Shown here one piece after another: positions 1-64,000 of a DNA stretch of 64,000 nucleotides; within the stretch, counting starts at the first letter, position 1, and each line of letters begins with the position of its first letter. The stretch lies in sequence record MT446415.1. One strand, given 5' to 3'. Both the position numbers and the translations under genes were made by a program. The stretch comes from Escherichia virus TH44. The notes beneath the pieces are model-generated. The model saw only the letters and a program-made list of their open reading frames with translations, searched no databases and had not been told where the DNA came from.

Positions 1-7
1 AAGAATA

Positions 8-265
8 ATGGCTGTTGGATTTGCAAAAGATGGTGCTGAACAGTTAGAGATGGAAGCGGTTGTCCAAGCCGCTATCACCCACGCTCGTAAGCAAGTTGCA
101 GTTGAAAGGGAGTCTGCTGAATTCTGTTTTGACTGCGACGAAAAAATTCCTGAAGCGCGGAGACAAGCGATTAAAGGCGTGATATATTGTGTTGGTTGTC
201 AATCAATGCATGATGAAATTTTTAAACGTGAGCCACGAAATTGTTGGCACAGGAGCATGAGATGA
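8..265 (+). CDS. TraR/DksA-type C4 zinc-finger protein (may be truncated at window edge)
   Basis: 85 aa; C-x2-C-x17-C-x2-C spacing 'CFDCDEKIPEARRQAIKGVIYCVGC' typical of TraR/DksA zinc fingers. Confidence 0.5.
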   Translation: MAVGFAKDGAEQLEMEAVVQAAITHARKQVAVERESAEFCFDCDEKIPEARRQAIKGVIYCVGCQSMHDEIFKREPRNCWHRSMR

Positions 266-356
266 TTTACTATCTTGAATCTTGGGCTTGGTTAACAATG
301 ACCGTAGGACCTGTTTTAATTGGTTTATTCTTTTCATGGTTAGCGAGGAAACTGTA

Positions 357-554
357 ATGTTATATGACCCGAGTGGTAATTCTGAAGATGGTATTATTGT
401 CCTCTTGGCAGATGTTGAAGAATCCGACGATGACATCTTTGTTAAAGATTGGGAAGAAAAAGGTGGAATCACAATCCAGCAAGAAAATGATATGATTTGT
501 CTGAATGCAGACCAAGTCGAAGAGCTTTATAGTATTTTAAAACATAACCGTTGA
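357..554 (+). CDS. hypothetical acidic protein
   Basis: ATG with upstream GAGGA; in frame with track ORF 282..554. Confidence 0.4.
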   Translation: MLYDPSGNSEDGIIVLLADVEESDDDIFVKDWEEKGGITIQQENDMICLNADQVEELYSILKHNR

Positions 555-564
555 GGAACAGAAA

Positions 565-1125
565 ATGATTATTGAAACAACTGAATTGTTTGGCGAACTG
601 ACCGCTGAAGTAGTTAATAATGCAATTGAGCTTTGTCAAGAAGACGATAAAATCGTACTGACTATCCAAGATATTAAACCACTTTATGATTTAATGGTTT
701 TGGATAGACACGATTATCTTAATGGTCGTGCTAGTGCTCCTATTGATATCAATGATGATATGTATGCCTATATCTATAAAAATGAAGCTGGGTTTAATCT
801 GGAAAATGGTATTGAATGTCTGAGCATCAGCGATTCTGATAAATTCTTTGATTGTATCTTCAAACTCTTCCAGGAAGAATGCAAGCCAGAAGTTGAATGG
901 AAAGTACCAGGTCAAGATGCGCTGATTCGCTCCAGTGAAACCTTTGATGGCGACGAAGAAGAATTGAATTATAATACTGAACTGTCTGTTGTTCAACATG
1001 GCGGCCGTGACCAACTATGTATTACCCAAGTACACGATGGTTTTAATGAAGTGGTATTTACTAAAGACGAGCTAAAAGTTTTAGTCTCTTATCTGAACTC
1101 TGTTATCCCAACTATGAACGCTTAA
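565..1125 (+). CDS. hypothetical protein
   Basis: 186 aa ORF, tightly packed with neighbours, same strand. Confidence 0.55.
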   Translation: MIIETTELFGELTAEVVNNAIELCQEDDKIVLTIQDIKPLYDLMVLDRHDYLNGRASAPIDINDDMYAYIYKNEAGFNLENGIECLSISDSDKFFDCIFKLFQEECKPEVEWKVPGQDALIRSSETFDGDEEELNYNTELSVVQHGGRDQLCITQVHDGFNEVVFTKDELKVLVSYLNSVIPTMNA

Positions 1126-1135
1126 GGAAAATATT

Positions 1136-1588
1136 ATGATTATCAATGCAAACTCTTGGCACGTTAAATTACACGACCGTTTTTACGACCGTAATTCTCG
1201 ACCACACTCTCTGTGTGCTTATTTCTGGAAAATGGTTTGGGCTTGTTTTGCTTGTGCTGTTGTTGCAGGTAGTACGCTTTTTGGATTAACTGTTGCAGGG
1301 GCTGGGGTATTAGAGCATTTCTTTGTATTAAGTACTCCTGTTCTGTTGAGTCTCGGGTTTGTTTTAGGGTTGGCTACGATAGCTCTTATTATTGCGCTAT
1401 CCATTGGTTTGGCATTAGGTGCGATGAATTTACACGCATGGTATGATGCACGTATAGAAGAAAAGGAATGGCAACGTATTCTAGCCAAACGTGAAGGAAA
1501 GGAAATTAAAGAAAATATCGTCATTCAATATATCAAAGCTCGTAAATCTAAGATGTGTCCGGTAATCCATTTTGAGGCGAAGAAATGA
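1136..1588 (+). CDS. membrane protein
   Basis: 150 aa; two long hydrophobic segments followed by charged C-terminus; stop overlaps next start. Confidence 0.55.
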   Translation: MIINANSWHVKLHDRFYDRNSRPHSLCAYFWKMVWACFACAVVAGSTLFGLTVAGAGVLEHFFVLSTPVLLSLGFVLGLATIALIIALSIGLALGAMNLHAWYDARIEEKEWQRILAKREGKEIKENIVIQYIKARKSKMCPVIHFEAKK

Positions 1589-2595
1589 GAACAGTTATGA
1601 AAGGCTACTTCGGTAGCCATCTTTATGGAACAAGTACCCCGGAATCTGATGTCGATTTTAAAGAAATCTTTGTTCCGCATCCTCGTGATATTCTACTTGG
1701 GACGGCGATGAACCATACCAACCTGAATACGAATAACACGGCCACCAAAAATACAAAAGATGATGTTGACCATGAGCTTTACAGCCTGAAATATTTCTTT
1801 AAACTGGCGGCCGAAGGCGAAACCGTTGCTCTGGATATGATTCACACCCCGGCTGACCTGGTTGTCAAATCCGATTTACCGGATGTATGGAAGTTTATTC
1901 AAGACAACCGTTCGCGGTTTTATACAACTAACATGAAAGCCTATTTGGGGTATGTCCGTAAGCAAGCTTCCAAATATGGTGTTAAAGGTTCTCGTCTGGC
2001 TGCTCTGCGTGGTGTACTGGCAATCGTTAACCAGATTCCTGAACAGTGGGTCGACTATCAAGAAGGAATCCCTGATAGACTTCGTCGTACTAAGGTAGAA
2101 GATATCAAACACAGACTCCCTGAAAACGAGTTCTGTGAATGGGTATTCCATAACCATGAGAAAACAGGTCCACAAACGTTCTATACTGTTCTCGGACGTA
2201 AGTACCAAACAACGTTATCAATTACAGAGCTTAAGCAATCTCTGAATAAACTTGATGCTGAATATGGTGAACGTGCTCGTAAGGCAGAAGCCAATGAAGG
2301 TATTGACTGGAAAGCTCTGAGTCACGCTTATCGCGCAGGGTATCAATTGATGGAAATCTACCAAACAGGTGACTTGGTGTTCCCATTGCGCGAAGCCTCT
2401 ATCATTAAGCTGATTAAAGCCGGTGAATTACCATTTAAAGAAGTTCAAGAACTTCTTGAAGATACTGTTGATTTGGTTGAAGTTCTGGCTATCCAGGCTC
2501 ATAAGAACGGTATGCCTGAGAAGGTAGACATGAAGTTCTGGGACAAGTTCGTTGAAGAGGTATATCTTGACAACCACAACTCTTATTATCGATAA
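1585..2595 (+). CDS. putative nucleotidyltransferase (Pol-beta superfamily-like)
   Basis: 336 aa; N-terminal 'GSHLYGTSTPESDVDF' matches G[SG]-x9-13-D-x-[DE] NTase signature; helical C-terminal region. Confidence 0.55.
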   Translation: MRTVMKGYFGSHLYGTSTPESDVDFKEIFVPHPRDILLGTAMNHTNLNTNNTATKNTKDDVDHELYSLKYFFKLAAEGETVALDMIHTPADLVVKSDLPDVWKFIQDNRSRFYTTNMKAYLGYVRKQASKYGVKGSRLAALRGVLAIVNQIPEQWVDYQEGIPDRLRRTKVEDIKHRLPENEFCEWVFHNHEKTGPQTFYTVLGRKYQTTLSITELKQSLNKLDAEYGERARKAEANEGIDWKALSHAYRAGYQLMEIYQTGDLVFPLREASIIKLIKAGELPFKEVQELLEDTVDLVEVLAIQAHKNGMPEKVDMKFWDKFVEEVYLDNHNSYYR

Positions 2596-2790
2596 CCAGG
2601 AAATCAAGGTCTTCTTATCATATGGAAGACCTCATAAAGGTCGCCGCTGGTATCTCGAAGCAGTCTGTCGGGAAACTGGTCGTCGAGTCAATATTAAGTA
2701 CACATGCAAACCAACTCCCAAGCAAACTCGCAGGTTTGTCAACTGGGCTATCAATACTATAAGATTCCATAATTTTTGGAGTGCAATCTA

Positions 2791-2816
2791 AGGACCCTTC
2801 GGGGTCCTTTTTTATT
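2791..2816 (+). terminator. rho-independent terminator (UUCG tetraloop hairpin + T-tract)
   Basis: aggaccc-ttcg-gggtcct followed by TTTTTT. Confidence 0.75.
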
Positions 2817-2827
2817 TTAAAAAGTAG

Positions 2828-2856
2828 TGTACAACCAGATGGTCATGAGGCATAAT
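2828..2856 (+). promoter_or_regulatory. early-type promoter (TGTACA -35, 17-bp spacer, CATAAT -10) with conserved leader
   Basis: sigma70-like spacing; leader 'CCATACTGAGTTACCAAA' then GGAGA SD and ATG at 2898. Confidence 0.6.
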
Positions 2857-2897
2857 GATTCCATACTGAGTTACCAAATAAACAAACGGAGAATAAA

Positions 2898-3104
2898 ATG
2901 TTAGAATTAATCAAAGCTGCTGGTGAAAAAGGTCTGATGGTTAACACTCGTGACCCAGAACAACGTCAAGCATTTGGTGAGTTAAAAGCCAAAGGGCTGG
3001 TTAAAGCATCCCTTGGTATTGGTAATGCTTTGCGTGTGACTTTGACCCCTGCAGGTAAAGCAATGTTCTTCCCTAAACCATTACCAAAACGTCGTCGCAA
3101 GTGA
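2898..3104 (+). CDS. hypothetical protein, basic C-terminus
   Basis: 68 aa; preceded by promoter/leader/SD. Confidence 0.5.
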   Translation: MLELIKAAGEKGLMVNTRDPEQRQAFGELKAKGLVKASLGIGNALRVTLTPAGKAMFFPKPLPKRRRK

Positions 3105-3110
3105 GGAATT

Positions 3111-3413
3111 ATGAAGAAGTATGAACTTGACATGATTGATGCATGTCTGAAATCTGCTGACCATTTTAAGTTGAAAATGCACAAGTTAAGAGGAATGATC
3201 AAAACTCCAGAAGAGAAGAAGCGATATGCTCTGAAGGAGAAATGTAAAGCTCTTATCATGATGGATAAGCTGCAAATGGTCGCCGCAGAAGCCCACAGGA
3301 CACGTAAAGCTGAGGCCCTTGGTGTTTATATGGCAGAGCAGCTTCATCGCGCCCAGCAAGCTGTTAAGAGCGTCTGGTTCAGCGGTGAAAATACTGAAAG
3401 AACTTTTAATTAA
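3111..3413 (+). CDS. hypothetical protein
   Basis: 100 aa ORF with SD. Confidence 0.5.
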   Translation: MKKYELDMIDACLKSADHFKLKMHKLRGMIKTPEEKKRYALKEKCKALIMMDKLQMVAAEAHRTRKAEALGVYMAEQLHRAQQAVKSVWFSGENTERTFN

Positions 3414-3416
3414 ATG

Positions 3417-3445
3417 TGTACATAGTATGGGGATAGACGTATAAT
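3417..3445 (+). promoter_or_regulatory. early-type promoter with class-A leader
   Basis: TGTACA-17-TATAAT; -10 flanked by inverted repeat agtatgggga/ttcccatact. Confidence 0.6.
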
Positions 3446-3481
3446 GTTCCCATACTGAGTTACCAAATACTGGAGAATAAA

Positions 3482-4006
3482 ATGGAAGCCAAATCAATCT
3501 TTAATCTGATTAATTACAATAATGGTAATTTTAAATCAGAAGCACAAAGTAAGTTCTTTAATGATGTTGCTTGTGCAGGCGAGATTACAGTATCAGGTGG
3601 TCAGACTTATAAAAACGCCTGGAACTGGATTGTGACTGTTGATTCAGTTGGTATTGTTGATGTGTATAAAAACACCAACAAAAACCGCTCTTTGTTCTGG
3701 TCAAGAGAGACTAATGCAGAATATCAAGCGGCAAGAGCAAAGAAAAATATGCCTACTGAATCTGATGTACAAAACATCAAATCAGATATTCAATATTATG
3801 ATGGTCTGATTGCTGAACAACAAGCGGTGCTTGATAAGTTCAATGAAATCAAGGCGTGTAAAGAGATTCCTGAATTCATGAGGGAATCAGTTAATGAACA
3901 ATACAATCTCACTTCAGAGCGTATTGAAACCTATACCAAACAAAGAGCAGAGCGCCAGGTACTCCTTCAGAAGTTTGAAGAGCGTTTAAAGACGGTTCTC
4001 GCATAA
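3482..4006 (+). CDS. hypothetical protein with C-terminal coiled-coil
   Basis: 174 aa; C-terminal ~70 aa heptad-like helical segment. Confidence 0.6.
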   Translation: MEAKSIFNLINYNNGNFKSEAQSKFFNDVACAGEITVSGGQTYKNAWNWIVTVDSVGIVDVYKNTNKNRSLFWSRETNAEYQAARAKKNMPTESDVQNIKSDIQYYDGLIAEQQAVLDKFNEIKACKEIPEFMRESVNEQYNLTSERIETYTKQRAERQVLLQKFEERLKTVLA

Positions 4007-4069
4007 ACGCTTTATACCAAGGATGGTATAATGGTTCTGACCTTTGATTAATCTATTGAGGAAATTATT

Positions 4070-4918
4070 ATGTCACAAGCAATTAATGAAATTCGTTCTG
4101 AAGTTAAAAACGCTGTTAAATTCACAGGACGTATTCCAAGCACTAAAGATGTGGTTTTAAATGTTCTGTATATGATGTGGAATAAGTTCAATGTTTGTAC
4201 TAATTCTGCTGAATTCACTAAAATCTTTGAAAAGACCAAAGGTCTTCTTACATTAGAAGACCGAGTCATGAAATCTCTTCATCGTTCAGGTATGTTGTCT
4301 CGTGCTAATGCCAAAATTATTCTTAAAAAATATAACAAAGGCTATGACCTTTATGGTCGTGCGATTAGCACCATGACGTTTGATGAAGTGGTTAAAGACC
4401 TTTGGAAGAACCAACGTCGTTTACTGGCGCTTGGTGCGCGTCTTGCGAGTGGTCAAGATAAACAAATGACCTTTAAAACCAATAATTCTTTAGATTATAA
4501 ACTATTTAATGTTATTAAAGGTCAAAATGAAGGCGAATACAGTATTTCTTCTTTTAGTGGATGTCAATACGAAAACTGGAAATTCCATCTTCGTTTGGCG
4601 TTGTCTGTACTGGAATGCCACGGTGTTCTTACCTTTTATGATGTTCAAACTGGAGGCGTCCAGCGTATTAAATTATGTCAAATTAAAGACCAAGTTGAAG
4701 CCAGCCCTTCAGAACAAGCTCCTAAAATGGAACCTGTTCCAGTGCGAAGCAATGAAAAATATTCAGAGCAAATTGAGCTTTTCACTAAACAGATTGAAGA
4801 ACTTAACATCACCATCCAGCAACAAGATGATGAAATTTTCCGCCTGACAGGGTTGAACAGCGCAGCGAAAGCTGAACGTCAGAAACTGATGAACGTTATT
4901 GAATTGCTTAAGGATTAA
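4070..4918 (+). CDS. hypothetical protein with C-terminal coiled-coil
   Basis: 282 aa; globular N-terminal region, C-terminal amphipathic helix ending LLKD. Confidence 0.6.
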   Translation: MSQAINEIRSEVKNAVKFTGRIPSTKDVVLNVLYMMWNKFNVCTNSAEFTKIFEKTKGLLTLEDRVMKSLHRSGMLSRANAKIILKKYNKGYDLYGRAISTMTFDEVVKDLWKNQRRLLALGARLASGQDKQMTFKTNNSLDYKLFNVIKGQNEGEYSISSFSGCQYENWKFHLRLALSVLECHGVLTFYDVQTGGVQRIKLCQIKDQVEASPSEQAPKMEPVPVRSNEKYSEQIELFTKQIEELNITIQQQDDEIFRLTGLNSAAKAERQKLMNVIELLKD

Positions 4919-5002
4919 TAATGGAATGGCTTGCTGTTCTTGGTTATGTAATCATCGCCACAGGTATTCTGTGGCTGATATTCTCAAATATTGTAGGTTA
5001 AT

Positions 5003-5218
5003 ATGGAAATAGTAGGTTTTATTCTCCTTTACTTTGTGCTAGGATTCATAACGACCATTATCATTCATAAATCGGGTGATTGGAATCCAATCGAAATTGA
5101 ATCAAGCTATGACGCAGTATTCATTACACTAGTATGGCCTCTGCTTTGGTTTGTTTGGGCAATTATGATGGTGTTTTGGCCTATTGCTAAATTCTATGAA
5201 AAATTATTTGGACTATGA
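5003..5218 (+). CDS. small membrane protein
   Basis: 71 aa, two hydrophobic helices. Confidence 0.4.
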   Translation: MEIVGFILLYFVLGFITTIIIHKSGDWNPIEIESSYDAVFITLVWPLLWFVWAIMMVFWPIAKFYEKLFGL

Positions 5219-5219
5219 T

Positions 5220-6104
5220 ATGAAAATTAAAACTCGCGCTGAATATGCTAGTAGTTATGGACCATATGACGGTCGTGTGACTCGTCTTATCGCAATGAAT
5301 TCTTTGGTTAACTTTGGCAAAATCAAATCAGGTTCTGCTACCCAGGGGTATGGTCAACGTATTGTAAGAATTAACTCTCTGAATGATTACTGCCGTCGCC
5401 CGGCGTTTTTGTTTGGTGCCACGGTTCGTAAGAGTATCAAGGAAATCCTGGCTGCTGGATTTCGTATTCGCAAAGCTCCGGTTAACATCAAGAACTATAA
5501 TTTTAACTCTGACAACTTGATTATCAATATCAATTATGATGGTGTACAGATTAAGTTCAAACCAACCACTAAGGGTGATGTTGCTCTTTGTGATACCTTT
5601 AAAGAGGTTATGGGTATTGCTCTGTTTTATATGCGTCATGCCGTTGAAGCATACACGTTTGAAGAAGATACAAATTATATCCATCAAACAGAAAAATTCC
5701 TTAAAACCGTAACTATCGATATTAAACTGACAAAGGAATATCTTTTGTCTTATGCACCTTATCAAGAGAAAAAGGAACCAGAAATGGCGGAACGTATCCC
5801 TACTGCGACATATAACCCATCAGTTACAGGTCAGTTTAAATCTTACGACCAGGCTAAAATTTCACCGCTGGACGTTAAAAATATGTATCAATGGAAAATC
5901 CAGCCAAACAGCTCTCTTGAAATCTTTAACCCACCAATGAAGCCTATTGAGAGCTATCATGCTGATGCTATCCAGGAATCAGTCAACCGCTTAAATGGTC
6001 TGATTGAAGATGAGAAAAAGGGTATCCAGGATGTTCTGAATCGCATCAAGAACATGGAAAAACAACGCAATAAATTGCAAGCTGCAATCAAAGCATTAAA
6101 ATAA
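5220..6104 (+). CDS. hypothetical protein with C-terminal coiled-coil
   Basis: 294 aa; ATG overlaps upstream stop (TGATATG); C-terminal helix ending KALK. Confidence 0.6.
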   Translation: MKIKTRAEYASSYGPYDGRVTRLIAMNSLVNFGKIKSGSATQGYGQRIVRINSLNDYCRRPAFLFGATVRKSIKEILAAGFRIRKAPVNIKNYNFNSDNLIININYDGVQIKFKPTTKGDVALCDTFKEVMGIALFYMRHAVEAYTFEEDTNYIHQTEKFLKTVTIDIKLTKEYLLSYAPYQEKKEPEMAERIPTATYNPSVTGQFKSYDQAKISPLDVKNMYQWKIQPNSSLEIFNPPMKPIESYHADAIQESVNRLNGLIEDEKKGIQDVLNRIKNMEKQRNKLQAAIKALK

Positions 6105-6105
6105 T

Positions 6106-6135
6106 GTTTACTTCCAAGGATGGAGGGAGTATAAT
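6106..6135 (+). promoter_or_regulatory. promoter (GTTTAC ... CAAGGATG ... TATAAT)
   Basis: GTTTAC -35-like, TATAAT -10; 'CAAGGATG' spacer element recurs at ~4017, ~13052 and ~17995. Confidence 0.5.
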
Positions 6136-6162
6136 GAATTCCTACTTTATGAGGAGAACACT

Positions 6163-7152
6163 ATGACACGTAACGAATATATCCAGGCCTTTAACTCAAC
6201 TATCGACACAAAAGTAAAACCATTAATAGGTGAATCGGCTATCCTTTTAATTATCAATTACTGGTTAAATCAGATTGACTCGACGATTGTTGCATCTGGT
6301 CGCTTCAAGAAAGACATTGCAACTATTGCGAGTCGTGCTGGTAACGATGATATCAAGAAAACTTTTAAAAGTTCCCGAGTCCTGGCATACCTGGTTAATA
6401 AAGACCTTCTTAATAAGTTTGGTGTTGAATCCAGACGTGGTAAAGGTACAATTGGATATCATTGGTTTGGTGATGTTGAAAAATACTACCTTGATAAACA
6501 AGGCTATACTGTTTCTGAATTCGCACATTGCTGGGCTCGTGAATTCAGAGATAACAAAATGTCTATCATAAAATCAGCGACAAAATTGATGGATGGCGAT
6601 TATCGCACTATCTGTCATTTGGCAGAGCACATGGTCAAGGTTAAAGAGTCTGGTAAAAACCAGGTAATTATTACAGTTAATCATGAGTTCTTTACTCCAG
6701 TGGCTACTCCAGAAAATGTCAAAAAGTATTTTGATGCTGCGAGCACGCTTACTTCACAGATGCAGTGTGCCCTTAACTATATGCGCACTGTTGAAAAAAT
6801 TAAAGTAGACCCTATCACCAGTACTCGTGGTTGGAAAGGTTGGAAAATTGTGGTGACATTGCGTGAAGTTAAATGCGCAAAACAACCAACTGATGCAGAA
6901 ATTTATAAAAAGAAAAGTGAGGAAATTATGAATGCACCGCAAGAAACCACCCTTGAAGACCTGATTGATAATCTGAACAATGAGCCAGTGAAACAAAAAG
7001 CGCCTGAAATTATTGCTCTGGAAATGGCGTATAATAAAGCTCTTGCTGTTAATAAAAAGGCAACTGAAGATTATACAAAAGCCAAGCGACTTTGGGAAGA
7101 ATCAACTAATCGTCTGGATAAACTGGAACAGGCTCTGGAGCTGCTGAAATGA
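6163..7152 (+). CDS. hypothetical protein with C-terminal coiled-coil
   Basis: 329 aa; C-terminal helix ending ELLK. Confidence 0.6.
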   Translation: MTRNEYIQAFNSTIDTKVKPLIGESAILLIINYWLNQIDSTIVASGRFKKDIATIASRAGNDDIKKTFKSSRVLAYLVNKDLLNKFGVESRRGKGTIGYHWFGDVEKYYLDKQGYTVSEFAHCWAREFRDNKMSIIKSATKLMDGDYRTICHLAEHMVKVKESGKNQVIITVNHEFFTPVATPENVKKYFDAASTLTSQMQCALNYMRTVEKIKVDPITSTRGWKGWKIVVTLREVKCAKQPTDAEIYKKKSEEIMNAPQETTLEDLIDNLNNEPVKQKAPEIIALEMAYNKALAVNKKATEDYTKAKRLWEESTNRLDKLEQALELLK

Positions 7153-7463
7153 AACAACGTTTAGCTGAAGATATTGCTTCATCATCTAATACCGGTTTAT
7201 TGGAATTTATTAAAGCCGAGGATGTTGAAGCTGAATTGGTTGGTAAGATTCATGGCTGTGATGATTATAGCCAAGATATTCCCGATTGGAATGCTATTAT
7301 TAAAATTGTCGAACGTCGTGAAAAAGCTTCTAAGAACGTTCCGAACTGTCCTATGTGTGGAACTGAACAGGTCCAGTTGGTTCAATGGCGGCATAATCCG
7401 CTTCAGTATAAATGTCGCATGTGTAAACACAAATTTGAGCGAGACGAAAATGGCAAAGCGTAA
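7149..7463 (+). CDS. zinc-ribbon protein
   Basis: 104 aa; C-terminal CPMC...CRMC pair. Confidence 0.5.
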
Positions 7464-7695
7464 AGAATATGTTGAGACCGCCGAAAGGGTGGTCCGCGAA
7501 CTTGCTCTGGCTTATTATAAAGAACATGGTAAATTCCCGGATAGTTATTCGGTATTGAAATCTGCTTTAACTCGTTCGTATAATAATATCCTTACTGAAG
7601 TGCATGATATCAGAAATGCACACCTTAAAGAAACTGGAACAGAGCTTGACCGCTCTGAAGTATTCAAACAAGTATTAGGAATTCAAGATGTTTAA
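7450..7695 (+). CDS. hypothetical protein
   Basis: 81 aa, ATG in frame with track ORF 7174..7695. Confidence 0.45.
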
Positions 7696-7951
7696 AATTT
7701 ATGGTTACGATTCAAACATTCATCGTTGCGTTTTCTGCGATAATGCAAAACGTTTACTTGACGTTAAAAAACAACCTTATGAGTTCATCAATGTTATGCC
7801 GGAAAAAGGTGTGTTTGATGATGAGAAGATTGCTCAACTCCTGTCTGCACTTGGTCGTGAATCTCAAATTGGTTTGACCATGCCACAGGTATTTGCCCCT
7901 GATGGAAGTCATATTGGCGGCTTTGACCAACTGCGAGCATATTTCAAATGA
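7688..7951 (+). CDS. nrdC: thioredoxin/glutaredoxin NrdC
   Basis: 87 aa; strongly resembles T4 NrdC as recalled (MFK.YGYDSN...C..CDNAKRLL...[18 protein letters not shown]). Confidence 0.9.
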
Positions 7952-8111
7952 TTGAATTAATGTTGGGTGTTTTGTATCTTATCATCGGTATTGGTTATGC
8001 TAAGACCCTAGCTAAATTAGATGATTTCGGTGCAGGTGACTTTTGCTGGTGGCTGACGTCTATGATTTGTTGGCCTTTATTTCTGGTTGGTGCTTCATTC
8101 TGGAACTTTAA

Positions 8112-8300
8112 ATGACCGAATTTGATATGGCCTATGAAACCTGCGCAAGAGAGTTTGCAAGAGAGTTTGATACTCCTGCGCCTAGTAAAGAAACCGTATT
8201 GGCAAATCTCCCGGATTGGTTAAAAGAAGAAGCCAACAAATGGGGTTGGACTGATACTTGTGTACGTGACCAGCTATTTGAATTTATGGTGGAATTATGA
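8112..8300 (+). CDS. hypothetical protein
   Basis: 62 aa ORF. Confidence 0.4.
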   Translation: MTEFDMAYETCAREFAREFDTPAPSKETVLANLPDWLKEEANKWGWTDTCVRDQLFEFMVEL

Positions 8301-8605
8301 GTGAATTAGACGGACAAACAATTTATCTGGGTGACGGTAAAGAAGACGACCTGGAATATAAACTCTATGAATACATGGTAGCCCTGGCGAAAGAAGAAGG
8401 TATCGATTTTGCTGTGGCTAACCCGTATGGTGAGAACACTGTTGTAATTGGTGGCACTGCTTATGAAGTCCAATGGCAATATGTTGGACTTGAATCTGAA
8501 ATATACGAAGAAGATAAGCATGGCGATTGGCATCCGGTTGGTCCTTGGTACTGGGACGACGGCGAGCCTGATTTTGAAGTAAGCAGTTATTGGTGTGACC
8601 GTTAA
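8297..8605 (+). CDS. hypothetical acidic protein
   Basis: 102 aa; overlapping start/stop with neighbours. Confidence 0.5.
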   Translation: MSELDGQTIYLGDGKEDDLEYKLYEYMVALAKEEGIDFAVANPYGENTVVIGGTAYEVQWQYVGLESEIYEEDKHGDWHPVGPWYWDDGEPDFEVSSYWCDR

Positions 8606-8894
8606 GCCATGGTATACCGCTCGATGGGAAACTGTCGAGCCAGAGGAACCTGTTTACAACGATTCCGAAATAGATTATAATGAACCTTCAAACAATGATT
8701 TAATCGATATGAGGTTTGGATATGAGTACCAAAATTGAAGTTGGCCGTCACAAAGGCCGTCTGATTGAACATTCACTTTACGAATTGTCGGATTCTCGTA
8801 AGTTACCCGATGAAGAATCTGCTTTAATTTTTGCTGCAGCTGACTACATTCATTGGCTTGAAGCACAACTCCGCTTTTCTGATGAGGCCTTTTA

Positions 8895-9167
8895 ATGTTT
8901 TTAGAAATTGTTAATATTCATGCTGCTGCTCAATCAGGTTTTATGAAAGAGCTTCAAGACGCAGGATTTAAAAATGGCGATGTTATCCAGGCATTAAGAC
9001 AACGTTTTGACCCTGATGTTGAATGTAATGTTTGGGACGTTGTTGAAACAGATGAATACCTTTTTGATACCATAGAAATTGAAGGGTCATGGGCCTGTAT
9101 CACTGAGTATATGATAATTGATAATGGTAACGTTGAATGTCATTATCCTTGTTTTAGGATTGTTTAA
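8895..9167 (+). CDS. hypothetical protein
   Basis: 90 aa ORF. Confidence 0.45.
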   Translation: MFLEIVNIHAAAQSGFMKELQDAGFKNGDVIQALRQRFDPDVECNVWDVVETDEYLFDTIEIEGSWACITEYMIIDNGNVECHYPCFRIV

Positions 9168-9472
9168 TGAAAACTGCATTAGTCTATACCGAAAAGTTAA
9201 ACGGTGACAAGGTCTGGAAACTTCTTATTAAAGGAAGTCCTACTGACCAGTTTATGGCCACCTGTGTGGGATTGTATACTCGTCCTACCAAAAAGATGAT
9301 TCGACAATTTAAACGGTTACATCGCTCGTTCTATGGGGTCTGATATGGATGCTCTTATTACGGTATTTTGGGCCGGAGTTGCTTTATTCGGATTGTTGTT
9401 AGTGCTAAGTTGCACTGCTAAACTATTAGGATATTAATAAATACCCTTATCTAATAATGGTAAGGGTTGATT

Positions 9473-9946
9473 ATGTTGTTGACTGGCAAATTATACAAAG
9501 AAGAAAAACAAAAACTTTATGATGCACAAGCTGGTAAGTGTCCAATTTGCCACCGTGATTTGGACTCCGATGTTCAGGCCAACCATCTTGACCATGACCA
9601 CGAATTGAACGGGCCAAAAGCTGGTAAGGTTCGCGGGTTACTATGCAATCTGTGCAATGGAACAGAAGGACAAATGAAGCATAAGTTCAGCCGTTCGGGT
9701 CTAAAAGGTCGCAATGTTGACTACCTGGAATGGTTAGAGAGTTTGCTTGTCTATCTGAAATCTGATTATACCGAAAATAATATTCACCCTAATTTTGTGG
9801 CAGACAAAGCCAAAGAGTTCGGTCGCCTAGGGAAAGAAGAAATGATTCAGGAAATGCTTTTGAACGGCATGACTTATAATGAATCTGATACGAAGCCTAA
9901 ACTACAAGCTTCATTTAAAAAACAACTGAGGAAATCACTTAAATGA
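9473..9946 (+). CDS. 49: endonuclease VII (Holliday junction resolvase)
   Basis: 157 aa from ATG; 'MLLTGKLYKEEKQK...HLDHDHELNGPKAGKVRGLLCNLCN' matches T4 gp49 as recalled. Confidence 0.9.
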   Translation: MLLTGKLYKEEKQKLYDAQAGKCPICHRDLDSDVQANHLDHDHELNGPKAGKVRGLLCNLCNGTEGQMKHKFSRSGLKGRNVDYLEWLESLLVYLKSDYTENNIHPNFVADKAKEFGRLGKEEMIQEMLLNGMTYNESDTKPKLQASFKKQLRKSLK

Positions 9947-10067
9947 TTAATTTTTATGGAATTATTGTTTATTGTATTGGCGAAGCTATAAACAATTTAA
10001 TACGAGTGATGGGTGACGAGTATCCTTCTCAATGGCTATTCCTCGTAACCAATACAGGACCTTTCTA

Positions 10068-10283
10068 ATGAACAAATTTCGTAATGCTGTTTCTGATATC
10101 CTGGCCAATATTACATTTGTCCTGTTTATTGTATGCCTTTTAATCTTGGTCATCCCATTTGGATTGCTGTTTGTGATGATTGGCGCCCTGAGTACTGAAA
10201 AGGGCCTTGAAGGGTCTGAGTTCGACAAACGAATCCAGGCTGTCCATAGTGTTATTACTAAAATGATGAAGGTGAAAGAATGA
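10068..10283 (+). CDS. small membrane protein
   Basis: hydrophobic core LFIVCLLILVIPFGLLFVMIGAL. Confidence 0.4.
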   Translation: MNKFRNAVSDILANITFVLFIVCLLILVIPFGLLFVMIGALSTEKGLEGSEFDKRIQAVHSVITKMMKVKE

Positions 10284-10579
10284 AACGTTTTGAAGAATAT
10301 GTAGCTACTAATTGGACCGCGTGGGACAAGTTCGGTGATGAATGGTACTTCCACGACTGTGACTTGGACCCGGAATTCTTTGTCGGTAAGGAAGAAGACC
10401 TTAAAGACATCTATGCATTGTCTGAGATTCATGGAATCAAACCGACGGTTTATTTCTCTTTCGACGATACCGGATTTCTTATTCAGATTTATGTTCCATA
10501 CAAAACCGTTGATGATGAAGAAGTTATTAAAACCTGGAACTACCAAGGAGTGATTTCCTGTGGGCCAAAACTCGACTAA
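10280..10579 (+). CDS. hypothetical acidic protein
   Basis: 99 aa ORF. Confidence 0.5.
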   Translation: MKRFEEYVATNWTAWDKFGDEWYFHDCDLDPEFFVGKEEDLKDIYALSEIHGIKPTVYFSFDDTGFLIQIYVPYKTVDDEEVIKTWNYQGVISCGPKLD

Positions 10580-10877
10580 GATTGAAATCTATGGTATCCC
10601 CGAAGAAGTCGGTCGATGCCCTGGTTGTATGCACGTCAGGAGCCTTCTGGGCTCCTTAAACCTTCCTTATACATTCTATTCAGTCCTTAACAAACAAGGC
10701 TCTGAAATCGCTTATGACAGGCCTTTAATCGTGTCTCTGGCTAAGCGTGCTGGATATCCTACCCTTAACATTCGTTACCCGGTGATTTTTGTCAATGATG
10801 AAAAAATGACCAATATTCCTGCCTTTAAAACAAAACTGATATCCCTGGGGTATGACCAGGACTTAATTGAAGATTAA
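10560..10877 (+). CDS. nrdH: glutaredoxin-like protein (NrdH-like)
   Basis: 105 aa, GTG start with AAGGAG SD; 'YGIPEEVGRCPGC' CPGC redox motif, recalled resemblance to T4 nrdH. Confidence 0.6.
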   Translation: MGQNSTKIEIYGIPEEVGRCPGCMHVRSLLGSLNLPYTFYSVLNKQGSEIAYDRPLIVSLAKRAGYPTLNIRYPVIFVNDEKMTNIPAFKTKLISLGYDQDLIED

Positions 10878-10944
10878 AAAGGGGTGTACAAGCCCCTTTG
10901 AATGATGTATCATTATCCCATCAACTACTGATGAGGAAAACATA

Positions 10945-11121
10945 ATGACTATCCAAGATAAAGAAATTAAAGTCAACCAGTATTATTCAATCAACGGCAA
11001 AGCTGTTCTAGTGACTGGAATATCTAGCCTGGATGTGTGGTATACCATAATTGACCTTAATATTAAAATGATTTGTGACCGTGGTGTATTTTGTTCGATA
11101 GCTAAGGAAATCAAATTATGA
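10945..11121 (+). CDS. hypothetical small protein
   Basis: 58 aa; class-B leader 'ATCCCATCAACTACTGATGAGGA' upstream; stop overlaps next ATG. Confidence 0.45.
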   Translation: MTIQDKEIKVNQYYSINGKAVLVTGISSLDVWYTIIDLNIKMICDRGVFCSIAKEIKL

Positions 11122-11372
11122 GCCTGAAATTACATTCAATGAAAAATGTCGCCACCCTTAATCTTGATGATGAACGTTTGATTTTTATCACCGTCACTGA
11201 TAAGAATATTGAAATTGCAAATGGTCCTAAGACTTATTGTTGCCCAGTGAAGAATTGGAAACATGTAACCTTTTTGACCCTGGGCGAACGTCTGAAAGAC
11301 CTTAAGTTGGATTTGGATGTCAAAGATATCCAGTACATTAAAAATCTTATTGGATACAAACTGCTGAGGTAA
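11118..11372 (+). CDS. hypothetical protein
   Basis: 84 aa ORF. Confidence 0.5.
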   Translation: MSLKLHSMKNVATLNLDDERLIFITVTDKNIEIANGPKTYCCPVKNWKHVTFLTLGERLKDLKLDLDVKDIQYIKNLIGYKLLR

Positions 11373-11674
11373 CTATGGGTAAACTATTCGTCGCAAAGAA
11401 TTGTCTGTAAAAGATTTTTATTATTCAGGGCGTCGTCAGGCACCTGATGGTGTAAGTCAGGAACAAGTTGAAGAAAATATCTTCCGTTCAGACAAATGGA
11501 AGCGTATGCGTGGCGTTGATTCAGAAGTCAAGAATGAGATGAATCGTCAACTGCGTAAAGAAGTTCGTCAGTTGAAAAAAGATGTATACGTTGAGGATGA
11601 TTTGGATTATAATACTTCTCATCGTGTTGCAAAACGTAAATCAAACGAGTGTTATCGTTACAGCTGAGGAAAAT

Positions 11675-11872
11675 ATGAATCCTGAATCTAAATTATCACA
11701 GCGAATTGCTGAATCTCGTCGTCAGTTCTTTGAAAATATGATAGCTCAAGGTATTGATGATGAAGTTTTTCTGAACTGGTTTTGGAATCTCTATTATTCA
11801 AAATGTGCAGGAGCAATATTAATTTCCGCCGCAATGATGTATGAAGGTTGGAAAGGCGCTAAAGCGCAGTAA
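11675..11872 (+). CDS. hypothetical small protein
   Basis: GAGGA SD then ATG; hydrophobic C-terminal half. Confidence 0.45.
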   Translation: MNPESKLSQRIAESRRQFFENMIAQGIDDEVFLNWFWNLYYSKCAGAILISAAMMYEGWKGAKAQ

Positions 11873-11880
11873 AAACCAAC

Positions 11881-11903
11881 GGGGTCATGGTATAATGACC
11901 CCA
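11881..11903 (+). promoter_or_regulatory. -10 element (TATAAT) embedded in palindrome GGGGTCA/TGACCCC
   Basis: ggggtcatggtataatgacccc; same architecture as class-C promoters. Confidence 0.45.
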
Positions 11904-11944
11904 GGATAATAAAATTTTAATTGAATGAGACTGAGGAATATATC

Positions 11945-12271
11945 ATGACTGCATCTATCACTAACACCATCGCTAATTTCGCATTTGCTAAAGTTAACAC
12001 TCTGATGAAATCTGGTTTCGTTACCCCTGAGATTCTGGACCAGTGGGAAGGCGATGTACAGAAGTTGATTATTGCAGAAGGTCAGACAATGGGTAAAGCT
12101 CGCATTCGTGAAAGCCTTGTCCAGTATATCCTGAATGAATTTGATGTAGTAGCGTTTGGTCTGCCGCTTCCACGTGAAAACAAAGAAGTTTCTGACAAAG
12201 CCATCAAGCGTATGAACTCCCAGCGTAAGAAAGGTTTTGTTGACCTGAAAATTATTAAGGGTGCGAAATGA
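11945..12271 (+). CDS. hypothetical protein
   Basis: 108 aa from ATG with GAGGAA SD. Confidence 0.5.
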   Translation: MTASITNTIANFAFAKVNTLMKSGFVTPEILDQWEGDVQKLIIAEGQTMGKARIRESLVQYILNEFDVVAFGLPLPRENKEVSDKAIKRMNSQRKKGFVDLKIIKGAK

Positions 12272-12516
12272 ATAATTTACCAGAAGGTGTATCAGCCATA
12301 ATCGTCCTTAAAGCTTTGTCTAGCTTCCAACGTACATCTATGATGGTTAATAGTGAAACTATTATAAAAGAGGCTAAGATGCTAAGTGGAAGTCATCGTG
12401 ATTTCAGGATACTTCCTATAAGCTCTAAGACCACTTATATGCAAATGCCTGACCCTAAAATAGCCTGGGACGAAGGCATGACATTAGACGAATTCCTGGA
12501 CTACTTAAATGATTAA
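12268..12516 (+). CDS. hypothetical protein
   Basis: 82 aa ORF. Confidence 0.45.
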   Translation: MNNLPEGVSAIIVLKALSSFQRTSMMVNSETIIKEAKMLSGSHRDFRILPISSKTTYMQMPDPKIAWDEGMTLDEFLDYLND

Positions 12517-12775
12517 AATAAAACTCTCTAATTACGATAAAAACCTGGAAATGATTACTATGAAAGAAGAACTCCTGAATGATGTCCGCTTTACGGGTTA
12601 TGCAGTTCAATTTAATAATGCTGGCGTTCTCCAGATTGAAGGTGACCACTTTATTATTGAATACGAATTCCACCAGTATTGGTTGTATGCTAAAGATGAA
12701 GTTGGTGGGATTGATTATATTGACCAGTTTGATAAGCTTGATGATGTTTTAGAAGCTGCTCAATTGGTGTACTGA
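12509..12775 (+). CDS. hypothetical acidic protein
   Basis: 88 aa ORF; start uncertain. Confidence 0.4.
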   Translation: MIKIKLSNYDKNLEMITMKEELLNDVRFTGYAVQFNNAGVLQIEGDHFIIEYEFHQYWLYAKDEVGGIDYIDQFDKLDDVLEAAQLVY

Positions 12776-13041
12776 TGCACATCAATCATACAATGATATC
12801 CATCCAGGACCTGGGAACGTTTTGGGTGGATGAATTCATGAAAATAACATTCTTCCCACACGTAGAAGGGTATGGCTCTTGGGAGTCTCATATCGGCATG
12901 TTGAATGAAGGACAATACCGCAACGAGCATGACCGTCTGATGGAATTCATTAGTGATGCCGAGGTTATCCCTTATATTGACATCCATGAATTTAAGGCAA
13001 TTATGGAGAAGGTCTTCCAGGCTTACTGTTTACTTCGCTAA
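12775..13041 (+). CDS. hypothetical protein
   Basis: 88 aa ORF; start uncertain. Confidence 0.4.
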   Translation: MHINHTMISIQDLGTFWVDEFMKITFFPHVEGYGSWESHIGMLNEGQYRNEHDRLMEFISDAEVIPYIDIHEFKAIMEKVFQAYCLLR

Positions 13042-13089
13042 TGCTTTGTATCAAGGATGATATAATATTCATATACTAAGTGAGGCGAT

Positions 13090-13647
13090 ATGAACGAAAT
13101 TAAATTAACCAAGAATAACTATGTAAATAATAAAGAGCTTTTGAAAGCTATTTCGGAGTGGAAACAGAAGCTGAATGCGAACACTGACCCGAACAAAATT
13201 ATTCGCCAGAACGATGTTATTGGTCTGGCGATTATGCTTATAGCCGAAGGTCTTAGCAAACGTTTTAACTTCTCCGGATATACCCAATCCTGGAAGCAAG
13301 AAATGATAGCGGACGGAATTGAGGCCGCAATAAAAGGTCTTCACAACTTCGACGAAACAAAATACGATAATCCACATGCTTACATAACAATGGCTTGCTT
13401 CAATGCTTTCGTTCAGCGTATCAAAAAAGAACGTAAAGAAATGGCAAAGAAATATAGCTACTTCGTCCATAACGTATATGATTCACGTGACGACGATATG
13501 GTGGCTCTGGCTGATGAAACATTTATCCAGGACATCTATGACAAAATGACACAGTACGAATCCTCCTTAGTTAAAGTGCCAGGGTCTGATAAGAGCACCA
13601 AAGATAAAGAGGGTGATTTGGATTTTTTATATGGAACATCAATTTGA
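13090..13647 (+). CDS. 55: late-transcription sigma factor gp55
   Basis: 185 aa; 'YVNNKELL...[39 protein letters not shown]' matches T4 gp55 as recalled. Confidence 0.9.
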
Positions 13648-13865
13648 TATTACCGATTTTTTAGATAAAATCGAGGAAGACTTTACGGCTCTCCCATATT
13701 TCATTAAACTTTATCTGCGAGACATAAAAGGTCTTCCAATTGATATCGACCCTTTAAACGTCCGGAATCTGGAATTTACTTCACCGGATAATAACGTTGA
13801 TTATCGTTATCATGTGGATAATGCTAATCTATATTTTACAATTGAGTTAACTCCCAAGGATTAAT

Positions 13866-14177
13866 ATGCAAGCTCCAGATATTTCTCAACTGACCGATAA
13901 GCAGATTGAAGAAGCACAGGAACGTCTCGAAGAAGCGAACGCACTCGAAGCAACCAGTCAAGCAGCGAAGATTCTGAAAAAGAATGCTCGCGAAATTGCA
14001 CGACTGAATAAGCATGCTCAAGGGGCAGTGCTGGAAAACAATTTTGAAGCATACAAATACGCTTTAGTTAAACTGCGTGGGATTTACCGCCAACCCGTTA
14101 CGGAAGACCTGATTAAGTTGATGTGGGATTCTACTCGCAAACAAATTTGGGAAATCGTAAATGGCATTAGTAAATAA
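13866..14177 (+). CDS. hypothetical helical protein
   Basis: 103 aa ORF. Confidence 0.5.
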   Translation: MQAPDISQLTDKQIEEAQERLEEANALEATSQAAKILKKNAREIARLNKHAQGAVLENNFEAYKYALVKLRGIYRQPVTEDLIKLMWDSTRKQIWEIVNGISK

Positions 14178-14615
14178 ACCCTTTAAACGGCTTCTTATTG
14201 GAGCCGCTTTCAGACTTCGCTCATATGGTAATATCTGTATCAAGCAGACCGAAACCGAATACAAAATGATGGGCCAATATTCTGATGGTATTTTTAAGAT
14301 TGAGCCTGTAGCCAAGGTTTGGGTCGATTCTCATCAACTTAAGAAATGGTGGCAACGATGATAACATGGACAGGTGGCTAATGAAAGACGAACATCCTGA
14401 TTTTTAAAAGCTTATGAATGACGAATATGAAAAAGTTTAAGAGGCTGTATGAATGACGAATTCGACGGATTTTGATAAGATTAAATCTGACAAAAATGAG
14501 ATGATACTTCAATTTGAAGCCGCTCGCATTAAAGCAGAAAATGAAGGTACTATTACCTATAAGCCTATCAAGTTCAGGTCTTCTCATGAACCTCTGTACG
14601 GTGTATTAATTGGAA

Positions 14616-14638
14616 AGGAAGCCTAGCGCTTCCTTTTT
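14616..14638 (+). terminator. hairpin + T-tract terminator
   Basis: ggaagc...gcttcc followed by TTTTTT. Confidence 0.55.
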
Positions 14639-14662
14639 TGCTTTATATTCGAGATGATAAAA
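14638..14662 (+). promoter_or_regulatory. middle-type promoter (MotA box TGCTTTA, 12 bp, TAAAAT)
   Basis: matches T4 middle promoter architecture; motA is in the window. Confidence 0.5.
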
Positions 14663-14823
14663 TGAACCAACTGAGGAGAACATATGGAATTATTTTTAGG
14701 ATATGTCGTGTTATTCATGGCATTCTACACATTCACACGAGCTTGTTGGATAGGATTCTTTTCCACTCCTGACGGGTTCATTTCAATAATTTTATTTTGC
14801 ACTGCGATAACGGCGCTTGGCTT

Positions 14824-15843
14824 ATGAAAATTTTAAATTTAGGTGATTGGCACTTAGGTGTCAAAGCTGACGACCCATGGGCTCAAAACATTCAACGCGA
14901 TGGTATTTTACAGGCGATTGCATATTCCAAAGCGAATGGGATTAAAGTCTGGATTCAATATGGTGATATTTTTGACGTCCGTAAGGCCGTAACGCATAAG
15001 ACGATGGAATTCAGCCGTGAGATTATGGAACTCCTTCGTGAAGCAGGAATTACTATGCACACGATAGTCGGGAACCATGACATGAATCTGAAGAATAAGA
15101 TTCATCCTAATGCTATCACTGAACTCCTGAATAAGTATGACCATGTTAAAATCTACGATAAGCCAACGACTGTTGATTTTGACGGTTGTCAGATTGATAT
15201 GATTCCATGGATGTGTGACGAGAACGCAACTGACATTCACCAACATATCAAAACTTCTGGGGCTGAATATTGCATCGGTCACTGGGAATTAACCGGGTTT
15301 TATTTCTATAAAGGATTGAAATCCCACGGTCTTGAGCCTGATTTCCTTAAGAAGTACAAGCAAGTTTGGTCTGGTCACTTTCACACAATTTCAGAAGCTG
15401 CAAACGTTAAGTACATCGGGACACCATGGACATTAACAGCAGGTGATGAGAACGACCCGCGCGGGTTCTGGGAATTTGATACCGAAACCGAAGAGATGAA
15501 ATTTATTCCGAATGAAACCACCTGGCATCGGAAGATTTTCTATCCAAACGAAACTATTAACTACGACGACTTCAAAGACTTATCAGTCCGTGTTATTGTA
15601 GAAAAAGTCGATAAAGACCTGACCAAGTTCGAATCCGAATTAGAAAAGCGTGTACATGAATTACGTGTTGTCAATAAGGTTGATAACAGTGTTGATACGA
15701 CTGACTCCGAAGAAGAGTTAGATATAAAACGCTTAACTGATATGATGGCAGAATATATCGATGCATTACCTGACGCCAATGAGAAAGAATCAAAAGCTCT
15801 CAAAGCATTGGCCAACAAATTATATCTTGAGGTGCAACCATGA
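14824..15843 (+). CDS. 47: recombination endonuclease subunit gp47 (Mre11/SbcD-like)
   Basis: 339 aa from ATG; 'MKILNLGDWHLG' phosphoesterase motifs. Confidence 0.9.
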   Translation: MKILNLGDWHLGVKADDPWAQNIQRDGILQAIAYSKANGIKVWIQYGDIFDVRKAVTHKTMEFSREIMELLREAGITMHTIVGNHDMNLKNKIHPNAITELLNKYDHVKIYDKPTTVDFDGCQIDMIPWMCDENATDIHQHIKTSGAEYCIGHWELTGFYFYKGLKSHGLEPDFLKKYKQVWSGHFHTISEAANVKYIGTPWTLTAGDENDPRGFWEFDTETEEMKFIPNETTWHRKIFYPNETINYDDFKDLSVRVIVEKVDKDLTKFESELEKRVHELRVVNKVDNSVDTTDSEEELDIKRLTDMMAEYIDALPDANEKESKALKALANKLYLEVQP

Positions 15844-16103
15844 GACTTTATGATTTTAATGAAGCGGGACTTGAGCATATCCGTGAATGTGATGTGGTTG
15901 ACGACGATAATCAACCGAATATTATTAAGTATTGGTTTGAAGCTATCACTGACCGGGAAACCGGTCAACTTATCAAAGTCTATGTAGTCACCGATTGGGC
16001 CGTAGAATTTAGTTTTAATGTAATGGAAAGTGATACTCCAGAAACATTAATCCATATGGCTGAATCATGCATTAAGGATGCTTATAATGATGAAAATGTA
16101 TAA
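15840..16103 (+). CDS. hypothetical acidic protein
   Basis: 87 aa between 47 and 46. Confidence 0.5.
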   Translation: MRLYDFNEAGLEHIRECDVVDDDNQPNIIKYWFEAITDRETGQLIKVYVVTDWAVEFSFNVMESDTPETLIHMAESCIKDAYNDENV

Positions 16104-16302
16104 ACATGATTTTCATATTGGCGATGGCTGGTTCGGTAATGTAGAATGGGACGTGGATGGTTCTTGGTATACCGGAACTATGTATGTCACTTCTGAATAT
16201 TCTGAAGGTGTTTCATGGGCCATGGAACTTGACGACGTGTTTGCTTCTTCCGAAGAAATGCTAGAATATGCTGAACAAACAATTCGTGGGAACAATACAT
16301 GA
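16078..16302 (+). CDS. hypothetical acidic protein
   Basis: 74 aa ORF. Confidence 0.45.
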   Translation: MLIMMKMYKHDFHIGDGWFGNVEWDVDGSWYTGTMYVTSEYSEGVSWAMELDDVFASSEEMLEYAEQTIRGNNT

Positions 16303-17981
16303 AAACGTTTAAGCTAAAGAAAGTCATCTACAAAAATATTATGTCGGTAGGCCAGCAACCTATTACAATCCAACTTGACAAGGTCCAAAAAACTCTGGTC
16401 ACCGGTAAGAATGGCGCTGGTAAATCTACGTTCCTTGAAGCCGTTACATTTGCTCTGTTTGGAAAGCCTTTTCGTGATGTTAAGAAAGGGCAGTTGATTA
16501 ACTCAAGTAATAAGAAAGACCTTTTGGTCGAACTGTGGATGGAATATGATGGAAAAGAATACTATATCAAACGCGGGCAAAAACCCAATGTTTTTGAAAT
16601 CACTTGTGGCGGTAAACGTCTTGATGAATCTGCCAGCAGTAAAGACTTCCAAGCGGAATTTGAACAGCTCATCGGAATGTCCTATGCGAGCTTCAAACAA
16701 ATTGTCGTACTCGGCACAGCTGGATATACCCCTTTTATGGGCCTATCCACTCCTGCAAGAAGAAAACTTGTCGAAGACCTTTTAGAGGTTTCTGTACTGG
16801 CCGATATGGATAAGCTGAACAAATCTCTTATCCGCGAAGTCAATAGTCAAATCCAGGTGATGGATGTGCAGCATGACGGGATTGTTCAACAGATTAAAAT
16901 CTATCAGGACAACGAAGACCGTCAAAGAAAATTATCAGGTGATAATCTGTTGCGGCTGCAAACGATGTATGATGAACTTGCCACAGAAGCACGTGGAATC
17001 AAAACGACTATCGAAGAAGCAACGACAAGACTGACCGAGATAATCTTGGGAGAAGACCCTGAGCATGAACTCACGAAGTTAAAGCAGGAATCATTCCTGA
17101 TTAAATCGAAGATTGACGATTACCGAAAGGTGGTTGGTCTGTACGAGAAAGGTGGTTGTTGTCAGACTTGTGCCAGTCAGTTGCATCCAGGAGACCCTAT
17201 TGTCGCCAGGATTGAGTCAAAGATTGAAGAATGTAATGTATCAGCTGATAACCATAAAGCTCGCCAGAATGCTGTTCAGGAGCAATTTGATGAGTATTCT
17301 GCTGCAAGACAAAAGCAACGTACAATAGCTCAAGACATTCAAACTAAGAAACAAACCTTAGTCCAGACTGTCGAAAAAGCTAAAAAGGTTAAAGCATTAA
17401 TCGAGCAAGCTAAGTCAGAATTCATTGACCATGCAGCAGACATTAAAATGCTTCAAGACCAGCTTGATAAAATAGTCAAACAGAAATCTGACCTTGTGAT
17501 GGAAAAATATCAACGTGGCATCTTAACGGATATGTTGAAAGATTCTGGTATTAAGGGCGCGATTATTAAGAAATATATTCCTATCTTTAATAAGCAGATA
17601 AACGCTTACCTTAAAGTTATGGAAGCTGATTATAGTTTTACGTTAGATGAAGAGTTCAACGAAACGATTAAATCTCGTGGACGTGAAGACTTCAGCTATG
17701 CATCATTTAGCCAGGGTGAAAAAGCTCGTATCGATATTGCATTGCTGTTTACATGGCGTGATATTGCTGCGAAAGTATCTGGTGTTAATATTAACACATT
17801 GATTCTGGACGAAGTTTTCGATTCAGCTACTGATGTAGAGGGTGTTAAAGCAATTGCTACCATCCTGAACAAATTGGAAGACACCAACATCTTTATTATC
17901 AGTCACCGAGACCATGACCCGGAAGCATACGGGCAACATCTCCAGATGAAAAAAGTTGGTCGATTCACTGTTATGGAATAA
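16299..17981 (+). CDS. 46: recombination endonuclease subunit gp46 (Rad50/SbcC-like ATPase)
   Basis: 560 aa; Walker A 'GKNGAGKST', central coiled-coil, C-terminal 'LILDEVFD'. Confidence 0.92.
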   Translation: MKTFKLKKVIYKNIMSVGQQPITIQLDKVQKTLVTGKNGAGKSTFLEAVTFALFGKPFRDVKKGQLINSSNKKDLLVELWMEYDGKEYYIKRGQKPNVFEITCGGKRLDESASSKDFQAEFEQLIGMSYASFKQIVVLGTAGYTPFMGLSTPARRKLVEDLLEVSVLADMDKLNKSLIREVNSQIQVMDVQHDGIVQQIKIYQDNEDRQRKLSGDNLLRLQTMYDELATEARGIKTTIEEATTRLTEIILGEDPEHELTKLKQESFLIKSKIDDYRKVVGLYEKGGCCQTCASQLHPGDPIVARIESKIEECNVSADNHKARQNAVQEQFDEYSAARQKQRTIAQDIQTKKQTLVQTVEKAKKVKALIEQAKSEFIDHAADIKMLQDQLDKIVKQKSDLVMEKYQRGILTDMLKDSGIKGAIIKKYIPIFNKQINAYLKVMEADYSFTLDEEFNETIKSRGREDFSYASFSQGEKARIDIALLFTWRDIAAKVSGVNINTLILDEVFDSATDVEGVKAIATILNKLEDTNIFIISHRDHDPEAYGQHLQMKKVGRFTVME

Positions 17982-18016
17982 TGTTTTAAAACAAGGATGT
18001 TATAATAGAGGCTATT

Positions 18017-18208
18017 ATGGCTGACTTCTTAACCGGGCAGCATTTATTGGCTGTCCCTGAAATTAAACGGTATGTGTTAGTTAATACCTTTTCGAAAGAT
18101 GAACACCTTGTTACTGAACGTGACTTACAAAACGCTTTCGGTGAAGAATATGTTAAAATAATCGCGAACAGACATAATGCCTGGTTTGCATATGAATACT
18201 TTGATTAA
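18017..18208 (+). CDS. hypothetical protein
   Basis: 63 aa ORF. Confidence 0.45.
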   Translation: MADFLTGQHLLAVPEIKRYVLVNTFSKDEHLVTERDLQNAFGEEYVKIIANRHNAWFAYEYFD

Positions 18209-18232
18209 TTGATAATGAATAGAGAGAATATT

Positions 18233-18640
18233 ATGAACAACGTAACTGCTAAAGATATCCAAGTTAAAACCATTCGCACCGACGCTAACCCACATAACCA
18301 AAACCGCGTCCGCAAATCCTGGGTCCTGGCATGTGATGAAGCATCTGCTACCCGTCTGCAGTCTCTGCCGCAAGAAATTAAATTCATGCTGTATGGTGTG
18401 ATTGATACTGATGTATCTGATAAGTGGATTGAACTGATGCGCAATCACTACAACGATTCACTGGCTGCTGGTGCTAAACTGGTTATCGACCGTGACGGTT
18501 CCGAACGTCTTGAAGATGATTATTGTGTTAACTCTGACGACCATCTGGTGCAAGCTGGTTCTATTATTGCTGCACAACTTCCAGAGTATATTGAATCTCT
18601 TCCGGAAGCTATCCGCAAACAAATGGCAGTTGTTGCTTAA
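18233..18640 (+). CDS. rpbA: RNA polymerase-binding protein RpbA-like
   Basis: size and position immediately upstream of gene 45 as in T4. Confidence 0.55.
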   Translation: MNNVTAKDIQVKTIRTDANPHNQNRVRKSWVLACDEASATRLQSLPQEIKFMLYGVIDTDVSDKWIELMRNHYNDSLAAGAKLVIDRDGSERLEDDYCVNSDDHLVQAGSIIAAQLPEYIESLPEAIRKQMAVVA

Positions 18641-18670
18641 TTAATTTTGATTTGAATAAAAGGTAATTAA

Positions 18671-19366
18671 ATGAAATTCTCTAAAGACACCATCGCAGTT
18701 TTGAAAAACTTCACCTCCATCTACTCTGGCATTATGCTTAAACCAGGTAATACCATCCTGACTCGTTCCGTAACTGGAGCGTCATATGGCGAATCCGAAA
18801 TCAATGATACAATTGACTTTGAAGCTGCGATTTATGACCTGAACGGCTTCTTAAGTATTCTGGGCCTGGTAACTGACCAAGCTGAAGTATCTCTGGCTGA
18901 AGATGCATCGAATATCATTATCAAAGACCAACGTTCAACGATTCACTGGCCTGCGGCAGACCCGAGCACTATCGTGTTCCCTGCTAAGAAGATTCCTTTC
19001 CCGGTAGCTAAGGTTATCTTCGACCTGAAAGGCAGTGACCTGCAGCAGCTTCTGCGTGTGGCTGGCGGTTTGTCTCTGGATACTTTTGCAATCACCAACA
19101 AAGACGGTAAGATTGTTATCCATGGTTATAACCAGCTCGAAGATAAAGAATTAGCGCGTCCATTGTATTCCCTGGTGTGTGGCGATTACGAAGGCGATGC
19201 AGCGTTTAAATTTATCATTAACAAACTGAACATGAAAATGATTCCGGCTGATTACCGTGTTATGCTTTGGGCGAAAGATGATAAATTTGCTACGAAGTTT
19301 GAAGGCACACAAGCAAGCTATGTGATTGCAATGGAACAAGGCTCTAGCCACGAATTCCAAGATTAA
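18671..19366 (+). CDS. 45: sliding clamp gp45
   Basis: 231 aa; matches T4 gp45 as recalled (KDT..LKNF...SGIMLK...AIYDLNGFL...WPAADPST). Confidence 0.93.
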   Translation: MKFSKDTIAVLKNFTSIYSGIMLKPGNTILTRSVTGASYGESEINDTIDFEAAIYDLNGFLSILGLVTDQAEVSLAEDASNIIIKDQRSTIHWPAADPSTIVFPAKKIPFPVAKVIFDLKGSDLQQLLRVAGGLSLDTFAITNKDGKIVIHGYNQLEDKELARPLYSLVCGDYEGDAAFKFIINKLNMKMIPADYRVMLWAKDDKFATKFEGTQASYVIAMEQGSSHEFQD

Positions 19367-19369
19367 TAA

Positions 19370-19387
19370 ATGGGGCTTCGGCCCCAT
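19370..19387 (+). other. stable hairpin ATGGGGC-UUCG-GCCCCAT without U-tract
   Basis: core GGGGCTTCGGCCCC identical to copies at 49516 and 59293. Confidence 0.6.
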
Positions 19388-19422
19388 GGAGTACAAAGTA
19401 GAAACTAATATGAGGAAAATAT

Positions 19423-20382
19423 ATGTTAACGGTTAATGACAAAGAATTCATGTGGGAACAAAAATACCGCCCAGGTACATTATCAGAGTGTATTCTCCCG
19501 GCTCATGATAAAGAAACATTAGAGGCGATTGTTAAAAAAGGTTTGATTCCTAACTTGATTCTGGTCAGTAGTTCTCCTGGCACTGGTAAGACAACAGTTG
19601 CAAAAGCTATGTGCGCAGATACGAATTCTGATATGCTGTTTGTTAACGGCTCCGATTGTCGAATTGACTTTGTGCGTAATGAATTGACTCGCTTTGCATC
19701 ATCCAAATCAATCGAAGGTCGCCGCAAGGTAATCGTTATCGATGAGTTTGACCGTGCAGGTCTGGCTGAATCACAACGACACCTCCGTAGCTTTATGGAA
19801 GCTTATTCAAGCAACTGTTCAATCATTATGACCGCGAACAATATTGATGGTATCATCACTCCGTTGCAGTCTCGTTGTCGCGTCATTAAGTTCGGTGAAG
19901 CAACTCCGGCTGACCAGACTACCATGATGAAAGAGATGATTCATCGTGCAGTTGCGGTATGTAAAAACGAAGGCGTTGAAATCGAAGACCTGAAAGTTGT
20001 TGCTGCTCTGGTTAAGCATAACTTCCCGGACCTGCGTAAGACAATTAACGAGCTTGACCGTTACTCTGCAAAGGGTGTTATCGATTCTGGTATTCTGAGT
20101 ATCGTGACAAACAATCGCACACCAATTGATGATGTGATTGATGCCCTTAAGGACCGTAACTTTAAAGTTCTCCGTGGCCTGGCTCCTAAGCATGCAAATG
20201 ATTATTCAAGCTTCATTGCAAAGCTGGCTGATGAAATGTATGGTAAACTGACTGGTGCAAGTATCATCCGCATGTATGAGATTGTAGGTGAGAATAATCA
20301 GTACCATGGCATTGCGGCCAATACCGAAGTACACTTGACTTATCTGTTTGCTCAACTGGCTGGGGAAATGAAATGGCTGTAA
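19423..20382 (+). CDS. 44: clamp loader large subunit gp44 (AAA+)
   Basis: 319 aa; Walker A 'SPGTGKTT', Walker B 'VIVIDEFD'. Confidence 0.93.
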   Translation: MLTVNDKEFMWEQKYRPGTLSECILPAHDKETLEAIVKKGLIPNLILVSSSPGTGKTTVAKAMCADTNSDMLFVNGSDCRIDFVRNELTRFASSKSIEGRRKVIVIDEFDRAGLAESQRHLRSFMEAYSSNCSIIMTANNIDGIITPLQSRCRVIKFGEATPADQTTMMKEMIHRAVAVCKNEGVEIEDLKVVAALVKHNFPDLRKTINELDRYSAKGVIDSGILSIVTNNRTPIDDVIDALKDRNFKVLRGLAPKHANDYSSFIAKLADEMYGKLTGASIIRMYEIVGENNQYHGIAANTEVHLTYLFAQLAGEMKWL

Positions 20383-20951
20383 GTCTCTTTGATGATGACG
20401 TTCAATTAAACGAACATGAGGTTGCGTGGAAATCACGCGACTTTAACAAAATTCAGGAATTGTCCGATTCATACAAAGAGAAAGCAGAAAATGAATTGTT
20501 CGCGATTCTTAACGACATAACCGTTAGCAAAAAACCACGGAACCTGATTCAATCAGAAAACTACAATAAATTCTGGCTGGATAACGCATTGAGTCAACAT
20601 GTTGATTGCATCATGCAGGTGAACGTGATGAACTTAATCGGTTCCGGGTTAACAGACCAGCAGCATTATAATTATTTGCTGCATGCAGTTCCACAAGGCA
20701 AGCGTTATGGCAAATGGGCCAAGGCTGAACCGGATGTAGTCAACGTCCAGCTTGTGCTCAAGCTTTTAATGAAATATTATACAATTAATGCAGATGATGC
20801 TTTGATGTATATGGAAACATTGAAAGTCAAAGGTAGTCTTAAAGATGTTTTGAAAAAGACAAAAGGTCTGGTGACGGATGAATTCTTAAAGACCGTTACC
20901 AGTAATGTGAAAGAACAAAAAGAAATTAAAAAACAAATATTGGAATGGTAA
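20373..20951 (+). CDS. 62: clamp loader small subunit gp62
   Basis: 192 aa; overlaps 44 stop, directly upstream of regA. Confidence 0.85.
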   Translation: MAVSLFDDDVQLNEHEVAWKSRDFNKIQELSDSYKEKAENELFAILNDITVSKKPRNLIQSENYNKFWLDNALSQHVDCIMQVNVMNLIGSGLTDQQHYNYLLHAVPQGKRYGKWAKAEPDVVNVQLVLKLLMKYYTINADDALMYMETLKVKGSLKDVLKKTKGLVTDEFLKTVTSNVKEQKEIKKQILEW

Positions 20952-20952
20952 A

Positions 20953-21321
20953 ATGATTGAAATTACATTAAAGCAACCTGAAGACTTCCTGAAAGTTAAA
21001 GAAACTCTGACCCGTATGGGCATCGCAAATAATAAAGACCGTGTGCTGTACCAGAGCTGCCACATCCTCCAGAAGCAAGGTCGTTATTATATTGTTCACT
21101 TCAAAGAAATGCTGCGCATGGATGGTCGTCAGGTTGATATTGACGGCGAAGACTACCAGCGCCGTGATTCCATTGCTCAACTGCTCGAAGACTGGGGCTT
21201 AATCGCTATTAAAGAAGAAGAGCATAATGAATTGTTCGCAGTAACAAATAACTTCCGTGTTATCTCATTCAAACAAAAAGACGACTGGAAGCTCGTAGCC
21301 AAATATACAATTGGTAATTGA
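20953..21321 (+). CDS. regA: translational repressor RegA
   Basis: 122 aa; matches T4 RegA as recalled (MIEITLK.PEDFLKVKETLTRMGIANNKD). Confidence 0.9.
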   Translation: MIEITLKQPEDFLKVKETLTRMGIANNKDRVLYQSCHILQKQGRYYIVHFKEMLRMDGRQVDIDGEDYQRRDSIAQLLEDWGLIAIKEEEHNELFAVTNNFRVISFKQKDDWKLVAKYTIGN

Positions 21322-21538
21322 TATGAAGCATGAAATTGAAACATGTGAACGCCTTAAAGAAGTATACGGACTTTCCCCAACTCAAACTATTTTTGACCTT
21401 TCCGAAGAACTTCAAATAGAATTTCAAAAGGAACTCAATAAATTATTGCATCCTGGTCAGAGAGTCTTCCAGGCTATGGTTAGAACTAAAGATGAAACTG
21501 GTAATCCGACTATCGAACGTCGTACAATAGAAATTTAA
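21311..21538 (+). CDS. hypothetical protein
   Basis: 75 aa between regA and 43. Confidence 0.45.
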   Translation: MVIDMKHEIETCERLKEVYGLSPTQTIFDLSEELQIEFQKELNKLLHPGQRVFQAMVRTKDETGNPTIERRTIEI

Positions 21539-21543
21539 AGCAA

Positions 21544-21563
21544 AGGGACTTCGGTCCCTTTTG
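21544..21563 (+). terminator. rho-independent terminator
   Basis: agggac-ttcg-gtccct + TTTT, followed by TATAAT. Confidence 0.65.
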
Positions 21564-21623
21564 TAGTATAATAGCGTCAAGTCATAAAACAAAAGTCAAT
21601 CACTCGACTATAAAGGAAACCAA

Positions 21624-24338
21624 ATGCAAGAATTTTATTTAACTATCGAACAAATTGGTGACAATCTGCTCGAACGATACATTGACAAGAACGGTCATGA
21701 ACGTGTTCGTGAAATCCCTTATGCTCCATGCTTGTTTATGCACGCCCGGGAAGGTCAGGCTGCAAAGTATACAGACATCTATAATAAAGGTTGTGTGAAA
21801 AAAGAATTCGATTCCATGCGTGATGCGTCCCAGTGGATGAAGCGAATGAATGACATGGGTCTCGAAGCTATGGGTATGGATGACTTTAAACTCGCATACT
21901 TGTCCGACCGTTACCCGCACGAAATCAAATATGATTCAAGTAAAATCCGTGTTGCTAACTTCGATATCGAGGTGACATCTCCCGATGGGTTCCCTGAACC
22001 GTCTGAAGCACGTCACCCTATTGATGCCCTGACGCACTATGATTCGGTAGACGATAAATTCTATGTCTTTGACCTTTTGGGCTCACCATACGCCACTGTG
22101 GAGCAATGGTCTATTGATATTGCTGCTAAGCTACAGGAAGACGGCGGTGATGAAGTCCCTGAAGAAATCCTGGAAAAAATTGTTTATATGGCTTTCGATT
22201 CAGAAGAAGAAATGCTCCAGCAGTATTTGGTATTCTGGAACGAGAAAACTCCGGTTATGCTAACTGGTTGGAACATCGAGAAGTTTGATATTCCATATAT
22301 CTACAACCGCCTTAAAAATATATTTGGTGAAGCTACAGCAAAACGTCTGAGCCCACATCGTCGTACAAAAGTTAAGGTCATTAACAACGGCTTTGGTGAA
22401 GAACAAGAAATCATTCAGATTCTGGGTATCTCTGTTCTGGATTATCTGGACCTGTATAAAAAGTTCAGCTTCACAAACCAACCGTCTTATTCGTTGGATT
22501 ATGTTGCGGAATCTGAACTTGGTGTTGGTAAACTCCCGTATGATGGCCCGATTTCTAAACTGCGTGAATCAAATCACCAGCGGTATATTTCTTATAACAT
22601 CATCGACGTTTATCGTGTTGTGCAGATTGACCGTAAGCGGCAGTTTATTAACCTGAGCCAGTCAATGGGTTATTATGCAAAAATGCAGATTCAGTCTGTA
22701 TTCAGCCCAATCAAAACTTGGGATGCGATTATCTTTAACAGCCTGAAGACTCAAAACAAAGTCATTCCGGAAACCAAATCGCATGTTCGTCAATCGTTCC
22801 CTGGTGCATTTGTTAAGGAACCGATTCCGAACGCATACAAATATGTAATGAGCTGTGACTTAACATCTCTGTATCCGAGCATTATCCGACAGATTAACAT
22901 CAGTCCAGAAACGATTGCCGGTTCATTTGCACCAGCCCAGATGTATGAATACATCGCAGGAACTGCTGACCGTCCATCTGATACATTTAGTTGTGCTCCA
23001 AATGGTATGATGTATTTTAAAGATGTTGCGGGTATTATTCCGACAGAAGTCACCAAGGTGTTTAATCAGCGTAAAGAACACAAAGGCTATATGCTTGCGG
23101 CTCAACGTAATGGTGAACTGATTAAGGAAGCTCTGCGTAATCCAGGAACGGGTACAACCGAGCCTGAAGTTGATTATCGTTATGACTTTGATGACAATAT
23201 GAAAACGGCCCTGCATGGTCTGAATCAAACAGTCCTGAATGGTATGCTGTACAAAGCGCAGATGGAAGAAGTTGCAGGCATGACCGCACAGATTAACCGT
23301 AAACTGCTTATCAACAGTTGTTATGGCGCTCTGGGCAATATCTGGTTCCGTTACTTTGACCTGCGAAATGCGACCGCGATTACATCTTTCGGACAACTTG
23401 CATTGCAGTGGATTGAGCGTAAAGTTAACGAATACTTCGATAGTGTTTGTGGGACAAGCGGCGAAACTTATGTGTTCTATGGCGATACTGACTCCATTTA
23501 TATCCAGTGCGATAACCTTATTAAAAAGGTTGGTGGTGAATCTAAATTCCGTGATACAAACCACCTGGTTGACTTCATGGACAAGTTTGCGAAAGACCGC
23601 CTGGAACCGGCAATCGATAAAGCTTTCCGTGAGCTGGCTGAATACATGAACAACAAACAGCATCTTATGTTTATGGACCGTGAAGCGATTGCATGTCCTC
23701 CGCTGGGTTCTAAAGGTGTGGGTGGATTCTGGACGGCGAAGAAACGTTATGCGCTGAACGTGTACGATATGGAAGGCACACGTTATGCTGTTCCGAAATT
23801 GAAAATCATGGGTCTGGAAACTCAAAAGTCGAGTACTCCAAAGGCATGTCAGAAAGCTCTGAAAGAATGTATCCGCCGTATGCTGCAAGAAGGTGAAGAA
23901 TCCCTGCAGACATACTTCAAGGAATTCAATAAGGAATTTAATGAGCTTAACTATATGACCATCGCGGGTGTATCATCGGTTAACAACATCCAGAAATATA
24001 ATGAAGGTGGTTTCCCTGGATTTAAGTGCCCGGCTCATATCAAAGGTGTGCTTGCATATATGCGTGCAACTAAAGGTCTGAAGACTGTTCCGCAAATCAT
24101 GGAAGGGGAAAAGGTGTATGTACTTCCTCTTAAAGTCGGCAACCCGTTTGGTGAAACCGTGATTGCATGGCCATCTGGGATTGAACTCCCGATTGAAATC
24201 CGTGACCAGGTTCTGCAGTGGATGGATTACAGTGCTTTGTTCCAGAAGACTTTTGTTAAGCCGTTATCAGGTTTCTCTGAAGCTGCAAAGGTTGATTACG
24301 AAAAGAAAGCAACTCTTTTTGACATGTTCGACTTTTAA
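21624..24338 (+). CDS. 43: DNA polymerase gp43 (family B)
   Basis: 904 aa; exonuclease 'FDIE', polymerase 'YGDTDS' motifs; uninterrupted. Confidence 0.96.
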   Translation: MQEFYLTIEQIGDNLLERYIDKNGHERVREIPYAPCLFMHAREGQAAKYTDIYNKGCVKKEFDSMRDASQWMKRMNDMGLEAMGMDDFKLAYLSDRYPHEIKYDSSKIRVANFDIEVTSPDGFPEPSEARHPIDALTHYDSVDDKFYVFDLLGSPYATVEQWSIDIAAKLQEDGGDEVPEEILEKIVYMAFDSEEEMLQQYLVFWNEKTPVMLTGWNIEKFDIPYIYNRLKNIFGEATAKRLSPHRRTKVKVINNGFGEEQEIIQILGISVLDYLDLYKKFSFTNQPSYSLDYVAESELGVGKLPYDGPISKLRESNHQRYISYNIIDVYRVVQIDRKRQFINLSQSMGYYAKMQIQSVFSPIKTWDAIIFNSLKTQNKVIPETKSHVRQSFPGAFVKEPIPNAYKYVMSCDLTSLYPSIIRQINISPETIAGSFAPAQMYEYIAGTADRPSDTFSCAPNGMMYFKDVAGIIPTEVTKVFNQRKEHKGYMLAAQRNGELIKEALRNPGTGTTEPEVDYRYDFDDNMKTALHGLNQTVLNGMLYKAQMEEVAGMTAQINRKLLINSCYGALGNIWFRYFDLRNATAITSFGQLALQWIERKVNEYFDSVCGTSGETYVFYGDTDSIYIQCDNLIKKVGGESKFRDTNHLVDFMDKFAKDRLEPAIDKAFRELAEYMNNKQHLMFMDREAIACPPLGSKGVGGFWTAKKRYALNVYDMEGTRYAVPKLKIMGLETQKSSTPKACQKALKECIRRMLQEGEESLQTYFKEFNKEFNELNYMTIAGVSSVNNIQKYNEGGFPGFKCPAHIKGVLAYMRATKGLKTVPQIMEGEKVYVLPLKVGNPFGETVIAWPSGIELPIEIRDQVLQWMDYSALFQKTFVKPLSGFSEAAKVDYEKKATLFDMFDF

Positions 24339-24407
24339 GTGTTTACAACGGCAATGGATTGCCGTATTATTACCTCATCAACTGATGAATAACTTAAGGA
24401 TATTAAA

Positions 24408-24650
24408 ATGGAAACATTAATTGCGGGTACTGTTGTTCTTGGTGCAGGTTCTTTCTTCCTGGCTGCACTGGCATATTTTCTGCCGTGGATTATCGCGCTG
24501 CTGCGTGGTACCAAAAGTAATTGTGGAATCTTCTTTGTTAACCTCCTGATAGGTTGGACAATGGTCGGATGGTTTATTGCATTTATCTGGGCACTCGTTG
24601 CTGAACGTAAATCAAACGCACAAGTAATTATCATCAAGGAAGCAAAATGA
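24408..24650 (+). CDS. small membrane protein (position of T4 imm)
   Basis: 80 aa, two transmembrane helices; homology to Imm not established. Confidence 0.5.
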   Translation: METLIAGTVVLGAGSFFLAALAYFLPWIIALLRGTKSNCGIFFVNLLIGWTMVGWFIAFIWALVAERKSNAQVIIIKEAK

Positions 24651-24798
24651 AGATAATTACAATTATTGTACTGATTGCATTTTTTAGTATGTCAATCTAT
24701 TGGGCAATAATGACTCCACATATGATTCCAACTTTAATTTTGGGTTGGGTATTTTTGGGGCTCCAAGCCCGCTATGAATGTTTTAATTAGGAAGCAAA

Positions 24799-25302
24799 AT
24801 GAAAAAGTTAGCTATCGCAGCTGTTATGCTGCTATCTGGTTGTGCTTACCAGGGTGATGTTGTTAATGCCAACGAGATTGGTAAAGCGCGAATTGCTGCA
24901 GACCGTCAGGTGCATAATGGTTCCTTTGATTTCAAAGGTGGTACTGGACTTATCTACAAACGCGACAACAATCAATGTGGAAACAACTGCGCGAAATATG
25001 CTCAACAAGAAATTGAGTACAAACGCGAGCAAGCTGCGAAGCATGACGAAATCATTGCCAAGCTGGAAGCAGAAACCAAGCGACAAAATGACCTGGATAC
25101 TGTTAACCAGATTTCACAGGTCTGCATGTCATATATCAATATGCAGATAAACATCATGCGCGCAGAAGCTTATCAGGCAGCGGAGACGGGTTCTCCAAAA
25201 GCTAATGAGTACCGCGATATGTATCAGCGTTCTGCTCAAAACCGTCTGAGCTATATTAATAAATGTGTAGCTAAAGAGAAAGCACGCCAAGGTATTAACT
25301 GA
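24799..25302 (+). CDS. putative lipoprotein
   Basis: 167 aa; signal peptide with lipobox 'LLSGC'. Confidence 0.55.
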   Translation: MKKLAIAAVMLLSGCAYQGDVVNANEIGKARIAADRQVHNGSFDFKGGTGLIYKRDNNQCGNNCAKYAQQEIEYKREQAAKHDEIIAKLEAETKRQNDLDTVNQISQVCMSYINMQINIMRAEAYQAAETGSPKANEYRDMYQRSAQNRLSYINKCVAKEKARQGIN

Positions 25303-25566
25303 TGTTATTATTACTTCTGATTGTTGTAACAGTAATTGGTTTGTTGCTATTAGAAAAGCGTAATAAGCATTTGGCTGAAGAAAACTGGAAACGTGGTAAC
25401 GTTTACTAAATTACTCTGAACTGCGAGAAAAATATTATGATTGGTGCGCTATTGATTAGTCTGTGGCTGTTGTCTGCATTTGGTATTGGTTTTATGTACT
25501 GGTGGGACAAACGTCAGACCCGGAAGATTGTTGAACGTGCAATTAATCGTGGTTTCAATCGTTAAT

Positions 25567-25591
25567 TGCTCTAAAAATACAGTGATATAAT
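25567..25591 (+). promoter_or_regulatory. middle-type promoter upstream of uvsX
   Basis: TGCTCTA box, 12-bp spacer, TATAAT. Confidence 0.4.
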
Positions 25592-25644
25592 TATCCTATC
25601 TTAAACCTGTGAGAAAAATATAATGGTGCCTATGGAAAAAATGA

Positions 25645-26823
25645 ATGTCTATTGCAGATTTGAAATCCCGTTTGATTAAAGCTTCTACATCCAAAATGAC
25701 CGCGACTCTTACCAAGTCCAAGTTTTTTAATGATAAAGATGTAGTTCGTACAAAAATCCCGATGCTGAACATTGCAATCAGCGGTGCACTAGATGGTGGT
25801 ATGCAGTCAGGTTTGACTATTTTTGCTGGTCCGTCAAAACACTTTAAATCCAATATGGGTTTAACGATGGTCTCTGCATATATGAACAAATACCCCGATG
25901 CAATCTGTTTGTTCTATGATTCAGAATTTGGTATCACAGAAGCATATCTTCGTGCAATGAAAGTTGACCCGGAACGTGTTATCCATACACCAATCCAGTC
26001 GGTTGAACAATTGAAAGTTGATATGGTTAACCAGCTTGAAGCAATTGAGCGTGGTGAAAAAGTCATTATCTTTATTGACTCAATCGGTAACATGGCGTCG
26101 AAAAAAGAAACAGAAGATGCGATGAACGAAAAAGTCGTTGGCGATATGACCCGTGCTAAATCCTTGAAATCTCTATTCCGTATTGTTACTCCGTATTTTA
26201 GTATCAAGGATATTCCTTGTGTCGCGGTTAACCATACAATCGAGACGATTGAGATGTACAGCAAAACCGTTATGACTGGTGGTACTGGTGTTATGTATTC
26301 TGCTGATACCGTATTCATTATCGGTAAACGCCAGATTAAAGAAACCGGTAAAGAACTTGAAGGTTTCCAATTTGTTCTGAACGCCGAAAAATCTCGTATG
26401 GTCAAAGAGAAAAGTAAATTCTTCATTGATGTAAAATTCGATGGTGGGATTGACCCGTATTCTGGCCTGCTTGATATGGCAATGGAAATCGGATTTGTGG
26501 TGAAACCGAAAGTTGGTTGGTATAACCGTGAATATCTTGATGTTGAGACCGGTGAAATGGTCCGCGAAGAAAAATCATGGCGTGCAAAAGATACCAACTG
26601 TACTGAATTCTGGGGCCCGTTGTTCAAGCACGAACCTTTCCGTGACGCAATCAAACGTCATTACCAGCTGGGTGCAATCGATAGCAATGCTGTTGTTGAT
26701 GCCGAAGTTGATGCGCTTATTGCCTCCAAGGTTGAAAAATACTCCGCTCCTGAAGGTAAGACAAAACCGTCCGCGGCAGATATCGAAAACGATTTAGATA
26801 TGATGGAAGACCTTGATGAATGA
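25645..26823 (+). CDS. uvsX: RecA-like recombinase UvsX
   Basis: 392 aa; matches T4 UvsX as recalled (DLKSRLIKASTSK...GPSKHFKSN). Confidence 0.95.
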   Translation: MSIADLKSRLIKASTSKMTATLTKSKFFNDKDVVRTKIPMLNIAISGALDGGMQSGLTIFAGPSKHFKSNMGLTMVSAYMNKYPDAICLFYDSEFGITEAYLRAMKVDPERVIHTPIQSVEQLKVDMVNQLEAIERGEKVIIFIDSIGNMASKKETEDAMNEKVVGDMTRAKSLKSLFRIVTPYFSIKDIPCVAVNHTIETIEMYSKTVMTGGTGVMYSADTVFIIGKRQIKETGKELEGFQFVLNAEKSRMVKEKSKFFIDVKFDGGIDPYSGLLDMAMEIGFVVKPKVGWYNREYLDVETGEMVREEKSWRAKDTNCTEFWGPLFKHEPFRDAIKRHYQLGAIDSNAVVDAEVDALIASKVEKYSAPEGKTKPSAADIENDLDMMEDLDE

Positions 26824-27157
26824 TATCGATTTATCTGATTTAGATAATTTCGAGAAAGATGCGGAGGGAGCTAAGGCTCCTTCTGTACCTTACTACGAAA
26901 AAAGTTTGGAGATTATCCGGCAATCCATGGGAACCGTACGACAGGAAATTCTGTTATCACTCCCTGATGGGTCCAGTCACATTGTGTACGTAACCGGAAT
27001 TAAAATTGAACCATCTGGAAAAGTTTCAGTTGATTTCGGCACCCCTTCTGAAGACCGCAAAGCGGAGCTTGCAGTGCATGTAGAAAAGTGTGTTACAATG
27101 CAAATACAAGATGAAATTGATAAGATTAAAATGAAAAAGAGGTGGTGGAAGTGGTAG
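26813..27157 (+). CDS. hypothetical protein (position of T4 gene 40)
   Basis: 114 aa between uvsX and 41. Confidence 0.5.
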   Translation: MMNDIDLSDLDNFEKDAEGAKAPSVPYYEKSLEIIRQSMGTVRQEILLSLPDGSSHIVYVTGIKIEPSGKVSVDFGTPSEDRKAELAVHVEKCVTMQIQDEIDKIKMKKRWWKW

Positions 27158-28581
27158 AAACTATTTTATCCCAGCTACTCTTTAACAAGGAATATTTTGT
27201 TAAAGTCTGGCCATATCTGAATAACACATATTTTGAAAAGGGTCCTGCAAAGACCCTTTTTAATACGATTAACGAACACGTAAAAGAATATCAAGCGGTA
27301 CCAACTAAGACTGCACTTGATATCGCGCTCGACAGTTCTGACCTTTCTGAAGTCGAATATGAAGGCACAAAGAAACTCTTAGGAGTCCTGGCCGATACTC
27401 CAGAAGACCAGGAATGGTTGGTTAAAGAAACCGAGAAGTATGTGCAGAAGTCTGCGATGTTCAATGCCACATCCAGGATTATCGAAATCCAGAGTAATGC
27501 CGAACTTCCGAAAGACAAACGTGATAAACGAATCCCGGATATTGGCGCTATCCCCGACATCATGCGCGATGCATTGTCTATCTGTTTTGACTCTGCTCTG
27601 GGTCATGACTGGTTAAACGATTACGAAGCTCGATTCCAGACTTATCTGAACAAATCGAAGAAGGTTCCGTTCCGTATTAACATCCTGAATAAAATCACAA
27701 AGGGTGGGGTTGAGTACGGTACAGAGAACGTTTTACTGGCCGGGACAAACGTCGGGAAATCCCTTGGACTTTGTTCGTTAGCGGCTGACTATCTTCAGAC
27801 TGGCCATAATGTGCTTTATATAAGCATGGAAATGGCAGAAGAAGTATGTGCCAAGCGTATTGACGCCAACTTGCTGGATGTATCTCTGGATGATATTGAT
27901 GAAGGTCATATATCGTGGGCAGAATACAAAGCTAAGATGGAAAAATGGCGTGCAGCAGGGACTCTTGGGACTCTGAAGATAAAACAATATCCAACTGGCG
28001 GTGCTCATGCGGATACCTTTCGTGCATTGCTGAATGAATACAAACTGAAGCAAGGGTTTGTGCCGGATGTGATTATTGTTGACTACCTAGCAATCTGTGC
28101 AAGCTCAAGACTGAAAACGTTTACCGAAAACAGTTACGGTCTGATTAAGATGGTTGCAGAAGAACTTCGTGGTCTGGCGGTCGAGAAAAATGTGGTCCTG
28201 TGGACTGCAGCACAGACAACCAGGGGTGCGAACGTTGCAGCTGAGATTGATATGGCTGACATCGCAGAATCATTTGGTATTGCTCACACGGCCGACTTTA
28301 TGTTGGGTGTTGTTGAGACCGAAGAATTCGCTCAAATGGGACTACAGTTAATCAAACAGCTTAAGTCTCGTTATGGCGATAAGAACTACTATAATAAATT
28401 CAAGATGGGTGTTAAGAAAGGTAATCAGCGCTGGTATGAGGTTGATGATGATTCAGCTCCTAAACAAGGCCCTACGGTTAAAGAAGCCACTGGTGAGATG
28501 AATCGCCAGGCTGAAATGAATAGACAAACCAGGGTCAACAGGAGCGACCTGGACGACCTTGCTGCTCAAATGAAATTCTAA
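27142..28581 (+). CDS. 41: replicative DNA helicase gp41 (DnaB-like)
   Basis: 479 aa; Walker A 'GTNVGKSLG', RecA-like core. Confidence 0.94.
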   Translation: MVEVVETILSQLLFNKEYFVKVWPYLNNTYFEKGPAKTLFNTINEHVKEYQAVPTKTALDIALDSSDLSEVEYEGTKKLLGVLADTPEDQEWLVKETEKYVQKSAMFNATSRIIEIQSNAELPKDKRDKRIPDIGAIPDIMRDALSICFDSALGHDWLNDYEARFQTYLNKSKKVPFRINILNKITKGGVEYGTENVLLAGTNVGKSLGLCSLAADYLQTGHNVLYISMEMAEEVCAKRIDANLLDVSLDDIDEGHISWAEYKAKMEKWRAAGTLGTLKIKQYPTGGAHADTFRALLNEYKLKQGFVPDVIIVDYLAICASSRLKTFTENSYGLIKMVAEELRGLAVEKNVVLWTAAQTTRGANVAAEIDMADIAESFGIAHTADFMLGVVETEEFAQMGLQLIKQLKSRYGDKNYYNKFKMGVKKGNQRWYEVDDDSAPKQGPTVKEATGEMNRQAEMNRQTRVNRSDLDDLAAQMKF

Positions 28582-28600
28582 AGACCTTCGGGTCTTTTTC
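28581..28600 (+). terminator. rho-independent terminator
   Basis: agacc-ttcg-ggtct + TTTTT. Confidence 0.7.
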
Positions 28601-28670
28601 ATTTAGGGGGTTTACATCCTCATAAAAGGGGTGTACTATTATCCCATCAACTACTGATGAGGATAATAAA

Positions 28671-28919
28671 ATGTTATTAGTTAATGTGCATTACCAGTTC
28701 AAATCTGAAGAAGCTCTCCAAAAGTATGCTGACATTTGTGAGCATAATAAAAGAACAGCTGCCATTGTTGGTCTGAAGCCTTTTAAAATTTTGGATTGCT
28801 CCTTGAACAGAGCAAGGCGCTGGTGTAGTGTTGCCTGTCATGCTTCAGTTGAAGGGAATGATTATTTTTTCATTACTTTCAATGCACAAGATTTTCATTT
28901 AATTAATGAATTAAAATAG
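28671..28919 (+). CDS. hypothetical cysteine-containing protein
   Basis: 82 aa; class-B leader upstream. Confidence 0.5.
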   Translation: MLLVNVHYQFKSEEALQKYADICEHNKRTAAIVGLKPFKILDCSLNRARRWCSVACHASVEGNDYFFITFNAQDFHLINELK

Positions 28920-28948
28920 TGTACAAACCCCTTGTCTTAGGACATAAT
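28920..28948 (+). promoter_or_regulatory. early-type promoter with class-A leader
   Basis: TGTACA-17-CATAAT then 'CCATACTGAGTTACACAA'. Confidence 0.6.
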
Positions 28949-28998
28949 GATTCCATACTGAGTTACACAATAAACCAACTGTTAAAAAGGAAAACCAT

Positions 28999-29301
28999 AT
29001 GTTTAATCAAACCGATATGAACCGTTACTATTTTGGTCAGTTCGCTCGCCGTGATGAAAACTGTGCTGCTCTTATCGCATCAGGCATTCAAACTGGTAAA
29101 TTAATAAAGCTCAAAAGCGATGTTCAACCTTCATCTGTTCGCAGCTCTCTTCGTGAGTATCTGCTTGCAGGCGGTGAAGTGTACGTCATCGCTGAACCTT
29201 TTGTTAACGTGTGTGATGATTACACAATTAGTGTGACTGTTATGCACCCAACTACTGGGAAAATTCGTTGTCTGACTATGCACAACTATGAGTTGGCGTA
29301 A
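28999..29301 (+). CDS. hypothetical protein
   Basis: 100 aa ORF. Confidence 0.5.
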   Translation: MFNQTDMNRYYFGQFARRDENCAALIASGIQTGKLIKLKSDVQPSSVRSSLREYLLAGGEVYVIAEPFVNVCDDYTISVTVMHPTTGKIRCLTMHNYELA

Positions 29302-29310
29302 GTGAACAAA

Positions 29311-29332
29311 AGGGGCTTACAGCCCCTTTTTC
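29311..29332 (+). terminator. rho-independent terminator
   Basis: aggggc-ttaca-gcccct + TTTTT. Confidence 0.65.
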
Positions 29333-29370
29333 TTATGTTATAATGACTCTATCAACTACTGGAGAATAAA

Positions 29371-29688
29371 ATGAAAACCATTGATTGCAAGGCAGAATAC
29401 AAAGTTTATTATCATGGGTCAAGCTCTAATGCTGGAATCCAAAATATGCTTTGTCCTCCTGATGCAACTGGTGTTCTGTCAGAAGTTGGACGTAAGAAAA
29501 ATTTAGGGCGTGTGTTTTTTACTGAAGATATTGGTTTGGCGCGTATCTATGCAGGAAGAGCAGCTCGCTCATATGGAGGAGAACCCCGTCTTTATCGTGT
29601 GATTGCACCTGTTGACGTGGTTTGTTTAAATGACACTAAAGGCGCAACAGTTTATCACGCCGCATGGGCGTTTTGTGAGGAAATCTAA
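29371..29688 (+). CDS. small protein with ART/PARP-like 'YHGS' motif
   Basis: 105 aa; 'YYHGSSSNAGIQNM' and 'GRVFFTEDIGLARIYA' resemble the H-G-S and Y-region motifs of H-Y-E ADP-ribosyltransferase folds (recalled). Confidence 0.5.
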   Translation: MKTIDCKAEYKVYYHGSSSNAGIQNMLCPPDATGVLSEVGRKKNLGRVFFTEDIGLARIYAGRAARSYGGEPRLYRVIAPVDVVCLNDTKGATVYHAAWAFCEEI

Positions 29689-29892
29689 ATGTATAAATTA
29701 GAGAACGTAGTGTTTATTGGTTGGTTTGAAAATGGTAATATGTTTACCAAAGAAACCGCGCTGGATGTCAGTGACAAAAATATGATTGAATGGGTTACAG
29801 TGCAGTATGCAGAAGTGAATAATGCGCTGGTTAAAGCCTTTGTTAATGACAATAAAGTTTTTGAATATGATGCCCGCATTGAGGAAATCTAA
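29689..29892 (+). CDS. hypothetical protein, paralog of next ORF
   Basis: 67 aa; shares 'NALV.AFV.D' segment and 'GAGGAAATCTAAATG' junction with 29893..30234. Confidence 0.45.
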   Translation: MYKLENVVFIGWFENGNMFTKETALDVSDKNMIEWVTVQYAEVNNALVKAFVNDNKVFEYDARIEEI

Positions 29893-30234
29893 ATGACTTT
29901 TAATCCAGAAGACCGCGTAAAAGTAACAATCAAAGTGAGTGCCGTTGGCGTTCCATCTTTTGAGCGCTCAAGTATGTTCCATCCCGCAGGTATTCACTGG
30001 TATGTCCAGAAGACTGCTGATAACTATAATGCACTGGTTGAAGCTTTTGTTGATGACAAGCTAATTCATAAAGTAGACATGCGTAAGGGTACTGCATTGC
30101 GTAATCTGATTTTGACCGTTGAAGCTCAACTGGTAAATGAAGAAATCTGCCTTACTGATATTGAAGCGGCTCTTCATATTGCGCGTGCTGAATATTACAA
30201 CTTGACTGGTTTTTCAGTTGAAGGTGAAAAATAA
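29893..30234 (+). CDS. hypothetical protein, paralog of previous ORF
   Basis: 113 aa. Confidence 0.5.
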   Translation: MTFNPEDRVKVTIKVSAVGVPSFERSSMFHPAGIHWYVQKTADNYNALVEAFVDDKLIHKVDMRKGTALRNLILTVEAQLVNEEICLTDIEAALHIARAEYYNLTGFSVEGEK

Positions 30235-30235
30235 G

Positions 30236-30264
30236 TGTACATCAAAGGGATAATGCAGTATATT
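30236..30264 (+). promoter_or_regulatory. early-type promoter; -10 flanked by palindrome GGGATAAT/ATTATCCC
   Basis: TGTACA-17-TATATT, class-B leader. Confidence 0.5.
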
Positions 30265-30292
30265 ATCCCTATCAACTACTGAGGAGATTGAA

Positions 30293-30586
30293 ATGAAAAA
30301 GTTATTAATCGCAGCAATTCTTACCGTAGCATCATGTGGTACAGCTCCAGTTACTGCTGGACTTGATAAAGACCTTTGTGAGTGGTCTATGACTGCGGAC
30401 CAGACTGATGTTGAACACCAGATTTATGCTGACATCATGAACATTACTAAACGTGACCGCCCAGATATGGTTAAAGAAGTATCTGACCAACTGGCTTCTG
30501 GTGACGTTATGCAGTATAACTATGTTCTGTATTGCGATGCTTCATTTGACAACAGCAAGATTGTTCAATGGGTTACAGGTGAATAA
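30293..30586 (+). CDS. putative lipoprotein
   Basis: 97 aa; signal peptide with lipobox 'VASCG'. Confidence 0.5.
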   Translation: MKKLLIAAILTVASCGTAPVTAGLDKDLCEWSMTADQTDVEHQIYADIMNITKRDRPDMVKEVSDQLASGDVMQYNYVLYCDASFDNSKIVQWVTGE

Positions 30587-30587
30587 A

Positions 30588-31028
30588 ATGATTAACAGAA
30601 ATTTAGTTATCAAAAAACTTCGTTGTAAAAATCAAAATGCACAAGCATACAGGATGTTTTGGAGCGACGAGCCCATTCAATACCTGGGTTATTTTCTTGT
30701 TGATAGTGATAATAGAATTACGTTTGCTCATAAACTTCTTAACAAAGAATTAAACCATTGGCAAGAACTTATTGCGGTCAAGTCTAAATTATTTTCGCGC
30801 AATACAATACACCAATTGGTTTATTTTTTCGCTGATGGTATTCCTGACAAGGTTGAGTTTGACGGGTTTGAATTTAAAGACATCAACCCTGATAATGAAT
30901 TGAATGACAGTATTGTTAATATGGGTATCCCGGGTAAGTACATCAAAAACAGTCTTTTGAAACTTCTGGAAACCCCTGTATATTCAGTTGACGACCAGAT
31001 TTTTAATGCCTTCATGAAGCGAGATTAA
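30588..31028 (+). CDS. hypothetical protein
   Basis: 146 aa; C-terminus 'DDQIFNAFMKRD' lies in a 43-bp direct repeat. Confidence 0.5.
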   Translation: MINRNLVIKKLRCKNQNAQAYRMFWSDEPIQYLGYFLVDSDNRITFAHKLLNKELNHWQELIAVKSKLFSRNTIHQLVYFFADGIPDKVEFDGFEFKDINPDNELNDSIVNMGIPGKYIKNSLLKLLETPVYSVDDQIFNAFMKRD

Positions 31029-31032
31029 TATG
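30990..31032 (+). repeat. 43-bp direct repeat, copy 1
   Basis: gacgaccagatttttaatgccttcatgaagcgagattaatatg. Confidence 0.8.
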
Positions 31033-31184
31033 CATATTCAAAGTGATTTATCTTATCTGAATTTTGAATTAGTTAAAAATAATGATGGTAATGCTCATTA
31101 TGAATTCCGTGAACCCAGGTTTAATCAGGCGCGATTGGTTATATTATCGTTAAAGATGATGTTATCATAAAGGCTCGCTCATTT

Positions 31185-31400
31185 ATGGTAATGAATGGAC
31201 CGTATGAAGATACTCGTGGCTACCCATTTGATAAAAAGAATGTGCGCGATTGTGCAGTCTGGATAACTGGAAACCCTGAAATTGGGGTCATGTTATCTAC
31301 TGAAGCAAATGACATTCTGGAAGCGGGCTGGGTCAAAGCTCAAGAACCGCCTACTGATATTGATGACCAGATTTTTAATGCTTTCATGAAGCGAGGTTAA
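31185..31400 (+). CDS. hypothetical protein
   Basis: 71 aa; C-terminus 'DDQIFNAFMKRG' in repeat copy 2. Confidence 0.4.
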   Translation: MVMNGPYEDTRGYPFDKKNVRDCAVWITGNPEIGVMLSTEANDILEAGWVKAQEPPTDIDDQIFNAFMKRG

Positions 31401-31404
31401 TATG
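31362..31404 (+). repeat. 43-bp direct repeat, copy 2
   Basis: gatgaccagatttttaatgctttcatgaagcgaggttaatatg; few mismatches to copy 1. Confidence 0.8.
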
Positions 31405-31623
31405 TTTGTTTTGACACAATTCTCTAAAGCAATATATAGTTACACTTGTCAGTGGGAAGTCTTTATTGATACTCCATCTCCCAAGTATGGAGTTTTTGGA
31501 CGAGTAACTACTCAAGCCTACGTTGCACGACCGACTAAACGTCAGATTCGTAAACTTAAAAAGGCGCATCGTCAACTGATTAAAAGAAGGGAACAATATG
31601 AGTGCAATGTGTACGGGCTCTAA
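31402..31623 (+). CDS. hypothetical basic protein
   Basis: 73 aa ORF. Confidence 0.4.
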   Translation: MFVLTQFSKAIYSYTCQWEVFIDTPSPKYGVFGRVTTQAYVARPTKRQIRKLKKAHRQLIKRREQYECNVYGL

Positions 31624-31789
31624 GATTTCTGTCTTCCAGATTTTTGAAGAATATGAAATCGTGTCGCAAGACCAAGAAGCAATCCATGTTATCGCTGATG
31701 ATGGTGTTACCTGGATTATTCCGTTGTATCATGAAGACACTTATGAAGTGACTGATGCAAATGGTGATAAAGCTATCTTCGTTGTATAA
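31598..31789 (+). CDS. hypothetical acidic protein
   Basis: 63 aa ORF. Confidence 0.4.
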   Translation: MSAMCTGSKISVFQIFEEYEIVSQDQEAIHVIADDGVTWIIPLYHEDTYEVTDANGDKAIFVV

Positions 31790-32008
31790 ATAGCGGAAAG
31801 GGGGTGTTATGAAAACATTCAAAGATTTTATCAACGAAGATATGGTTGCTGGTGACGCAGGTGGAAACCCAACTAATATCGCAACAGGTACCACTTCCGG
31901 GGCAGTTGTCAATAAAGGCCCTGAACAAATCCCATCAAAAAAGCGTAAGAACAAAGACGATAAACCTACAGTATAATGGTCCTCCGGGACCATTGAAATG
32001 AGGAAACT

Positions 32009-33037
32009 ATGTCATATATTGATAGAGAATTTGCAGTCAGAGCTTTATCGTATCAACCACGTTATAGAGAAGTCACCGGGAGCACATTTAAAGCAAACTG
32101 TCGTTGCAAGGTTTGTGGGGACTCCCAGAAAGATTCACACAAGGCTCGATTCTGGGCGTATACTAATCCGGCTGATGGCGCGGTTTACGTGAAATGTTTT
32201 AACTGTGACTACTCCACGCATATAAGCAAATACATAAAAGAGTTTGAGCCGGATTTACACCGGGAATATATGGTCGAGAAGTATAAGGAGAATGCCTTTG
32301 GGCGGCAACGTACTGAAGTTACAGAAGCTCCGAAAGAACCAGAAAAAACTCCGGTTATTGAGCAGCTTGCTTTTTGTGAAAGACTCGATACTTTACCAGA
32401 AGCACATCCGATAGTTAAGTATGTAAAAAGTCGATGTATTCCGAGCAATGTTTGGAACCGACTATGGTTTACAAACCAATGGCCTGCATTAGTTAACTCC
32501 GTTAATCCTGGGACGTATAAGAATGAAACGAATGAACCACGCTTGGTTATTCCTATCTTCAACGGCAAAAAAGAAATCGAATCTTTCCAAGGACGAGCTC
32601 TTCGCAAAGATGCACCACAAAAATATATCACAATCAAAGCTCACCCAGAAGCTTCCAAAGTCTATGGCGTAGACAAGATTGATGAGCGTAAACGCGTATG
32701 GGTAATGGAAGGTCCGATTGATAGTTTGTTTATCCCTAACAGCATTGCGATAACCGGTGGAACATTAGCATTAGAAGCTGTTCCTTATCCAGAAACCAGA
32801 GTATGGGTGATGGACAACGAGCCAAGACATCCGGATACGATTAAACGTATGAAGAAGCTCGTTGAAGCTGGCGAAGCTGTTATGTTCTGGGACAATGCAC
32901 CATGGCATACGAAAGACATAAATGAGATGGTTAAATCAGAAGGGGCAACCCCTGAACAAATCGAATCATATATGGCCGATAACGTTGCTCAAGGATTGAT
33001 GGCGAGAATGCGACTTTCGAAGTACGCAAAAGTTTAG
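32009..33037 (+). CDS. 61: DNA primase gp61
   Basis: 342 aa; N-terminal zinc ribbon 'CRCKVCGDS...CFNC'. Confidence 0.92.
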   Translation: MSYIDREFAVRALSYQPRYREVTGSTFKANCRCKVCGDSQKDSHKARFWAYTNPADGAVYVKCFNCDYSTHISKYIKEFEPDLHREYMVEKYKENAFGRQRTEVTEAPKEPEKTPVIEQLAFCERLDTLPEAHPIVKYVKSRCIPSNVWNRLWFTNQWPALVNSVNPGTYKNETNEPRLVIPIFNGKKEIESFQGRALRKDAPQKYITIKAHPEASKVYGVDKIDERKRVWVMEGPIDSLFIPNSIAITGGTLALEAVPYPETRVWVMDNEPRHPDTIKRMKKLVEAGEAVMFWDNAPWHTKDINEMVKSEGATPEQIESYMADNVAQGLMARMRLSKYAKV

Positions 33038-33234
33038 GAAGGGATTCCGGTAAAGTAACCGATGATGGAATGGATATGTTCCATTGTGACCTGAGGTAAG
33101 TGTACCCCTTGTGTTGCAGCGATAGGCACAACCAGTAAGTTCCACAGGAAAACATCAAGAGCTAAAAAGCCCATGATGAGCTTCTTGTCTTTCTTACTGG
33201 TTAATTTCCAAATCTGATAGAATAATGTTCCCAT
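33034..33234 (-). CDS. small membrane protein, paralog A
   Basis: 66 aa; basic N-terminus then TM 'FLWNLLVVPIAATQG'; opposite strand to all neighbours. Confidence 0.45.
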   Translation of the reverse strand: MGTLFYQIWKLTSKKDKKLIMGFLALDVFLWNLLVVPIAATQGVHLPQVTMEHIHSIIGYFTGIPS

Positions 33235-33242
33235 AGTTCCAC

Positions 33243-33440
33243 CTATACAAGGCCGATTAATGCCAGTGAAACATCTACAACTGATTCGAGCGCGACGACT
33301 GGCAATATAATACCATGTGTCAATGCGACAGGGGCAACAATGAAGTTCCAGAGTAGAACTGAACAGAGTACCGAAAGGACCAGAATCGTTCGCTTACGAC
33401 TGCCTTTGATGGCTTGAATTAGACTAGATAGTTTTAGCAT
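33243..33440 (-). CDS. small membrane protein, paralog B
   Basis: 65 aa from ATG with AAAGGAGGA SD; TM 'LLWNFIVAPVALTHG'; 9 nt upstream of paralog A. Confidence 0.45.
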   Translation of the reverse strand: MLKLSSLIQAIKGSRKRTILVLSVLCSVLLWNFIVAPVALTHGIILPVVALESVVDVSLALIGLV

Positions 33441-33524
33441 ACATCCTCCTTTCTTGTATTTATGCTTCAAACCAATACGATATAATTAACATACAAACAA
33501 CATGAATTGATAAGGAAAAATATA

Positions 33525-34043
33525 ATGGCTCATTTTAACGAGTGTTCTCAACTGATTGCTGGTGTTGATAAAGCTCAAGGCGCTTATGATAATGCAATTT
33601 TTGAAGGCACTGACCCACTGCAAGTTATGCTTGATATGCAGAAATCATTGCAGGTTCGTCTGGCTAAAGAAAAACCAGAATATAACGAACATCCTGATAA
33701 CCTGGCGACTGCTGGTGAAGTTGTTACCTGGCTCCGCAACCAGAAAGATTATATTGATGATGAATTCCGTGAACTGATTACTGCATTAGGTGGCATGTCC
33801 AATGGCGAGAAAGCTGCCTCGGCCGTATGGAAACCGTGGAAAGCACAACATGGCGAAATGCAGCAAACCCTGATTAATGATTTATCTCCTGAAGACCAGC
33901 TCGAAATTAAATTCGAAATGATTGATATTCTCCATTTCGTTCTGAACATGTTCCATGGCCTTGGACTGACTGCAGAAGAAATCTTTAAACTGTATTACCT
34001 GAAAAACGCTGAGAACTTTGCTCGTCAAGACCGAGGCTATTAA
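33525..34043 (+). CDS. 56: dCTP/dUTP pyrophosphatase gp56 (MazG-like)
   Basis: 172 aa from ATG; matches T4 gp56 as recalled (MAHFNEC...DPLQVMLDMQ...EIFKLYYLKN.ENFARQDRGY). Confidence 0.88.
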   Translation: MAHFNECSQLIAGVDKAQGAYDNAIFEGTDPLQVMLDMQKSLQVRLAKEKPEYNEHPDNLATAGEVVTWLRNQKDYIDDEFRELITALGGMSNGEKAASAVWKPWKAQHGEMQQTLINDLSPEDQLEIKFEMIDILHFVLNMFHGLGLTAEEIFKLYYLKNAENFARQDRGY

Positions 34044-34086
34044 TACTAATAAATAAGTCATGTAATTAATAAAAATGGAGAATTGC

Positions 34087-34320
34087 ATGGCTTATGTTAA
34101 TATCAAAACAGCTACCCGTGATGTCACCGGTGGTACTGTCGAAGGCAAAGAAATTTCCATTGATTTTACTCTGTATTCAGATGTCCATAAAATTGCGGGC
34201 TCTCACTACCAGACTTTCCCTTCTAAAGATGCAGCATATTCTACCGTTTTTGAAAAGGCTGACAGGGAGGCATGGATTGCAGCAAACGAAGACATTTTTA
34301 AAGTAACCCCGGCGGCATGA
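34087..34320 (+). CDS. soc: small outer capsid protein Soc
   Basis: 77 aa; 'YVNIKT...EGKEIS..F.LYSDVHKI.G.HYQTFPS..AAYSTV...WIAANED' matches T4 Soc as recalled. Confidence 0.85.
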   Translation: MAYVNIKTATRDVTGGTVEGKEISIDFTLYSDVHKIAGSHYQTFPSKDAAYSTVFEKADREAWIAANEDIFKVTPAA

Positions 34321-34333
34321 TAGATTAATTATA

Positions 34334-34357
34334 GGGAACCTTCGGGTTCCCTTTTTG
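34334..34357 (+). terminator. rho-independent terminator
   Basis: gggaacc-ttcg-ggttccc + TTTTT. Confidence 0.7.
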
Positions 34358-34379
34358 CTTTTAATAGAGATGGTATAAT
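34356..34379 (+). promoter_or_regulatory. middle-type promoter (TGCTTTT, 11 bp, TATAAT)
   Basis: MotA-box-like element overlapping the terminator T-tract. Confidence 0.4.
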
Positions 34380-34404
34380 TATCTCAACTACAGAGGAGAA
34401 TACT

Positions 34405-34602
34405 ATGTTAAACCGTTGGATTAAACCGAATAAAACTTTAGACGAAGTTATTGCCCATGATGTACATTTTAAGTATGGTCTGGGTGCGTTTGATGAGGTT
34501 ATCGTGCACTCGTTCATGATGCACGATGATGATTCTTTAGAATTCAATATTGAAATCCGTTGTGATGATGGTAAAGTTGAATTTAAACGAGGTTTCTTAT
34601 GA
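34405..34602 (+). CDS. hypothetical protein
   Basis: 65 aa; leader variant 'CTCAACTACAGAGGAGA'. Confidence 0.45.
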   Translation: MLNRWIKPNKTLDEVIAHDVHFKYGLGAFDEVIVHSFMMHDDDSLEFNIEIRCDDGKVEFKRGFL

Positions 34603-34940
34603 TTAGTTGGCTCAAGAATTTATTCAAGACTAAACCGAATGAAGGTATGCTTCCTGTTAGCATACCGGATGTTAAACTAAGAGAATATGTTTACATGGGT
34701 GATGGCATGATGGAAGAAGTGGTCAAATCAAAATCAAAAGACCTATATTCTACAATGTCAGAAGAAGACTTACAAAAACGTTTAACTCGACTACAAGAAC
34801 AAAGAGCTCAAGCGCAAAGCAGTATCGATACTACTTCGATTGTGGTTACCGCCGCTGCAGTTAGTTCGTGGACCGGTGATTCGTCTTATTCCTCCTATGA
34901 TTCAGGAAGCTGCGATTCGTCTTCCAGCTCGTGTGATTAA
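34599..34940 (+). CDS. hypothetical protein with Ser/Asp-rich C-terminus
   Basis: 113 aa ORF. Confidence 0.5.
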   Translation: MISWLKNLFKTKPNEGMLPVSIPDVKLREYVYMGDGMMEEVVKSKSKDLYSTMSEEDLQKRLTRLQEQRAQAQSSIDTTSIVVTAAAVSSWTGDSSYSSYDSGSCDSSSSSCD

Positions 34941-35277
34941 ATGAGAATTACAAGTTGGCTTAAAGATTGGTTGGTTACTCCAGGGATTGATGATTCCTGG
35001 GTGGCCAGAGCTGAGGAAGAAATGCAGCGCGAAGCTGAAGAATGGGCCGCTACAGGGCTTAAAGCCATGCAGGAAAAGAAGACCGAAAGAGCTGCGCTTA
35101 AACTGATGCGTGATATCTACGGAGATAAATCATGACACAAGAAGAAGCTGAACGCCGGGCAAAAGAAGCACTGGATTTGCTTTTGAAAATTGGCAGTAAA
35201 ATGATGGAAGAAAATGAAAAGTACATCAAGGAAAATAAAATTCCCGATGGTCCATTAGTTGGTAAGAGGAAATCATT

Positions 35278-35760
35278 ATGAAAGTATACGAATTAGAATT
35301 CTACGTCCGTGATTCGGCAGGTCAAACACGACCTTACGATGCTACCGCATGTCTTATCATGGTTTACAATGGCATGGATTCGGTTACCGAATTGGAAACA
35401 AAATTAATGAACCTGACGATGCCGGAAAACGTTATGATGAAAGTATTTCATAGAAAAAACGTTAATGTGGCCGAAGGGTGTCCGTTTACTGTTTCTGAAG
35501 CTCTGCACATCAAAGGCTATCGTCACCCAGACCTTTATGGCGAAGATATCATTTTCTATAAAGATAGAGATAAAATGGCCACTGAACGTCTTCAAGGTCG
35601 CACATATCTGATTTCCACTACCGACGACCTTGCTGAAGTTGAACGTCAGATTTGGAAGCACTTTGATATCGGCTTGCGCTTTACTTTAACAGAAGAAGCT
35701 ATTCAAGATACTAAAATGCGCGCTCGTATGTATGGTTACGGTCCTATCGGTGGCTACTAA
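35278..35760 (+). CDS. hypothetical protein (mrh/srh region by synteny)
   Basis: 160 aa ORF between soc and the mod genes. Confidence 0.5.
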
Positions 35761-36225
35761 TGGATTTATTTGAACTTTTTGAAGAGCCTAAAGCTCCTAC
35801 AGAAGCCCGCGTGGACCTAGTTGACGAACTTGATGCGATTATACAGAAGCATGGTTTTAGTCTCCCAATGGAAGTTCTGCGCGACCTGGCCTCATATTAC
35901 GACGACCCACCTCCATGGGCACCATGGGTGAAACGATGAACTGGTTAACAAATATCCCAACATCGGCGCTGGATATCGACCGTAAACACGCTCATAAGGA
36001 AATTGAGCAACAAAAAATTAATCGCTTACAAAGGATTAAGACTGAATCCAAGACAATTAAAGTCGAACGTCCGACAGAATCGAAAAGTTCTTACTCACCA
36101 TATCAATCTCCGATTGGCATGGCTGCAGACATTGCAGTCTTTGGCGTCCCACTTGGAGTATTTAAGTAGTTTACTTACTCCCCTCCTAATGACATAATGG
36201 TCTTTCTTACAACAGAGAGACCATT

Positions 36226-36786
36226 ATGAACATCATCAAATCTGATACCGAACCCAACCAGTTAAAATTTAGTGAAATGGAGATAGCTTCATTATTTGAA
36301 TGCCGCACATCAAAGGTTGATAAGACCTTGCATTCAAACATCAACGCAATCATCAAGTCAAGGTTGTCTATACCTGATACAGTCTTGTATCGTGGGGTCA
36401 CCCAACAAGAGATTGATTTGTTAGATGAAGCAAAAGAATCAATGCAACCTTTTGAATTTGGACGGATAACCTCCTTTACAGAAGACTATGGTATTGCCAG
36501 GGATTTTGCTGCAATGGAATATGTGTCAAGGACTATCATCAGATTGAATCAGACCAAAGCTTTTTGTTACCATGATGCGATGCGCAAAATCGCGCTTGAC
36601 GTCCCACTGGAATTCTTCAATACTGCTTCTGGTTCCGAACAGGCAGCAACGTTAAGACGTGAAGAATACATGGACATGATTGATTCTGAGCTTGAATGGT
36701 TTGTTCCAGTTGACCAGAAATTCGTGGTGGTTGATGCTGGATTTGTTGGTGATTATTATGTTCTTGACTGTGTACAAGAGCTATAA
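36226..36786 (+). CDS. modB: Mod-type ADP-ribosyltransferase (R-S-E class)
   Basis: 186 aa; 'LYRG' Arg, 'ITSFTED' STS-like, 'ELEWFVP' Glu motif; position as T4 modB. Confidence 0.6.
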   Translation: MNIIKSDTEPNQLKFSEMEIASLFECRTSKVDKTLHSNINAIIKSRLSIPDTVLYRGVTQQEIDLLDEAKESMQPFEFGRITSFTEDYGIARDFAAMEYVSRTIIRLNQTKAFCYHDAMRKIALDVPLEFFNTASGSEQAATLRREEYMDMIDSELEWFVPVDQKFVVVDAGFVGDYYVLDCVQEL

Positions 36787-36830
36787 GACACGTTAAGATG
36801 TTCCTATCAACTACTGATGAGGATAATAAA

Positions 36831-37445
36831 ATGCTGTACACTGATGACGTTTTGAATGGAATTATTGATATTGCTGCTACTAGCGAGTCTTTTCGTAACC
36901 AATGTCAAGCGGAGATTGATGCTCTTTACACAGATAATGAGCAATCAGTACTCTGGCAGTGTATGGAAAATAAACCTGACCTGATTCAAGAAGACTTAAC
37001 CAGGATTATCCGCAACAATCTGAATACTGCACCGCCAGCGGCATTGTTCCGTGGTATATCAAAGAAAACTATGGAATACCTGGAAGATTTCAGATATGTT
37101 GGGGCGACAATTGAGTTCAATCGTGTGATGAGTTTTTCCAGGGACTGGCAGGTTGCAAGAAATTTCGCATCATATAGTTTCTATGGCACAAGGAATATTT
37201 TCTGCATAAACAATGCACCATATGCGTATAACTATCAGGAAGCAATCTTCAAAATGATTTGTGGTGCTCCTCCTGAAGAGTTCAATGGTGCATATCCAGA
37301 AGCAACCAGGAAATCAAACTTACACCTGGTTAATGATGAGGATGAGTTTATGTTTCCCGCTGGGACTACGCTCCGCGTAGACTTGATTGAAACTCACCCA
37401 TTGAATAACCTGTATACTGTTTGGCATTTGACTGTTTTGAACTAA
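36831..37445 (+). CDS. modA: Mod-type ADP-ribosyltransferase (R-S-E class)
   Basis: 205 aa from leader-supported ATG; 'LFRG', 'MSFSRD', 'DEDEFMFP'. Confidence 0.6.
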   Translation: MLYTDDVLNGIIDIAATSESFRNQCQAEIDALYTDNEQSVLWQCMENKPDLIQEDLTRIIRNNLNTAPPAALFRGISKKTMEYLEDFRYVGATIEFNRVMSFSRDWQVARNFASYSFYGTRNIFCINNAPYAYNYQEAIFKMICGAPPEEFNGAYPEATRKSNLHLVNDEDEFMFPAGTTLRVDLIETHPLNNLYTVWHLTVLN

Positions 37446-37504
37446 CCAAAGACCTTAGAACCATTATACACAGTAAAAATAAAAGCGTTAAAGGCAAAAA
37501 GTAG

Positions 37505-37532
37505 TGTACACACCCAATGGATGGTGTATAAT
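37505..37532 (+). promoter_or_regulatory. early-type promoter with class-A leader
   Basis: TGTACA-16-TATAAT; -10 flanked by ATGGAT/ATCCAT. Confidence 0.55.
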
Positions 37533-37579
37533 GAATCCATACTGAGTTACCAAATCGTCCGTAAGATGAGAAAAATATC

Positions 37580-38326
37580 ATGACTTTATCAAAAACCAAA
37601 ACGCTGAAAGTTAAACGTCGTCTGGAACACACTCAAGCTTCCGCTAAACGTCGCGGTAAAGACTTTAACCTGGATTTTGATTATCTGGTTAACATTCTTG
37701 ACCAAAAAGTTTGTGCTTATTCTGGTGAGACATTTAATAACTCTATTGAAGGTGAGAAGTTATCATTAGAGCGTTTTAACAATGATATTGGTTATATCAA
37801 AGGTAATGTTATTCCTGTTAAAAAGAAATACAATACCATGCGTTCTGATTGGTCCCTAGATGAGCTTAAACAACGTCGCGATGATGTTGCTGTAAAAATT
37901 GCTCGCCCGTCCGTCAAGAAGATTGAAAAGTTAAATCTGACTGCAGAGAAATGGGAACAGATTAAAAAGTCATATACCCATATTAAGAACATCCAGCACA
38001 AACGTGATAATCGCGTTAAGCATTATGCTCAAATGAGCAAATCAGAGCAGTCCAAAGAAAACCAATTAAAAATGGTTGCTCTGAAGGCTCGCATTGATGG
38101 TTCCCGTGTTGCGGAAGGTCATGAGCTTACTAAATTGAATGTCCTGCTCAAAGGTAATGACTGGAAGGTTACCAAGAAATTAACTAATGCTGAAACGCTT
38201 TTTGATTGCTATGATAAAATCATTCAAGGTCTTGAGCGTTTTGAGAAGATTGGTTTTATTGGTAAATTAAAACTGAAACGTGGTCTGCCTTTGAACGCGT
38301 CAATTTTTAAACTGATTAGAGGTTAA
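37580..38326 (+). CDS. hypothetical basic protein (position of T4 srd)
   Basis: 248 aa; lysine-rich. Confidence 0.5.
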   Translation: MTLSKTKTLKVKRRLEHTQASAKRRGKDFNLDFDYLVNILDQKVCAYSGETFNNSIEGEKLSLERFNNDIGYIKGNVIPVKKKYNTMRSDWSLDELKQRRDDVAVKIARPSVKKIEKLNLTAEKWEQIKKSYTHIKNIQHKRDNRVKHYAQMSKSEQSKENQLKMVALKARIDGSRVAEGHELTKLNVLLKGNDWKVTKKLTNAETLFDCYDKIIQGLERFEKIGFIGKLKLKRGLPLNASIFKLIRG

Positions 38327-38327
38327 T

Positions 38328-38627
38328 GTGATGTACTATGCATATGTGCTAGTCCACAAAGATAAAGATGGTTTTGAACGCCCATTGGAGTATAATGGAA
38401 AGGTTACCTTATACACCACAAAAGCGGGCGCAGAATATGAACTTGCCAACTATTCATATACTACAAACCGCTATTTACGCATGGGACGTATTGAAACACG
38501 GTATATTCCCAGAAAATGGTGGTTTGATAAGCGGGAATCAAAAACTGTTTTTCCTACTGAAGAACACGCCCGAGAATTGAAACAGGTTTTATATACTTTA
38601 TATGTTAAGCGAGTAAAATTGGCATGA
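38328..38627 (+). CDS. hypothetical protein (dda.1 position)
   Basis: 99 aa ORF. Confidence 0.5.
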   Translation: MMYYAYVLVHKDKDGFERPLEYNGKVTLYTTKAGAEYELANYSYTTNRYLRMGRIETRYIPRKWWFDKRESKTVFPTEEHARELKQVLYTLYVKRVKLA

Positions 38628-39952
38628 TTAAATTTGAAGACTTGAACACAGGACAAAAAGAAGCTTTTGATTATATCACTGAAGCTATTCAACGACGTTC
38701 AGGGGAATGTATCACTCTGAATGGTCCAGCTGGTACAGGTAAAACTACTCTGACAAAATTTGTCATTGACCATCTGGTGCGTAATGGAGTTATGGGAATT
38801 GTGCTTGCTGCACCAACTCACCAGGCAAAAAAGGTTCTATCTAAATTGTCTGGTCAAACGGCGAATACAATCCATAGTATCTTGAAGATTAACCCGACCA
38901 CATATGAAGACCAAAACGTTTTTGAACAGCGCGAAATGCCTGATATGTCAAAATGTAATGTTCTGGTTTGTGATGAAGCAAGTATGTATGACGGGGCTCT
39001 GTTTAAGATTATTCTTAACTCTGTTCCTGAATGGTGTACTATTCTTGGGATTGGTGATATGCACCAGCTGCAGCCAGTTGACCCAGGAAGCACACAACAA
39101 AAAATAAGCCCATTCTTTACGCATCCTAAGTTCAAACAGATTCATCTGACTGAGGTCATGCGAAGCAATGCTCCTATCATTGAAGTGGCGACAGAAATTC
39201 GTAATGGTGGCTGGTTCCGTGACTGTATGTATGATGGTCATGGCGTACAAGGTTTTACCTCACAAACCGCTTTAAAGGATTTCATGATAAACTATTTCGG
39301 TATTGTAAAAGATGCTGATATGTTGATGGAAAACCGGATGTATGCGTACACGAATAAATCAGTTGAAAAACTGAACAATATTATTCGTCGTAAGCTCTAT
39401 GAAACGGATAAAGCATTTTTACCGTATGAAGTCCTGGTTATGCAAGAGCCACACATGAAAGAGCTGGAATTTGAAGGTAAGAAATTCAGCGAAACCATTT
39501 TTAATAATGGTCAGTTGGTTCGCATCAAGGATTGCAAATACACTTCCACAATTCTCCGTTGTAAAGGTGAATCGCACCAGTTAGTGATTAATTACTGGGA
39601 CCTGGAAGTTGAGTCAATTGATGAAGATGAAGAATATCAGGTTGACCGCATTAAAGTTTTACCAGAAGACCAGCAACCAAAATTCCAGGCATATCTGGCT
39701 AAAGTTGCTGACACATACAAACAGATGAAAGCCGCTGGTAAACGTCCAGAGTGGAAAGACTTCTGGAAAGCTCGCCGGACCTTCTTGAAAGTTCGTGCTC
39801 TTCCGGTCAGTACAATCCACAAGGCCCAAGGCGTTTCAGTGGACAAAGCATTTATCTATACTCCATGCATCCATATGGCTGAAGCTTCATTAGCGAGCCA
39901 GTTGGCTTATGTTGGAATCACACGAGCGAGGTACGACGCATATTATGTATAA
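38624..39952 (+). CDS. dda: Dda DNA helicase (SF1B)
   Basis: 442 aa; 'NGPAGTGKTTLTKF', 'AAPTH.AKK.LSKLSG', 'YVG.TR.RYD' match T4 Dda as recalled. Confidence 0.93.
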   Translation: MIKFEDLNTGQKEAFDYITEAIQRRSGECITLNGPAGTGKTTLTKFVIDHLVRNGVMGIVLAAPTHQAKKVLSKLSGQTANTIHSILKINPTTYEDQNVFEQREMPDMSKCNVLVCDEASMYDGALFKIILNSVPEWCTILGIGDMHQLQPVDPGSTQQKISPFFTHPKFKQIHLTEVMRSNAPIIEVATEIRNGGWFRDCMYDGHGVQGFTSQTALKDFMINYFGIVKDADMLMENRMYAYTNKSVEKLNNIIRRKLYETDKAFLPYEVLVMQEPHMKELEFEGKKFSETIFNNGQLVRIKDCKYTSTILRCKGESHQLVINYWDLEVESIDEDEEYQVDRIKVLPEDQQPKFQAYLAKVADTYKQMKAAGKRPEWKDFWKARRTFLKVRALPVSTIHKAQGVSVDKAFIYTPCIHMAEASLASQLAYVGITRARYDAYYV

Positions 39953-40184
39953 AGTACATAAAGAAGATTTAGATAATCTTATCTATGGTATTCAGGACGC
40001 GGTTGAATTTTTCGAAGATAATCCGACTATCGTCGTGCAGGGTAATTACGTTTTACTGGAACTGAATCTTATTCGGAAACGTATGGCCGCGATTGAATAT
40101 TTTAACAATGAAGAGCCGGGGATTTTTATCTCTGATTATGTTGCTGGTGAAATTCAGAAATTAAAAGAGATGTGCGATGATTGA
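39945..40184 (+). CDS. hypothetical protein
   Basis: ATG overlapping dda stop. Confidence 0.45.
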   Translation: MYKVHKEDLDNLIYGIQDAVEFFEDNPTIVVQGNYVLLELNLIRKRMAAIEYFNNEEPGIFISDYVAGEIQKLKEMCDD

Positions 40185-40866
40185 TGCTATTATTGACTTT
40201 GAAACTCTGGGAAACGGCTCGAAGGGAGCCGTTATTGACCTGGCCCTGATTACATTCGAATCTGACCCTGCTATTGTGGAATCGTTCGAAACCCTGGTTA
40301 ATCGCGGCAAACGCATTAAGTTCAGTCTCGAATACCAAAAAGGAAAACGTCTGTTTGACACAACAACCATGGGTTGGTGGAAAAAGCAATCAGCGGAAGC
40401 ACGTGTTAACCTGGCTCCTTCTGCGCATGATGTTGATACTCTGACCGGTATCCAACAGGCGATTGACTATCTGAATGGCAATGGAATTAACAAATACGAA
40501 AGCCTTATGTGGTGCCGTGGGATGTCTTTTGACTTCCCGTTGTTTGTCGACCTTATCCGCGACCTACAGCGCAATGAGGGGATTCCTGAGCGCGAATTGA
40601 ATACCTATGACCTGGAGCCGGTCGTATTCTGGAACCAGCGTGATATCAGGACAGCAATCGAAGCCTTGTCACTCGTCCGTAAGATGTGTGAAACCCCATT
40701 ACCGAAAGGGACTTTAGATGGATTTGTGGCGCACGATTCGGTACATGACTGCGCGAAAGATATTTTGATGTTGAAGTATGCCCAGCGCTATGCTCTTGGT
40801 TTAGATGAAGTTCCTTCCGAAGAAGATGCAGACCCGTTATCTTTACCGAAAAACGATAAAAAGTAG
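40177..40866 (+). CDS. dexA: exonuclease A DexA (DnaQ-like)
   Basis: 229 aa; 'IDFETLG' Exo I motif; position next to dda. Confidence 0.85.
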   Translation: MIDAIIDFETLGNGSKGAVIDLALITFESDPAIVESFETLVNRGKRIKFSLEYQKGKRLFDTTTMGWWKKQSAEARVNLAPSAHDVDTLTGIQQAIDYLNGNGINKYESLMWCRGMSFDFPLFVDLIRDLQRNEGIPERELNTYDLEPVVFWNQRDIRTAIEALSLVRKMCETPLPKGTLDGFVAHDSVHDCAKDILMLKYAQRYALGLDEVPSEEDADPLSLPKNDKK

Positions 40867-40895
40867 TGTACAAGGCCAATGGAAAGAGACATAAT
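40867..40895 (+). promoter_or_regulatory. early-type promoter with class-B leader
   Basis: TGTACA-17-CATAAT then 'CATCAACTACTGATGAGGA'. Confidence 0.55.
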
Positions 40896-40926
40896 CATCT
40901 CATCAACTACTGATGAGGATAACAAA

Positions 40927-41184
40927 ATGATTACTTCTTTTGAAATTGGCCAACAATATGAAATGTCTGCTCTTCAAGCTGCTGAAGCAGGTCTGACCAA
41001 AGCGTTTGAATGTGCATTTGCAAATATTCGTGGTAAAATCTTTACTGTCAATAAAATTGCGGTATATGATAAAGAAACAGATATGAACAAAGGCATCTAC
41101 CTGAACGTGTCAAATGCAAAAGGTCGTCGTGAAATTATGGTTGTACAACCTAATCAACTGGCGATGTTCAATAAGGTTGCATAA
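40927..41184 (+). CDS. hypothetical protein
   Basis: 85 aa from leader-supported ATG. Confidence 0.5.
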   Translation: MITSFEIGQQYEMSALQAAEAGLTKAFECAFANIRGKIFTVNKIAVYDKETDMNKGIYLNVSNAKGRREIMVVQPNQLAMFNKVA

Positions 41185-41933
41185 TGAAACCAGAATTTAT
41201 TGACTTTGATGTTGTAAGTATGTATGTTCGCCCAATTAAACCATTAAAACTTGAGAAACAAAATATGACTATTGAAATTAACAAAACTTATCAACTGATT
41301 GAACCTATTATTCAAAACGCAGCTATGGTTTCTGGATATAATATTCTGACTGATGTTTTAGGTGAAGGTGAATTTATTGTTGAAACTTTTGTAAAAAGTA
41401 ACTGGTTTGATAAAGCATATATTTTGCGTGCACGTCGCCTTGATACAAATGAAGTAGAAAAAATTATGGTTTATGAAGCTGAGATTGAACTCTTCAAAGA
41501 AGTTGAAGAAACTCCTATCAAAGTTGACAAAACCTATCAACTTGTTGGATATGGTGATTTTGATAATACTAATGCATTGAATGCTGGTTGGCGTGTACTG
41601 AAAGGTATTTTTGGATTTGCTCCATTTACCGTTAAAACAGTTAAGTACCACAATCACCAAAGCATCTTTGAATTTACTGCAGTCAATGAATCAGGTGACA
41701 ATCTTGAAGCTATCCTTTATCCGCGCGAATCTGTACTGCTGGAAGAAGTTAGCGTACTGGGCGACCCTATTGACTTGCTATGTAAACCAGTTCAAATCAA
41801 ACGCCCGTTTAATAGTTCCATTTGTGGTTGGGTAACAGACCAGTGGATTGAAGATGGTGTTGAACTCCTGAACGTTGTCCATGCTGGTGAATTTACTGTT
41901 GTACCACGTTCCATGGCTGTTGAAATTTTTTAA
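41184..41933 (+). CDS. hypothetical protein with internal repeat; paralog of 42014..42568
   Basis: 249 aa; two 'KTYQL' modules; C-terminus 'WVTDQWIEDGVELLNVVHAGEFTVVP'. Confidence 0.55.
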   Translation: MKPEFIDFDVVSMYVRPIKPLKLEKQNMTIEINKTYQLIEPIIQNAAMVSGYNILTDVLGEGEFIVETFVKSNWFDKAYILRARRLDTNEVEKIMVYEAEIELFKEVEETPIKVDKTYQLVGYGDFDNTNALNAGWRVLKGIFGFAPFTVKTVKYHNHQSIFEFTAVNESGDNLEAILYPRESVLLEEVSVLGDPIDLLCKPVQIKRPFNSSICGWVTDQWIEDGVELLNVVHAGEFTVVPRSMAVEIF

Positions 41934-41942
41934 TTAAATTTG

Positions 41943-41971
41943 TGTGCAAACTCTTGGGTCCAGAGTATAAT
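41943..41971 (+). promoter_or_regulatory. class-C promoter (-10 inside palindrome)
   Basis: tgtgca..cttgggtccagagtataatggtccc. Confidence 0.55.
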
Positions 41972-42013
41972 GGTCCCGCTGGAGAATAAACTTATTAATC
42001 AAGAGAGAAAATT

Positions 42014-42568
42014 ATGAAAGTTGAAGAAGGTGATATTGTACGTGTTTCTAAAGAATCTCGTTCTAAAGCTGCTGGTCGTTTTGTTGAGGTTGTGAGTCTT
42101 CGCACTAATTTAGTAGGCGGAATTAAAGAAGTTAAAGTGCGTATTATTCCTAAACATGGTCAGGCTGAAACTCAATTGGCTTATGTACATCCTAAATTCC
42201 TGGAATCAACTGAATTTACTGGATATATCGCTCCAGTAGTTGAAGAAGTTGAATCCCATGATGGGTATGTGTGCGAAAGCAATGATATTCGTGGTGTAAT
42301 TGCTCAAGACGTTGAAACCATTGACCAGTCTCATGTTGGGGTTGATTTTAAATGGAAATTGGGTAAAGGTGTCTTTTTCGTTTCACCTAAACCGTTTGAA
42401 TACAATTGCAAGTATGGTCCGACTTATGAAACCACTAGTATGTCCGGTTACATCACCGACCAGTGGGTTGAAGAAGGCGTCAAACTGTATAATATCGTAT
42501 TCCTTGGAACCTTTAAGGTTGTTCCTGAGAGCTTTATCGTTGAGTATGCTGATATTCATTTTGCCTAA
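42014..42568 (+). CDS. MotB-region protein with KOW-like N-terminus (tentative)
   Basis: 184 aa; N-terminal 'GDIVRVSKESRSKAAGRFVEVV'; C-terminus 'YITDQWVEEGVKLYNIVFLGTFKVVP'. Confidence 0.5.
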   Translation: MKVEEGDIVRVSKESRSKAAGRFVEVVSLRTNLVGGIKEVKVRIIPKHGQAETQLAYVHPKFLESTEFTGYIAPVVEEVESHDGYVCESNDIRGVIAQDVETIDQSHVGVDFKWKLGKGVFFVSPKPFEYNCKYGPTYETTSMSGYITDQWVEEGVKLYNIVFLGTFKVVPESFIVEYADIHFA

Positions 42569-42831
42569 ATTATAAAAATGATAGGGTTTTTGCCCTATCA
42601 ATGAGGAGAATATTATGTTTAATGAAGATTGTGTGACCACTTCCCTGACCGCTGAAGAGTTCTGGGAAACCGCTGAAAGTGATAAAGTGATTGTTAAGAA
42701 AAATATCAATGAATTTCTTTGCACCACTGATATCATTTATGTGTATGCGTATGAAGGTGCGGAATTACCTAGCTATGCGCTGTTCCGCGAAGAATCAGAA
42801 GATGGTACAGATTTTTGGAAGGAGACTTATC

Positions 42832-43209
42832 ATGTTGAAATTTGAAACTGATAAATGGTATTATTTTAAAGATAATGTTGCTGAAAGCAGATTCCGTTTG
42901 TTATGCTCTGATAATGATAATATAGCTGATGCTATAATCAATGGTGAAGGATTTAGACCAGTCGGAATTGAAGGCGGTGATGTATATCGGATAGAATTTT
43001 CGACCGGTGGAATAGAGAGAATATTCATAAAGGAAGATGAGCGTCGTTTCTTTGAAGAAGAAAAAGATGACGATACTGAAGATGAATGCGAAGACGCTGA
43101 TGAAGGTCAATTTGAACCCGGTGAATTCCCTTTGACCAAAATCACCATTTCTAATAACTCTGAAGCCTGGACCGTTTACCAGATGTTGAAAGCACACTTT
43201 AAGGAATAA
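42832..43209 (+). CDS. hypothetical acidic protein
   Basis: 125 aa; run of D/E residues. Confidence 0.5.
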   Translation: MLKFETDKWYYFKDNVAESRFRLLCSDNDNIADAIINGEGFRPVGIEGGDVYRIEFSTGGIERIFIKEDERRFFEEEKDDDTEDECEDADEGQFEPGEFPLTKITISNNSEAWTVYQMLKAHFKE

Positions 43210-43210
43210 C

Positions 43211-43387
43211 ATGCCACTTTATGACTACAAATGTCAATCCAATGACTGCGCAAAAGAATACGAAAAAATCAAGAAAATCTCTGAAAGAGATAATGATGTT
43301 TGTCCTGATTGCCATCGGCTGGCTGTTCGGTTAGTCTCGGCTCCTAAACATGTTAATGGCGGTTTTTACGACCTGCTCACTAAGTGA
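43211..43387 (+). CDS. FmdB-like zinc-ribbon protein
   Basis: 58 aa; 'MPLYDYKCQSNDC...CPDC'. Confidence 0.5.
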   Translation: MPLYDYKCQSNDCAKEYEKIKKISERDNDVCPDCHRLAVRLVSAPKHVNGGFYDLLTK

Positions 43388-43393
43388 GGAATT

Positions 43394-43654
43394 ATGAAAT
43401 ACATTAATCGTTCTATTGCAGCACTGGTACTGGCGGTTTCATTGGCTGGTTGTACTGATGCAGATAATGCCATTCGTGTATTAGATGCAAACGGCTATGA
43501 GCAAATCCAAATCACCGGATATAACTGGTTCTCTTGTGGTAAAGATGATTTCCAACATACTGGTTTTACGGCCGTCGGGCCAACTGGTAAGAAAGTTGAA
43601 GGAACTGTTTGTTCTGGATTATTGTTCAAGAACAGTACCATCCGATTTGAATAA
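43394..43654 (+). CDS. putative lipoprotein
   Basis: 86 aa; signal peptide with lipobox 'LAGC'. Confidence 0.5.
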   Translation: MKYINRSIAALVLAVSLAGCTDADNAIRVLDANGYEQIQITGYNWFSCGKDDFQHTGFTAVGPTGKKVEGTVCSGLLFKNSTIRFE

Positions 43655-43672
43655 GGCCTTCGGGCCTTTTTG
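43653..43672 (+). terminator. rho-independent terminator
   Basis: aggcc-ttcg-ggcct + TTTTT. Confidence 0.7.
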
Positions 43673-43695
43673 CTTTAAAATATGTGACTTATAAT
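43671..43695 (+). promoter_or_regulatory. middle promoter upstream of gene 39
   Basis: exact MotA box TGCTTTA, 12-bp spacer, TATAAT. Confidence 0.55.
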
Positions 43696-43717
43696 ACCTC
43701 CATACACAAGAGGAAAG

Positions 43718-45550
43718 ATGATGATTAATAATGAAATTAAAGTACTCTCGGACGTCGAGCATATCAAAAAACGCTCCGGGATGTATATTGGTTCCAGTTC
43801 AAATGAAGCGCATGAGCGATTCTTGTTTGGTGAATATAAGTCCGTAAGCTATGTTCCTGGTATTGTAAAACTGATTGATGAAATTATCGATAACTCTGTT
43901 GATGAAGCAATTCGCACCAGTTTTAAATTTGCCAATAAAATTGATGTTCAAATTAAAGATAATCAGATTTCGGTTTCTGATAATGGCCGTGGTATTCCAC
44001 AGGCAATGGTTACAGACCAAAACGGTGAACAAATCCCCGGCCCTGTTGCAGCATGGACTATTCCAAAAGCTGGTGGCAACTTCGGCGATGATGCTGAACG
44101 TAAAACTGGCGGGATGAATGGTGTCGGGTCTTCTCTGACCAATATTTTCTCTGTATTGTTCACCGGGATTACCGCTGATGGTGCAAATGAAATCACCGTT
44201 AACTGCTCCAACGGTATGGAAAACAAAGGTTGGTCGACCAAGAAATCTAAGGGCAAAGGTACAACTGTTATATTTGTTCCAGATTTTAGTCACTTTGAAG
44301 AAAATAGTCTGTCCCAGATTTATCTGGATATTACATTGGACCGTCTGCAAACTCTTGCGGTTGTTTATCCGGATATTCAGTTCACCTTTAATGGTAAAAA
44401 GGTTGATGGTAATTTCAAAAAGTTTGCCAAGCAATTCGGAACCGAAGTTGTTATCCAGGAAACTGATACAGTATCGATGGCCTTTACGACTAGTCCGGAT
44501 GGTTTCCGTCAGCTGACTTATGTCAACAACATTCACACAAAGAATGGCGGACACCACGTTGAATGTGTTATGGATGATATCTGTGAACACCTTCAGCCGG
44601 CGATTAAGCGCAAATATAAAGGCATCGAGGTGACCAAGGCACGAGTTAAAGAATGCCTCACCATGCTTATGTTCATCCGCGATATGAGCAACATGCGATT
44701 TGATTCCCAGACCAAGGAGCGATTGACTTCTCCGGCCGGTGAAATCCGAAATCACATTAAGATTGATGCTAAGAAAATCGCGCAAGCTATTCTGAAAAAT
44801 GAACCGCTGATTATGCCGATTGTTGAAGCTGCATTAGCCCGTAAATTGGCTGCAGAGAAAGCAGCAGAGACTAAGGCAAATAAGAAAGCTTCGAAGGCCA
44901 AGGTACAAAAGCATATCAAGGCCAACGAATGGGGTAATGATAAGCTGGAAACGACTCTGTTCCTGACCGAAGGGGATTCTGCAACTGGTCCATTTATCAA
45001 GGTTCGTGACCGTGAATTGCAAGGTGCTTATCCGTTACGTGGTAAGTTTAAAAACACATGGGGTCTGAAAGCTGTCGAAGTTATGAAGAACGCTGAAGCC
45101 TTTGATGTGTGTGCGATTACTGGTTTAACGATTGGACAACCGGCCGAGAATATGAATTACCGAAACATTGCTATCATGACAGATGCGGATGTGGATGGTG
45201 TCGGTAGTATCTATCCATCATTATTGGCGTTTTTCAGTAACTGGCCAGAGCTATTCCATGAAGGACGAATTCGCTTTGTGAAAACTCCTGTTATTATTGC
45301 GCAGCTCAAAGATAAACAAGAATGGTTCTATTCTCTTCCTGACTATGAAGAAGCTAAGGATAAACTTCCGAAGCACACCATCCGATATATTAAGGGACTT
45401 GGTTCTCTGGAAGATGCCGAGTACAAACGCGTATTGCTCGAACCAGTATTCGAAGTTGTTCAATTGCCCGACAACTGGAAAGAACTGTTCGAAATGCTAT
45501 TCGGTAAAGATTCCCAGCAGCGTAAAGACTGGATGAATGCGACGCTATAA
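43718..45550 (+). CDS. 39: DNA topoisomerase II large subunit gp39, contiguous 39+60
   Basis: 610 aa; GyrB-like ATPase; no stop or split where T4 separates gene 60. Confidence 0.94.
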   Translation: MMINNEIKVLSDVEHIKKRSGMYIGSSSNEAHERFLFGEYKSVSYVPGIVKLIDEIIDNSVDEAIRTSFKFANKIDVQIKDNQISVSDNGRGIPQAMVTDQNGEQIPGPVAAWTIPKAGGNFGDDAERKTGGMNGVGSSLTNIFSVLFTGITADGANEITVNCSNGMENKGWSTKKSKGKGTTVIFVPDFSHFEENSLSQIYLDITLDRLQTLAVVYPDIQFTFNGKKVDGNFKKFAKQFGTEVVIQETDTVSMAFTTSPDGFRQLTYVNNIHTKNGGHHVECVMDDICEHLQPAIKRKYKGIEVTKARVKECLTMLMFIRDMSNMRFDSQTKERLTSPAGEIRNHIKIDAKKIAQAILKNEPLIMPIVEAALARKLAAEKAAETKANKKASKAKVQKHIKANEWGNDKLETTLFLTEGDSATGPFIKVRDRELQGAYPLRGKFKNTWGLKAVEVMKNAEAFDVCAITGLTIGQPAENMNYRNIAIMTDADVDGVGSIYPSLLAFFSNWPELFHEGRIRFVKTPVIIAQLKDKQEWFYSLPDYEEAKDKLPKHTIRYIKGLGSLEDAEYKRVLLEPVFEVVQLPDNWKELFEMLFGKDSQQRKDWMNATL

Positions 45551-45750
45551 ATAGATACGGGAGAATATTCTCCCGTCTTATAGGAGAAGTCCATGAAAAA
45601 GTGGTGGGTTACGTTGTCAAATGGCGAATACGGTTATCTGTGGGCCGATACTAAACCCCTGTTTGCATCCTTTGTCACCATTATGTGCGAGACCTGGGAT
45701 GGTGAATACTATACTGCATATGGGCAAGTCTATAAAGTTGAGTAGCCAAA

Positions 45751-45772
45751 AGGACCTTCGGGTCCTTTTTTA
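45751..45772 (+). terminator. rho-independent terminator
   Basis: aggacc-ttcg-ggtcct + TTTTTT. Confidence 0.75.
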
Positions 45773-45775
45773 TTA

Positions 45776-45804
45776 TGTACAAGCCATAAAAATTGCGTTA
45801 AGAT
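45776..45804 (+). promoter_or_regulatory. early-type promoter (TGTACA-17-TAAGAT)
   Basis: same -10 variant 'GTTAAGATG' as upstream of modA. Confidence 0.5.
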
Positions 45805-45821
45805 GTCCTTGAGGTGAAAAT

Positions 45822-46106
45822 ATGATTATGTCTGATGGAAGTTTAGTTAATCTACAGAATGTTGCTCGTTGTATTATGGAAGCAGGCCTGAGGAAGGTGC
45901 AGGAGCTCCCAGATAGTGACAGGAAGCGAAGTTACTTGTTGGCTGTAAGAGCATCAGCCATGAGCATTAAGGCTGGCCAGAAGGTCCCTGAGGAGCGAAT
46001 TGAAGCACTCCTTGCATTGATATACCATGACCAAGAACATAAAGCTACCATGCGTAGTATGAGAAAAATATTACAGGAGATTGGAAATGACGAACTTCAA
46101 AGTTAA
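45822..46106 (+). CDS. hypothetical protein (rIIA.1 position)
   Basis: 94 aa ORF. Confidence 0.45.
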   Translation: MIMSDGSLVNLQNVARCIMEAGLRKVQELPDSDRKRSYLLAVRASAMSIKAGQKVPEERIEALLALIYHDQEHKATMRSMRKILQEIGNDELQS

Positions 46107-46297
46107 TATGGAACTGTTTGATAAGGCTATCCATAAAGAATACCGTGTTATCCAACGATTTTTTGATATAAGAGAAGCTGAAGAGTTTAAAGAACGCTTC
46201 AAAGAAATCCGTATTAAAATAGCTTCAGACACCGCAACAAAGGATGAACTTCTTGAAGTTGCAGAATTAATCAAACGTAACATAAAGTGAGAAAAAC

Positions 46298-48532
46298 ATG
46301 ATTTTAGAAACTGAAAAGGAAACAATCCTTGGTAATGGCGCCAAGGCATCAGCATTCACAATCCAGGCATCTCCGAAGGTGTTTAAGATTCTGACCAGCG
46401 ACCTTTATACAAACAAGGTGCGCGCGGTTGTCCGTGAGCTGATTACCAATATGATTGATGCTCATATGCTCAATGGCTGTCAGGATAAATTCATTGTGCA
46501 AGCTCCTGGTGAACTGGACCCACGTTTTGTATGCCGTGACTTCGGTCCGGGTATGAGTGATTTCCAGATTCGTGGTGATGAAAATACCCCAGGTCTGTAT
46601 AACAGTTTCTTTGCATCATCCAAGGCTGAATCCAACGATTTTATTGGTGGCTTTGGTCTGGGTTCTAAATCTCCGTTTAGTTATACAGAGACGTTTAGCC
46701 TGATTTCATATCATGATGGACAAGTTAATGGTTATGTCGCTTATATGGACGGCGATGGTCCACAGATTAAGCCAACCTTTAGCGAACCAATGAAACCTGG
46801 TGACCGCACAGGGATTGAAGTTGTTGTCCCGGTTGATAGTAATGATTTCGGTAAGTTCCGTTATGAGATTGCATATATCATGCGTCCATTTGCTGGGCTG
46901 GCTGAAGTGCAAGGCGTGAACGAAATTGAATACTTCCCGGAATTTGATGATTATTATGCTCCAGCGCGTATTAATTATAGCAGTCCAGAACGTTATGGAC
47001 TTTATGCAATTTACGGCGGTATTGTTTATCCGATTGGTGACGGTTATACAAAGAAAACCTGGATGACTGCCAAAAATGATGTTGTCTTTATTAAGTTCCC
47101 GATGGGTTCGTTGGATATTGCACCTTCTCGCGAAGCATTATCGCTGGACAAACGTACGGTCGCAAATATCGTTGAACGTATTGAATCGCTTGATAAGAAG
47201 GTCATGGAAGATGATTGTAAGAAATGGCAGGAATCAGAATGTCTCCGCCATACATATCGCGAATTGCAGAGTCTGAATTATGAAGCTCGTAATTTTCTGA
47301 AAGCTCGTAATGCTGAAACGAAATTTACGAAATCACAATTGACCTTTAACCAGATGTACGAAATGTTCGAGCTGGACAAAGACCTTATTAATGCCGGGGT
47401 TGTCTATGATATCTATAGCACTACTCGTCTGAAACGTCTGCGTAACTCAAGCTCGAACACGAATACTGCAAGCCTGACAAGCATGTTTGGTATTCATAAT
47501 GATACCTTGAATATTGTTATTGACGATGCTAAAGGGCGAATTGCGATGATTCGGGGCATCAGTTCAATGCTGTATGACACCAGCGCGAAAGCCAAAAAGC
47601 TCAAAGCATCTGGTAAAGTCCCGACTGTACAAGGTAGTAGTCTATTGTTCGTTGACCCAACCAGCGAAATTCAAACACGGTTGATGGTTCAACTCCAGGA
47701 ACGATTTAAAGGCGATACGGTTAATATCTATCGTACGTCTGAACTGACTGCCCTTGTAAAAGACTGGATTCCGGTTGCGGACCCGAAAGAGCGTGTTAAG
47801 TCAAAGACTCCATCGGTGATTCGTTGGACTAAAACCAATGGTCGCTGGCAGTCTGTTGAAGAATTTACATGTGCAGCTGATGCAGAGGAAATCGATGGTT
47901 ATGCTGTATTCATTAACCGCAGTAGCATTTCCCCTTTGAATCAAGAATATGGCACCACGACCTTCGGTACCCAGACATTGTGTAAACTGGCGAATCTATT
48001 GGAAATCAATGAATTCTGTGTTATTCGTCCACAGCTTCAGAAAAAGGTTACAAAGCTGGCGCAGTGCGATTGTCTGATTGAAGCTGCAGTCAATCGTTAT
48101 GTGGAATTGATTGATGCGGTTGATGCGGACCAGTACATTGCCGCTTCAAGCCGTTCGCGTTATTATATTCCTATCCTGTCTGAATATGCAGAACTGAATT
48201 TTATGTTCAAGTATTTTTATGCGAAAGATGTTCAGAAAGATGTGAATACTGATTATGCCGAACTAATGCAGTTCAATAAGTTCTTTGCTTATAACGCATA
48301 TAACAGTGGAACGGTTGATAAGACCATGCAGGAAACGCTGGTCCTTTGTAATAAGATTTATGACGACCTGACCAAAAACGCTTCGGTAACAAGCGATAAA
48401 ATGGTTTTTGAATTTGAAAAGAATCACCCGATTGTTTCACACTTTTTATATAACCGTAACGCTATGTCAACTGAACAAGTACAGAACGTTGCTCAAATCA
48501 TGAAGGCCGTGGAAGCGGCCAATAAGGAATAA
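46298..48532 (+). CDS. rIIA: rIIA membrane-associated protein
   Basis: 744 aa; N-terminal GHKL-type ATPase-like region; followed by rIIB. Confidence 0.88.
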   Translation: MILETEKETILGNGAKASAFTIQASPKVFKILTSDLYTNKVRAVVRELITNMIDAHMLNGCQDKFIVQAPGELDPRFVCRDFGPGMSDFQIRGDENTPGLYNSFFASSKAESNDFIGGFGLGSKSPFSYTETFSLISYHDGQVNGYVAYMDGDGPQIKPTFSEPMKPGDRTGIEVVVPVDSNDFGKFRYEIAYIMRPFAGLAEVQGVNEIEYFPEFDDYYAPARINYSSPERYGLYAIYGGIVYPIGDGYTKKTWMTAKNDVVFIKFPMGSLDIAPSREALSLDKRTVANIVERIESLDKKVMEDDCKKWQESECLRHTYRELQSLNYEARNFLKARNAETKFTKSQLTFNQMYEMFELDKDLINAGVVYDIYSTTRLKRLRNSSSNTNTASLTSMFGIHNDTLNIVIDDAKGRIAMIRGISSMLYDTSAKAKKLKASGKVPTVQGSSLLFVDPTSEIQTRLMVQLQERFKGDTVNIYRTSELTALVKDWIPVADPKERVKSKTPSVIRWTKTNGRWQSVEEFTCAADAEEIDGYAVFINRSSISPLNQEYGTTTFGTQTLCKLANLLEINEFCVIRPQLQKKVTKLAQCDCLIEAAVNRYVELIDAVDADQYIAASSRSRYYIPILSEYAELNFMFKYFYAKDVQKDVNTDYAELMQFNKFFAYNAYNSGTVDKTMQETLVLCNKIYDDLTKNASVTSDKMVFEFEKNHPIVSHFLYNRNAMSTEQVQNVAQIMKAVEAANKE

Positions 48533-48533
48533 T

Positions 48534-49508
48534 ATGTTTAATATCAAATGTATGTCTAAAGCCGAACAAGAACGAGTTGTCTCTCTTTATGAATCTGGTA
48601 ACTATACGCAAGACGAACTTGCACTCGGTTTCGGTGTATCGGTTGACACCATTCGCCGCGTTTTGAAAAATGATAAAGAATCAAAATTAGCTAAAACCAT
48701 TTCTGCATCATTGAAAGCCGCTGTCGGGGTGGCGATTAATGCTCCAGTGACAGTAACGGTTGAAGTTCCGATTGTTGAAGATACAATCGGCGGTAGCCGT
48801 CCAGAAATCGTATGGAACGCATCAAGCAAATTCGTTTCCATCACTGAAGGTCGTACAGTCTGGAACGCAACAAAAGACCATAAACACTTTGATGATATTA
48901 TTCAGGCATTGATTGAATTCCGTTATGAAGATGCTATCGAGTTTATCTCAATCAAAGCTGCAGTACAAAAATATGTGAAAGGTGATGTGCGTATTGAAGG
49001 TGGTAGTCTGTTCTATCAGGGAATTGAACTGCGTTCTGGCCTGGTTACTCGTATCATTGATTCAATGCAAAATGGCGAAGACTTTGAATTCTATCTGCCG
49101 TTCCTTGAGAATCTCCTTGAGAACCCGAGTGAGAAAGCCGTACAGCGTTTGTTTGACTTCCTGGTTGCGAACGATATCGAAATCACCGAAGACGGTCATT
49201 TCATCGCATGGAAAATGGTTCGTGCAACTTACAAAGATTGCCACTCAAACACATTCGACAACAGCCCTGGTCAATATGTTAAAATGCCGCGCTCTCGTGT
49301 GAATGACAATGACGAACAGACCTGTTCAACCGGGTTGCATGTTTGCTCTAAAGGCTATATCGGAAGTGGTTTTGGTCATGGTGATGGACGCATCGTATCC
49401 TGTAAAGTTCACCCGCGTGATGTTGTAAGTATCCCGGTTGATTATAACGATTCCAAAATGCGGGTCTGTGGTTACCTGGTTCTTGATGATGTAACTGAAC
49501 AATTCTAA
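48534..49508 (+). CDS. rIIB: rIIB protein
   Basis: 324 aa; directly downstream of rIIA. Confidence 0.85.
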   Translation: MFNIKCMSKAEQERVVSLYESGNYTQDELALGFGVSVDTIRRVLKNDKESKLAKTISASLKAAVGVAINAPVTVTVEVPIVEDTIGGSRPEIVWNASSKFVSITEGRTVWNATKDHKHFDDIIQALIEFRYEDAIEFISIKAAVQKYVKGDVRIEGGSLFYQGIELRSGLVTRIIDSMQNGEDFEFYLPFLENLLENPSEKAVQRLFDFLVANDIEITEDGHFIAWKMVRATYKDCHSNTFDNSPGQYVKMPRSRVNDNDEQTCSTGLHVCSKGYIGSGFGHGDGRIVSCKVHPRDVVSIPVDYNDSKMRVCGYLVLDDVTEQF

Positions 49509-49515
49509 ATTAATC

Positions 49516-49529
49516 GGGGCTTCGGCCCC
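49516..49529 (+). other. hairpin GGGGC-UUCG-GCCCC without U-tract
   Basis: identical to 19372..19385 core. Confidence 0.6.
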
Positions 49530-49742
49530 TAATGAGGCTTTATGTTAGGTTTCCAAGCACGTGTAGTTGAAGAACATGACCAGTTGGTTTTGAAAATTAA
49601 TGCTCTTGAAGAATTTATTAAAGGCGGTGTTTTTGAAACTCTCGATGCTCGTCAACAAGGTCTTTTGATTGCACAACTCGATGCGATGGGTGCTTATGCT
49701 CATGTACTGGCAGTCCGTATCTCTTATTTTGGTGAATAAATT

Positions 49743-50063
49743 ATGATTAACTATATGAACGTTGGCGATGAATCTATTAACGAAATTCGATTGCATGGTA
49801 ATCATGTTGCGGATATTGTTTATTGTGTTGATTGTCATTATGCTTCTACAAAGTCAACTGGCCGGTTATATGCGAGAGACATCATTCTTGCAACGAAAGA
49901 AGAACTTCGTAGTCTGGACCATTCTACTCTAGCCGAAAGTGTCAGAATTTATTATGGCGTCGTTCATGTAGACAAAGTTTATATTGGCAGTGATTATCAA
50001 GAGCAAGCTGAGCAAAATTCTTTGGATACTGTCGAAAAATCCGATATGTATTTTAAAGGATGA
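49743..50063 (+). CDS. hypothetical protein
   Basis: 106 aa ORF. Confidence 0.45.
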   Translation: MINYMNVGDESINEIRLHGNHVADIVYCVDCHYASTKSTGRLYARDIILATKEELRSLDHSTLAESVRIYYGVVHVDKVYIGSDYQEQAEQNSLDTVEKSDMYFKG

Positions 50064-50067
50064 GCTG

Positions 50068-50661
50068 ATGATTCAGAAGAGTAAAACATGGGAGCATCTG
50101 AAAAAGATGCCCTCCTTCCTTTATACAAAGGAAGACTTAACCCCCGAATCCCTGCAAAAGATTGTAGACACTGCCAGGTATTCATTGCGTAAAGACCCAG
50201 GTCAGGACCGTGAGCAAGTCATGCAAAGATGTATGGTAGCCACAATGGCTGAACAAGCTATTGCTAAATGGACCTCCGGTTTTTTATGTGGCGGTGATGA
50301 AGATTACGATAATCCTTACTCCTTTGCATTTGATGTAGTTTCGAAGGAAGGGGTAAGAATCGAAGTCAAGACTCATCAGTCTGGTTCCAAATGGATATCC
50401 GTACATACTGGCCACCAGGGCGATTATCCACATGGTTACGGGGTTAATCTTGGTCCCTTTATGCAGCACAAGCTTGCTGACCTTATGATTATGTTTAATG
50501 TAAAAGAGACTCTCAAAGGTTATAGATTTAAACCAAAATTCCTTGCTGGGCCTGGTGCTTTCGTTCCTGAGTCTGGTCTTGTGCAGAAGTCACAAGGGGA
50601 TGGTTGGTACCTCCGTTCTTGTTCAGAAGAAAAATTTCCCTATCACCGGTTTACAAGCTGA
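50068..50661 (+). CDS. putative PD-(D/E)xK-like nuclease (position of T4 denB)
   Basis: 197 aa; 'FAFDVVSKEGVRIEVKT' gives D...E-x-K spacing. Confidence 0.45.
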   Translation: MIQKSKTWEHLKKMPSFLYTKEDLTPESLQKIVDTARYSLRKDPGQDREQVMQRCMVATMAEQAIAKWTSGFLCGGDEDYDNPYSFAFDVVSKEGVRIEVKTHQSGSKWISVHTGHQGDYPHGYGVNLGPFMQHKLADLMIMFNVKETLKGYRFKPKFLAGPGAFVPESGLVQKSQGDGWYLRSCSEEKFPYHRFTS

Positions 50662-50708
50662 ACCAACCATGTAATAATGTCCTCACACCAACAAATGAGG
50701 ACATTATC

Positions 50709-50984
50709 ATGGAACACGTTACTACTCACAACATCAAACAAATTCTTATCCAAGCACTCAAAAACAACAACATCAATTTTCCAACCCATGAAATTTTTGA
50801 TGTGGCATTCAACGAAGTCCAGGGTCAAGTTGCATATTATGACGTTATCGTTTATCTTTCAGAATTTGAAGTCTACCACCTGACTGAAATTGCTTTCTAT
50901 CTCTATCGTGGAACAGCAGATTTCACTGGGGTTGTGAATGCAGTTGGTGCATATAAAGAAGTTAAAGAACAAATGCACAATTAA
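50709..50984 (+). CDS. hypothetical protein
   Basis: 92 aa ORF. Confidence 0.5.
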   Translation: MEHVTTHNIKQILIQALKNNNINFPTHEIFDVAFNEVQGQVAYYDVIVYLSEFEVYHLTEIAFYLYRGTADFTGVVNAVGAYKEVKEQMHN

Positions 50985-50995
50985 TTAAAAAGTAG

Positions 50996-51024
50996 TGTAC
51001 ATCAGTATGGAGTCTATGTATAAT
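50996..51024 (+). promoter_or_regulatory. early-type promoter with class-A leader
   Basis: TGTACA-17-TATAAT; perfect 9-bp inverted repeat CAGTATGGA/TCCATACTG around -10. Confidence 0.6.
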
Positions 51025-51228
51025 GATTCCATACTGAGTTACCAAACAGACTGGAGAATAAAATGAAACCTGCTCAATATGCAATGACTTTATACCTTGA
51101 AGTTAATGGCGATATTACTGAATTTTTTAAATTAATGCAACAGCGCGGAAAAAGTTTTGCAGTTACTGAGCGTCAATTTTACGCTTGCCGTAAAAATACA
51201 TACAATCGTTATGCGTGAGGAAAACAAA

Positions 51229-51489
51229 ATGGATATCAAATTATATTACGCCAAGCACAAAGTTACAGGTAAAGTTGTTGCTGCCATGTATGATGCATCG
51301 GGTGAAGATGTTATTACGGAATTATCCCTTTCTAATTGTAGATTTCTTCGTCCTTTGATAGCGTCAAAAAAAGATTTACAAAAACTTATCGACGGTAAAT
51401 TAGATAATGTCGATGGTATAGATATCCATTATGAACTCCGCCATGCACTGAATGATGGGTTTATGGAAATAAAAGAGATAGTATTATGA
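51229..51489 (+). CDS. hypothetical protein
   Basis: 86 aa ORF. Confidence 0.45.
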   Translation: MDIKLYYAKHKVTGKVVAAMYDASGEDVITELSLSNCRFLRPLIASKKDLQKLIDGKLDNVDGIDIHYELRHALNDGFMEIKEIVL

Positions 51490-51761
51490 GCAGCAAAACC
51501 TGGTGTCTTATCTGGATATTGTGTATCCCAGTAATTTGCGTTTGTTTTAGTTTATTATTAATGAAACTTGCATAAAAAAGTGTACATCTCCAGTGGTTGT
51601 AGTATAATGAACCTATCAACTACTGGAGATGATTATGAAAAAGTTACTTAAAGCTATTTGGAACATGTTTGTGCTGTTTGTTGTCCTGAGCATTTTCCCA
51701 ATTGTTTTTATGATTGACCATGTGCGTGTTTACTTTAACTATTTCTTTTGAGGATAATATT

Positions 51762-51968
51762 ATGAATTACAATTCACACTTTCAGAAATCCAATCGTCGC
51801 TTTGACTTTATGTTCAAGTTTATTGTAGCAATGATTATCCTGATTTTCATTGGTGCCATTGCAATGATTGGTTTCCAGGTCTGGATTGCTGCTGAAGTAT
51901 TCACCCAAATCCAGGATAATGGTTTGAAGTCTGTTGTTGATGTAATTTGGAATGGAGCTAAGCAATGA
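51762..51968 (+). CDS. small membrane protein
   Basis: 68 aa, hydrophobic core. Confidence 0.4.
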   Translation: MNYNSHFQKSNRRFDFMFKFIVAMIILIFIGAIAMIGFQVWIAAEVFTQIQDNGLKSVVDVIWNGAKQ

Positions 51969-52210
51969 AACTTTTTAAAGACATTGCAGTTGGTGAAAAA
52001 TTTGTCCTGGGTAATGGTCAACAACTGATTCGCATTTCGCCTTTAATGGATAACAGTGAACGCCCTGTGCGCACTGAAAACTGTTTGGATTATCCTTTTT
52101 ATCAGAAGCGTTTTGCAATTGAAAATAATACTGAGTGTTTCACAGTTGATGAACTGATGGAATCATCAGAAGAAGTTGACTTGTGGGATGGCGCAGTTGA
52201 TGTAGAATAG
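51965..52210 (+). CDS. hypothetical protein
   Basis: 81 aa ORF. Confidence 0.45.
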   Translation: MKLFKDIAVGEKFVLGNGQQLIRISPLMDNSERPVRTENCLDYPFYQKRFAIENNTECFTVDELMESSEEVDLWDGAVDVE

Positions 52211-52239
52211 TGTACAAACTCTTGGGAGCAGAGTATAAT
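52211..52239 (+). promoter_or_regulatory. class-C promoter (-10 inside palindrome)
   Basis: tgtaca..cttgggagcagagtataatgctcccag. Confidence 0.6.
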
Positions 52240-52278
52240 GCTCCCAGTGGATAATAAAATTTAACTGAGGAAATCATT

Positions 52279-52623
52279 ATGTCTAAAGTATTTTTTGGTA
52301 ATCGCAACATTATGTTCTTTAAACAGATTAGCGTATCAGAAGCATTTGATTTAAGTTATTCGGGCGGCACAAAAGCTGTTAACCTTAAAAATTTGATGTC
52401 TGCAGAATTTGCATTCTATCAGGACCCTGAAACTGGTTTCTACAAATTTATTAAGTTCCGCATGACTATGGACCGCGATTATCGTGATGTTTATTATACA
52501 AGTTATGAAAGTGTTGTGAATGCAATTCGTGAAGCTTATGGATTGGATTCGTTATCTCTTGACCGCCTGTATAATGCAAGCCTTTACACCAGCGGATTTA
52601 TTTTAGAACAGCTTCAAAAATAG
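52279..52623 (+). CDS. hypothetical protein
   Basis: 114 aa ORF. Confidence 0.5.
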   Translation: MSKVFFGNRNIMFFKQISVSEAFDLSYSGGTKAVNLKNLMSAEFAFYQDPETGFYKFIKFRMTMDRDYRDVYYTSYESVVNAIREAYGLDSLSLDRLYNASLYTSGFILEQLQK

Positions 52624-52652
52624 TGTACAAACTCTTGGGGTCAGAGTATAAT
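52624..52652 (+). promoter_or_regulatory. class-C promoter (-10 inside palindrome)
   Basis: tgtaca..cttggggtcagagtataatgaccccac. Confidence 0.6.
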
Positions 52653-52696
52653 GACCCCACTGGAGCACAAAACTTTAACTTACTGAGGAAATTAAT

Positions 52697-53146
52697 ATGA
52701 ATACTTACATGACCCGTCGTGACGTACTGAATGCTGGCGCTACCACTGTTGCTTACATCCATAATGGTAATTATGTCGCCGGTCGCCCAACTAAAGAAGC
52801 TATCACCCAACCGGGTTTTTATTTTGTAGTTAAGGGTGAAGGTGAATCGCGTATTGTTGCGGCACGTTTTTACGTTGGTAACCAACGTTCACAACAAGGG
52901 TTTGACACTGTATTAAGTCACATCCGCAAACAGCGTTCACAACTGTCGCGCACAATGGCGAACAATGGTGTTATCTATGAAGTTCTGTTTGTTCCGGTTT
53001 CTAAAATGAAGCCTCTGACAACTGGTTATGGTAAAGGTCAAATTGCAATGGCGTTCACTCGCTCACATAGTTCTGATTGCCAGACCCTTTCAGAAATGAA
53101 TCGCATGCTTGCTGATAACTTTAAATTCATTCTGCAGAGCTATTAA
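52697..53146 (+). CDS. ndd: nucleoid disruption protein Ndd
   Basis: 149 aa; '[28 protein letters not shown]...[17 protein letters not shown]...[12 protein letters not shown]' matches T4 Ndd as recalled. Confidence 0.8.
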
Positions 53147-53147
53147 T

Positions 53148-53321
53148 ATGAGACATTTCTTTACAATGGGTTACTTATTTGTTTTAGCACTATTTGTTAT
53201 TACAGGAGCCTTTATAGCCTTTGGCGCTCCATTTAATGATAAAGTTGCTGTTACTATGTGCTTTAGTGGCGGATTTATCTGTTTTGAACGTTTATGTAAA
53301 ATGTGTGGTATATATGAGTAA
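53148..53321 (+). CDS. small membrane protein
   Basis: ~58 aa, hydrophobic. Confidence 0.4.
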
Positions 53322-53705
53322 TTTCCATAATGAACATGTGATGCAATGGCATCGCCATAATCTGAAATTAACTGGCGTCTTTGGACGCCCTTGAGGAAAA
53401 TATGATTATTCTGGCTTTTATCGAACTTATTATTGCCGTGGTTTGTTCAGTCTGCTTCTTTTTAGGAGTCTGGACTCCAAGCACATTTTTCATGGGCGCG
53501 ATGTTTATTGCATGGGTTATTTCTGGAATTGTAAGTCTGGCGCGGTATGCGAAAAAATGATTAAGAAAATCTTGGGCTACTCGTTAGCCCTTGCTGCCTT
53601 ATTGGTAGCGCTGTATTATGGAGTTGTATTTGCATTAGTGCAGGTTGTGCTTTTTATTTCTGATGCTATAATGGCAGTACATTCGTTAATCTGGTAAGGT
53701 GATAT

Positions 53706-55085
53706 ATGTCTGACGTTTTAAGTATGATGTCCAAACAGTTCAGTGATTCCATGGGGACCCTTAACCCACGCAGTCTAAAAGACATTATTGATGTGGAAGC
53801 ATTATCATATGCTATCTACACTGTGGAAGGTCGCGCAATCCCAAACATGATTGATGGTTTTAAACCAGTTCACAGATTTGTTATGGCGAGAGCATTAGAC
53901 CTGGCACGTGGTGATAAGAATAAATTCCATAAGGTTGCATCCATCGCAGGTGGCGTAGCTGATTATGGTTATCACCATGGCGAAGCATCAGCGGAAGAAG
54001 CAACTTCTGGTCTGGTCGCAACATATAAAAATGAATACCCCATGTTTGATGGACAAGGCAACTTTGGTTCCAGAATGGTGCCAGAAGCATCATCAGCTCG
54101 TTATGTATTCGCACGGGTTTCAAAGAACTTTTATAACTTGTTTAAGGATACAGAATATGCTCCGGTCCATCCTGATGAAGAACATAAGCCTCCTGCTTTT
54201 TATCTTCCTGTTATTCCTACTGTATTACTTAACGCCACTTCTGGGATTGCTGTTGGCTTCGCTACTGATATTCTGCCTCATTCGTTCCAGGACGTCAAGG
54301 AAGCTGTTAAAGCTATCGTGGAAGGTCGGGAGCCGGTTGCTCCGAAAGTAAAATATCCAGAATTCCGCGGTAAAGTTGTTGAGCTGGAAGAGCCTGGTAA
54401 GTATGAGCTTCATGGCACGTACAAAATGACTTCCAGGACCCAAATGGAAATTACTGAAATCCCGGTCCAATGGAACCTGGAAAAGTATACAAGTAAAATC
54501 CTGGACCCGCTGGAAGAGAAAGGTTTTATCACCTGGAAAGATAACTGCGGCGAGCATGGTTTTGGGTTTAAGATTAAATTCCGCAAAGAATACAAGCTGG
54601 ATGGCACCGAAGAAGAAAATCATGAGAAAATCATGAAAGACTTTGGTCTGATTGAGAAGCTCTCCCAGAACTTAACAGTGCTTAATCACAAAGGCAAGCT
54701 GGCTGAATACACCAACACGCTTGACCTGATTCGTGATTTCGTTGATGTCCGTAAGACTTATGTTCAAGTGCGAATTGACAGTAAGATTAAAGAAACTGAA
54801 GCGGCATTTAAACTGGCCCGGGCAAAAGTCTTCTTTATTAAAGAAGTGATTGATGGTAAAGTTGTTATCCAGGGGAAACCTCGTAAGAAGTTGATTGAGG
54901 AACTCCAGGCGAGTGAAATATATGGCGATTATGCAGAGAAGTTAGTGGCGATGAACATCTACCATATGACCTCTGATGAAGCTAAGAAGCTTGCGGATGA
55001 AGCTAAGGCTAAGAAAGCTGAGCATGAGTACTGGAAGACAACTGACGTTAAAACTGAATATCTTAATGATTTGGAGGCTCTATGA
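53706..55085 (+). CDS. 52: DNA topoisomerase II medium subunit gp52 (GyrA-like)
   Basis: 459 aa; 'AIPNMIDGFKPVHRF' GyrA-like N-terminus. Confidence 0.93.
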   Translation: MSDVLSMMSKQFSDSMGTLNPRSLKDIIDVEALSYAIYTVEGRAIPNMIDGFKPVHRFVMARALDLARGDKNKFHKVASIAGGVADYGYHHGEASAEEATSGLVATYKNEYPMFDGQGNFGSRMVPEASSARYVFARVSKNFYNLFKDTEYAPVHPDEEHKPPAFYLPVIPTVLLNATSGIAVGFATDILPHSFQDVKEAVKAIVEGREPVAPKVKYPEFRGKVVELEEPGKYELHGTYKMTSRTQMEITEIPVQWNLEKYTSKILDPLEEKGFITWKDNCGEHGFGFKIKFRKEYKLDGTEEENHEKIMKDFGLIEKLSQNLTVLNHKGKLAEYTNTLDLIRDFVDVRKTYVQVRIDSKIKETEAAFKLARAKVFFIKEVIDGKVVIQGKPRKKLIEELQASEIYGDYAEKLVAMNIYHMTSDEAKKLADEAKAKKAEHEYWKTTDVKTEYLNDLEAL

Positions 55086-55176
55086 GCATAGAAAATGAAT
55101 ACGCAGTGATTTGTGCTGCTGTAGCTGGCCTGTTGATTGCCTGGGTTATTGGCAAAGTGATTGATTCTTAAAAACT

Positions 55177-55200
55177 AGGACCCTTCAGGGTCCTTTTTTA
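55177..55200 (+). terminator. rho-independent terminator
   Basis: aggaccc-ttca-gggtcct + TTTTTT. Confidence 0.75.
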
Positions 55201-55214
55201 TTTTAAAAAAGTAG

Positions 55215-55243
55215 TGTACAATCCCCTTGTCTTAGGACATAAT
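55215..55243 (+). promoter_or_regulatory. early-type promoter with class-A leader
   Basis: near-identical to 28920..28948 cassette. Confidence 0.6.
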
Positions 55244-55292
55244 GATTCCATACTGAGTTACACAATGAATCACAAAAACTTTGGAGAATAAA

Positions 55293-55508
55293 ATGTTTAC
55301 TGCACAACAGAATGAAGGTCAAGAATACATCAACGCTAAATTCAAATCTAACAAAGAAGCTTGCTATTACTACTTTGATATGTTCAAACTGGCGAATTCT
55401 AAAGAAGAACGTAAACAAGCGATTGATGTGATTGTTTCTACTTCCCATATGAAACGTACTGTAGTACAATCATATGCATCAAATTACATGAAATCTATTA
55501 AGGGATAA
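55293..55508 (+). CDS. hypothetical protein
   Basis: 72 aa; GGAGA SD. Confidence 0.5.
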   Translation: MFTAQQNEGQEYINAKFKSNKEACYYYFDMFKLANSKEERKQAIDVIVSTSHMKRTVVQSYASNYMKSIKG

Positions 55509-55510
55509 TT

Positions 55511-56119
55511 GTGAACAAGTTAAATTATATCGTTAAATGCTCCCAGAACGCGCTGCATGAGACTGATGTTAATGCTCTGGTGTTTGTATACAAAAACAAC
55601 TTCGTGAGTCCAGAGGTTGTTTTAGACCAGCAGAATACATCAATTGATAGTGTGCAGACATTGTTGAATAACAACTATGTTGAAGCTTCTGGTGATGGTT
55701 TGATGGTTACAGAAAAGGGTGTTGACCTTATTCTGGATGCAGCTGAACTTTGGGCGAATGAAAATAATCCTGACCTTCTGGAAGTGAAGAAGACAAGAAC
55801 AAAACGCGGTGTGACTGATGAAATGGAAGCGACTGCAGAATATATCAAAGAGCAATTGTTGTCTATTGGTATTGACTTTAAGAGCATTTCAGAAGACCGC
55901 AGCAATCTGATTGTGAAGTTCAAGCGTGTCAAGACATTAAAACAGATTGATGTTCGTCGTGATGGTCAGATTCGCGTACATGCGTATAATACTGAACAAA
56001 AGATAGTAAAACAGTTTACAGACGTGGGATTTAGCGTTAAAGTAGGTGGATTGAATACCTACATTGACAACGTTATGTCAACTGAAAACATTCAACATGT
56101 TATTAACATCTTAAAGTGA
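55511..56119 (+). CDS. motA: middle-transcription activator MotA
   Basis: 202 aa, GTG start; 'EASGDGLMVTEKG' resembles T4 MotA 'EKSGDGLIITGE' as recalled. Confidence 0.8.
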   Translation: MNKLNYIVKCSQNALHETDVNALVFVYKNNFVSPEVVLDQQNTSIDSVQTLLNNNYVEASGDGLMVTEKGVDLILDAAELWANENNPDLLEVKKTRTKRGVTDEMEATAEYIKEQLLSIGIDFKSISEDRSNLIVKFKRVKTLKQIDVRRDGQIRVHAYNTEQKIVKQFTDVGFSVKVGGLNTYIDNVMSTENIQHVINILK

Positions 56120-56126
56120 GGAAATT

Positions 56127-56459
56127 ATGAATAAGCTGAATATTGTTAATGAATTGCGTGCTTGTGTAGAACCTACTCAAGAGGGTTGGGATGTTTGGTA
56201 TCATGGCGCTTACCTTGGAACTATTGTCAAGGTCAAAGCTGGTCAGTATCTTATCCATCGTCAGGATGATGCAGTAGCTCCGTTTGGTGCACGCAAGAAC
56301 TTCATGGCAGCGATTGGTGCCTTTGTTCCAGCAGCATATGAAGTATATAAAGCTGACTACAAAGAATATCAGGAATCACAACCAGTTATTCGCTCAATTG
56401 GTGTTAATAAAGCTCAACAGAAAAGTCTGTGGCAACGTGTTAAAGGTTGGTTCAAATGA
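56127..56459 (+). CDS. hypothetical protein
   Basis: 110 aa ORF. Confidence 0.5.
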
Positions 56460-56944
56460 ATCCATTAAAAGGTAAAGAATTATCCTTTAAAGACCGTATG
56501 GCCTTATTGGATAAAGCTCTTTCTCGCGAGACTCCCGAAAGTCTCGCTGCTAAATTACGGGCATATGGTGATTACACCGAATATACTGAAGAAGATGTTC
56601 TGGAAGAGGTTCCGGAAATCTGTTGGCAGATTGCTCATTGGAACAACAATGAAAAATATCAGCGCCGGATTGTATGCGCTGCCAACCGCTTTAAGTTAAA
56701 AGATGGTGGGACTCTGGTTATTCCTGGTGCCAGACATTATTCCAAGGATATGGCAGAAGTGCTTGACCAGGTAAGTGATAAACTTGTGTCAGACCATGTT
56801 TGTGGTGATAACCAAGGGTTTATTGACCAATACAGCAATTACTGGACCCGTGAAGAAGCAATGATTATTGCGACTTATGCAAATCAGGTGCGTATTGAAC
56901 GTGGCGGTAGTGAGAAAGAACTTTATTCAGAGGACCTTTATTAA
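56447..56944 (+). CDS. hypothetical protein
   Basis: 165 aa ORF. Confidence 0.5.
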
Positions 56945-57222
56945 TGAACCTTAAACAACTCCAAATTGATGCAATCGAAAACCATATCAATCATATCAAA
57001 CGTCTGAACACCATGATGGAAGACAACTGGGGAACTTATGTTAACCAGCCGGCTTGGGATGCGTTAGACCATGAATATATAAAGGATATTAGTGATAACA
57101 CGTATAGAGTTAGAGAAGGTCTGAAACCCTTCCTGCGTGATATGTATATTGCAACAAATAAAGCAATTATTAACTATCTTGAATACAAATTAAGGGAATT
57201 GCATGAACAACCTGGTAGCTAA
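56944..57222 (+). CDS. hypothetical protein
   Basis: 92 aa ORF. Confidence 0.5.
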   Translation: MNLKQLQIDAIENHINHIKRLNTMMEDNWGTYVNQPAWDALDHEYIKDISDNTYRVREGLKPFLRDMYIATNKAIINYLEYKLRELHEQPGS

Positions 57223-57534
57223 GCACGATTTCAATAAGGCGTCTGTCCATAAGGATAAGAAGAAAACTGAAATGCAGTCCAAACGTAAGCAGAAGCACAA
57301 GGGGAATCACTATGAGTCATAACTTAGAGAACACCATCACTGGTCAGCGTACACGCGAGCAGGCTTGCTTTGAGGAATTCCTTGGAGCTGATTTTAAGTT
57401 CCAGGAACCAGTTGAACAGATGTATCAGGAATATGTTGTACAGATGGAAAATCATGTGTACAACCCAGAGGAATAATAGTACAATATCCTTACTGAATAA
57501 TTGAATGTCTTATTGAATACTTGAGTAAATTAAA

Positions 57535-57810
57535 ATGACTAAATTTGAAATCGTTTCTGAAATTGTTACTGTAACTTCAATTTTGATTAAAACCGACCGG
57601 GAAGATATTACGATGAAGCGTGATGTGTTTATCGCGTTTTTGAATGAGTTGGGATTGAGGAATGAGAATGGTAATGAGTTAAACAATGTATCGTTTAACA
57701 AGTTGTTTAAAAGTTTATCTGAAGATGAAATTGAACAAATCATTGAACAATTTAACGAAGGATTCGAAGATATACACCGTTATCTTATGATGTATACCTC
57801 CGGATTCTAA
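57535..57810 (+). CDS. asiA: anti-sigma70 factor AsiA
   Basis: 91 aa; 'REI.TV.SILIK..REDI......FIAFLNE.G...E...L...SF.K....L...........FNEGFE...RYL.MYT' matches T4 AsiA as recalled. Confidence 0.9.
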   Translation: MTKFEIVSEIVTVTSILIKTDREDITMKRDVFIAFLNELGLRNENGNELNNVSFNKLFKSLSEDEIEQIIEQFNEGFEDIHRYLMMYTSGF

Positions 57811-58460
57811 CGTGTACGCCCGAGCGTACGACCTGCTTGTCCACACATAGCAGAAAGCCTATCAAAACTAAGGTTAGGTTTTTGCTTATACCAGTACAGC
57901 GAAACTGTGCCTGCATAAACGTTTTCCAAATTAAAGAATGGGCAGCTAAACATATATGCGAAGCTGCTTTTTTTCTTTGTTGGTAAGAATACAGATTCCG
58001 TACTGGATTCAAAATAATTACCATTAACCCCCGCCAAATATTCCGCCGAAGTTTTATCTATTGGAAACCCACCTAAATTTTTTTCGTCGACTGTATCAGG
58101 CAATATCCCCTCATATCCCACCATATCCACAAAGTAGTTAAGGTTAGTTGGTCTAAAAGAATATATTGCTGTAAAGTCTGCCCCACTTGACGAGTGGACT
58201 ATCTGGATTTGCTCGATAGCTGCAATTTTAAATCTGTTATCCTGGTCTTGCCTTATCATTTCAGTGTATGAGGCATATGAAGCATCCCTGTACGCATCTA
58301 AAAGTGCATCACCTTTATACCAGATTACCGCCATTAAAAATAATAGAACAATAACTAGTACCCGGGAAAAAACAACTTTCCCGGTCGCATTATCTTTAAA
58401 AATTCTATCAAGAAGTCCAAAAAGTAGGTCGGGTATTGATATTCCTACTTTTGGTTCCAT
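57807..58460 (-). CDS. t: holin T
   Basis: 217 aa; 'DLLFG.LDR.FKDNATGKV', 'Y.G.....Y.......Y.E.I', 'CP.FNL.N.YAGT...YWY' match T4 holin as recalled. Confidence 0.9.
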   Translation of the reverse strand: MEPKVGISIPDLLFGLLDRIFKDNATGKVVFSRVLVIVLLFLMAVIWYKGDALLDAYRDASYASYTEMIRQDQDNRFKIAAIEQIQIVHSSSGADFTAIYSFRPTNLNYFVDMVGYEGILPDTVDEKNLGGFPIDKTSAEYLAGVNGNYFESSTESVFLPTKKKSSFAYMFSCPFFNLENVYAGTVSLYWYKQKPNLSFDRLSAMCGQAGRTLGRTR

Positions 58461-58478
58461 ACTTTTCTCCTTTAAAGA

Positions 58479-58486
58479 TATTTATA
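58479..58486 (-). promoter_or_regulatory. late promoter TATAAATA for t
   Basis: exact TATAAATA on minus strand ~20 nt upstream of the t start. Confidence 0.6.
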
Positions 58487-58497
58487 GCGCTTATGTA

Positions 58498-59280
58498 CTA
58501 TAGCCAAGACCCATAGATAGTGCCTGTGGCGCCCCATGAAGGGGAACTTCCGAATACCGCGCGTCCGGCTCCGCCCTGCGAGCCGTATGTAACGCTTCGT
58601 CCATAAGCGCCTCCACCAGCCCCGCCCGCGTCGCCACCATTACCACCACCCCACTGTCCGCCAAAGCTACCACCGCCACCTGGTCCGGTATAACTAGCGT
58701 TGCCACCTGGGTTTACGGCACCATTAGTACCACCTAATCCATATGGTCTACCGCCACCGCCACCAGCAGTACCAGCTTCAAGCCAAGAGTTATTTGAAGC
58801 ACATCCGGCACCACCGCCGCCACCTGAAGCTATAACACCATAGTTCCAAATACGGAGTCTGCCTCCAATGTCGTTTTGAATTACATCACCACCATTTGTA
58901 TCGGCTATCCAAACACGGGTCCCACCATTACCGCCGCGTCCCCACATATGAACACCACCATGAATATTCAAAGTAACGTATTCATTAGGAGTATCGCCGT
59001 ACATAAAGAACAATGGAACATCTTTAGTATAAGATACTAAATCACCTGTGATATTAAACACAATAGGTGCAGCACCGGCTTCAAAACAACGGTCTCTAAA
59101 CCATTGTCCGTTAAAGTTGTGGTCCGCCCCAAGTGTATGAATTACTTCAACAGACCGACCTATCATATTACTCATCCAAAACGGAATACCCATTCTCAAT
59201 CGTTGGGCCGCGCCGCCCATCCAATTTTGTCCGGTATTAACTGCTGCAGACCATCCTACCCACGGTCCTTCAACTGCCAT
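58498..59280 (-). CDS. 38: T2-type gp38 receptor-binding adhesin with glycine-rich motifs
   Basis: 260 aa from ATG with GGAGG SD; multiple poly-Gly blocks typical of T2/K3-type gp38. Confidence 0.8.
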
Positions 59281-59292
59281 ATAAACCTCCAA

Positions 59293-59306
59293 GGGGCCGA
59301 AGCCCC
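59293..59306 (-). other. hairpin GGGGC-UUCG-GCCCC between 37 stop and 38 SD
   Basis: third identical copy of the 14-nt hairpin. Confidence 0.6.
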
Positions 59307-59311
59307 TCTTA

Positions 59312-62300
59312 TTATTTTAACAATGATTTAATTAATGCTTTAAGTTCTTCAATCTCTGATTTCAATTCTGCTATTTCTGCAGTGTGCTCATTGATTGCAG
59401 CTGTATTTAAACCAATTACACCGTTATAGTTTAAACGAAGTAAAGCTTCACCATCAGGGTCACCTTCAACCAATTCAGGTAAAATAGCTTGAACTTCTTG
59501 AGCAATTAAACCAGCATTGGGTTCCCATTTCTGATTACCTTCTTCATCCAGCCCACGTTTCTGCATATAAGTGTAACCGTTAATTTTAGAAAGCTTCTGA
59601 GAAGCATTTTCAAATTTAACAAGGTCTTTTTTAACACGAATATCAGAACGAACATAAACGTCACGAACAAATGTTGAATAGCTATCGCTCTGTTGGATTA
59701 AATGACCGAAAGAAATAATAGCTCTTCCGGTTTCAGTCCAAAGCGCACCATTTGTACCCCATAACCCAGTATGTTCATGATAAGCAGATGACCATGAAGC
59801 AATATGCATTCCATTTGCAACCATATTGATTCGGCCATCACCACCATGTGATAATCCTGTGTCGTTATCACCAATAGCAATACTAGGAGAGCCTAATCCA
59901 TTAACAGTACCAACACCAATTGCAGGAGTCTGGACTAAAGTCGGGGCATAAAATAAACCACTAGAGTGGAATTCGAAAATACCTACAGGACCATCACCCG
60001 TATCGGCATTACCAACACGAATTATGGCTTGTCCCCATGCTTGAGGAGTACGACGCGTACCTAATTCAACAGAAGTAGTATAACCCTGGCCATTAATTAC
60101 AGATTTGCCTTTAATAATAGGATAATAACAGTCTTCACCTACGCCACCGAAATCAAGGAAATAAGGTGCTTCTTCTCGCCATTGGTCACCCCAGCCACCA
60201 CCGTGACGTGCAATCCAGTTAGCACCGTTCATATGAATACGGTCGCGGTTTATATTGAATATTGAAACACCTTGTGGAGATAAAATAACCTCACCATTCG
60301 GGTTAATATTGATACCGCCTTGGGATTGGAAGCTCCAGAAGGCTAAACCGTTATCAGCGCCGTCATTACCTACATACCAGTTATCAACGCCACCTTTTTT
60401 ACCCTTAACATAACCTGCTTCATCTGCCGGATAATCAATAACCACAGCGTCTGAGTTGGTTTTAAGAGTTAAGCGGCCTGTCATCGTGTCGCCTTCTTTA
60501 GAAACACGAGTAGCAACAGCATCAAGAAGGTTAGTTATATTACCTGCACCATTAAATCCGTTCCAGATATCAGAGAAAATGTTACCATTTCGGGCAATAG
60601 AAGCTTCGCCACCACCAACCACAACGTTATCCGGGAAATGCGGAATGCAGTTACTATCAAATTTAATAATTTTGTTTTCATCACCGGCGGCATTAATTCT
60701 ATGGATTACAAAATCACCAGAATTAAGTTCGGTTCCCATAGACCACATTATACCGCCATTTAAGTATTTCTGTTTTATAATTGGAATATAAGCAGAAGCG
60801 GAATCATTATCAATTTCTTGATAAATAGGTGCCGCTTGTCCGTACTGATTAATATACAGCTCGGTACCATTACCATGGCCTGTGAACTTAATAGAACCAT
60901 TTGCGTTCATATCCAAATTAGTATTATCCATATTAGGAATACTTACTTTACCTGTATCAAGGTCCATACGGAACGGGCGAAGGGGTCCGATATTTCCAGT
61001 TTTACCTTGTCCAAACTCGGTAGGAATAATATGAAGACTGTTTTCTGAGCGACGGAAAATGACACCGTAATCATCGTTCCAAATTCTAAGAGCATTGACA
61101 GCATTACCAGCAATAGTGCCAGAGGCGTTAACTTCTTTACCGACATTTATGCTTTCGTTTACATTCATACCACCATTTAAATGGGCTTCAACGTTATTAT
61201 CAGTCTTACGCTGAATATAATGCATCCAACCAACGTCATCAGATATTTCCATTACGTTTTTGCGGTCACCGGCGACATTAGTAAAGGTGTTACCCCAAAC
61301 GTTAATAGTCATGTTATCAACTGAACTATTTCCTGTAGTATTTCCTCTGAACATCAGAGTAGATGCATTGTTGCGACCGTCAATATTAACCGAACCACCA
61401 GCCACATCTATATTACCGGGGGTAACTAACAGACCACCTGCAGTGTTAACGTTTGTAGTACCCTTACCACGGAAATAGTGATGATAATTACCGCCTTGAT
61501 AATATCCTAAAAGTGTTTGACCGTCACCATATGCGTTATTATCATGGTAAGTAACAACAGTAGCCAATGCATAGTTTTCTGACGGAGGTGTGGTCAAATC
61601 TGTGCCGTTTACGGAGTAGCCCATGACCATTTTTCTAAGACTGGTTGTTTCTGCAGGGCCGGAAAGGAAAGTTCTTGTTCCGTTGTTTACATTAAAGAAA
61701 TATCCGTCTTGGTACCATTGTAAGCCGGTATCATTATCGCCAAGAGCAATTGAAGCCGTTCCTAATTCAGAATATCCTTTAGGGCCGTTCGGAAGACCTA
61801 TAGAAACAGAATGATTGGCTTTCAATCCACCCGACCAAGTAAACGACCAAAGATAAGCGTCTAGGCCATCTCCGGCATACCAGGTTATCCCGTCATTATC
61901 TTTAACTTCGTGGAATATACCTGCTCCTACAGCATTTCGCATAACACGGAGGTGGTTAATAGCTGTTTCACTTTCTGCCAATGGGCTATTATCGGCCATT
62001 GAATAGATATCATAATCGCCAGCCTTCTTCCCGTTTGTAATAACTTTATCGGTCAGAATTTGTGGAGACGAAATAGATTTCCATGCCGATACTTCAGGTG
62101 AAGTGAACAAACCATTACCTGAAAATGCATAAGTGCTTTCACTACCAGCGGCATAATCTTGAACACGGATATTAACTACCTGAGTTGTCAAACCTGCGTT
62201 ATTAGGAGAAAAGATAATGCCACGTTCACGTGATGCACCGTCAAAGAATCTCAAATGAGAAGTTGAAGCACTCTTAGAAATAAGTTCTCCGCCTTCAGTC

Positions 62301-62614
62301 ATTATCTGACCTGCAGCAATAATATCACGAGTTACACGAGCAATACCGGTTAAATTAAAATCACCTGTTTGGGTAAAGGTACCATTTAGGGTGTAATCAC
62401 CGGTCTGGTTGTAATTTCCTTTATGAATAACGTTACCATCAATATTACCGCCTTTAGCAAAGCCAAGGTCGATGATGGCGCCAGTGTCATCTTTAGTAAA
62501 AAGTAAGCGGTCTTTCAGGTTGATAGCCAGTTCACCTTCAGCAAGAACTGTTGGCGCCGGGCGAACGCCGGCAACCTTACTTCTTTTAAATTGTATTTGT
62601 TTTAAAGTAGCCAT
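59312..62614 (-). CDS. 37: long tail fiber distal subunit gp37
   Basis: 1100 aa; N-terminus '[32 protein letters not shown]' matches T4 gp37; C-terminus carries chaperone-like motif. Confidence 0.92.
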
Positions 62615-62622
62615 AATGCCTC

Positions 62623-63270
62623 TTAATAATATCCAAAATCTTGTACGGAGTCTTTAAGAACGATTTGGTCAAAACGGGGCACGTGAGCCGGGTCTGATGC
62701 TGGGTTCCTAGAGAAGAAATTAGGTGCTGACAAGTTACCTGTCATTGTTTGCAATGTACTATTATTTAGTTCTACCTGTTGCTGGTTAGTTACATTACCA
62801 AGACCAACTTGAGCTTTTGATGGAGTATTTCCTGGAGAAAATACACGACCTGTTTCATCATAAATTTGTCGAGCTAACGTATCACCCATAACAGTAAGAC
62901 GTTTTGCTCCTGTTGTAGTGTCAGGGTCAAAAATAACGAATGGTGTTCCCGTTTCAGTCTCAAATCCAAACGGCCCCTTAATACGGAAAGATGCGGTAAA
63001 TGGTGTGCCGCCTGTTCTCGCTCCCAACTTAATCCCGTAACCATTTGAATCATTAAATGTCAGGCCTTGTTCGAAATATACGTTTGCTTTATAATTACCA
63101 CCAAGAGCTTTAGAAACGAAATCGTTATCGACTGCTTGTGGCTTGTTATATTCGGAATAAATTTTATAAGTTTTGAAATATAAGTCATTACTGACTGGTG
63201 TTAATGGGAAATTACCTTGGTGCCAGAGGACCGAACCTCCGGCTGTTGAGCCTAGTTTTAAATCTGCCAT
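62623..63270 (-). CDS. 36: long tail fiber distal connector gp36
   Basis: 215 aa; position between 35 and 37. Confidence 0.85.
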   Translation of the reverse strand: MADLKLGSTAGGSVLWHQGNFPLTPVSNDLYFKTYKIYSEYNKPQAVDNDFVSKALGGNYKANVYFEQGLTFNDSNGYGIKLGARTGGTPFTASFRIKGPFGFETETGTPFVIFDPDTTTGAKRLTVMGDTLARQIYDETGRVFSPGNTPSKAQVGLGNVTNQQQVELNNSTLQTMTGNLSAPNFFSRNPASDPAHVPRFDQIVLKDSVQDFGYY

Positions 63271-63305
63271 TTATAAGTCCTCTTCAACCGGCATATGATA
63301 TTTTG

Positions 63306-63313
63306 TATTTATA
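63306..63313 (-). promoter_or_regulatory. late promoter TATAAATA upstream of gene 36
   Basis: exact TATAAATA on minus strand, just downstream of the gene 35 terminator. Confidence 0.6.
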
Positions 63314-63314
63314 A

Positions 63315-63338
63315 CGAAAAAAGGACTCCGAAGAGTCC
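63315..63338 (-). terminator. rho-independent terminator after gene 35
   Basis: minus-strand ggactc-ttcg-gagtcc + TTTTTT. Confidence 0.7.
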
Positions 63339-64000
63339 TATTGTTTTTCCCGTAGTTCGGCTGCATATATCTTGCCGGCTCTCGGAGCTTGCGCATCTGG
63401 TAATGTTACAATTGTATTGCCTGTATTTGCTGCATCGTTTGCGTATGACATCCTTATGCCGTTGACACCAAATTCAGCTGGTTTGAATGCCGAGTCACCT
63501 CTGGTTATCTCACCAATAACAATATTACGTATTGACCCAGTTCCCACAGCTACAGTCCTTGATGTTACTACTGTAAAGCCATCGGCTCCCGCCGGAATCT
63601 CGACATATCTTTCGAAACTCGCCCAAGCACCAGCTGGAACGTTTGTTGCAATATCGATGTTTGTATTTGATATTGGAGAAGTGCTAGGACTTTTAAAGAA
63701 TCGAACCGAAGTCCTTACAGTCCCGATGGCTTTCAGTTCAGCGTCAAATGACATCTGAAACTTCAGGTAAAGCACATCCAAAGGTAAAAGGTTATAGGTG
63801 CTCATAGGAGTCACCAGGTCCTCTGTGGGGAACCTTCTAATTGCGGTTGATGTTCCATCACCTGTTGATGAATACGTGCTCTCGTCTTCCGTTATGCGCA
63901 CAGGATAGCCTGTTGCTCCTATATCACTAAAGGTATCATAAATTACTTCAAGTGGAGTCGAAACATCCTCAACTAACTTCCCGTCATTATACTTAACATG
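63338..64000 (-). CDS. 35: long tail fiber hinge protein gp35 (C-terminal part; N-terminus beyond window)
   Basis: reading frame stays open to the window edge; position upstream of 36. Confidence 0.75.
   Translation of the reverse strand, partial: HVKYNDGKLVEDVSTPLEVIYDTFSDIGATGYPVRITEDESTYSSTGDGTSTAIRRFPTEDLVTPMSTYNLLPLDVLYLKFQMSFDAELKAIGTVRTSVRFFKSPSTSPISNTNIDIATNVPAGAWASFERYVEIPAGADGFTVVTSRTVAVGTGSIRNIVIGEITRGDSAFKPAEFGVNGIRMSYANDAANTGNTIVTLPDAQAPRAGKIYAAELREKQ

Follow-up and report, generated by a model that had tools for sequence, protein, structure and literature searches.

A small gene for a C4 zinc-finger protein stands at the start of the 64,000-nucleotide stretch of Escherichia virus TH44 (MT446415.1) that was analysed here and that we call the window. 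Three questions are raised by this locus: whether the gene is complete so close to the edge, to which branch of the DksA/TraR family its product belongs, and whether this product could act on the RNA polymerase (RNAP) of the host.

The listing of open reading frames and the sequence itself gave an ATG at position 8 and a TGA at positions 263–265, and an 85-residue product, MAVGFAKDGAEQLEMEAVVQAAITHARKQVAVERESAEFCFDCDEKIPEARRQAIKGVIYCVGCQSMHDEIFKREPRNCWHRSMR; the interval 8–265 corresponded exactly to the zinc-finger coding sequence with its stop codon (Table 1). A previous sequence-only reading had held that the frame may extend beyond the window start. The finger would then be the C-terminal part of a larger protein starting upstream; the frame might also be a chance or decaying one. 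Just seven bases precede the ATG, so that the window alone is insufficient to rule on the first point, and truncated remnants of the gene do exist in other phages. The close relatives argue against both. In phage UPEC07 (91% identical DNA) the frame is closed by a TGA four codons ahead of the ATG and no start codon intervenes, and the upstream gene, a homologue of mobD.3, ends on the ATG itself. In both UPEC07 and VR7 the coding sequence of this homologue stops on the same base. Because of the TAATG overlap and of the UPEC07 stop codon with no intervening start, the frame is complete, and the supposed extension was wrong; the upstream sequence of the close relatives rules out a larger protein of which the finger would be the end. 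Orthologous coding sequences with identical limits were present in UPEC07, VR7, Merlin and 121Q, the start ATGGC(T/G)GT(T/A)GGA was common to VR7, Merlin, 121Q and Roth90, and 156 of 174 family representatives (the retrieved clade proteins that have the finger) began with M-x-x-G-[FWY]. As an arrangement of the two genes, the overlap indicates translational coupling of the mobD.3 homologue and the zinc-finger gene. In pairwise comparisons with UPEC07, VR7 and Merlin, dN/dS was about 0.1 (0.08–0.14): purifying selection acts on an intact gene, which speaks against decay. When the 64-kb window was translated in six frames, the finger motif had a single occurrence, compared to 0.02 on average in 100 shuffled versions of the window, which rules out a chance motif. 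A larger protein or a chance or decaying frame is, with these observations, extremely improbable.

Table 1. Features of the zinc-finger gene and of its surroundings. Coordinates are those of the window, except in the last line, where they are those of the records named.
Feature	Position	Strand	Description
Zinc-finger CDS	8..265	+	85 aa + TGA; DksA/TraR-superfamily, YbiI-like C4 zinc finger
TAATG junction	6..10	+	Stop codon of the mobD.3 homologue (6–8) overlaps the start codon (8–10)
M-A-V-G-F-A-K-D-G-A-E-Q, residues 1–12	8..43	+	Clade motif, presumed channel-tip segment, in place of the TraR DxxDxA
Predicted long N-terminal helix, residues 8–30	29..97	+	AlphaFold2; predicted counterpart of TraR_N (residues 2–27) in the RNAP secondary channel
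C4 zinc finger	125..199	+	Regular-expression match at 125; Pfam match over residues 38–66
I47-P48-E49-A50-R51-R52	146..163	+	Equivalent to TraR I44-P45-E46-A47-R48-R49 by alignment
Predicted C-terminal helix, residues 62–71	191..220	+	AlphaFold2; aligns to TraR 59–68 (TraR_C)
F-K-R-E-P-R-N-C-W-H-R-S-M-R, residues 72–85	221..262	+	Phage-clade tail; low model confidence
AGGAG (251–255) and ATGA overlap (262–265)	251..265	+	Ribosome-binding site and start of the next ORF inside the 3' end of the zinc-finger gene
Hairpin and GTTTACA-N17-TACTAT	L001 (UPEC07) 3285–3353; L002 ~3131; L007 ~1448		Upstream of the mobD.5-to-zinc-finger block

The sequence-only reading had described a C-x2-C-x17-C-x2-C spacing accompanied by an EARR segment of the DksA/TraR type, and both were confirmed when the sequence was read: the cysteines are C40, C43, C61 and C64, exactly at this spacing, and EARR occupies residues 49–52. 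The Pfam model PF01258 (zf-dskA_traR) scored 36.2 bits (E 5.8e-9), above its gathering cut-off of 24.9, and PHROG 54, “DksA-like zinc-finger protein”, was matched with E 1.6e-20. The closest solved structure by sequence was E. coli YbiI (2KGO; E 2.3e-9 over residues 1–69), and TraR in its RNAP complexes (5W1S and 6N57) was matched with E of about 5e-5 over residues 16–73 only. A profile comparison with TraR was made with hhalign. A query profile of 57 homologues aligned to a TraR/lambda Orf73/P2 Orf82 alignment with a probability of 99.2%, residues 16–73 corresponding without gap to TraR 13–70, and the first 15 and last 12 residues being unaligned. Together with the fold found by Foldseek (see below), these matches support membership of the DksA/TraR-type C4 finger family. 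A search of all six-frame ORFs of the window with the family profile (hmmsearch) matched only the zinc-finger ORF, and no second copy or paralogue was therefore found in the window. The only other CxxC...CxxC zinc-ribbon-like motif of the window, at about 7347–7424 on the + strand, had a spacing of 18 and was unrelated to the DksA/TraR profile; it was situated inside an NrdC.2-like ORF (about 7086–7379, by synteny with UPEC07).

The position of the protein inside the family was less simple. The first rank among the NCBIfam models was held by the YbiI equivalog (PRK11019/NF008243), with 77 bits over residues 1–71 for a cut-off of 96. TIGR02419, the phage/conjugal TraR subfamily, scored 53.3 (cut-off 59.7), PRK13715 (TraR) 31.2 (cut-off 108) and NF033459 (DksA) 13 bits (cut-off 105). 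Strict membership of TraR or of YbiI was rejected, as every score was under the curated cut-off. In the sequence comparisons the protein nevertheless resembles E. coli YbiI more than F-plasmid TraR, and it is assigned to a YbiI-like clade, for which an exhaustive profile search returned 2,792 clusters at 50% identity with E<=1e-3 and 349 with E<=1e-10. YbiI (PDB 2KGO), an E. coli C4 protein of the DksA/TraR family, was closest in both sequence and fold. The two proteins share the MAxG[W/F]AxDxA motif from Met1, a similar length (88 aa for YbiI and 85 aa here) and the same order of elements, in which one helix is followed by a C4 ribbon, a short helix and a basic, conserved tail. They are only 35% identical, the loop before the finger is one residue longer in the phage protein, and ybiI is RpoS-dependent whereas the phage gene lies behind an early-type phage promoter. 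The zinc-finger protein is a correctly identified member of a known family. Proteins 99% identical to it are already in public databases, and in the records of UPEC07, UPEC01 and P8 the orthologue is named “TraR family C-4 type zinc finger protein”, elsewhere “DksA-like zinc-finger protein”; a dksA/traR domain was noted in the T4-like phage 44RR in 2006 (PMC1524935). As it stands, the finding re-derives an annotation already present on sister-phage records, and its modestly interesting points are limited to the membership of the YbiI-like branch, the absence of DxxDxA and the conserved tail. In the UPEC07 record (L001, MW250787) other product names seemed to be propagated from T4 gene names and not from function: the small mobD.x ORFs bear the name [quoted passage not shown], the MobD.1 homologue that of “thymidine kinase” and the nrdC.x ORFs that of “thioredoxin”.

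An AlphaFold2 model built from a 57-sequence alignment had a moderate mean pLDDT of 73.7, with low confidence at both termini, and comprised a helix at residues 8–30, a zinc ribbon and a helix at residues 62–71. The three-element architecture of TraR (first a long helix, then the globular zinc domain, and a second helix at the C-terminus) was found in this model; the boundaries of the TraR elements, including TraR_N at residues 2–27, are those of PMC6970531. Foldseek against the PDB retrieved RNAP-bound TraR (5W1S_M, TM 0.67, rmsd 3.1 Å over 65 columns; also 6N57_M) and YbiI (E 1.8e-5), DksA and DksA2 being weaker. DksA (5VSW and 7KHI; NF033459) has in common with the phage protein the zinc-finger domain and the general fold class of secondary-channel binders, but its architecture of about 150 aa (151 aa in all), with a two-helix coiled coil and the residues of the ppGpp-binding site, differed from that of an 85-aa protein with a single helix.

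In the alignment of the 57 homologues, M1, A2, G4, the four cysteines, I47, P48, R51, R52, G57, Q65 and R77 were invariant, and A6, K7, D8, G9, A10, Q12, S36, E49 and D69 were at least 90% conserved. F-plasmid TraR (5W1S, 6N57; TIGR02419, PRK13715) resembles the phage protein by its finger spacing, by the I-P-E-A-R-R patch and by the three elements described above. TraR residues P45, E46, R48 and R49 are needed for RNAP binding or for the contact with Si3, and touch the beta' rim helices and beta'Si3 (PMC9239242, PMC6970531). All four are present in the phage protein, as P48, E49, R51 and R52; TraR K50 is replaced by Q53. The phage protein differs from TraR, however, by three additional residues ahead of the first cysteine, by the absence of the DxxDxA tip, and by a conserved tail of 14 residues that has no TraR counterpart.

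The window belongs to a T4-like genome of the VR7 type (genus Gaprivervirus). Its first 4 kb were 87–94% identical to phages of this genus such as MN01, DK-13, RZ, UPEC07 and VR7, and in UPEC07 and VR7 the zinc-finger gene is situated between the mobD.3 homologue and small ORFs leading to mobD.1, nrdC.11 and nrdC. Upstream of the translationally coupled gene block, UPEC07, VR7 and Merlin showed a strong terminator-like hairpin and then GTTTACA-N17-TACTAT, a pattern conserved across three genera or species of T4-like phages. This element resembles the T4 early promoters, and it is probably the early promoter of an operon running from mobD.5 to the zinc-finger gene. A MotA-box middle promoter was not found upstream in these three relatives. 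Because only the early-type promoter was present there, early transcription of the zinc-finger gene by the unmodified host RNAP is likely. The sequence-only reading had placed AsiA and MotA alongside the finger protein, and both do have relatives in the same window: tblastn with T4 query sequences detected a MotA-like ORF at 55511–56119 (+; 33% identity over 207 aa) and an AsiA-like ORF at 57535–57810 (+; 53% over 83 aa). The presence of a T4-type middle-transcription apparatus in the window is thus confirmed.

For TraR and five homologues from temperate phages the family mechanism is already established: they bind to RNAP, they act without ppGpp to inhibit the promoters of rRNA and r-proteins, and they complement a mutant that lacks dksA (PMC9239242). 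On RNAP, the TraR globular domain is located on the rim helices and the C-terminal helix on the beta lobe-Si1 (PMC6970531). The known phage-encoded members (lambda Orf73, P2 Orf82, VHML Orf8, VP882 Orf61/TraR_VP882 and Gp34 of X. bovienii) are, like the protein described here, small and in the same Pfam family. Lambda Orf73 raises the burst size (PMC9239242), and VP882 TraR stops the growth of the host by binding to RNAP and works in complex with another phage protein (bioRxiv 10.64898/2026.07.27.740977). The RNAP-binding phage homologues of TraR are expressed from early operons, surrounded by small ORFs without known function (PMC9239242; bioRxiv 10.64898/2026.07.27.740977), a setting similar to that of the zinc-finger gene. 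Those tested come from temperate phages, start with the tip motif (MxDxxDxA/I), measure 73–75 aa and have no tail, whereas the present protein belongs to a strictly lytic T4-type phage and to the YbiI-like clade.

Docking on RNAP is the hypothesis that we favour because the fold is TraR-like and the binding patch is common with TraR. It seems to us fairly probable that the phage protein binds, as TraR does, to the secondary channel of RNAP, early and in an accessory role; both the binding and its regulatory outcome are what we infer from these likenesses. In the proposed mechanism, the patch residues of the globular finger would dock on the secondary channel of the host RNAP as those of TraR do, the N-terminal helix would run down the channel towards the active site, and the C-terminal helix would lie against the beta lobe. 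Transcription initiation by the host enzyme would be altered without ppGpp early in infection, the protein being an accessory factor alongside AsiA and MotA. The suggestion that such a protein could reprogram host transcription is, in the same way, a deduction: it concerns a protein that belongs to an uncharacterised clade and does not have the DxxDxA tip required by TraR and DksA for regulation, although its RNAP-binding finger residues are conserved. Not all the C4 finger proteins of the family act like DksA (PMC9239242). YbiI is reported to rescue dksA auxotrophy, and only when it is highly expressed, the data not being shown in that paper (PMC2613031). Our literature search found no experimental work on T4-like or YbiI-type members, and no biochemical demonstration of YbiI binding to RNAP.

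The N-terminal tip was the first point of divergence from TraR. The TraR DxxDxA tip (D3, D6 and A8) is critical for regulation (PMC9239242), and D..D.A was absent from residues 1–39 of the phage protein. At Met1 the protein showed instead the YbiI-type motif M-A-x-G-[W/F]-x-x-D-x-A, as MAVGFAKDGA (the N-terminal motif and tail that characterise YbiI were derived from the family alignment of this analysis). Among the 174 finger-bearing representatives, 132 had G[FWY]xxDxA and four had DxxDxA. When the gap-free TraR register was extended to the N-terminus, A6, G9 and E11 fell at the positions of TraR D3, D6 and A8; D8 and A10 came opposite the functionally critical D-x-A only with a shift of one residue. 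The register of this segment was variable, since the phmmer and hhalign alignments stop at residue 16 and two MAFFT runs put D8 opposite different TraR residues. The distance from the aspartate to the first cysteine was 31–32 residues in the clade and 31 residues for TraR D6, and by this distance D8-x-A10 could be the equivalent of the critical D-x-A. The downstream half of the DksA tip, D74-R-A76-A-Q-E, resembles the clade consensus D8-G-A10-V/E-Q. In DksA, D74 and A76 are the critical tip pair, and the tip residues are required for regulation and not for binding (PMC4010833).

A channel binder devoid of TraR-type regulation could account for a protein in which the binding-patch residues are conserved and the tip motif is replaced. 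It would be an occupant or competitor that excludes DksA/ppGpp, GreA/GreB or the host YbiI; phage transcription would thus be insulated from the stringent or stationary-phase response, or else the longer N-terminus would act at the active site. Such a case is known in Rnk, which binds the channel and does no more than compete (PMC9239242). We consider this explanation, in its two forms taken jointly, to be unlikely. The conserved D8-x-A10, at its 31–32 residues from the cysteine, could still supply the D-x-A function, and the reported complementation of dksA auxotrophy by YbiI needs positive regulation and not mere occupancy. Moreover, the motifs of P2 Orf82 and of X. bovienii Gp34 are imperfect, and these two proteins still work, although more weakly (PMC9239242). 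If the protein binds the channel in the TraR-like manner that we favour, its effect on RNAP may still not be the same as that of TraR, because the tip is MAxGFAKDGA in place of DxxDxA and because of the extra conserved C-terminal tail.

This tail was the second point of divergence. In the alignment the phage clade had the consensus FKRxPRNCWHRSMR, whereas the bacterial members had NRRGSKDSQLR; the YbiI-type tail N-R-R-G-S-K-D-S-Q-L-R was not present in the phage protein, which has P-R-N-C-W-H-R-S-M-R in this place. An intermediate form, NRKVWHRSMR, existed in protein P0137, and it is for this reason that the phage and bacterial tails are probably homologous. Some T4-like Klebsiella phages had the bacterial tail. 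In one of them, Roth90 (PQ657830, L008), a homologue with a YbiI-type tail, GYNRRGSKDSQLR, was observed at 2001–2261. It occupied a different genomic place, directly upstream of the DNA primase gene. Both types of tail are therefore held by phages, as seen from the YbiI-type tail of Roth90 and the intermediate one of P0137. The 3' end of the gene contains the ribosome-binding site and start of the next ORF, whose coding sequence has the same place in the annotations of UPEC07 and VR7, and the conservation of the tail might have been a by-product of these embedded signals. The jumbo phage 121Q rules this out: the tail is kept there with different codons (AGA TCT versus AGG AGC) and the overlapping downstream gene is absent. 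The residues of the N-terminal motif were also the same in 121Q, with synonymous codon changes. Since 121Q uses other synonymous codons and has no overlapping gene, the N-terminal motif and the tail are constrained at the level of the protein.

The same two segments could also be the functional surfaces of a YbiI-type zinc ribbon with a target other than RNAP, such as another protein, a nucleic acid, or a metal or stress function. MAxG[FW]AxDGA and the tail are the most conserved clade-specific segments, they are unaligned with TraR and have no counterpart in it, and VP882 TraR, for its part, works in complex with another phage protein. We judge such a target quite unlikely, as the residues in common with TraR are exactly those contacting RNAP, and the fold and dimensions match those of RNAP-bound TraR. 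In addition, an iron-related neighbourhood was not seen around the bacterial homologues in the two genomes considered.

Channel binding, the favoured hypothesis, admits a bolder version in which the YbiI-like clade is a functionally distinct class of RNAP secondary-channel ligand, with a deeper tip and a tail for a second site. The MAxG[F/W]AxDGA extension would reach further into the catalytic centre than the TraR tip does, and the basic tail, also conserved, would touch a second site or a partner. We regard this version as doubtful. If it were true, the gene would encode an unrecognised factor of early host-transcription shut-off, or an anti-stringent factor, of lytic T4-type phages, beside Alt/Mod, AsiA and MotA. 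Binding to RNAP, if true, would in itself add a secondary-channel factor to the RNAP modifiers of T4-type phages, which were studied almost entirely in T4, a phage devoid of the zinc-finger gene, and would make the uncharacterised YbiI branch of the family easier to study.

Two small ORFs follow the zinc-finger gene and are translationally coupled to it. The first, at 262–357 (+), encodes a hydrophobic peptide of 32 aa, MIYYLESWAWLTMTVGPVLIGLFFSWLARKL, and has an ATGA overlap with the zinc-finger gene; the second, at 357–554 (+), encodes a very acidic product of 65 aa, MLYDPSGNSEDG..., and has a TAATG overlap with the 32-aa ORF. These ORFs persist in phage HX01 without the finger gene, and they do not adjoin the finger gene in 121Q and Merlin. 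For these reasons they are probably not obligate partners of the zinc-finger protein.

Homologues were detected by tblastn in 776 phage records, corresponding to T4-like phages of Escherichia, Citrobacter, Klebsiella, Enterobacter, Acinetobacter and Aeromonas and to jumbo phages; P2-like/phiCTX phages and VP882 were weak matches. In T4 itself no homologue was found (tblastn, E<=10, T4 46–62 kb, from mobD.3 to mobD.1), this interval having only mobD.2a and mobD.2. In the RB69-like Mosigvirus phages, such as HX01, there was only a chimeric remnant of the gene. Being absent from T4 and degenerate in Mosigvirus, the zinc-finger gene is dispensable; it is a conserved accessory gene of a recombination-prone early region. 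In HX01 (NC_018855, L005) the chimeric ORF was located at 2460–2621, where the N-terminus of the downstream “MLYD...” gene, MLYDYTGKSEDGVLELLPESAEDD, was joined to the 28 C-terminal residues of the finger protein (VIYCVGCQ...RNCWHRSMR). The same type of chimeric ORF was seen in proteins P0048, P0052, P0058 and P0063. It corresponds to phrog_25948, is devoid of the first CxxC, and is followed by the intact 32-aa ORF and the MLYD gene. By its structure the chimeric ORF looks like a recombination scar, in which the finger gene was destroyed while the ribosome-binding site and the start of the next gene were kept.

Follow-up and report, generated by a model that had tools for sequence, protein, structure and literature searches.

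Repeated leaders in the early-gene arm

The window analysed here (64,000 nt of Escherichia virus TH44, MT446415.1) comes from a T4-type coliphage, a Gaprivervirus, and makes up its early-gene arm; it aligned at 91–97% to Gaprivervirus genomes, in the early-gene order of T4. As described in the initial annotation, repeated leader elements do exist in this arm: box A (CATACTGAGTTAC) is present in six exact copies and box B (YATCAACTACTGR) in seven copies plus one variant at 24376, all on the + strand (Table 1). In this T4-like E. coli phage, the repeats are predicted to form the very start of the transcripts made from strong early promoters.

All six class A sites proposed previously were recovered as exact + strand copies of CCATACTGAGTTAC (2861, 3450, 28953, 37537, 51029, and 55248). 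With up to two mismatches, seven class A matches were obtained in the window (0.41 expected), the seventh being an inverted copy within a promoter (50997–51010). For the class B core CATCAACTACTGA, 11 matches were found in the window compared to 1.87 expected; it is exact at 10919, 28645, and 40901, and has one mismatch at 30270 and 36805 and two (TATCAACTACTGG) at 29350 and 51614. Seven of the eight class B sites named earlier hold, and the eighth, at 34382 (TATAAT-tatct-CAACTACAGAGGAG), is a truncated variant; the promoter before it is of the middle type, has an extended -10 and, at 34356, a MotA-box-like TGCTT, and lacks a GTGTACA -35. A further B-like copy at the imm promoter (24376, CATCAACTGATGA) and a third family, C (11881, 52224, and 52637), had been missed, and the claim of two families therefore has to give way to at least three. 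A Shine-Dalgarno (SD) site followed by ATG was seen behind every site, as had been stated; the downstream genes are not only small accessory ORFs as assumed and include an ADP-ribosyltransferase gene, srd, spackle, imm, and nrdC.8.

Table 1 Cassettes of the window, all on the + strand.
Cassette	Span	Hairpin, terminator or spacer	-35	-10	Box or leader start	SD or RegB-type site	ATG (ORF)
A1	2790..2900	terminator hairpin 2790-2809	GTGTACA 2827-2833	CATAAT 2851-2856	box A 2862-2874	GGAGAATAAAA 2888-2898	2898 (68 aa, phrog_6001)
A2 (nrdC.8 orthologue)	3416..3484	13-bp hairpin, spacer pairs discriminator + box, -10 in loop, z -3.85	3416-3422	TATAAT 3440-3445	box A 3451-3463	GGAGAATAAAA 3472-3482	3482
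B1	10878..10947	AAAGGGG-tgtacaag-CCCCTTT 10878-10899	in hairpin loop	TATCAT 10908-10913	box B 10919-10931	GAGGA	10945 (58 aa, 55.6-like)
C1	11881..11947	GGGGTCAT/ATGACCCC flanks -10		extended, TGgTATAAT, 11891-11896	CAGGATAATAAAA	RegB consensus at 11904; SD ACTGAGGAAT	11945
B-like (imm promoter)	24341..24410	spacer hairpin CGGCAAT/ATTGCCG	GTTTACA 24341-24347	TATTAT 24365-24370	CATCAACTGATGA 24376-24388		24408
B2	28580..28673	terminator 28580-28597; spacer ATCCTCAT = anti-SD	GTTTACA 28610-28616	TACTAT 28634-28639	box B 28645-28657	GGATAATAAAA 28661-28671	28671 (82 aa, goF-like)
A3	28919..29001		28919-28925	CATAAT 28943-28948	box A 28954-28966		28999 (100 aa)
B3	29308..29373	terminator GGGGC-ttaca-GCCCC + T-run 29308-29330, z -3.5	in terminator loop	TATAAT 29339-29344	TATCAACTACTGG 29350-29362	GGAGAATAAAA 29361-29371	29371 (105 aa)
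B4 (spackle, sp)	30235..30295	GGGATAAT/ATTATCCC overlaps -10	30235-30241	TATATT 30259-30264	30270-30282	GAGGAG	30293
B-like, middle-type promoter (mrh.2)	34333..34407	terminator 34333-34352	TGCTT (MotA-box-like) 34356	TGgTATAAT, 34374-34379	CAACTACAGAGGAG from 34385		34405
B5 (ADP-ribosyltransferase)	36770..36833		36770-36776	TAAGAT 36794-36799	36805-36817	GGATAATAAAA 36821-36831	36831 (204 aa)
A4 (srd)	37504..37582	16-nt spacer	37504-37510	TATAAT 37527-37532	box A 37538-37550		37580
B6	40866..40929		40866-40872	CATAAT 40890-40895	40901-40913	GGATAACAAAA 40917-40927	40927 (85 aa)
A5	50995..51065	spacer GTACATCAGTATGG 50997-51010 = inverted box, 13-bp hairpin, -10 in loop, z -5.2	50995-51001	TATAAT 51019-51024	box A 51030-51042	GGAGAATAAAA 51053-51063	51063
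B7	51580..51637	~18-bp stem 51585-51631, spacer with box, SD and first AUG (51629), z -6.9	51580-51586	TATAAT 51603-51608	TATCAACTACTGG 51614-51626	GGAG	51635 (38 aa)
C2	52210..52281	GGGAGC/GCTCCC flanks -10	52210-52216	TATAAT 52234-52239	CAGTGGATAATAAAA	RegB consensus at 52249; ACTGAGGAAAT	52279
C3	52623..52699	GGGGTC/GACCCC flanks -10	52623-52629	52647-52652	CACTGGAGCAC...TTACTGAGGAAAT		52697
A6	55177..55295	terminator 55177-55194	55214-55220	CATAAT 55238-55243	box A 55249-55261	GGAGAATAAAA 55283-55293	55293 (71 aa)

Comparison with relatives placed several of these cassettes. The B5 ORF is modA by synteny with VR7, B6 corresponds in position to the promoter that precedes motB.2 in T4 (map position ~8.2 kb), C2 is homologous to the T4 motB promoter, and the orthologous sp promoter of T4 has CATAAACTACTGAGGAG. 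The 3' end of the srd box varies among relatives (GTTAC, GTTAT, GTTTT), and the srd leader of T4 lacks CATACTGA.

The conserved 3' block of the leaders (GGAGAATAAAATG or GGATAATAAAATG) is the SD site, and it fits GG*AGRAYARAA, published as the consensus of strongly cleaved RegB/S1 sites (PMC3014915). This consensus had 11 matches in the window (0.83 expected), 10 of them on the + strand and each of these inside a cassette leader. As in RegB/S1 targets, GGAGAATAAAA, GGATAATAAAA or GGATAACAAAA serves as SD region in 8 of 14 A/B cassettes, and two C cassettes carry the consensus close to the leader 5' end; the sites are predicted from sequence, and the likeness accounts for the 3' block, not for the 13-nt box. 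GGAG is present without the full consensus at 30270 and 51614, and four of the 14 A/B cassettes (10919, 24376, 28953, and 37537) have neither a GGAG/GGAU SD nor the consensus. The regB gene, which lies outside the window, is annotated in the relative VR7.

Promoter register and stem-loops

Early promoters had been proposed upstream of the leaders, and those of the A and B sites are indeed of the T4 sigma-70 type, with the middle-type promoter at 34382 as the exception. They consist of an A-rich UP region, G(T/G)TTACA, a spacer of 16–17 nt, and TAnnAT, and generic scans recovered the cassette terminators and all A/B cassette promoters except 36770 (8/12 matches there). In the window copies, the box begins exactly 5 nt past the -10 hexamer, which places it at the predicted transcription start, while the ATG follows the box at a variable distance of 20–44 nt. 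A register scan with exact 11-mers across five T4-type genomes (~360 kb) gave the same spacing for 21 of 22 box A and 29 of 30 box B matches (together 50/52). The start itself is predicted from the sigma-70 spacing rule and from homology to T4 early promoters. When early promoters were pooled across families, the transcribed region held only ~0.5 bit per position, indicating that early promoters do not depend on any one box to function; a box is missing from about one third of the early promoters in the window and from most of those in T4. The published logos consulted stop at the start site (PMC1524935).

A terminator or hairpin adjoins or overlaps the promoter in 12 of 17 cassettes, and z-scores between -3.5 and -6.9 were obtained at 6 of the 20 window promoters folded. 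Spacer and leader share complementary stretches of 7 nt or more in 28–33% of copies compared to 3–4% in shuffles, and the family C hairpins show compensatory changes. Hairpins that involve the box occur in only ~30% of copies, and masking of the SD is predicted in few. In read-through RNA, the SD at 51614 and 28645 is predicted to pair with bases 5' of the start site (and so is, at 51614, the upstream AUG 51629), and transcripts from the embedded promoter lack this upstream pairing arm.

Candidate roles of the 13-nt box

The best explanation is probably that T4-type sigma-70 early promoters are arranged here as modular cassettes, of which the elements form the initially transcribed part and the short 5' UTR. 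Each cassette would run from an upstream terminator or promoter-embedded hairpin through the A-rich UP region, the -35, the spacer, and the -10 to a 5-nt discriminator, the box, which would begin at the A of C/T-A-T as the predicted start site, a variable linker, the SD, and the ATG. Host RNA polymerase would initiate at the box right after infection, and the box, as a start-site-anchored element, would most likely tune initiation or promoter escape at very strong promoters and provide a defined, unstructured 5' end, together giving a burst of immediate-early expression. RegB might then end this expression by cutting within GG/AG or GG/AU, for which GGAGAAUAAAA and GGAUAAUAAAA are the predicted sites. 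In about one third of copies, a hairpin between the spacer and the box or SD may mask the leader in read-through transcripts, and not in those from its own promoter. We infer this role of the box from its sequence, which would fit promoter escape, RNA 5'-end stability, and factor binding alike.

Alternatively, the box could act as the 5'-end RNA of the early mRNA and not as DNA in initiation, be it as a loading platform for ribosomes or S1, in 5'-end stability against RppH and RNase E/G, or as a determinant of RegB/S1 susceptibility, a reading we regard as possible but the less likely one. The leaders are short, contain little G, and are for the most part predicted to be open, arms with complementarity to the box or SD are a recurrent feature of the spacers, and RegB requires S1 (PMC3014915). 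In 13 of 17 promoters, the sense strand also forms the more stable of these hairpins, suggesting RNA-level masking in read-through transcripts, although this bias may partly reflect G>C skew. However, a translational enhancer needs no fixed distance to the -10, and it is this register that is invariant and the SD distance that varies. Moreover, the box was never seen at promoter-less intercistronic ribosome sites in the register scan of five genomes, its complementarity to 16S, 23S or 5S rRNA does not exceed chance, and the published determinants of RegB cleavage are on the 3' side of GGAG and not on its 5' side (PMC3014915).

Comparison of orthologous cassettes showed that the box has diverged at 6 of 299 positions (2%), similar to the -35 (1/161) and the -10 (4/138), compared to 66 of 391 (17%) in the spacer between these hexamers and 26 of 276 in the next 12 nt. 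Purifying selection on the box is thus as strong as on the promoter hexamers, and the difference between box and spacer indicates that the box is selected and not just recently copied. This bears on the improbable case that the boxes are themselves functionless and owe their identity to recent duplication or recombinational homogenisation of whole cassettes. T4-type recombination uses short homologies (Arbiol 2010), the nearly identical spacers of A3 and A6 (55214) suggest an intragenomic duplicate, and the promoter dialects of the families (AAAAAGTAGTGTACA with YATAATGATTC in A, TAYWAT-tatcc in B) are consistent with common descent. Yet homogenisation would be expected to include the spacer, which lies between conserved blocks and nevertheless differs between copies and even between orthologues, and the box is retained across genera with different hosts.

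It is unlikelier still that a phage or host protein, such as an early-promoter shut-off factor, recognises the box as a DNA operator (+1 to +13). The fixed position of the box relative to the promoter and its strong, strand-specific conservation would fit, and early-promoter shut-off has been called 'not completely understood' (PMC3014915), but a single factor would not read two to three unrelated boxes that replace each other on orthologous genes; in addition, the box is non-palindromic, many early promoters lack it, and no candidate protein was identified. Sigma-70-dependent promoter-proximal pausing, known at lambda PR', is highly improbable here: CATACT of box A (-1 to +5) could pass for a -10-like hexamer, retaining the key A2 and T6 of TATAAT where lambda-type pause elements sit, but position 6 of box B (YATCAA...) is not a T although this box is interchangeable with box A, and no Q-like factor is known from T4-type phages.

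Distribution among phages and comparison with known systems

Box A is lineage-restricted, occurring in Gaprivervirus, in Morganella and Providencia phages (five tandem cassettes in Morganella phage MP1), and at one gene of a Dhakavirus (IME341); a scan of 126 kb of T4 found none. Box B is the early leader common in T4, present at cef, imm.1, e.8, trna.4, motA, ndd.6, nrdC.8, and denV of T4 and also in Jiaodavirus KP1. The two families are interchangeable on orthologous genes: the nrdC.8 leader is A in the window and B in T4, and frd.1/DUF5417 has a B leader in T4-type phages and an A leader in IME341 and MP1. Different ORFs stand behind identical promoter-leaders, and breakpoints of gene gain, loss or replacement between close relatives coincide with cassettes. 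For example, the B2 cassette and its ORF (28617–28938) are missing at the same place in VR7, and homology to PSD2001 stops at 51068, by A5.

Box B has the same sequence and register in T4 (TACTAT-acaac-TATCAACTACTGATAC) and is found at the orthologous sp, imm, and post-dexA promoters of both phages, whereas window family A combines GTGTACA with YATAAT instead of GTTTACA with TACTAT. In T5 early promoters, the conserved initially transcribed regions reportedly affect promoter clearance, as Kammerer et al. are said to have described in 1986. Those promoters would resemble the present ones in being very strong, used by host RNA polymerase, and conserved from +1 to ~+15–20 with an influence on productive initiation; their sequences are unrelated, and the likeness is one of analogy. 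Unlike in the hairpin-masked system taken for comparison, the promoter embedded in the cassette hairpins is early, not late, and most copies either mask the box instead of the SD or have no hairpin.

The closest counterparts are the promoter-early stem-loop (PeSL) elements, the 'mobile regulatory cassettes' of T4-type phages (Arbiol 2010, PMC2839356; Comeau 2014, PMC4122927). They share the AT-rich upstream region, the sigma-70-type early promoter, the stem-loop upstream of or overlapping it, and the SD and ATG at the 3' end; they likewise cluster in hyperplastic regions before small ORFs and lie at the edges of indels or replacements that distinguish close relatives. This likeness is one of sequence architecture. 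The PeSL papers define the element as promoter, stem-loop, and SD and single out no start-site-anchored box or leader families; here, in addition, the -35 is GTGTACA and the leader itself forms the 3' arm of the stem-loop in several copies. The repeated 40–90-bp cassettes could provide homology for recombination and thereby shuffle small ORFs, as proposed for PeSL elements. In line with the initial annotation, which likened the cassettes to those of T4-type hyperplastic regions, the defining PeSL parts are present together with the indel and replacement boundaries and the leader swaps. The cassettes are modular terminator-promoter-leader-ribosome-site units of a type previously described in T4 relatives, which makes the finding real and mostly ordinary.

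Start-site-anchored leader boxes at early promoters

A 12-kb piece of the window aligned at 91–97% identity with the Gaprivervirus genomes PSD2001, MN01, VR7, VR20, VR26, and SP18. The annotation of PSD2001 and VR7 gave the T4 early-gene order nrdC.x, nrdH, 55, 47, 46, 45, 44, 62, regA, 43, uvsX, and 41, continuing with 61, 56, soc, mrh/srh, two ADP-ribosyltransferases, srd, dda, dexA, motB, 39, rIIA, and rIIB. Early transcription runs along the + strand, and at ~57800–64000 the coding strand and GC skew turn to the − strand, the end of the early arm. Homing-endonuclease genes of relatives, among them a MobE-like HNH gene of VR7, have no counterpart here (window 17979–18026 and 8608–8628); PSD2001 carries a 717-bp homing-endonuclease gene between 46 and 45.2.

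The initial annotation had described two classes of conserved 5′ leaders, A and B, each followed by a Shine-Dalgarno sequence (SD) and ATG. The class A repeat CCATACTGAGTTAC was found exactly at 2861, 3450, 28953, 37537, 51029, and 55248, and at up to two mismatches it matched seven times in the window (0.41 expected). The class B repeat held at seven of its eight noted sites: CATCAACTACTGA or close variants lie at 10919, 28645, 29350, 30270, 36805, 40901, and 51614, with a further copy at 24376, and a search with CATCAACTACTGA returned 11 matches in the window (1.87 expected). The eighth site, 34382, did not stand, carrying only a truncated relative (CAACTACAGAGGAG) behind a TGCTT box and an extended −10 without a −35, which is a predicted middle-type promoter. 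MotA-box-type (middle) promoters were seen upstream of mrh.2 (34353–34379, TTTGCTTTTA-N10-TATAAT) and of gene 47 (14640–14690, TTTGCTTTA-N12-TAAAAT), both with short leaders that have ACTGAGGAG or ACAGAGGAG at the end. A third family, C, was identified at 11881, 52224, and 52637. SD and ATG are indeed present at the 3′ end of the leaders, as in the promoter-early stem-loop (PeSL) cassettes of T4-type phages (Arbiol 2010, PMC2839356; Comeau 2014, PMC4122927).

All 14 A and B sites have a T4-type sigma-70 early promoter (GTTTAC-like −35, 16–18 nt, −10 TAnnnT, A-rich UP region), as do two of the three family C sites, the copy at 11881 having an extended −10 only. Each box is preceded by AAAAAGTA-GTGTACA (or GTTTACA), a 16–17 nt spacer, TAnnAT, and five bases, and opens with C/T-A-T. 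By the sigma-70 spacing rule, transcription would start at the A of this triplet, which fits the C-rich stretch at −3 to −1 in T-even relatives (PMC1524935). A generic promoter scan recovered every A and B cassette promoter except that at 36770 (8 of 12 positions matched) and placed terminator hairpins directly upstream of promoters at 2790, 28580, 29308, 34333, 45748, and 55177. By homology and synteny, the sp, imm, post-dexA, motB-type, and srd promoters correspond in position to T4 early promoters, which have been mapped (Hinton review). The leader of an early-type promoter at 57456–57535 (GTGTACA-N17-TACAAT) is unusually long (~47 nt), starts with TACTGAATAATTGAATG, and carries the direct repeat ATTGAAT.

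The distance from box to −10 is constant, whereas that from box to ATG varies from 20 to 44 nt. Counted over the window and sequence from PSD2001 (48 kb), VR7 (100 kb), T4 (126 kb), and Morganella phage MP1 (24 kb), exact ATACTGAGTTA stood at constant register to the −10 in 21 of 22 occurrences and exact ATCAACTACTG in 29 of 30; one of the two exceptions is an inverted box copy within its own promoter hairpin. Because the −10 distance is fixed, the ATG distance variable, and the register near-invariant, the box is anchored to the start site and not to the ribosome site. The repeats noted in the initial annotation are confirmed.

Selection on the boxes and their exchange between genes

Between copies, spacers differ and flanking blocks are identical. 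When orthologous promoters were found via their coding sequence, mismatches amounted to 6/299 (2.0%) in the box, 1/161 (0.6%) in the −35, 4/138 (2.9%) in the −10, and 7/115 (6.1%) in the discriminator, compared with 66/391 (16.9%) in the spacer and 26/276 (9.4%) in the 12 nt after the box, with the register picked by best −10 and box match, which slightly favours the box. These values point to selection, not recent copying, as the source of box conservation. A purely historical repeat is unlikely because the spacer has diverged and the box has been conserved. Conservation of the T4-type early promoter cassette extends over the first 12–13 predicted transcribed bases, under selection as strong as that on the −35 and −10.

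The families replace one another at orthologous genes. Upstream of frd.1/DUF5417, a T4-type phage has box B and Salmonella phage S16 a degenerate form of it; Dhakavirus IME341 and MP1 have box A there, and the register is unchanged across these phages. The nrdC.8 leader has box A in the window and box B in T4. This interchangeability makes it unlikely that the box is an operator for a shut-off factor. One promoter-leader (28610–28657) precedes a goF-like 82-aa ORF (phrog_2980) here and mobD.5 in VR7 (record ~51.0 kb), homology between the two stopping directly after the box. The complete cassette at 28617–28938 (B promoter and 82-aa ORF, after gene 41) has no counterpart at that place in VR7, which has an extra 364 bp directly upstream of 2790 and an extra 290 bp upstream of 30232; homology to PSD2001 stops 5 nt past the ATG at 51063. 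Homology breakpoints fall at cassettes at 2790, 28617/28938, 30232, and 51068 in the two or three relatives compared. Cassettes cluster at 28.6–30.3 kb and 51–52.7 kb.

The A cassette was found in 48 phage records only, with 10–13 places per Gaprivervirus genome, seven in MP1, a few in Providencia phages, and singles elsewhere. In MP1, five tandem cassettes read GTGTACA-N17-TATAAT-N5-CATACTGAGTTA(A/C)CAAACAAAC...GGAG. A search of 126 kb of T4 returned no exact box A. The B cassette matched in 605 records, including Tequatrovirus and T4-like phages of Klebsiella and Salmonella. In T4 itself, TACTAT-acaac-TATCAACTACTGATAC lies upstream of cef, imm.1, e.8, motA, and ndd.6, close variants of the leader occur at trna.4, nrdC.8, denV, nrdC.10, sp, motB.2, and ndd.4, and the extended repeat common to these promoters is tttttcacaaaac-GTTTACA-N17-TACTAT-acaac-TATCAACTACTGATAC...GGAGAATAAAATG. 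Since about one third of the 34 predicted T4 early promoters carry B or its variants, family B is the ordinary T4 early leader.

With all early promoters pooled, the transcribed region holds ~0.5 bit per position, and published early-promoter logos end at the start site (PMC1524935); together these probably account for the absence of the boxes from such logos. Pooling hides them because several interchangeable families coexist. An IMG/VR scan with a 14-mer returned 120 loci, most of them chance matches, the informative ones being contigs of VR20, VR26, and relatives. Full-text literature searches with the box strings, which did not cover the original T4 early-promoter alignments (Liebig and Rüger; Wilkens and Rüger; Miller 2003), found nothing relevant.

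Promoter hairpins and RegB sites

Among 65-nt folds spanning each of 20 promoters in the window, six were strong, at 3450 (z −3.9), 51029 (−5.2), 51614 (−6.9), 52210 (−3.7), 52623 (−3.9), and 29350 (−3.5), and weaker ones appeared at 10919, 24341, and 30270. The −10 or −35 lies in the loop of these hairpins, and discriminator plus box form the 3′ arm at 3450, 51029, and 51614. Including terminators, an adjacent or overlapping stem-loop accompanies the early promoter in 12 of the 17 A, B, and C cassettes, with none at 28953, 36805, 37537, and 40901.

Stem-loops at the cassettes and the large ORF beyond the early arm
Feature	Position	Strand	z
Cassette terminators	2790, 28580, 29308, 55177		
−35-in-loop hairpin	10878		
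−10-in-loop hairpins	3450, 30270, 51029, 51614, 11881, 52224, 52637		
Weaker spacer hairpin only	24341		−2.3
1100-aa ORF	59312–62614	−	

The hairpin predicted at 51568–51637 (~18 bp, −27 kcal/mol) pairs the spacer with box B, the SD GGAG, and the AUG of a 38-aa ORF. As the −10 of the early promoter lies in its loop, only own-promoter transcripts would expose the ribosome site. Translational gating as at T4 gene e would have a 5′ arm that lies before an internal promoter and pairs with the SD/AUG in long transcripts only; such pairing is predicted at 51614 and 28645, weakly at 10919, 36805, and 11881, and not at the other cassettes. Predicted SD accessibility is lower in read-through RNA only at 28645, 10919, 36805, and 11881.

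Perfect complementarity of at least 7 nt between spacer and discriminator/leader was found in 28% of 39 unique A and 33% of 33 unique B promoters, compared with 3–4% in shuffles, and the T4 cef spacer carries a 13-bp inverted copy of box B. The complementary arm adapts to an invariant box without arm-box covariation. Covariation was seen only in family C, in the arms around the −10 (GGGACC/GGTCCC, GGGAGC/GCTCCC, GGGGTC/GACCCC), where every cell is paired and double changes occur at two of the six pairs (five sequences). The family C regions (11881–11947, 52210–52281, 52623–52699) are homologous to the T4 motB promoter; their GC-rich hairpin of 6–8 bp encloses the −10, with compensatory arm changes between copies and phages. 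Hairpin formation was rejected as the cause of box conservation, a complementary arm being present in only ~30% of copies. A box B 5′ hairpin, CAUCA-acuac-UGAUG, forms at 10919, 28645, 36805, and 40901. Neither the TATCAACTACTGG/GAGGAG variants nor T4 retain it, so it is not the conserved feature.

For RegB, the T4 early-mRNA endoribonuclease that acts with S1, strong intergenic sites follow the consensus GG*AGRAYARAA, also GGAU (PMC3014915). GGAKRAYARAA occurs 11 times in the window (0.83 expected), and all ten + strand matches lie in cassette leaders (four A, four B, two C). The sole − strand match, GGAGAATAAAA at 5017–5027, falls inside a stretch (4920–5108) that does not align to VR7. SD regions are mostly unpaired in predicted folds of own-promoter transcripts, and the leaders contain predicted RegB/S1 sites, in which RAYARAA comes after an unpaired intergenic GGAG or GGAU; candidates include GGAGAAUAAAA and GGAUAAUAAAA. 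In two family C copies the consensus (GGATAATAAAA) lies near the leader 5′ end, not at the SD. Cassettes 10919, 24376, 28953, 30270, 37537, and 51614 have no RegB consensus, 30270 and 51614 keeping a GGAG SD. The regB gene is annotated in VR7 and its locus lies outside the window. Judged from these sites, cassette transcripts may be immediate-early mRNAs built for rapid RegB inactivation.

Possible roles and relation to PeSL elements

The boxes are start-site-anchored, selected, and interchangeable modules inside PeSL-type cassettes. We propose that they would adjust initiation or escape and set the 5′ end of mRNAs expressed in a burst, which RegB would later inactivate, while hairpins would shield some cassettes from read-through and cassette repeats would promote ORF shuffling. 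A function at the RNA level, at the mRNA 5′ end, is possible; at 13 of 17 promoters the sense strand folds more stably than the antisense strand (p = 0.013), a bias that may owe something to G>C skew and hints weakly at such a role. For box A only, a sigma-dependent pause could apply.

Pairing with rRNA was discarded, as shuffled boxes gave stretches of complementarity to E. coli 16S, 23S, and 5S at least as long as the longest found for the boxes, and Rfam covariance models gave no match in the window at gathering score. The shared core TACTGAG, taken as ribosome-site context, accounts neither for box A nor for the box B copies that have a linker before the SD (imm, T4 cef, motA). ACTGAGG is found ahead of promoter-less and middle-promoter start codons as well (9925, 14670), and such context may account for the box B 3′ end where it adjoins the SD.

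A long shot, which we consider very improbable, is that the boxes tag own-early-promoter transcripts and that a dedicated factor, modified RNA polymerase, or modified ribosomes recognise the tag, A, B, and C being interchangeable 'dialects' co-evolved with phage lineages; the tag could then underlie the abrupt, still unexplained early shut-off. Alternatively within this conjecture, RegB cleavage would free many identical 25–35-nt 5′ leader RNAs, which might act as small regulatory RNAs.

The function of the start-site-anchored box is testable in the best-studied phage, box B being common in T4 (motA, cef, imm.1, and others). The cassettes chart ~17 early transcription units of a Gaprivervirus genome precisely and serve as markers of gene shuffling in hyperplastic regions; they may also be of use as expression modules that are compact, very strong, and self-limiting.

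T4-type early promoters with PeSL-type properties support the annotation's reading of mobile promoter cassettes. Leader swaps, the same promoter-leader on different ORFs, and breakpoints at cassettes are properties of PeSL elements that are seen here too, and the cassettes lie in hyperplastic regions and at indel or replacement boundaries between close relatives (two or three compared). They are PeSL/T4 early-promoter cassettes of a kind already known, here in a Gaprivervirus, to which our analysis adds the modest points of start-site-anchored leader families, the strength of selection, orthologue-to-orthologue swapping, and a lineage-restricted box A.

Follow-up and report, generated by a model that had tools for sequence, protein, structure and literature searches.

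The closest described relatives of the genes studied here are those of phage T4, where nrdC.5 overcomes Dsr1 and restores plating on Dsr1-carrying cells (PMC9391042). Dsr1 has a TPR sensor with which it detects the major capsid protein (PMC12803255). A comparable phage protein is DSAD1, which switches off DSR2, an NAD-depleting defence protein of the SIR2 type (PMC10981675, PMC11087589). The T4 NrdC.5 phenotype against Dsr1 corresponds to this silencing, which makes DSAD1 a functional analogue; DSR2, unlike Dsr1, senses the tail tube. Inhibition of defence systems has further been described for nrdC.1, acting on Septu (bioRxiv 10.1101/2025.11.20.689424), and for gp49.2, acting on OLD (PMC13096335). 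Srikant et al. term nrdC.5 an early gene (PMC9391042), and RegB, which acts on early transcripts, cuts the T4 nrdC.8 mRNA at GGAG (PMC1702504). NrdC.6 (PF26899, Phage_T4_Y05B), NrdC.4 (phrog_1435), NrdC.3 and NrdC.8 (PF26901) are uncharacterised early ORFs of T4.

We analysed a window of 64,000 nucleotides (64 kb) of Escherichia virus TH44 (MT446415.1), in which four ORFs of 174, 282, 294 and 329 aa, ending in ...TVLA, ...LLKD, ...ALK and ...LLK, lie on the plus strand upstream of nrdC (7688-7951) exactly as originally predicted (Table 1). The same prediction held that none of them matches a nameable T4 protein, which proved wrong, as they correspond in conserved gene order to T4 NrdC.8, NrdC.6, NrdC.5 and NrdC.4 with E-values of 3e-89, 4e-52, 4e-26 and 5e-111, respectively. 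The NrdC.8 ORF is 67% identical to its T4 counterpart over the full length and matches phrog_2274 (E 6e-99), and PF26901 is recorded for a protein 99% identical to it. The NrdC.6 ORF (49% identity) matches phrog_2257 (E 4e-118), and PF26899 is recorded for an identical protein, P0044. The NrdC.4 ORF is likewise 49% identical to T4 NrdC.4, and a second match, of its first 211 aa, is to T4 NrdC.3 (E 3.6e-6). These three orthologs, at 49-67% identity, have the same lengths as the T4 proteins. The NrdC.5 ORF is only 28% identical to T4 NrdC.5 (head about 27%, tail about 42%); it is a full-length member of DUF7235 (Pfam PF23882, E 1.7e-118; score 396 bits, cutoff 30), in the same position of the locus, presumably expressed from the same early region, and with the same plan of head, linker and coiled coil. 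Taking orthology and paralogy jointly, we hold with high confidence that the four ORFs are the orthologs of T4 nrdC.8, nrdC.6, nrdC.5 and nrdC.4 and that three of them are tandem paralogs.

Table 1. Features of the nrdC.8 to nrdC.4 region in the 64-kb window.
Feature	Position	Strand	Remarks
Promoter-like site upstream of nrdC.8, TGTACA-17-TATAAT	3417..3445	+	Putative; consensus scan; followed by a GGAG Shine-Dalgarno
nrdC.8 ortholog, 174 aa	3482..4006	+	Small, highly conserved protein outside the NrdC.3-6 superfamily
NrdC.8 C-terminal amphipathic helix, residues 135-174	3884..4003	+	Canonical only in the last two or so heptads
MotA-box-like middle-promoter candidate upstream of nrdC.6, CGCTTTA, 12 nt, TATAAT	4008..4032	+	Putative; read from sequence
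nrdC.6 ortholog, 282 aa	4070..4918	+	Superfamily member
NrdC.6 coiled-coil tail, residues 224-282	4739..4915	+	Heptad run, AF2 model, tail HMM
26-aa hydrophobic mini-ORF, MEWLAVLGYVIIATGILWLIFSNIVG	4921..5001	+	Predicted from sequence
71-aa predicted two-TM membrane protein	5003..5218	+	phrog_7899, E 3e-32
nrdC.5 ortholog, 294 aa from ATG	5220..6104	+	Pfam DUF7235; frame opens at TTG 5184
NrdC.5 coiled-coil tail, residues 243-294	5946..6101	+	Heptad run, AF2 model, tail HMM
T4 early-promoter-like site upstream of nrdC.4, GTTTAC-17-TATAAT	6106..6135	+	Putative; followed by a GGAG Shine-Dalgarno
nrdC.4 ortholog, 329 aa	6163..7152	+	Superfamily member, paralog of T4 NrdC.3
NrdC.4 C-terminal helix/coiled coil, residues 282-329	7006..7149	+	Heptad run; more diverged from the NrdC.5/6 tails

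The phage is a Gaprivervirus-like coliphage, and the region belongs to its T4-type early accessory block, between nrdC.11 and nrdC. Compared with T4, the phage of the window lacks nrdC.3, nrdC.7 and nrdC.10, while T4 has no counterpart of the 71-aa membrane ORF, and in the T4 reference nrdC.6 the tail is frameshifted by a 1-nt deletion, the tail being intact in the window and in most T4-type phages. The four ORFs had been called consecutive; they do stand in a row, but the 26-aa and 71-aa ORFs separate the second from the third. An equivalent of the 26-aa mini-ORF is annotated in phage vB_EcoM_RZ. The stop of the 71-aa ORF lies 1 nt before the nrdC.5 ATG, and its homologs immediately precede a superfamily member in Dhaka-, Kanagawa- and Mosugukvirus and on one further contig, L011. 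The stop of nrdC.4 overlaps the start of nrdC.2 (ATGA at 7149-7152). The candidate upstream of nrdC.6 resembles the T4 middle-promoter consensus, and the GTTTAC upstream of nrdC.4 is the T4 early -35 consensus.

The Pfam, PHROG and precomputed family hits obtained here keep NrdC.5, NrdC.6 and NrdC.4 in separate families. Judged by our profile comparisons, these three proteins, T4 NrdC.3 and the single-copy relatives of other T4-like genera form one superfamily. In hhalign, a profile of NrdC.3 and NrdC.4 aligned with one of NrdC.5, NrdC.6 and the single-copy relatives at 97.2% probability (E 3.3e-11) over 224 columns ending at K329, collinear from the core through the disordered linker to the C-terminus; merged profiles could carry alignment errors that inflate such scores, and comparisons of unmerged profiles gave concordant results (E 2e-6 and 1.4e-6). 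The heads of NrdC.3 and NrdC.4 matched at 97.4% probability (E 1e-11). The single-copy relatives, which were collected by an NrdC.6 profile search, aligned with NrdC.6 (98% probability, E 7e-14) and with NrdC.5 (E 3e-12), in alignments of about 210-220 columns that reach the C-terminus, and also matched DUF7235 (E 4e-7). The superfamily HMM detected three members in a Mosigvirus locus left out of its building, and control profiles of NrdC.8, NrdC.9, NrdC.10 and NrdC.11 gave no superfamily match in hhalign (P at least 0.26).

Structure prediction, with AF2 on the monomers of NrdC.5 and NrdC.6 (mean pLDDT 61.8 and 78.8; tails 63-79), gave both proteins a common plan of core, linker and C-terminal helix, and both models matched one and the same phage PM2 protein in Foldseek (E 2e-5 and 4e-7). 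NrdC.5 has an alpha/beta head (1-178), a disordered linker (179-242) and a single helix (243-293), and NrdC.6 a helical N-domain (1-125), a strand pair (146-161), a helix (170-183), a second strand pair (188-203), a disordered stretch (208-228) and C-terminal helices. All members follow one plan, in which the N-terminal part varies and is followed by a conserved core, a proline-rich disordered linker and a C-terminal helix of 50-55 aa; the core runs from a short helix ending in FG and a long helix marked by (A)RL..G..R into a beta-beta-alpha-beta-beta unit. The heads, described beforehand as unrelated-looking, are related in NrdC.6, NrdC.5 and NrdC.4; together with T4 NrdC.3 these proteins are collinear over about 220 columns that comprise core and tail, and only NrdC.8 stands apart.

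The long C-terminal helical tails were borne out in all four ORFs, as heptad-patterned helices of 40-59 aa. Our heptad scorer, an ad hoc one of our own rather than COILS or MARCOIL, used 28-residue windows in seven registers and ranked the four ORFs 2, 3, 4 and 8 among 87 non-overlapping ORFs of the window; by our own arithmetic, the chance of four adjacent genes all falling within the top 8 is about 3e-3. The high-scoring runs extend to the last residue in every case (NrdC.8 135-174, NrdC.6 224-282, NrdC.5 245-294, NrdC.4 282-329).

For NrdC.8, it is very likely that the resemblance is generic, that is, an ordinary amphipathic C-terminal helix with neither origin nor role in common with the others. 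Its helix scored 0.61 (8th of the 87 ORFs), with a z of 3.1 relative to shuffles of the whole protein and of 2.0 relative to shuffled tails; the heptad pattern is weak except in the last two heptads, C-anchored similarity to the other tails is negative, and no similarity was found to NrdC.3, NrdC.4, NrdC.5, NrdC.6 or the merged profile in hhalign, or with the tail HMMs (P at least 0.1). By these comparisons NrdC.8 is an unrelated small protein. The same explanation is contradicted for NrdC.6, NrdC.5 and NrdC.4 by the profile, HMM and structure evidence. A tail-only HMM built without NrdC.5 detected the NrdC.5 tail (E 2.9e-8), one built without NrdC.6 detected the NrdC.6 tail (E 3.5e-6), and neither gave another match in the window, indicating that these two tails are a specific homologous module. 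The proposed shared C-terminal module therefore holds for NrdC.6 and NrdC.5 and fails for NrdC.8. The NrdC.4 tail was not recovered by a tail HMM built without NrdC.3 and NrdC.4, so its link to the NrdC.5 and NrdC.6 tails depends on the full-length profile alignment and on a C-anchored similarity to the NrdC.3, NrdC.5 and NrdC.6 tails that is positive but weak (p 0.02-0.08 per pair). When only the C-termini of NrdC.3, NrdC.4, NrdC.5 and NrdC.6 were aligned, the best ungapped C-anchored alignment had offset 0 in five of six pairs, and the terminal motif in common would be roughly [RN]xxKLxxA[IL]xxLK.

Rules tie the core residues of coiled coils to the oligomer state. The most conserved tail positions are 'a' and 'd', with Ile/Val at 'a' and Leu at 'd' in NrdC.5 and NrdC.6. 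In the NrdC.6 tail, which ends in ...ERQKLMNVIELLKD, 'a' is mostly Ile and 'd' mostly Leu; in that of NrdC.5, which ends in ...QRNKLQAAIKALK and weakly matches the coiled coils Sec3_CC, Laminin_II and Smc in Pfam and PDB, 'a' reads A,V,I,I,I,R,I and 'd' reads I,L,E,V,M,L,L. A periodic pattern of 6-8 heptads, beta-branched 'a', Leu at 'd' and, at individual 'a' positions of NrdC.5 and NrdC.6, Asn or Arg buried in the core are features of classical parallel dimers of the leucine-zipper type. In contrast to these, the NrdC.6 tail is interrupted at 259-263 by a break that contains Gly, the NrdC.4 tail is rich in Ala and Ser at 'd', and long invariant stretches span every helix face. A specific partner or intramolecular packing would explain these invariant stretches no less well than a plain self-zipper.

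Tandem duplicates with a collinear core and tail imply that the common tail was inherited and not acquired by grafting onto foreign heads. The genes nrdC.6, nrdC.5 and nrdC.4, with nrdC.3 in T4, are diverged tandem duplicates of one gene, which T4-like phages at a greater distance carry as a single copy adjoining nrdC.2 on its upstream side; genera carry one, three or four copies, each time adjoining nrdC.2. All genes are under purifying selection, with dN/dS of 0.22-0.24 in NrdC.4, NrdC.5 and NrdC.6 compared to 0.07-0.09 in their neighbours (about threefold). The heads (0.24-0.25) exceed the tails (0.10-0.17), and the tail was better conserved than the head in seven of eight clade comparisons, for example in NrdC.4 with identities of 0.60 versus 0.51 and 0.77 versus 0.44 between clades.

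This conservation would also be expected if the tails bound one common partner of host or phage, for instance the small membrane protein encoded alongside, or zipped the paralogs together, as originally suggested. The outward-facing heptad positions within invariant blocks, the terminal motif kept in the same register from the C-terminus and the retention of the roughly 70-aa membrane protein beside a family member in five lineages point the same way, as does Salmonella phage Manna, a sequenced isolate in which an NrdC.6 head tolerates an NrdC.4 tail. However, within one genome the tails of different paralogs share only about 24% identity by our own count, and the invariant blocks (IQDVLNRIKNME of 12 residues in NrdC.5, DDEIFRL in NrdC.6, and WEES.NRLD) differ by paralog, a pattern expected for mutually insulated paralogs. 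On these grounds we disfavour a common docking tag or hetero-oligomer and consider it unlikely; T4 and Mosigvirus also keep the family without the 70-aa gene, and NrdC.8 lacks the module.

A mobile tail cassette recombined onto unrelated heads, in the manner of polymorphic effectors, is very improbable. The Manna fusion, whose junction lies at a DDEI/CDEI microhomology, indicates that tail exchange occurs in nature and could be read in its favour, as could the internal duplication of Sf25 NrdC.6 and a contig protein from ENA, P0035, in which the C-terminal half of NrdC.5 follows an unrelated N-terminal half. However, the Manna event is a deletion between neighbouring paralogs, and P0035 comes from a 1.9-kb metagenome contig that may be an assembly chimera. 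In all family pairs homology continues N-terminally far beyond the tail and across the core, and no other ORF of the window has the tail. The NrdC.6 profile found only 16 proteins among 1.84 billion representatives, of which P0160 (732 aa, internally repetitive; E 1e-4) matched over only about 40 residues; among the other hits examined, several short fragments aside, there was no foreign head. A polymorphic-effector architecture does not fit, as the constant part is C-terminal and no toxin domain was found in Pfam, NCBIfam or PHROGs. That the proteins are packaged in the virion or are internal proteins, with coiled coils for assembly, is scarcely credible: coiled coils are common in structural proteins, but our analyses lend this no support, and the early region, the sigma-70 or T4 early- or middle-type rather than late promoter-like sites, the early status of nrdC.5 (PMC9391042), the RegB cleavage of T4 nrdC.8 mRNA (PMC1702504) and the toleration of loss or fusion (the Manna deletion, a split nrdC.5 in SP18 and deletions in evolved T4 clones) all speak against it.

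In conclusion, tandem duplicates with an inherited tail that act as accessory early proteins probably explain the locus best. A counter-defence role for all superfamily members is an evenly balanced proposition, and anti-Dsr1 activity cannot be assumed for the NrdC.5 of the window given its low identity to the tested T4 protein. That the tail is a self-oligomerising stalk is slightly favoured. The most likely model would combine a fast-evolving, target-binding head with a conserved oligomerising stalk, probably a parallel dimer. The head and N-terminal part would be what recognises the host target (in the case of T4 NrdC.5, the SIR2 defence protein Dsr1), and the tail would zip at least two chains together as a parallel coiled-coil stalk that confers avidity and geometry against oligomeric host proteins. 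With its own tail sequence, each paralog would pair mainly with itself. The locus appears to be rich in counter-defence, and its genes would supply the phage, before replication, with accessory and probably counter-defence factors.

The four ORFs upstream of nrdC, which the original prediction had described as matching no nameable T4 protein, are known T4 genes: BLASTP against T4 translations pairs them with NrdC.8, NrdC.6, NrdC.5 and NrdC.4, so that the window holds new orthologs of known families. An ORF listing reproduced all four, and the observation behind their selection is real and non-random, but they are not strictly consecutive, since a 26-aa ORF and a 71-aa membrane ORF separate the second from the third. 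The 3.8-kb region shares 96% DNA identity with Escherichia phages TH41 and UPEC01 and 89-95% with the Gaprivervirus phages VR20, VR25, VR26, RZ and SP18. In SP18 the counterparts are annotated as nrdC.8 and nrdC.6, then a split gene without a name, then nrdC.4, with nrdC.2, nrdC.1 and nrdC coming next, and the gene order is identical in the T4 reference (nrdC.10,.9,.8,.7,.6,.5,.4,.3,.2,.1, nrdC); nrdC.10 and nrdC.7 are absent from the window. The genes lie within the early region and are preceded by GGAG Shine-Dalgarno sequences and by sites resembling early or middle promoters. A virion or internal protein would be expressed late and be found in particles, and this position and these promoter-like sites speak indirectly against such a role. 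The stop codon of nrdC.4 overlaps the start of nrdC.2. The T4 nrdC.8 mRNA is a RegB substrate (PMC1702504).

Coordinates of the four ORFs, with their BLASTP matches to T4 translations, and of other features in the window and in related phages
Feature	Sequence	Coordinates	Strand	Length	T4 match	Identity	E value
nrdC.8 ortholog	window	3482-4006	+	174 aa	NrdC.8	67%	3e-89
nrdC.6 ortholog	window	4070-4918	+	282 aa	NrdC.6	49% over 198 aa	4e-52
nrdC.5 ortholog	window	5220-6104	+	294 aa counted from ATG	NrdC.5	28%	4e-26
nrdC.4 ortholog	window	6163-7152	+	329 aa	NrdC.4	49% (1-329 vs 1-333)	5e-111
nrdC.11	window	1585-2595
Terminator-like hairpin	window	2790-2809
Hydrophobic mini-ORF	window	4921-5001		26 aa
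Predicted two-TM protein	window	5003-5218		~70 aa
NrdC.2 ortholog	window	7149-7463
Two-TM relative	L011 (metagenomic T4-like contig)	7718-7930		~70 aa
Two-TM relative	L013 (single-copy phage)	5560-5769		~70 aa
Two-TM relative	L014 (single-copy phage)	4324-4763		~70 aa
Two-TM relative	L015 (single-copy phage)	4574-4783		~70 aa
Conserved protein	L011	6301-7071		~256 aa
Conserved protein	L013	4790-5560		~256 aa
Conserved protein	L014	3542-4327		~256 aa
Conserved protein	L015	3382-4152		~256 aa
Split nrdC.5	L001 (Shigella phage SP18)	5712-6616		170 aa + 106-125 aa
nrdC.6/nrdC.4 chimera	L007 (Salmonella phage Manna)	5131-6168
Reference nrdC.6	L003 (T4, NC_000866)	10067-10894	-

Family searches agree with these assignments. 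The nrdC.5 ortholog matches Pfam PF23882 (DUF7235, the T4 NrdC.5 family) at 396 bits, the gathering threshold being 30 bits (E 1.7e-118, profile positions 10-307 of 307), the nrdC.4 ortholog falls in the T4 NrdC.4 orthogroup (phrog_1435, E 2e-139) and is placed directly upstream of nrdC.2, and the nrdC.8 ortholog belongs to the NrdC.8 family (phrog_2274, E 6e-99, with PF26901 recorded on a 99%-identical protein). PF26899 (Phage_T4_Y05B, the NrdC.6 family) is newer than the Pfam release scanned, in which the nrdC.6 ortholog has no hit, and the assignment comes from a precomputed hit on a 100% identical protein, P0044. NCBIfam gave no match for these families and PDB sequence searches gave nothing except a weak Smc coiled-coil match; neither yielded a structure or functional annotation. 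The homolog database search reached only relatives of at least about 42% identity, one fragment excepted, and a viral-contig search with NrdC.4 returned only three near-identical loci.

What is new here is that NrdC.3, NrdC.4, NrdC.5 and NrdC.6 form a single family whose conserved tail is a predicted coiled coil, although the Pfam and PHROG hits obtained here keep the four apart; we found no publication describing the four as paralogs. Orthologs from eleven loci were gathered and the family alignments compared by hhalign, membership of the superfamily being defined by a collinear profile match over the core (an FG helix, a long helix and a beta-beta-alpha-beta-beta unit) and the tail. Such a match was found for NrdC.6 (E 7e-14), NrdC.5 (E 3e-12) and NrdC.4 (E 3e-11), whose heads are thus homologous by profile comparison and not unrelated as first supposed. 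BLASTP among the four window proteins gives nothing below E 0.04, and at that level the heads do appear unrelated; their relationship is visible only with profiles that include bridging sequences. Window NrdC.4 additionally matches T4 NrdC.3 by BLASTP (E 3.6e-6), and in family-against-family hhalign NrdC.3 and NrdC.4 match at 97% probability (E 1e-11), NrdC.4 and NrdC.5 at P 3e-4, and NrdC.3 and the NrdC.5 tail at P 4e-4, with P of at least 0.09 for NrdC.8 and the unrelated neighbours NrdC.9, NrdC.10 and NrdC.11.

Among 1.84 billion representatives, a full HMMER search using the NrdC.6 profile hit just 16 proteins. Three of them are proteins of 288-345 aa whose closest phage relatives are in other T4-like genera, and one of the three, P0156, was traced to a T4-like contig. 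Together with their relatives in PEi20, IME523 and PM2, these distant proteins match NrdC.6 (98%, E 7e-14) and NrdC.5 (97.6%, E 3e-12) over about 210-220 columns up to the C-terminus, and they independently match Pfam DUF7235 (E 4e-7). A merged NrdC.3 and NrdC.4 profile matches a profile of NrdC.5, NrdC.6 and the single-copy relatives at 97.2% (E 3.3e-11) over 224 columns to the last residue, and the merged profile gives P 0.26-0.65 against NrdC.8,.9,.10 and.11. In the window, exactly three members are picked up by the superfamily HMM, which also detects three in a Mosigvirus locus left out of HMM building. In agreement with this, Foldseek finds one PM2 protein with both the NrdC.5 model (E 2e-5) and the NrdC.6 model (E 4e-7), and the NrdC.5 model also matches an NrdC.6-family protein of phage Sf25.

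NrdC.8 is the outsider. Its hhalign P values are 0.13-0.9 against the individual families and 0.26 against the merged profile, and both the full-length and the tail HMMs miss it. The idea of a C-terminal module shared by all four proteins was partly right: there is a specific and conserved tail module, but it does not extend to NrdC.8. A relationship of NrdC.8 to a 142-aa ORF at the equivalent position in the metagenomic T4-like contig was considered and dropped, the match being weak (P 0.011). Where coliphages have nrdC.8 and nrdC.6, the single-copy phages carry a conserved protein of about 256 aa, and the contig's copy, the one used for comparison, has no detectable similarity to NrdC.8 or the superfamily (P of at least 0.1).

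The tails themselves were scored for heptads in 28-residue windows over seven registers, using core and surface propensities, a coiled coil being judged by hydrophobic heptad repeats within a helix free of Pro or Gly interruptions. By this ad hoc scorer the four ORFs rank 2, 3, 4 and 8 among 87 non-overlapping window ORFs (z 3.1-4.7), with NrdC.8 borderline; a 560-aa ORF at 16299 is another high scorer. The high-scoring runs reach the last residue in each protein (NrdC.8 135-174, NrdC.6 224-282, NrdC.5 245-294, NrdC.4 282-329). AF2 was run on alignments, for monomers only, and secondary structure was derived for NrdC.5 and NrdC.6. In the NrdC.5 model the alpha/beta head spans residues 1-178 and is followed by a disordered segment (179-242) and a single helix (243-293; mean pLDDT 62). 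The NrdC.6 model begins with a helical N-domain and a beta-beta-alpha-beta-beta unit, then becomes disordered (208-228) ahead of helices at 228-258 and 264-281 (mean pLDDT 79). From the heptad ranks and the modelled helices we therefore conclude that the tails are real, helical and heptad patterned.

Pairwise tail similarity is marginal for each pair (p 0.02-0.3 against shuffles keeping the hydrophobic pattern), and for this reason leave-one-family-out tail HMMs were used instead. These find the tails of NrdC.5 (E 2.9e-8) and NrdC.6 (E 3.5e-6) and, across 696 ORF segments of the window, no further ORF; the NrdC.4 tail is missed and NrdC.8 never scores. For NrdC.4 the link rests on the full-length alignment, positive C-anchored similarity and a shared ending of roughly [RN]xxKLxxA[IL]xxLK. 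Within orthogroups the tails are more conserved than the heads in 7 of 8 clade comparisons, and positions 'a' and 'd' are the most conserved. In the NrdC.5 and NrdC.6 tails 'a' is mostly Ile or Val and 'd' mostly Leu; by classical coiled-coil rules Ile/Val at 'a' with Leu at 'd' gives a parallel dimer, and this core pattern suggests one here. Invariant blocks of 7-12 residues occur on all helix faces and differ between paralogs. That the tails bind a shared partner, or that different paralogs hetero-oligomerise, seems to us rather unlikely.

The superfamily expanded from one to four tandem copies in coliphages. A single copy lies directly upstream of nrdC.2 in PEi20 and IME523 (Kanagawavirus), PM2 (Mosugukvirus) and the metagenomic contig, and there are three copies in Gapriver-, Dhaka- and Mosigvirus and four in Tequatrovirus. 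Whole-gene dN/dS is 0.22-0.24, about three times that of the neighbours NrdC.11, NrdC.9 and NrdC.8 (0.07-0.09), with 0.10-0.17 for the tails against 0.24-0.25 for the heads. Paralogs also rearrange: Salmonella phage Manna carries an in-frame chimera of an NrdC.6 head (1-258, 93% identical to T4 NrdC.6) and an NrdC.4 tail (263-345, 96% identical to NrdC.4), in which nrdC.5 and the nrdC.4 head are deleted and the junction lies at a DDEI/CDEI microhomology. Given the single-copy relatives and these rearrangements, the shared tail is explained by tandem duplication with occasional recombination, and it is not a cassette on foreign heads. Nor do the genes resemble polymorphic effectors, as had been proposed. 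In polymorphic toxins and effectors the N-terminal trafficking part stays constant while the C-terminal toxin domain varies, and an immunity gene lies alongside; here it is the C-terminal part that is constant, no toxin or enzyme domain turned up in Pfam, NCBIfam or PHROGs, and the neighbours are other early ORFs.

Several further irregularities were seen in the nrdC.x genes. Within the NrdC.6 of Shigella phage Sf25 (P0132, 378 aa), about 80 residues just before the tail are duplicated in tandem (IRAHSTDYVNMG...QIEEL repeated). P0035, a 336-aa protein from a 1,873-nt ENA contig, joins an unrelated N-terminal half to an NrdC.5 C-terminal half; it is either a real fusion or an assembly chimera, and given the 1.9-kb contig we treat it as possibly the latter. 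In the T4 reference, nrdC.6 goes out of frame ahead of its tail through a 1-nt deletion (GAGCTG-AT, where KNP5 has GAGCTGAAT), but the other frame still encodes the whole tail, ISIQQYDDEIFRLSGLSSKAKSEREKLIKIVDLLKS. An intact 296-aa version represents 940 database sequences, and the deletion reflects either a mutation in the lab strain or an error in sequencing. In SP18, nrdC.5 lies in two ORFs, as a pseudogene or through a sequencing frameshift.

The ~70-aa predicted two-TM protein, whose stop lies 1 nt before the nrdC.5 ATG, has relatives that immediately precede a superfamily member in Gapriver-, Dhaka-, Kanagawa- and Mosugukvirus and the metagenomic contig (pairwise E 1e-3 to 1e-12, without composition correction), with two copies in PM2 and none in T4 and Mosigvirus. 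This pairing suggests a functional link. Between nrdC.6 and this gene lies the hydrophobic mini-ORF MEWLAVLGYVIIATGILWLIFSNIVG, an equivalent of which is annotated in RZ. The NrdC.2 ortholog carries a four-Cys zinc-ribbon signature at its C-terminus, with weak zinc-ribbon hits in Pfam, and in every genus examined its translation is coupled to that of the superfamily member upstream. About 195 nt 3' of nrdC.11 is a strong terminator-like hairpin (8-bp stem, five G-C pairs, T-run); in RZ, C6 and PEi20, nrdC.11 is followed by an additional ORF of about 250 aa on the minus strand, which is absent from the window.

Annotation of these genes is unreliable. Many GenBank records call nrdC.x ORFs 'thioredoxin', and nrdC.8 has been grouped with nucleotide reductases (PMC13275509). 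In Pfam, PHROGs and NCBIfam the nrdC.x proteins match neither a thioredoxin nor a reductase family, and these labels derive from the gene names alone. The NrdC.6 homolog of ESCO10 (OM386655) is labelled 'inhibitor of host transcription', which we also rejected, since product labels mismatch genes in the stretch examined; the gene at the nrdC position, for example, is named dihydrofolate reductase.

Expression of T4 nrdC.5 restores phage plating on Dsr1 cells (PMC9391042), a result for the T4 protein, to which the window ortholog is 28% identical. From the same block, nrdC.1 inhibits Septu (bioRxiv 10.1101/2025.11.20.689424) and gp49.2 inhibits OLD (PMC13096335). Dsr1 itself reportedly uses a TPR sensor to detect the major capsid protein (PMC12803255). 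Being paralogous to an anti-Dsr1 protein, nrdC.3, nrdC.4 and nrdC.6 are candidate inhibitors of related defence sensors, and our analysis singles out the tail as the first part to mutate. The fast-evolving head may bind a host defence component, and the conserved coiled-coil stalk would hold the heads as a dimer or oligomer. A more specific and quite speculative proposal, to which we give a low probability, is that the NrdC.3-6 array represents diversifying inhibitors or decoys against one class of host sensor, the candidate being the TPR sensor family of Dsr1, Avs7 and relatives. Each head would be adapted to its own sensor variant, and the dimeric stalk, in some phages with the 70-aa membrane protein, would give a common mode of engagement or sequestration. 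If the proposal is true, nrdC.3, nrdC.4 and nrdC.6 would be undiscovered anti-defence genes, and the copy number, from one to four, would track the defence repertoire of the host range.
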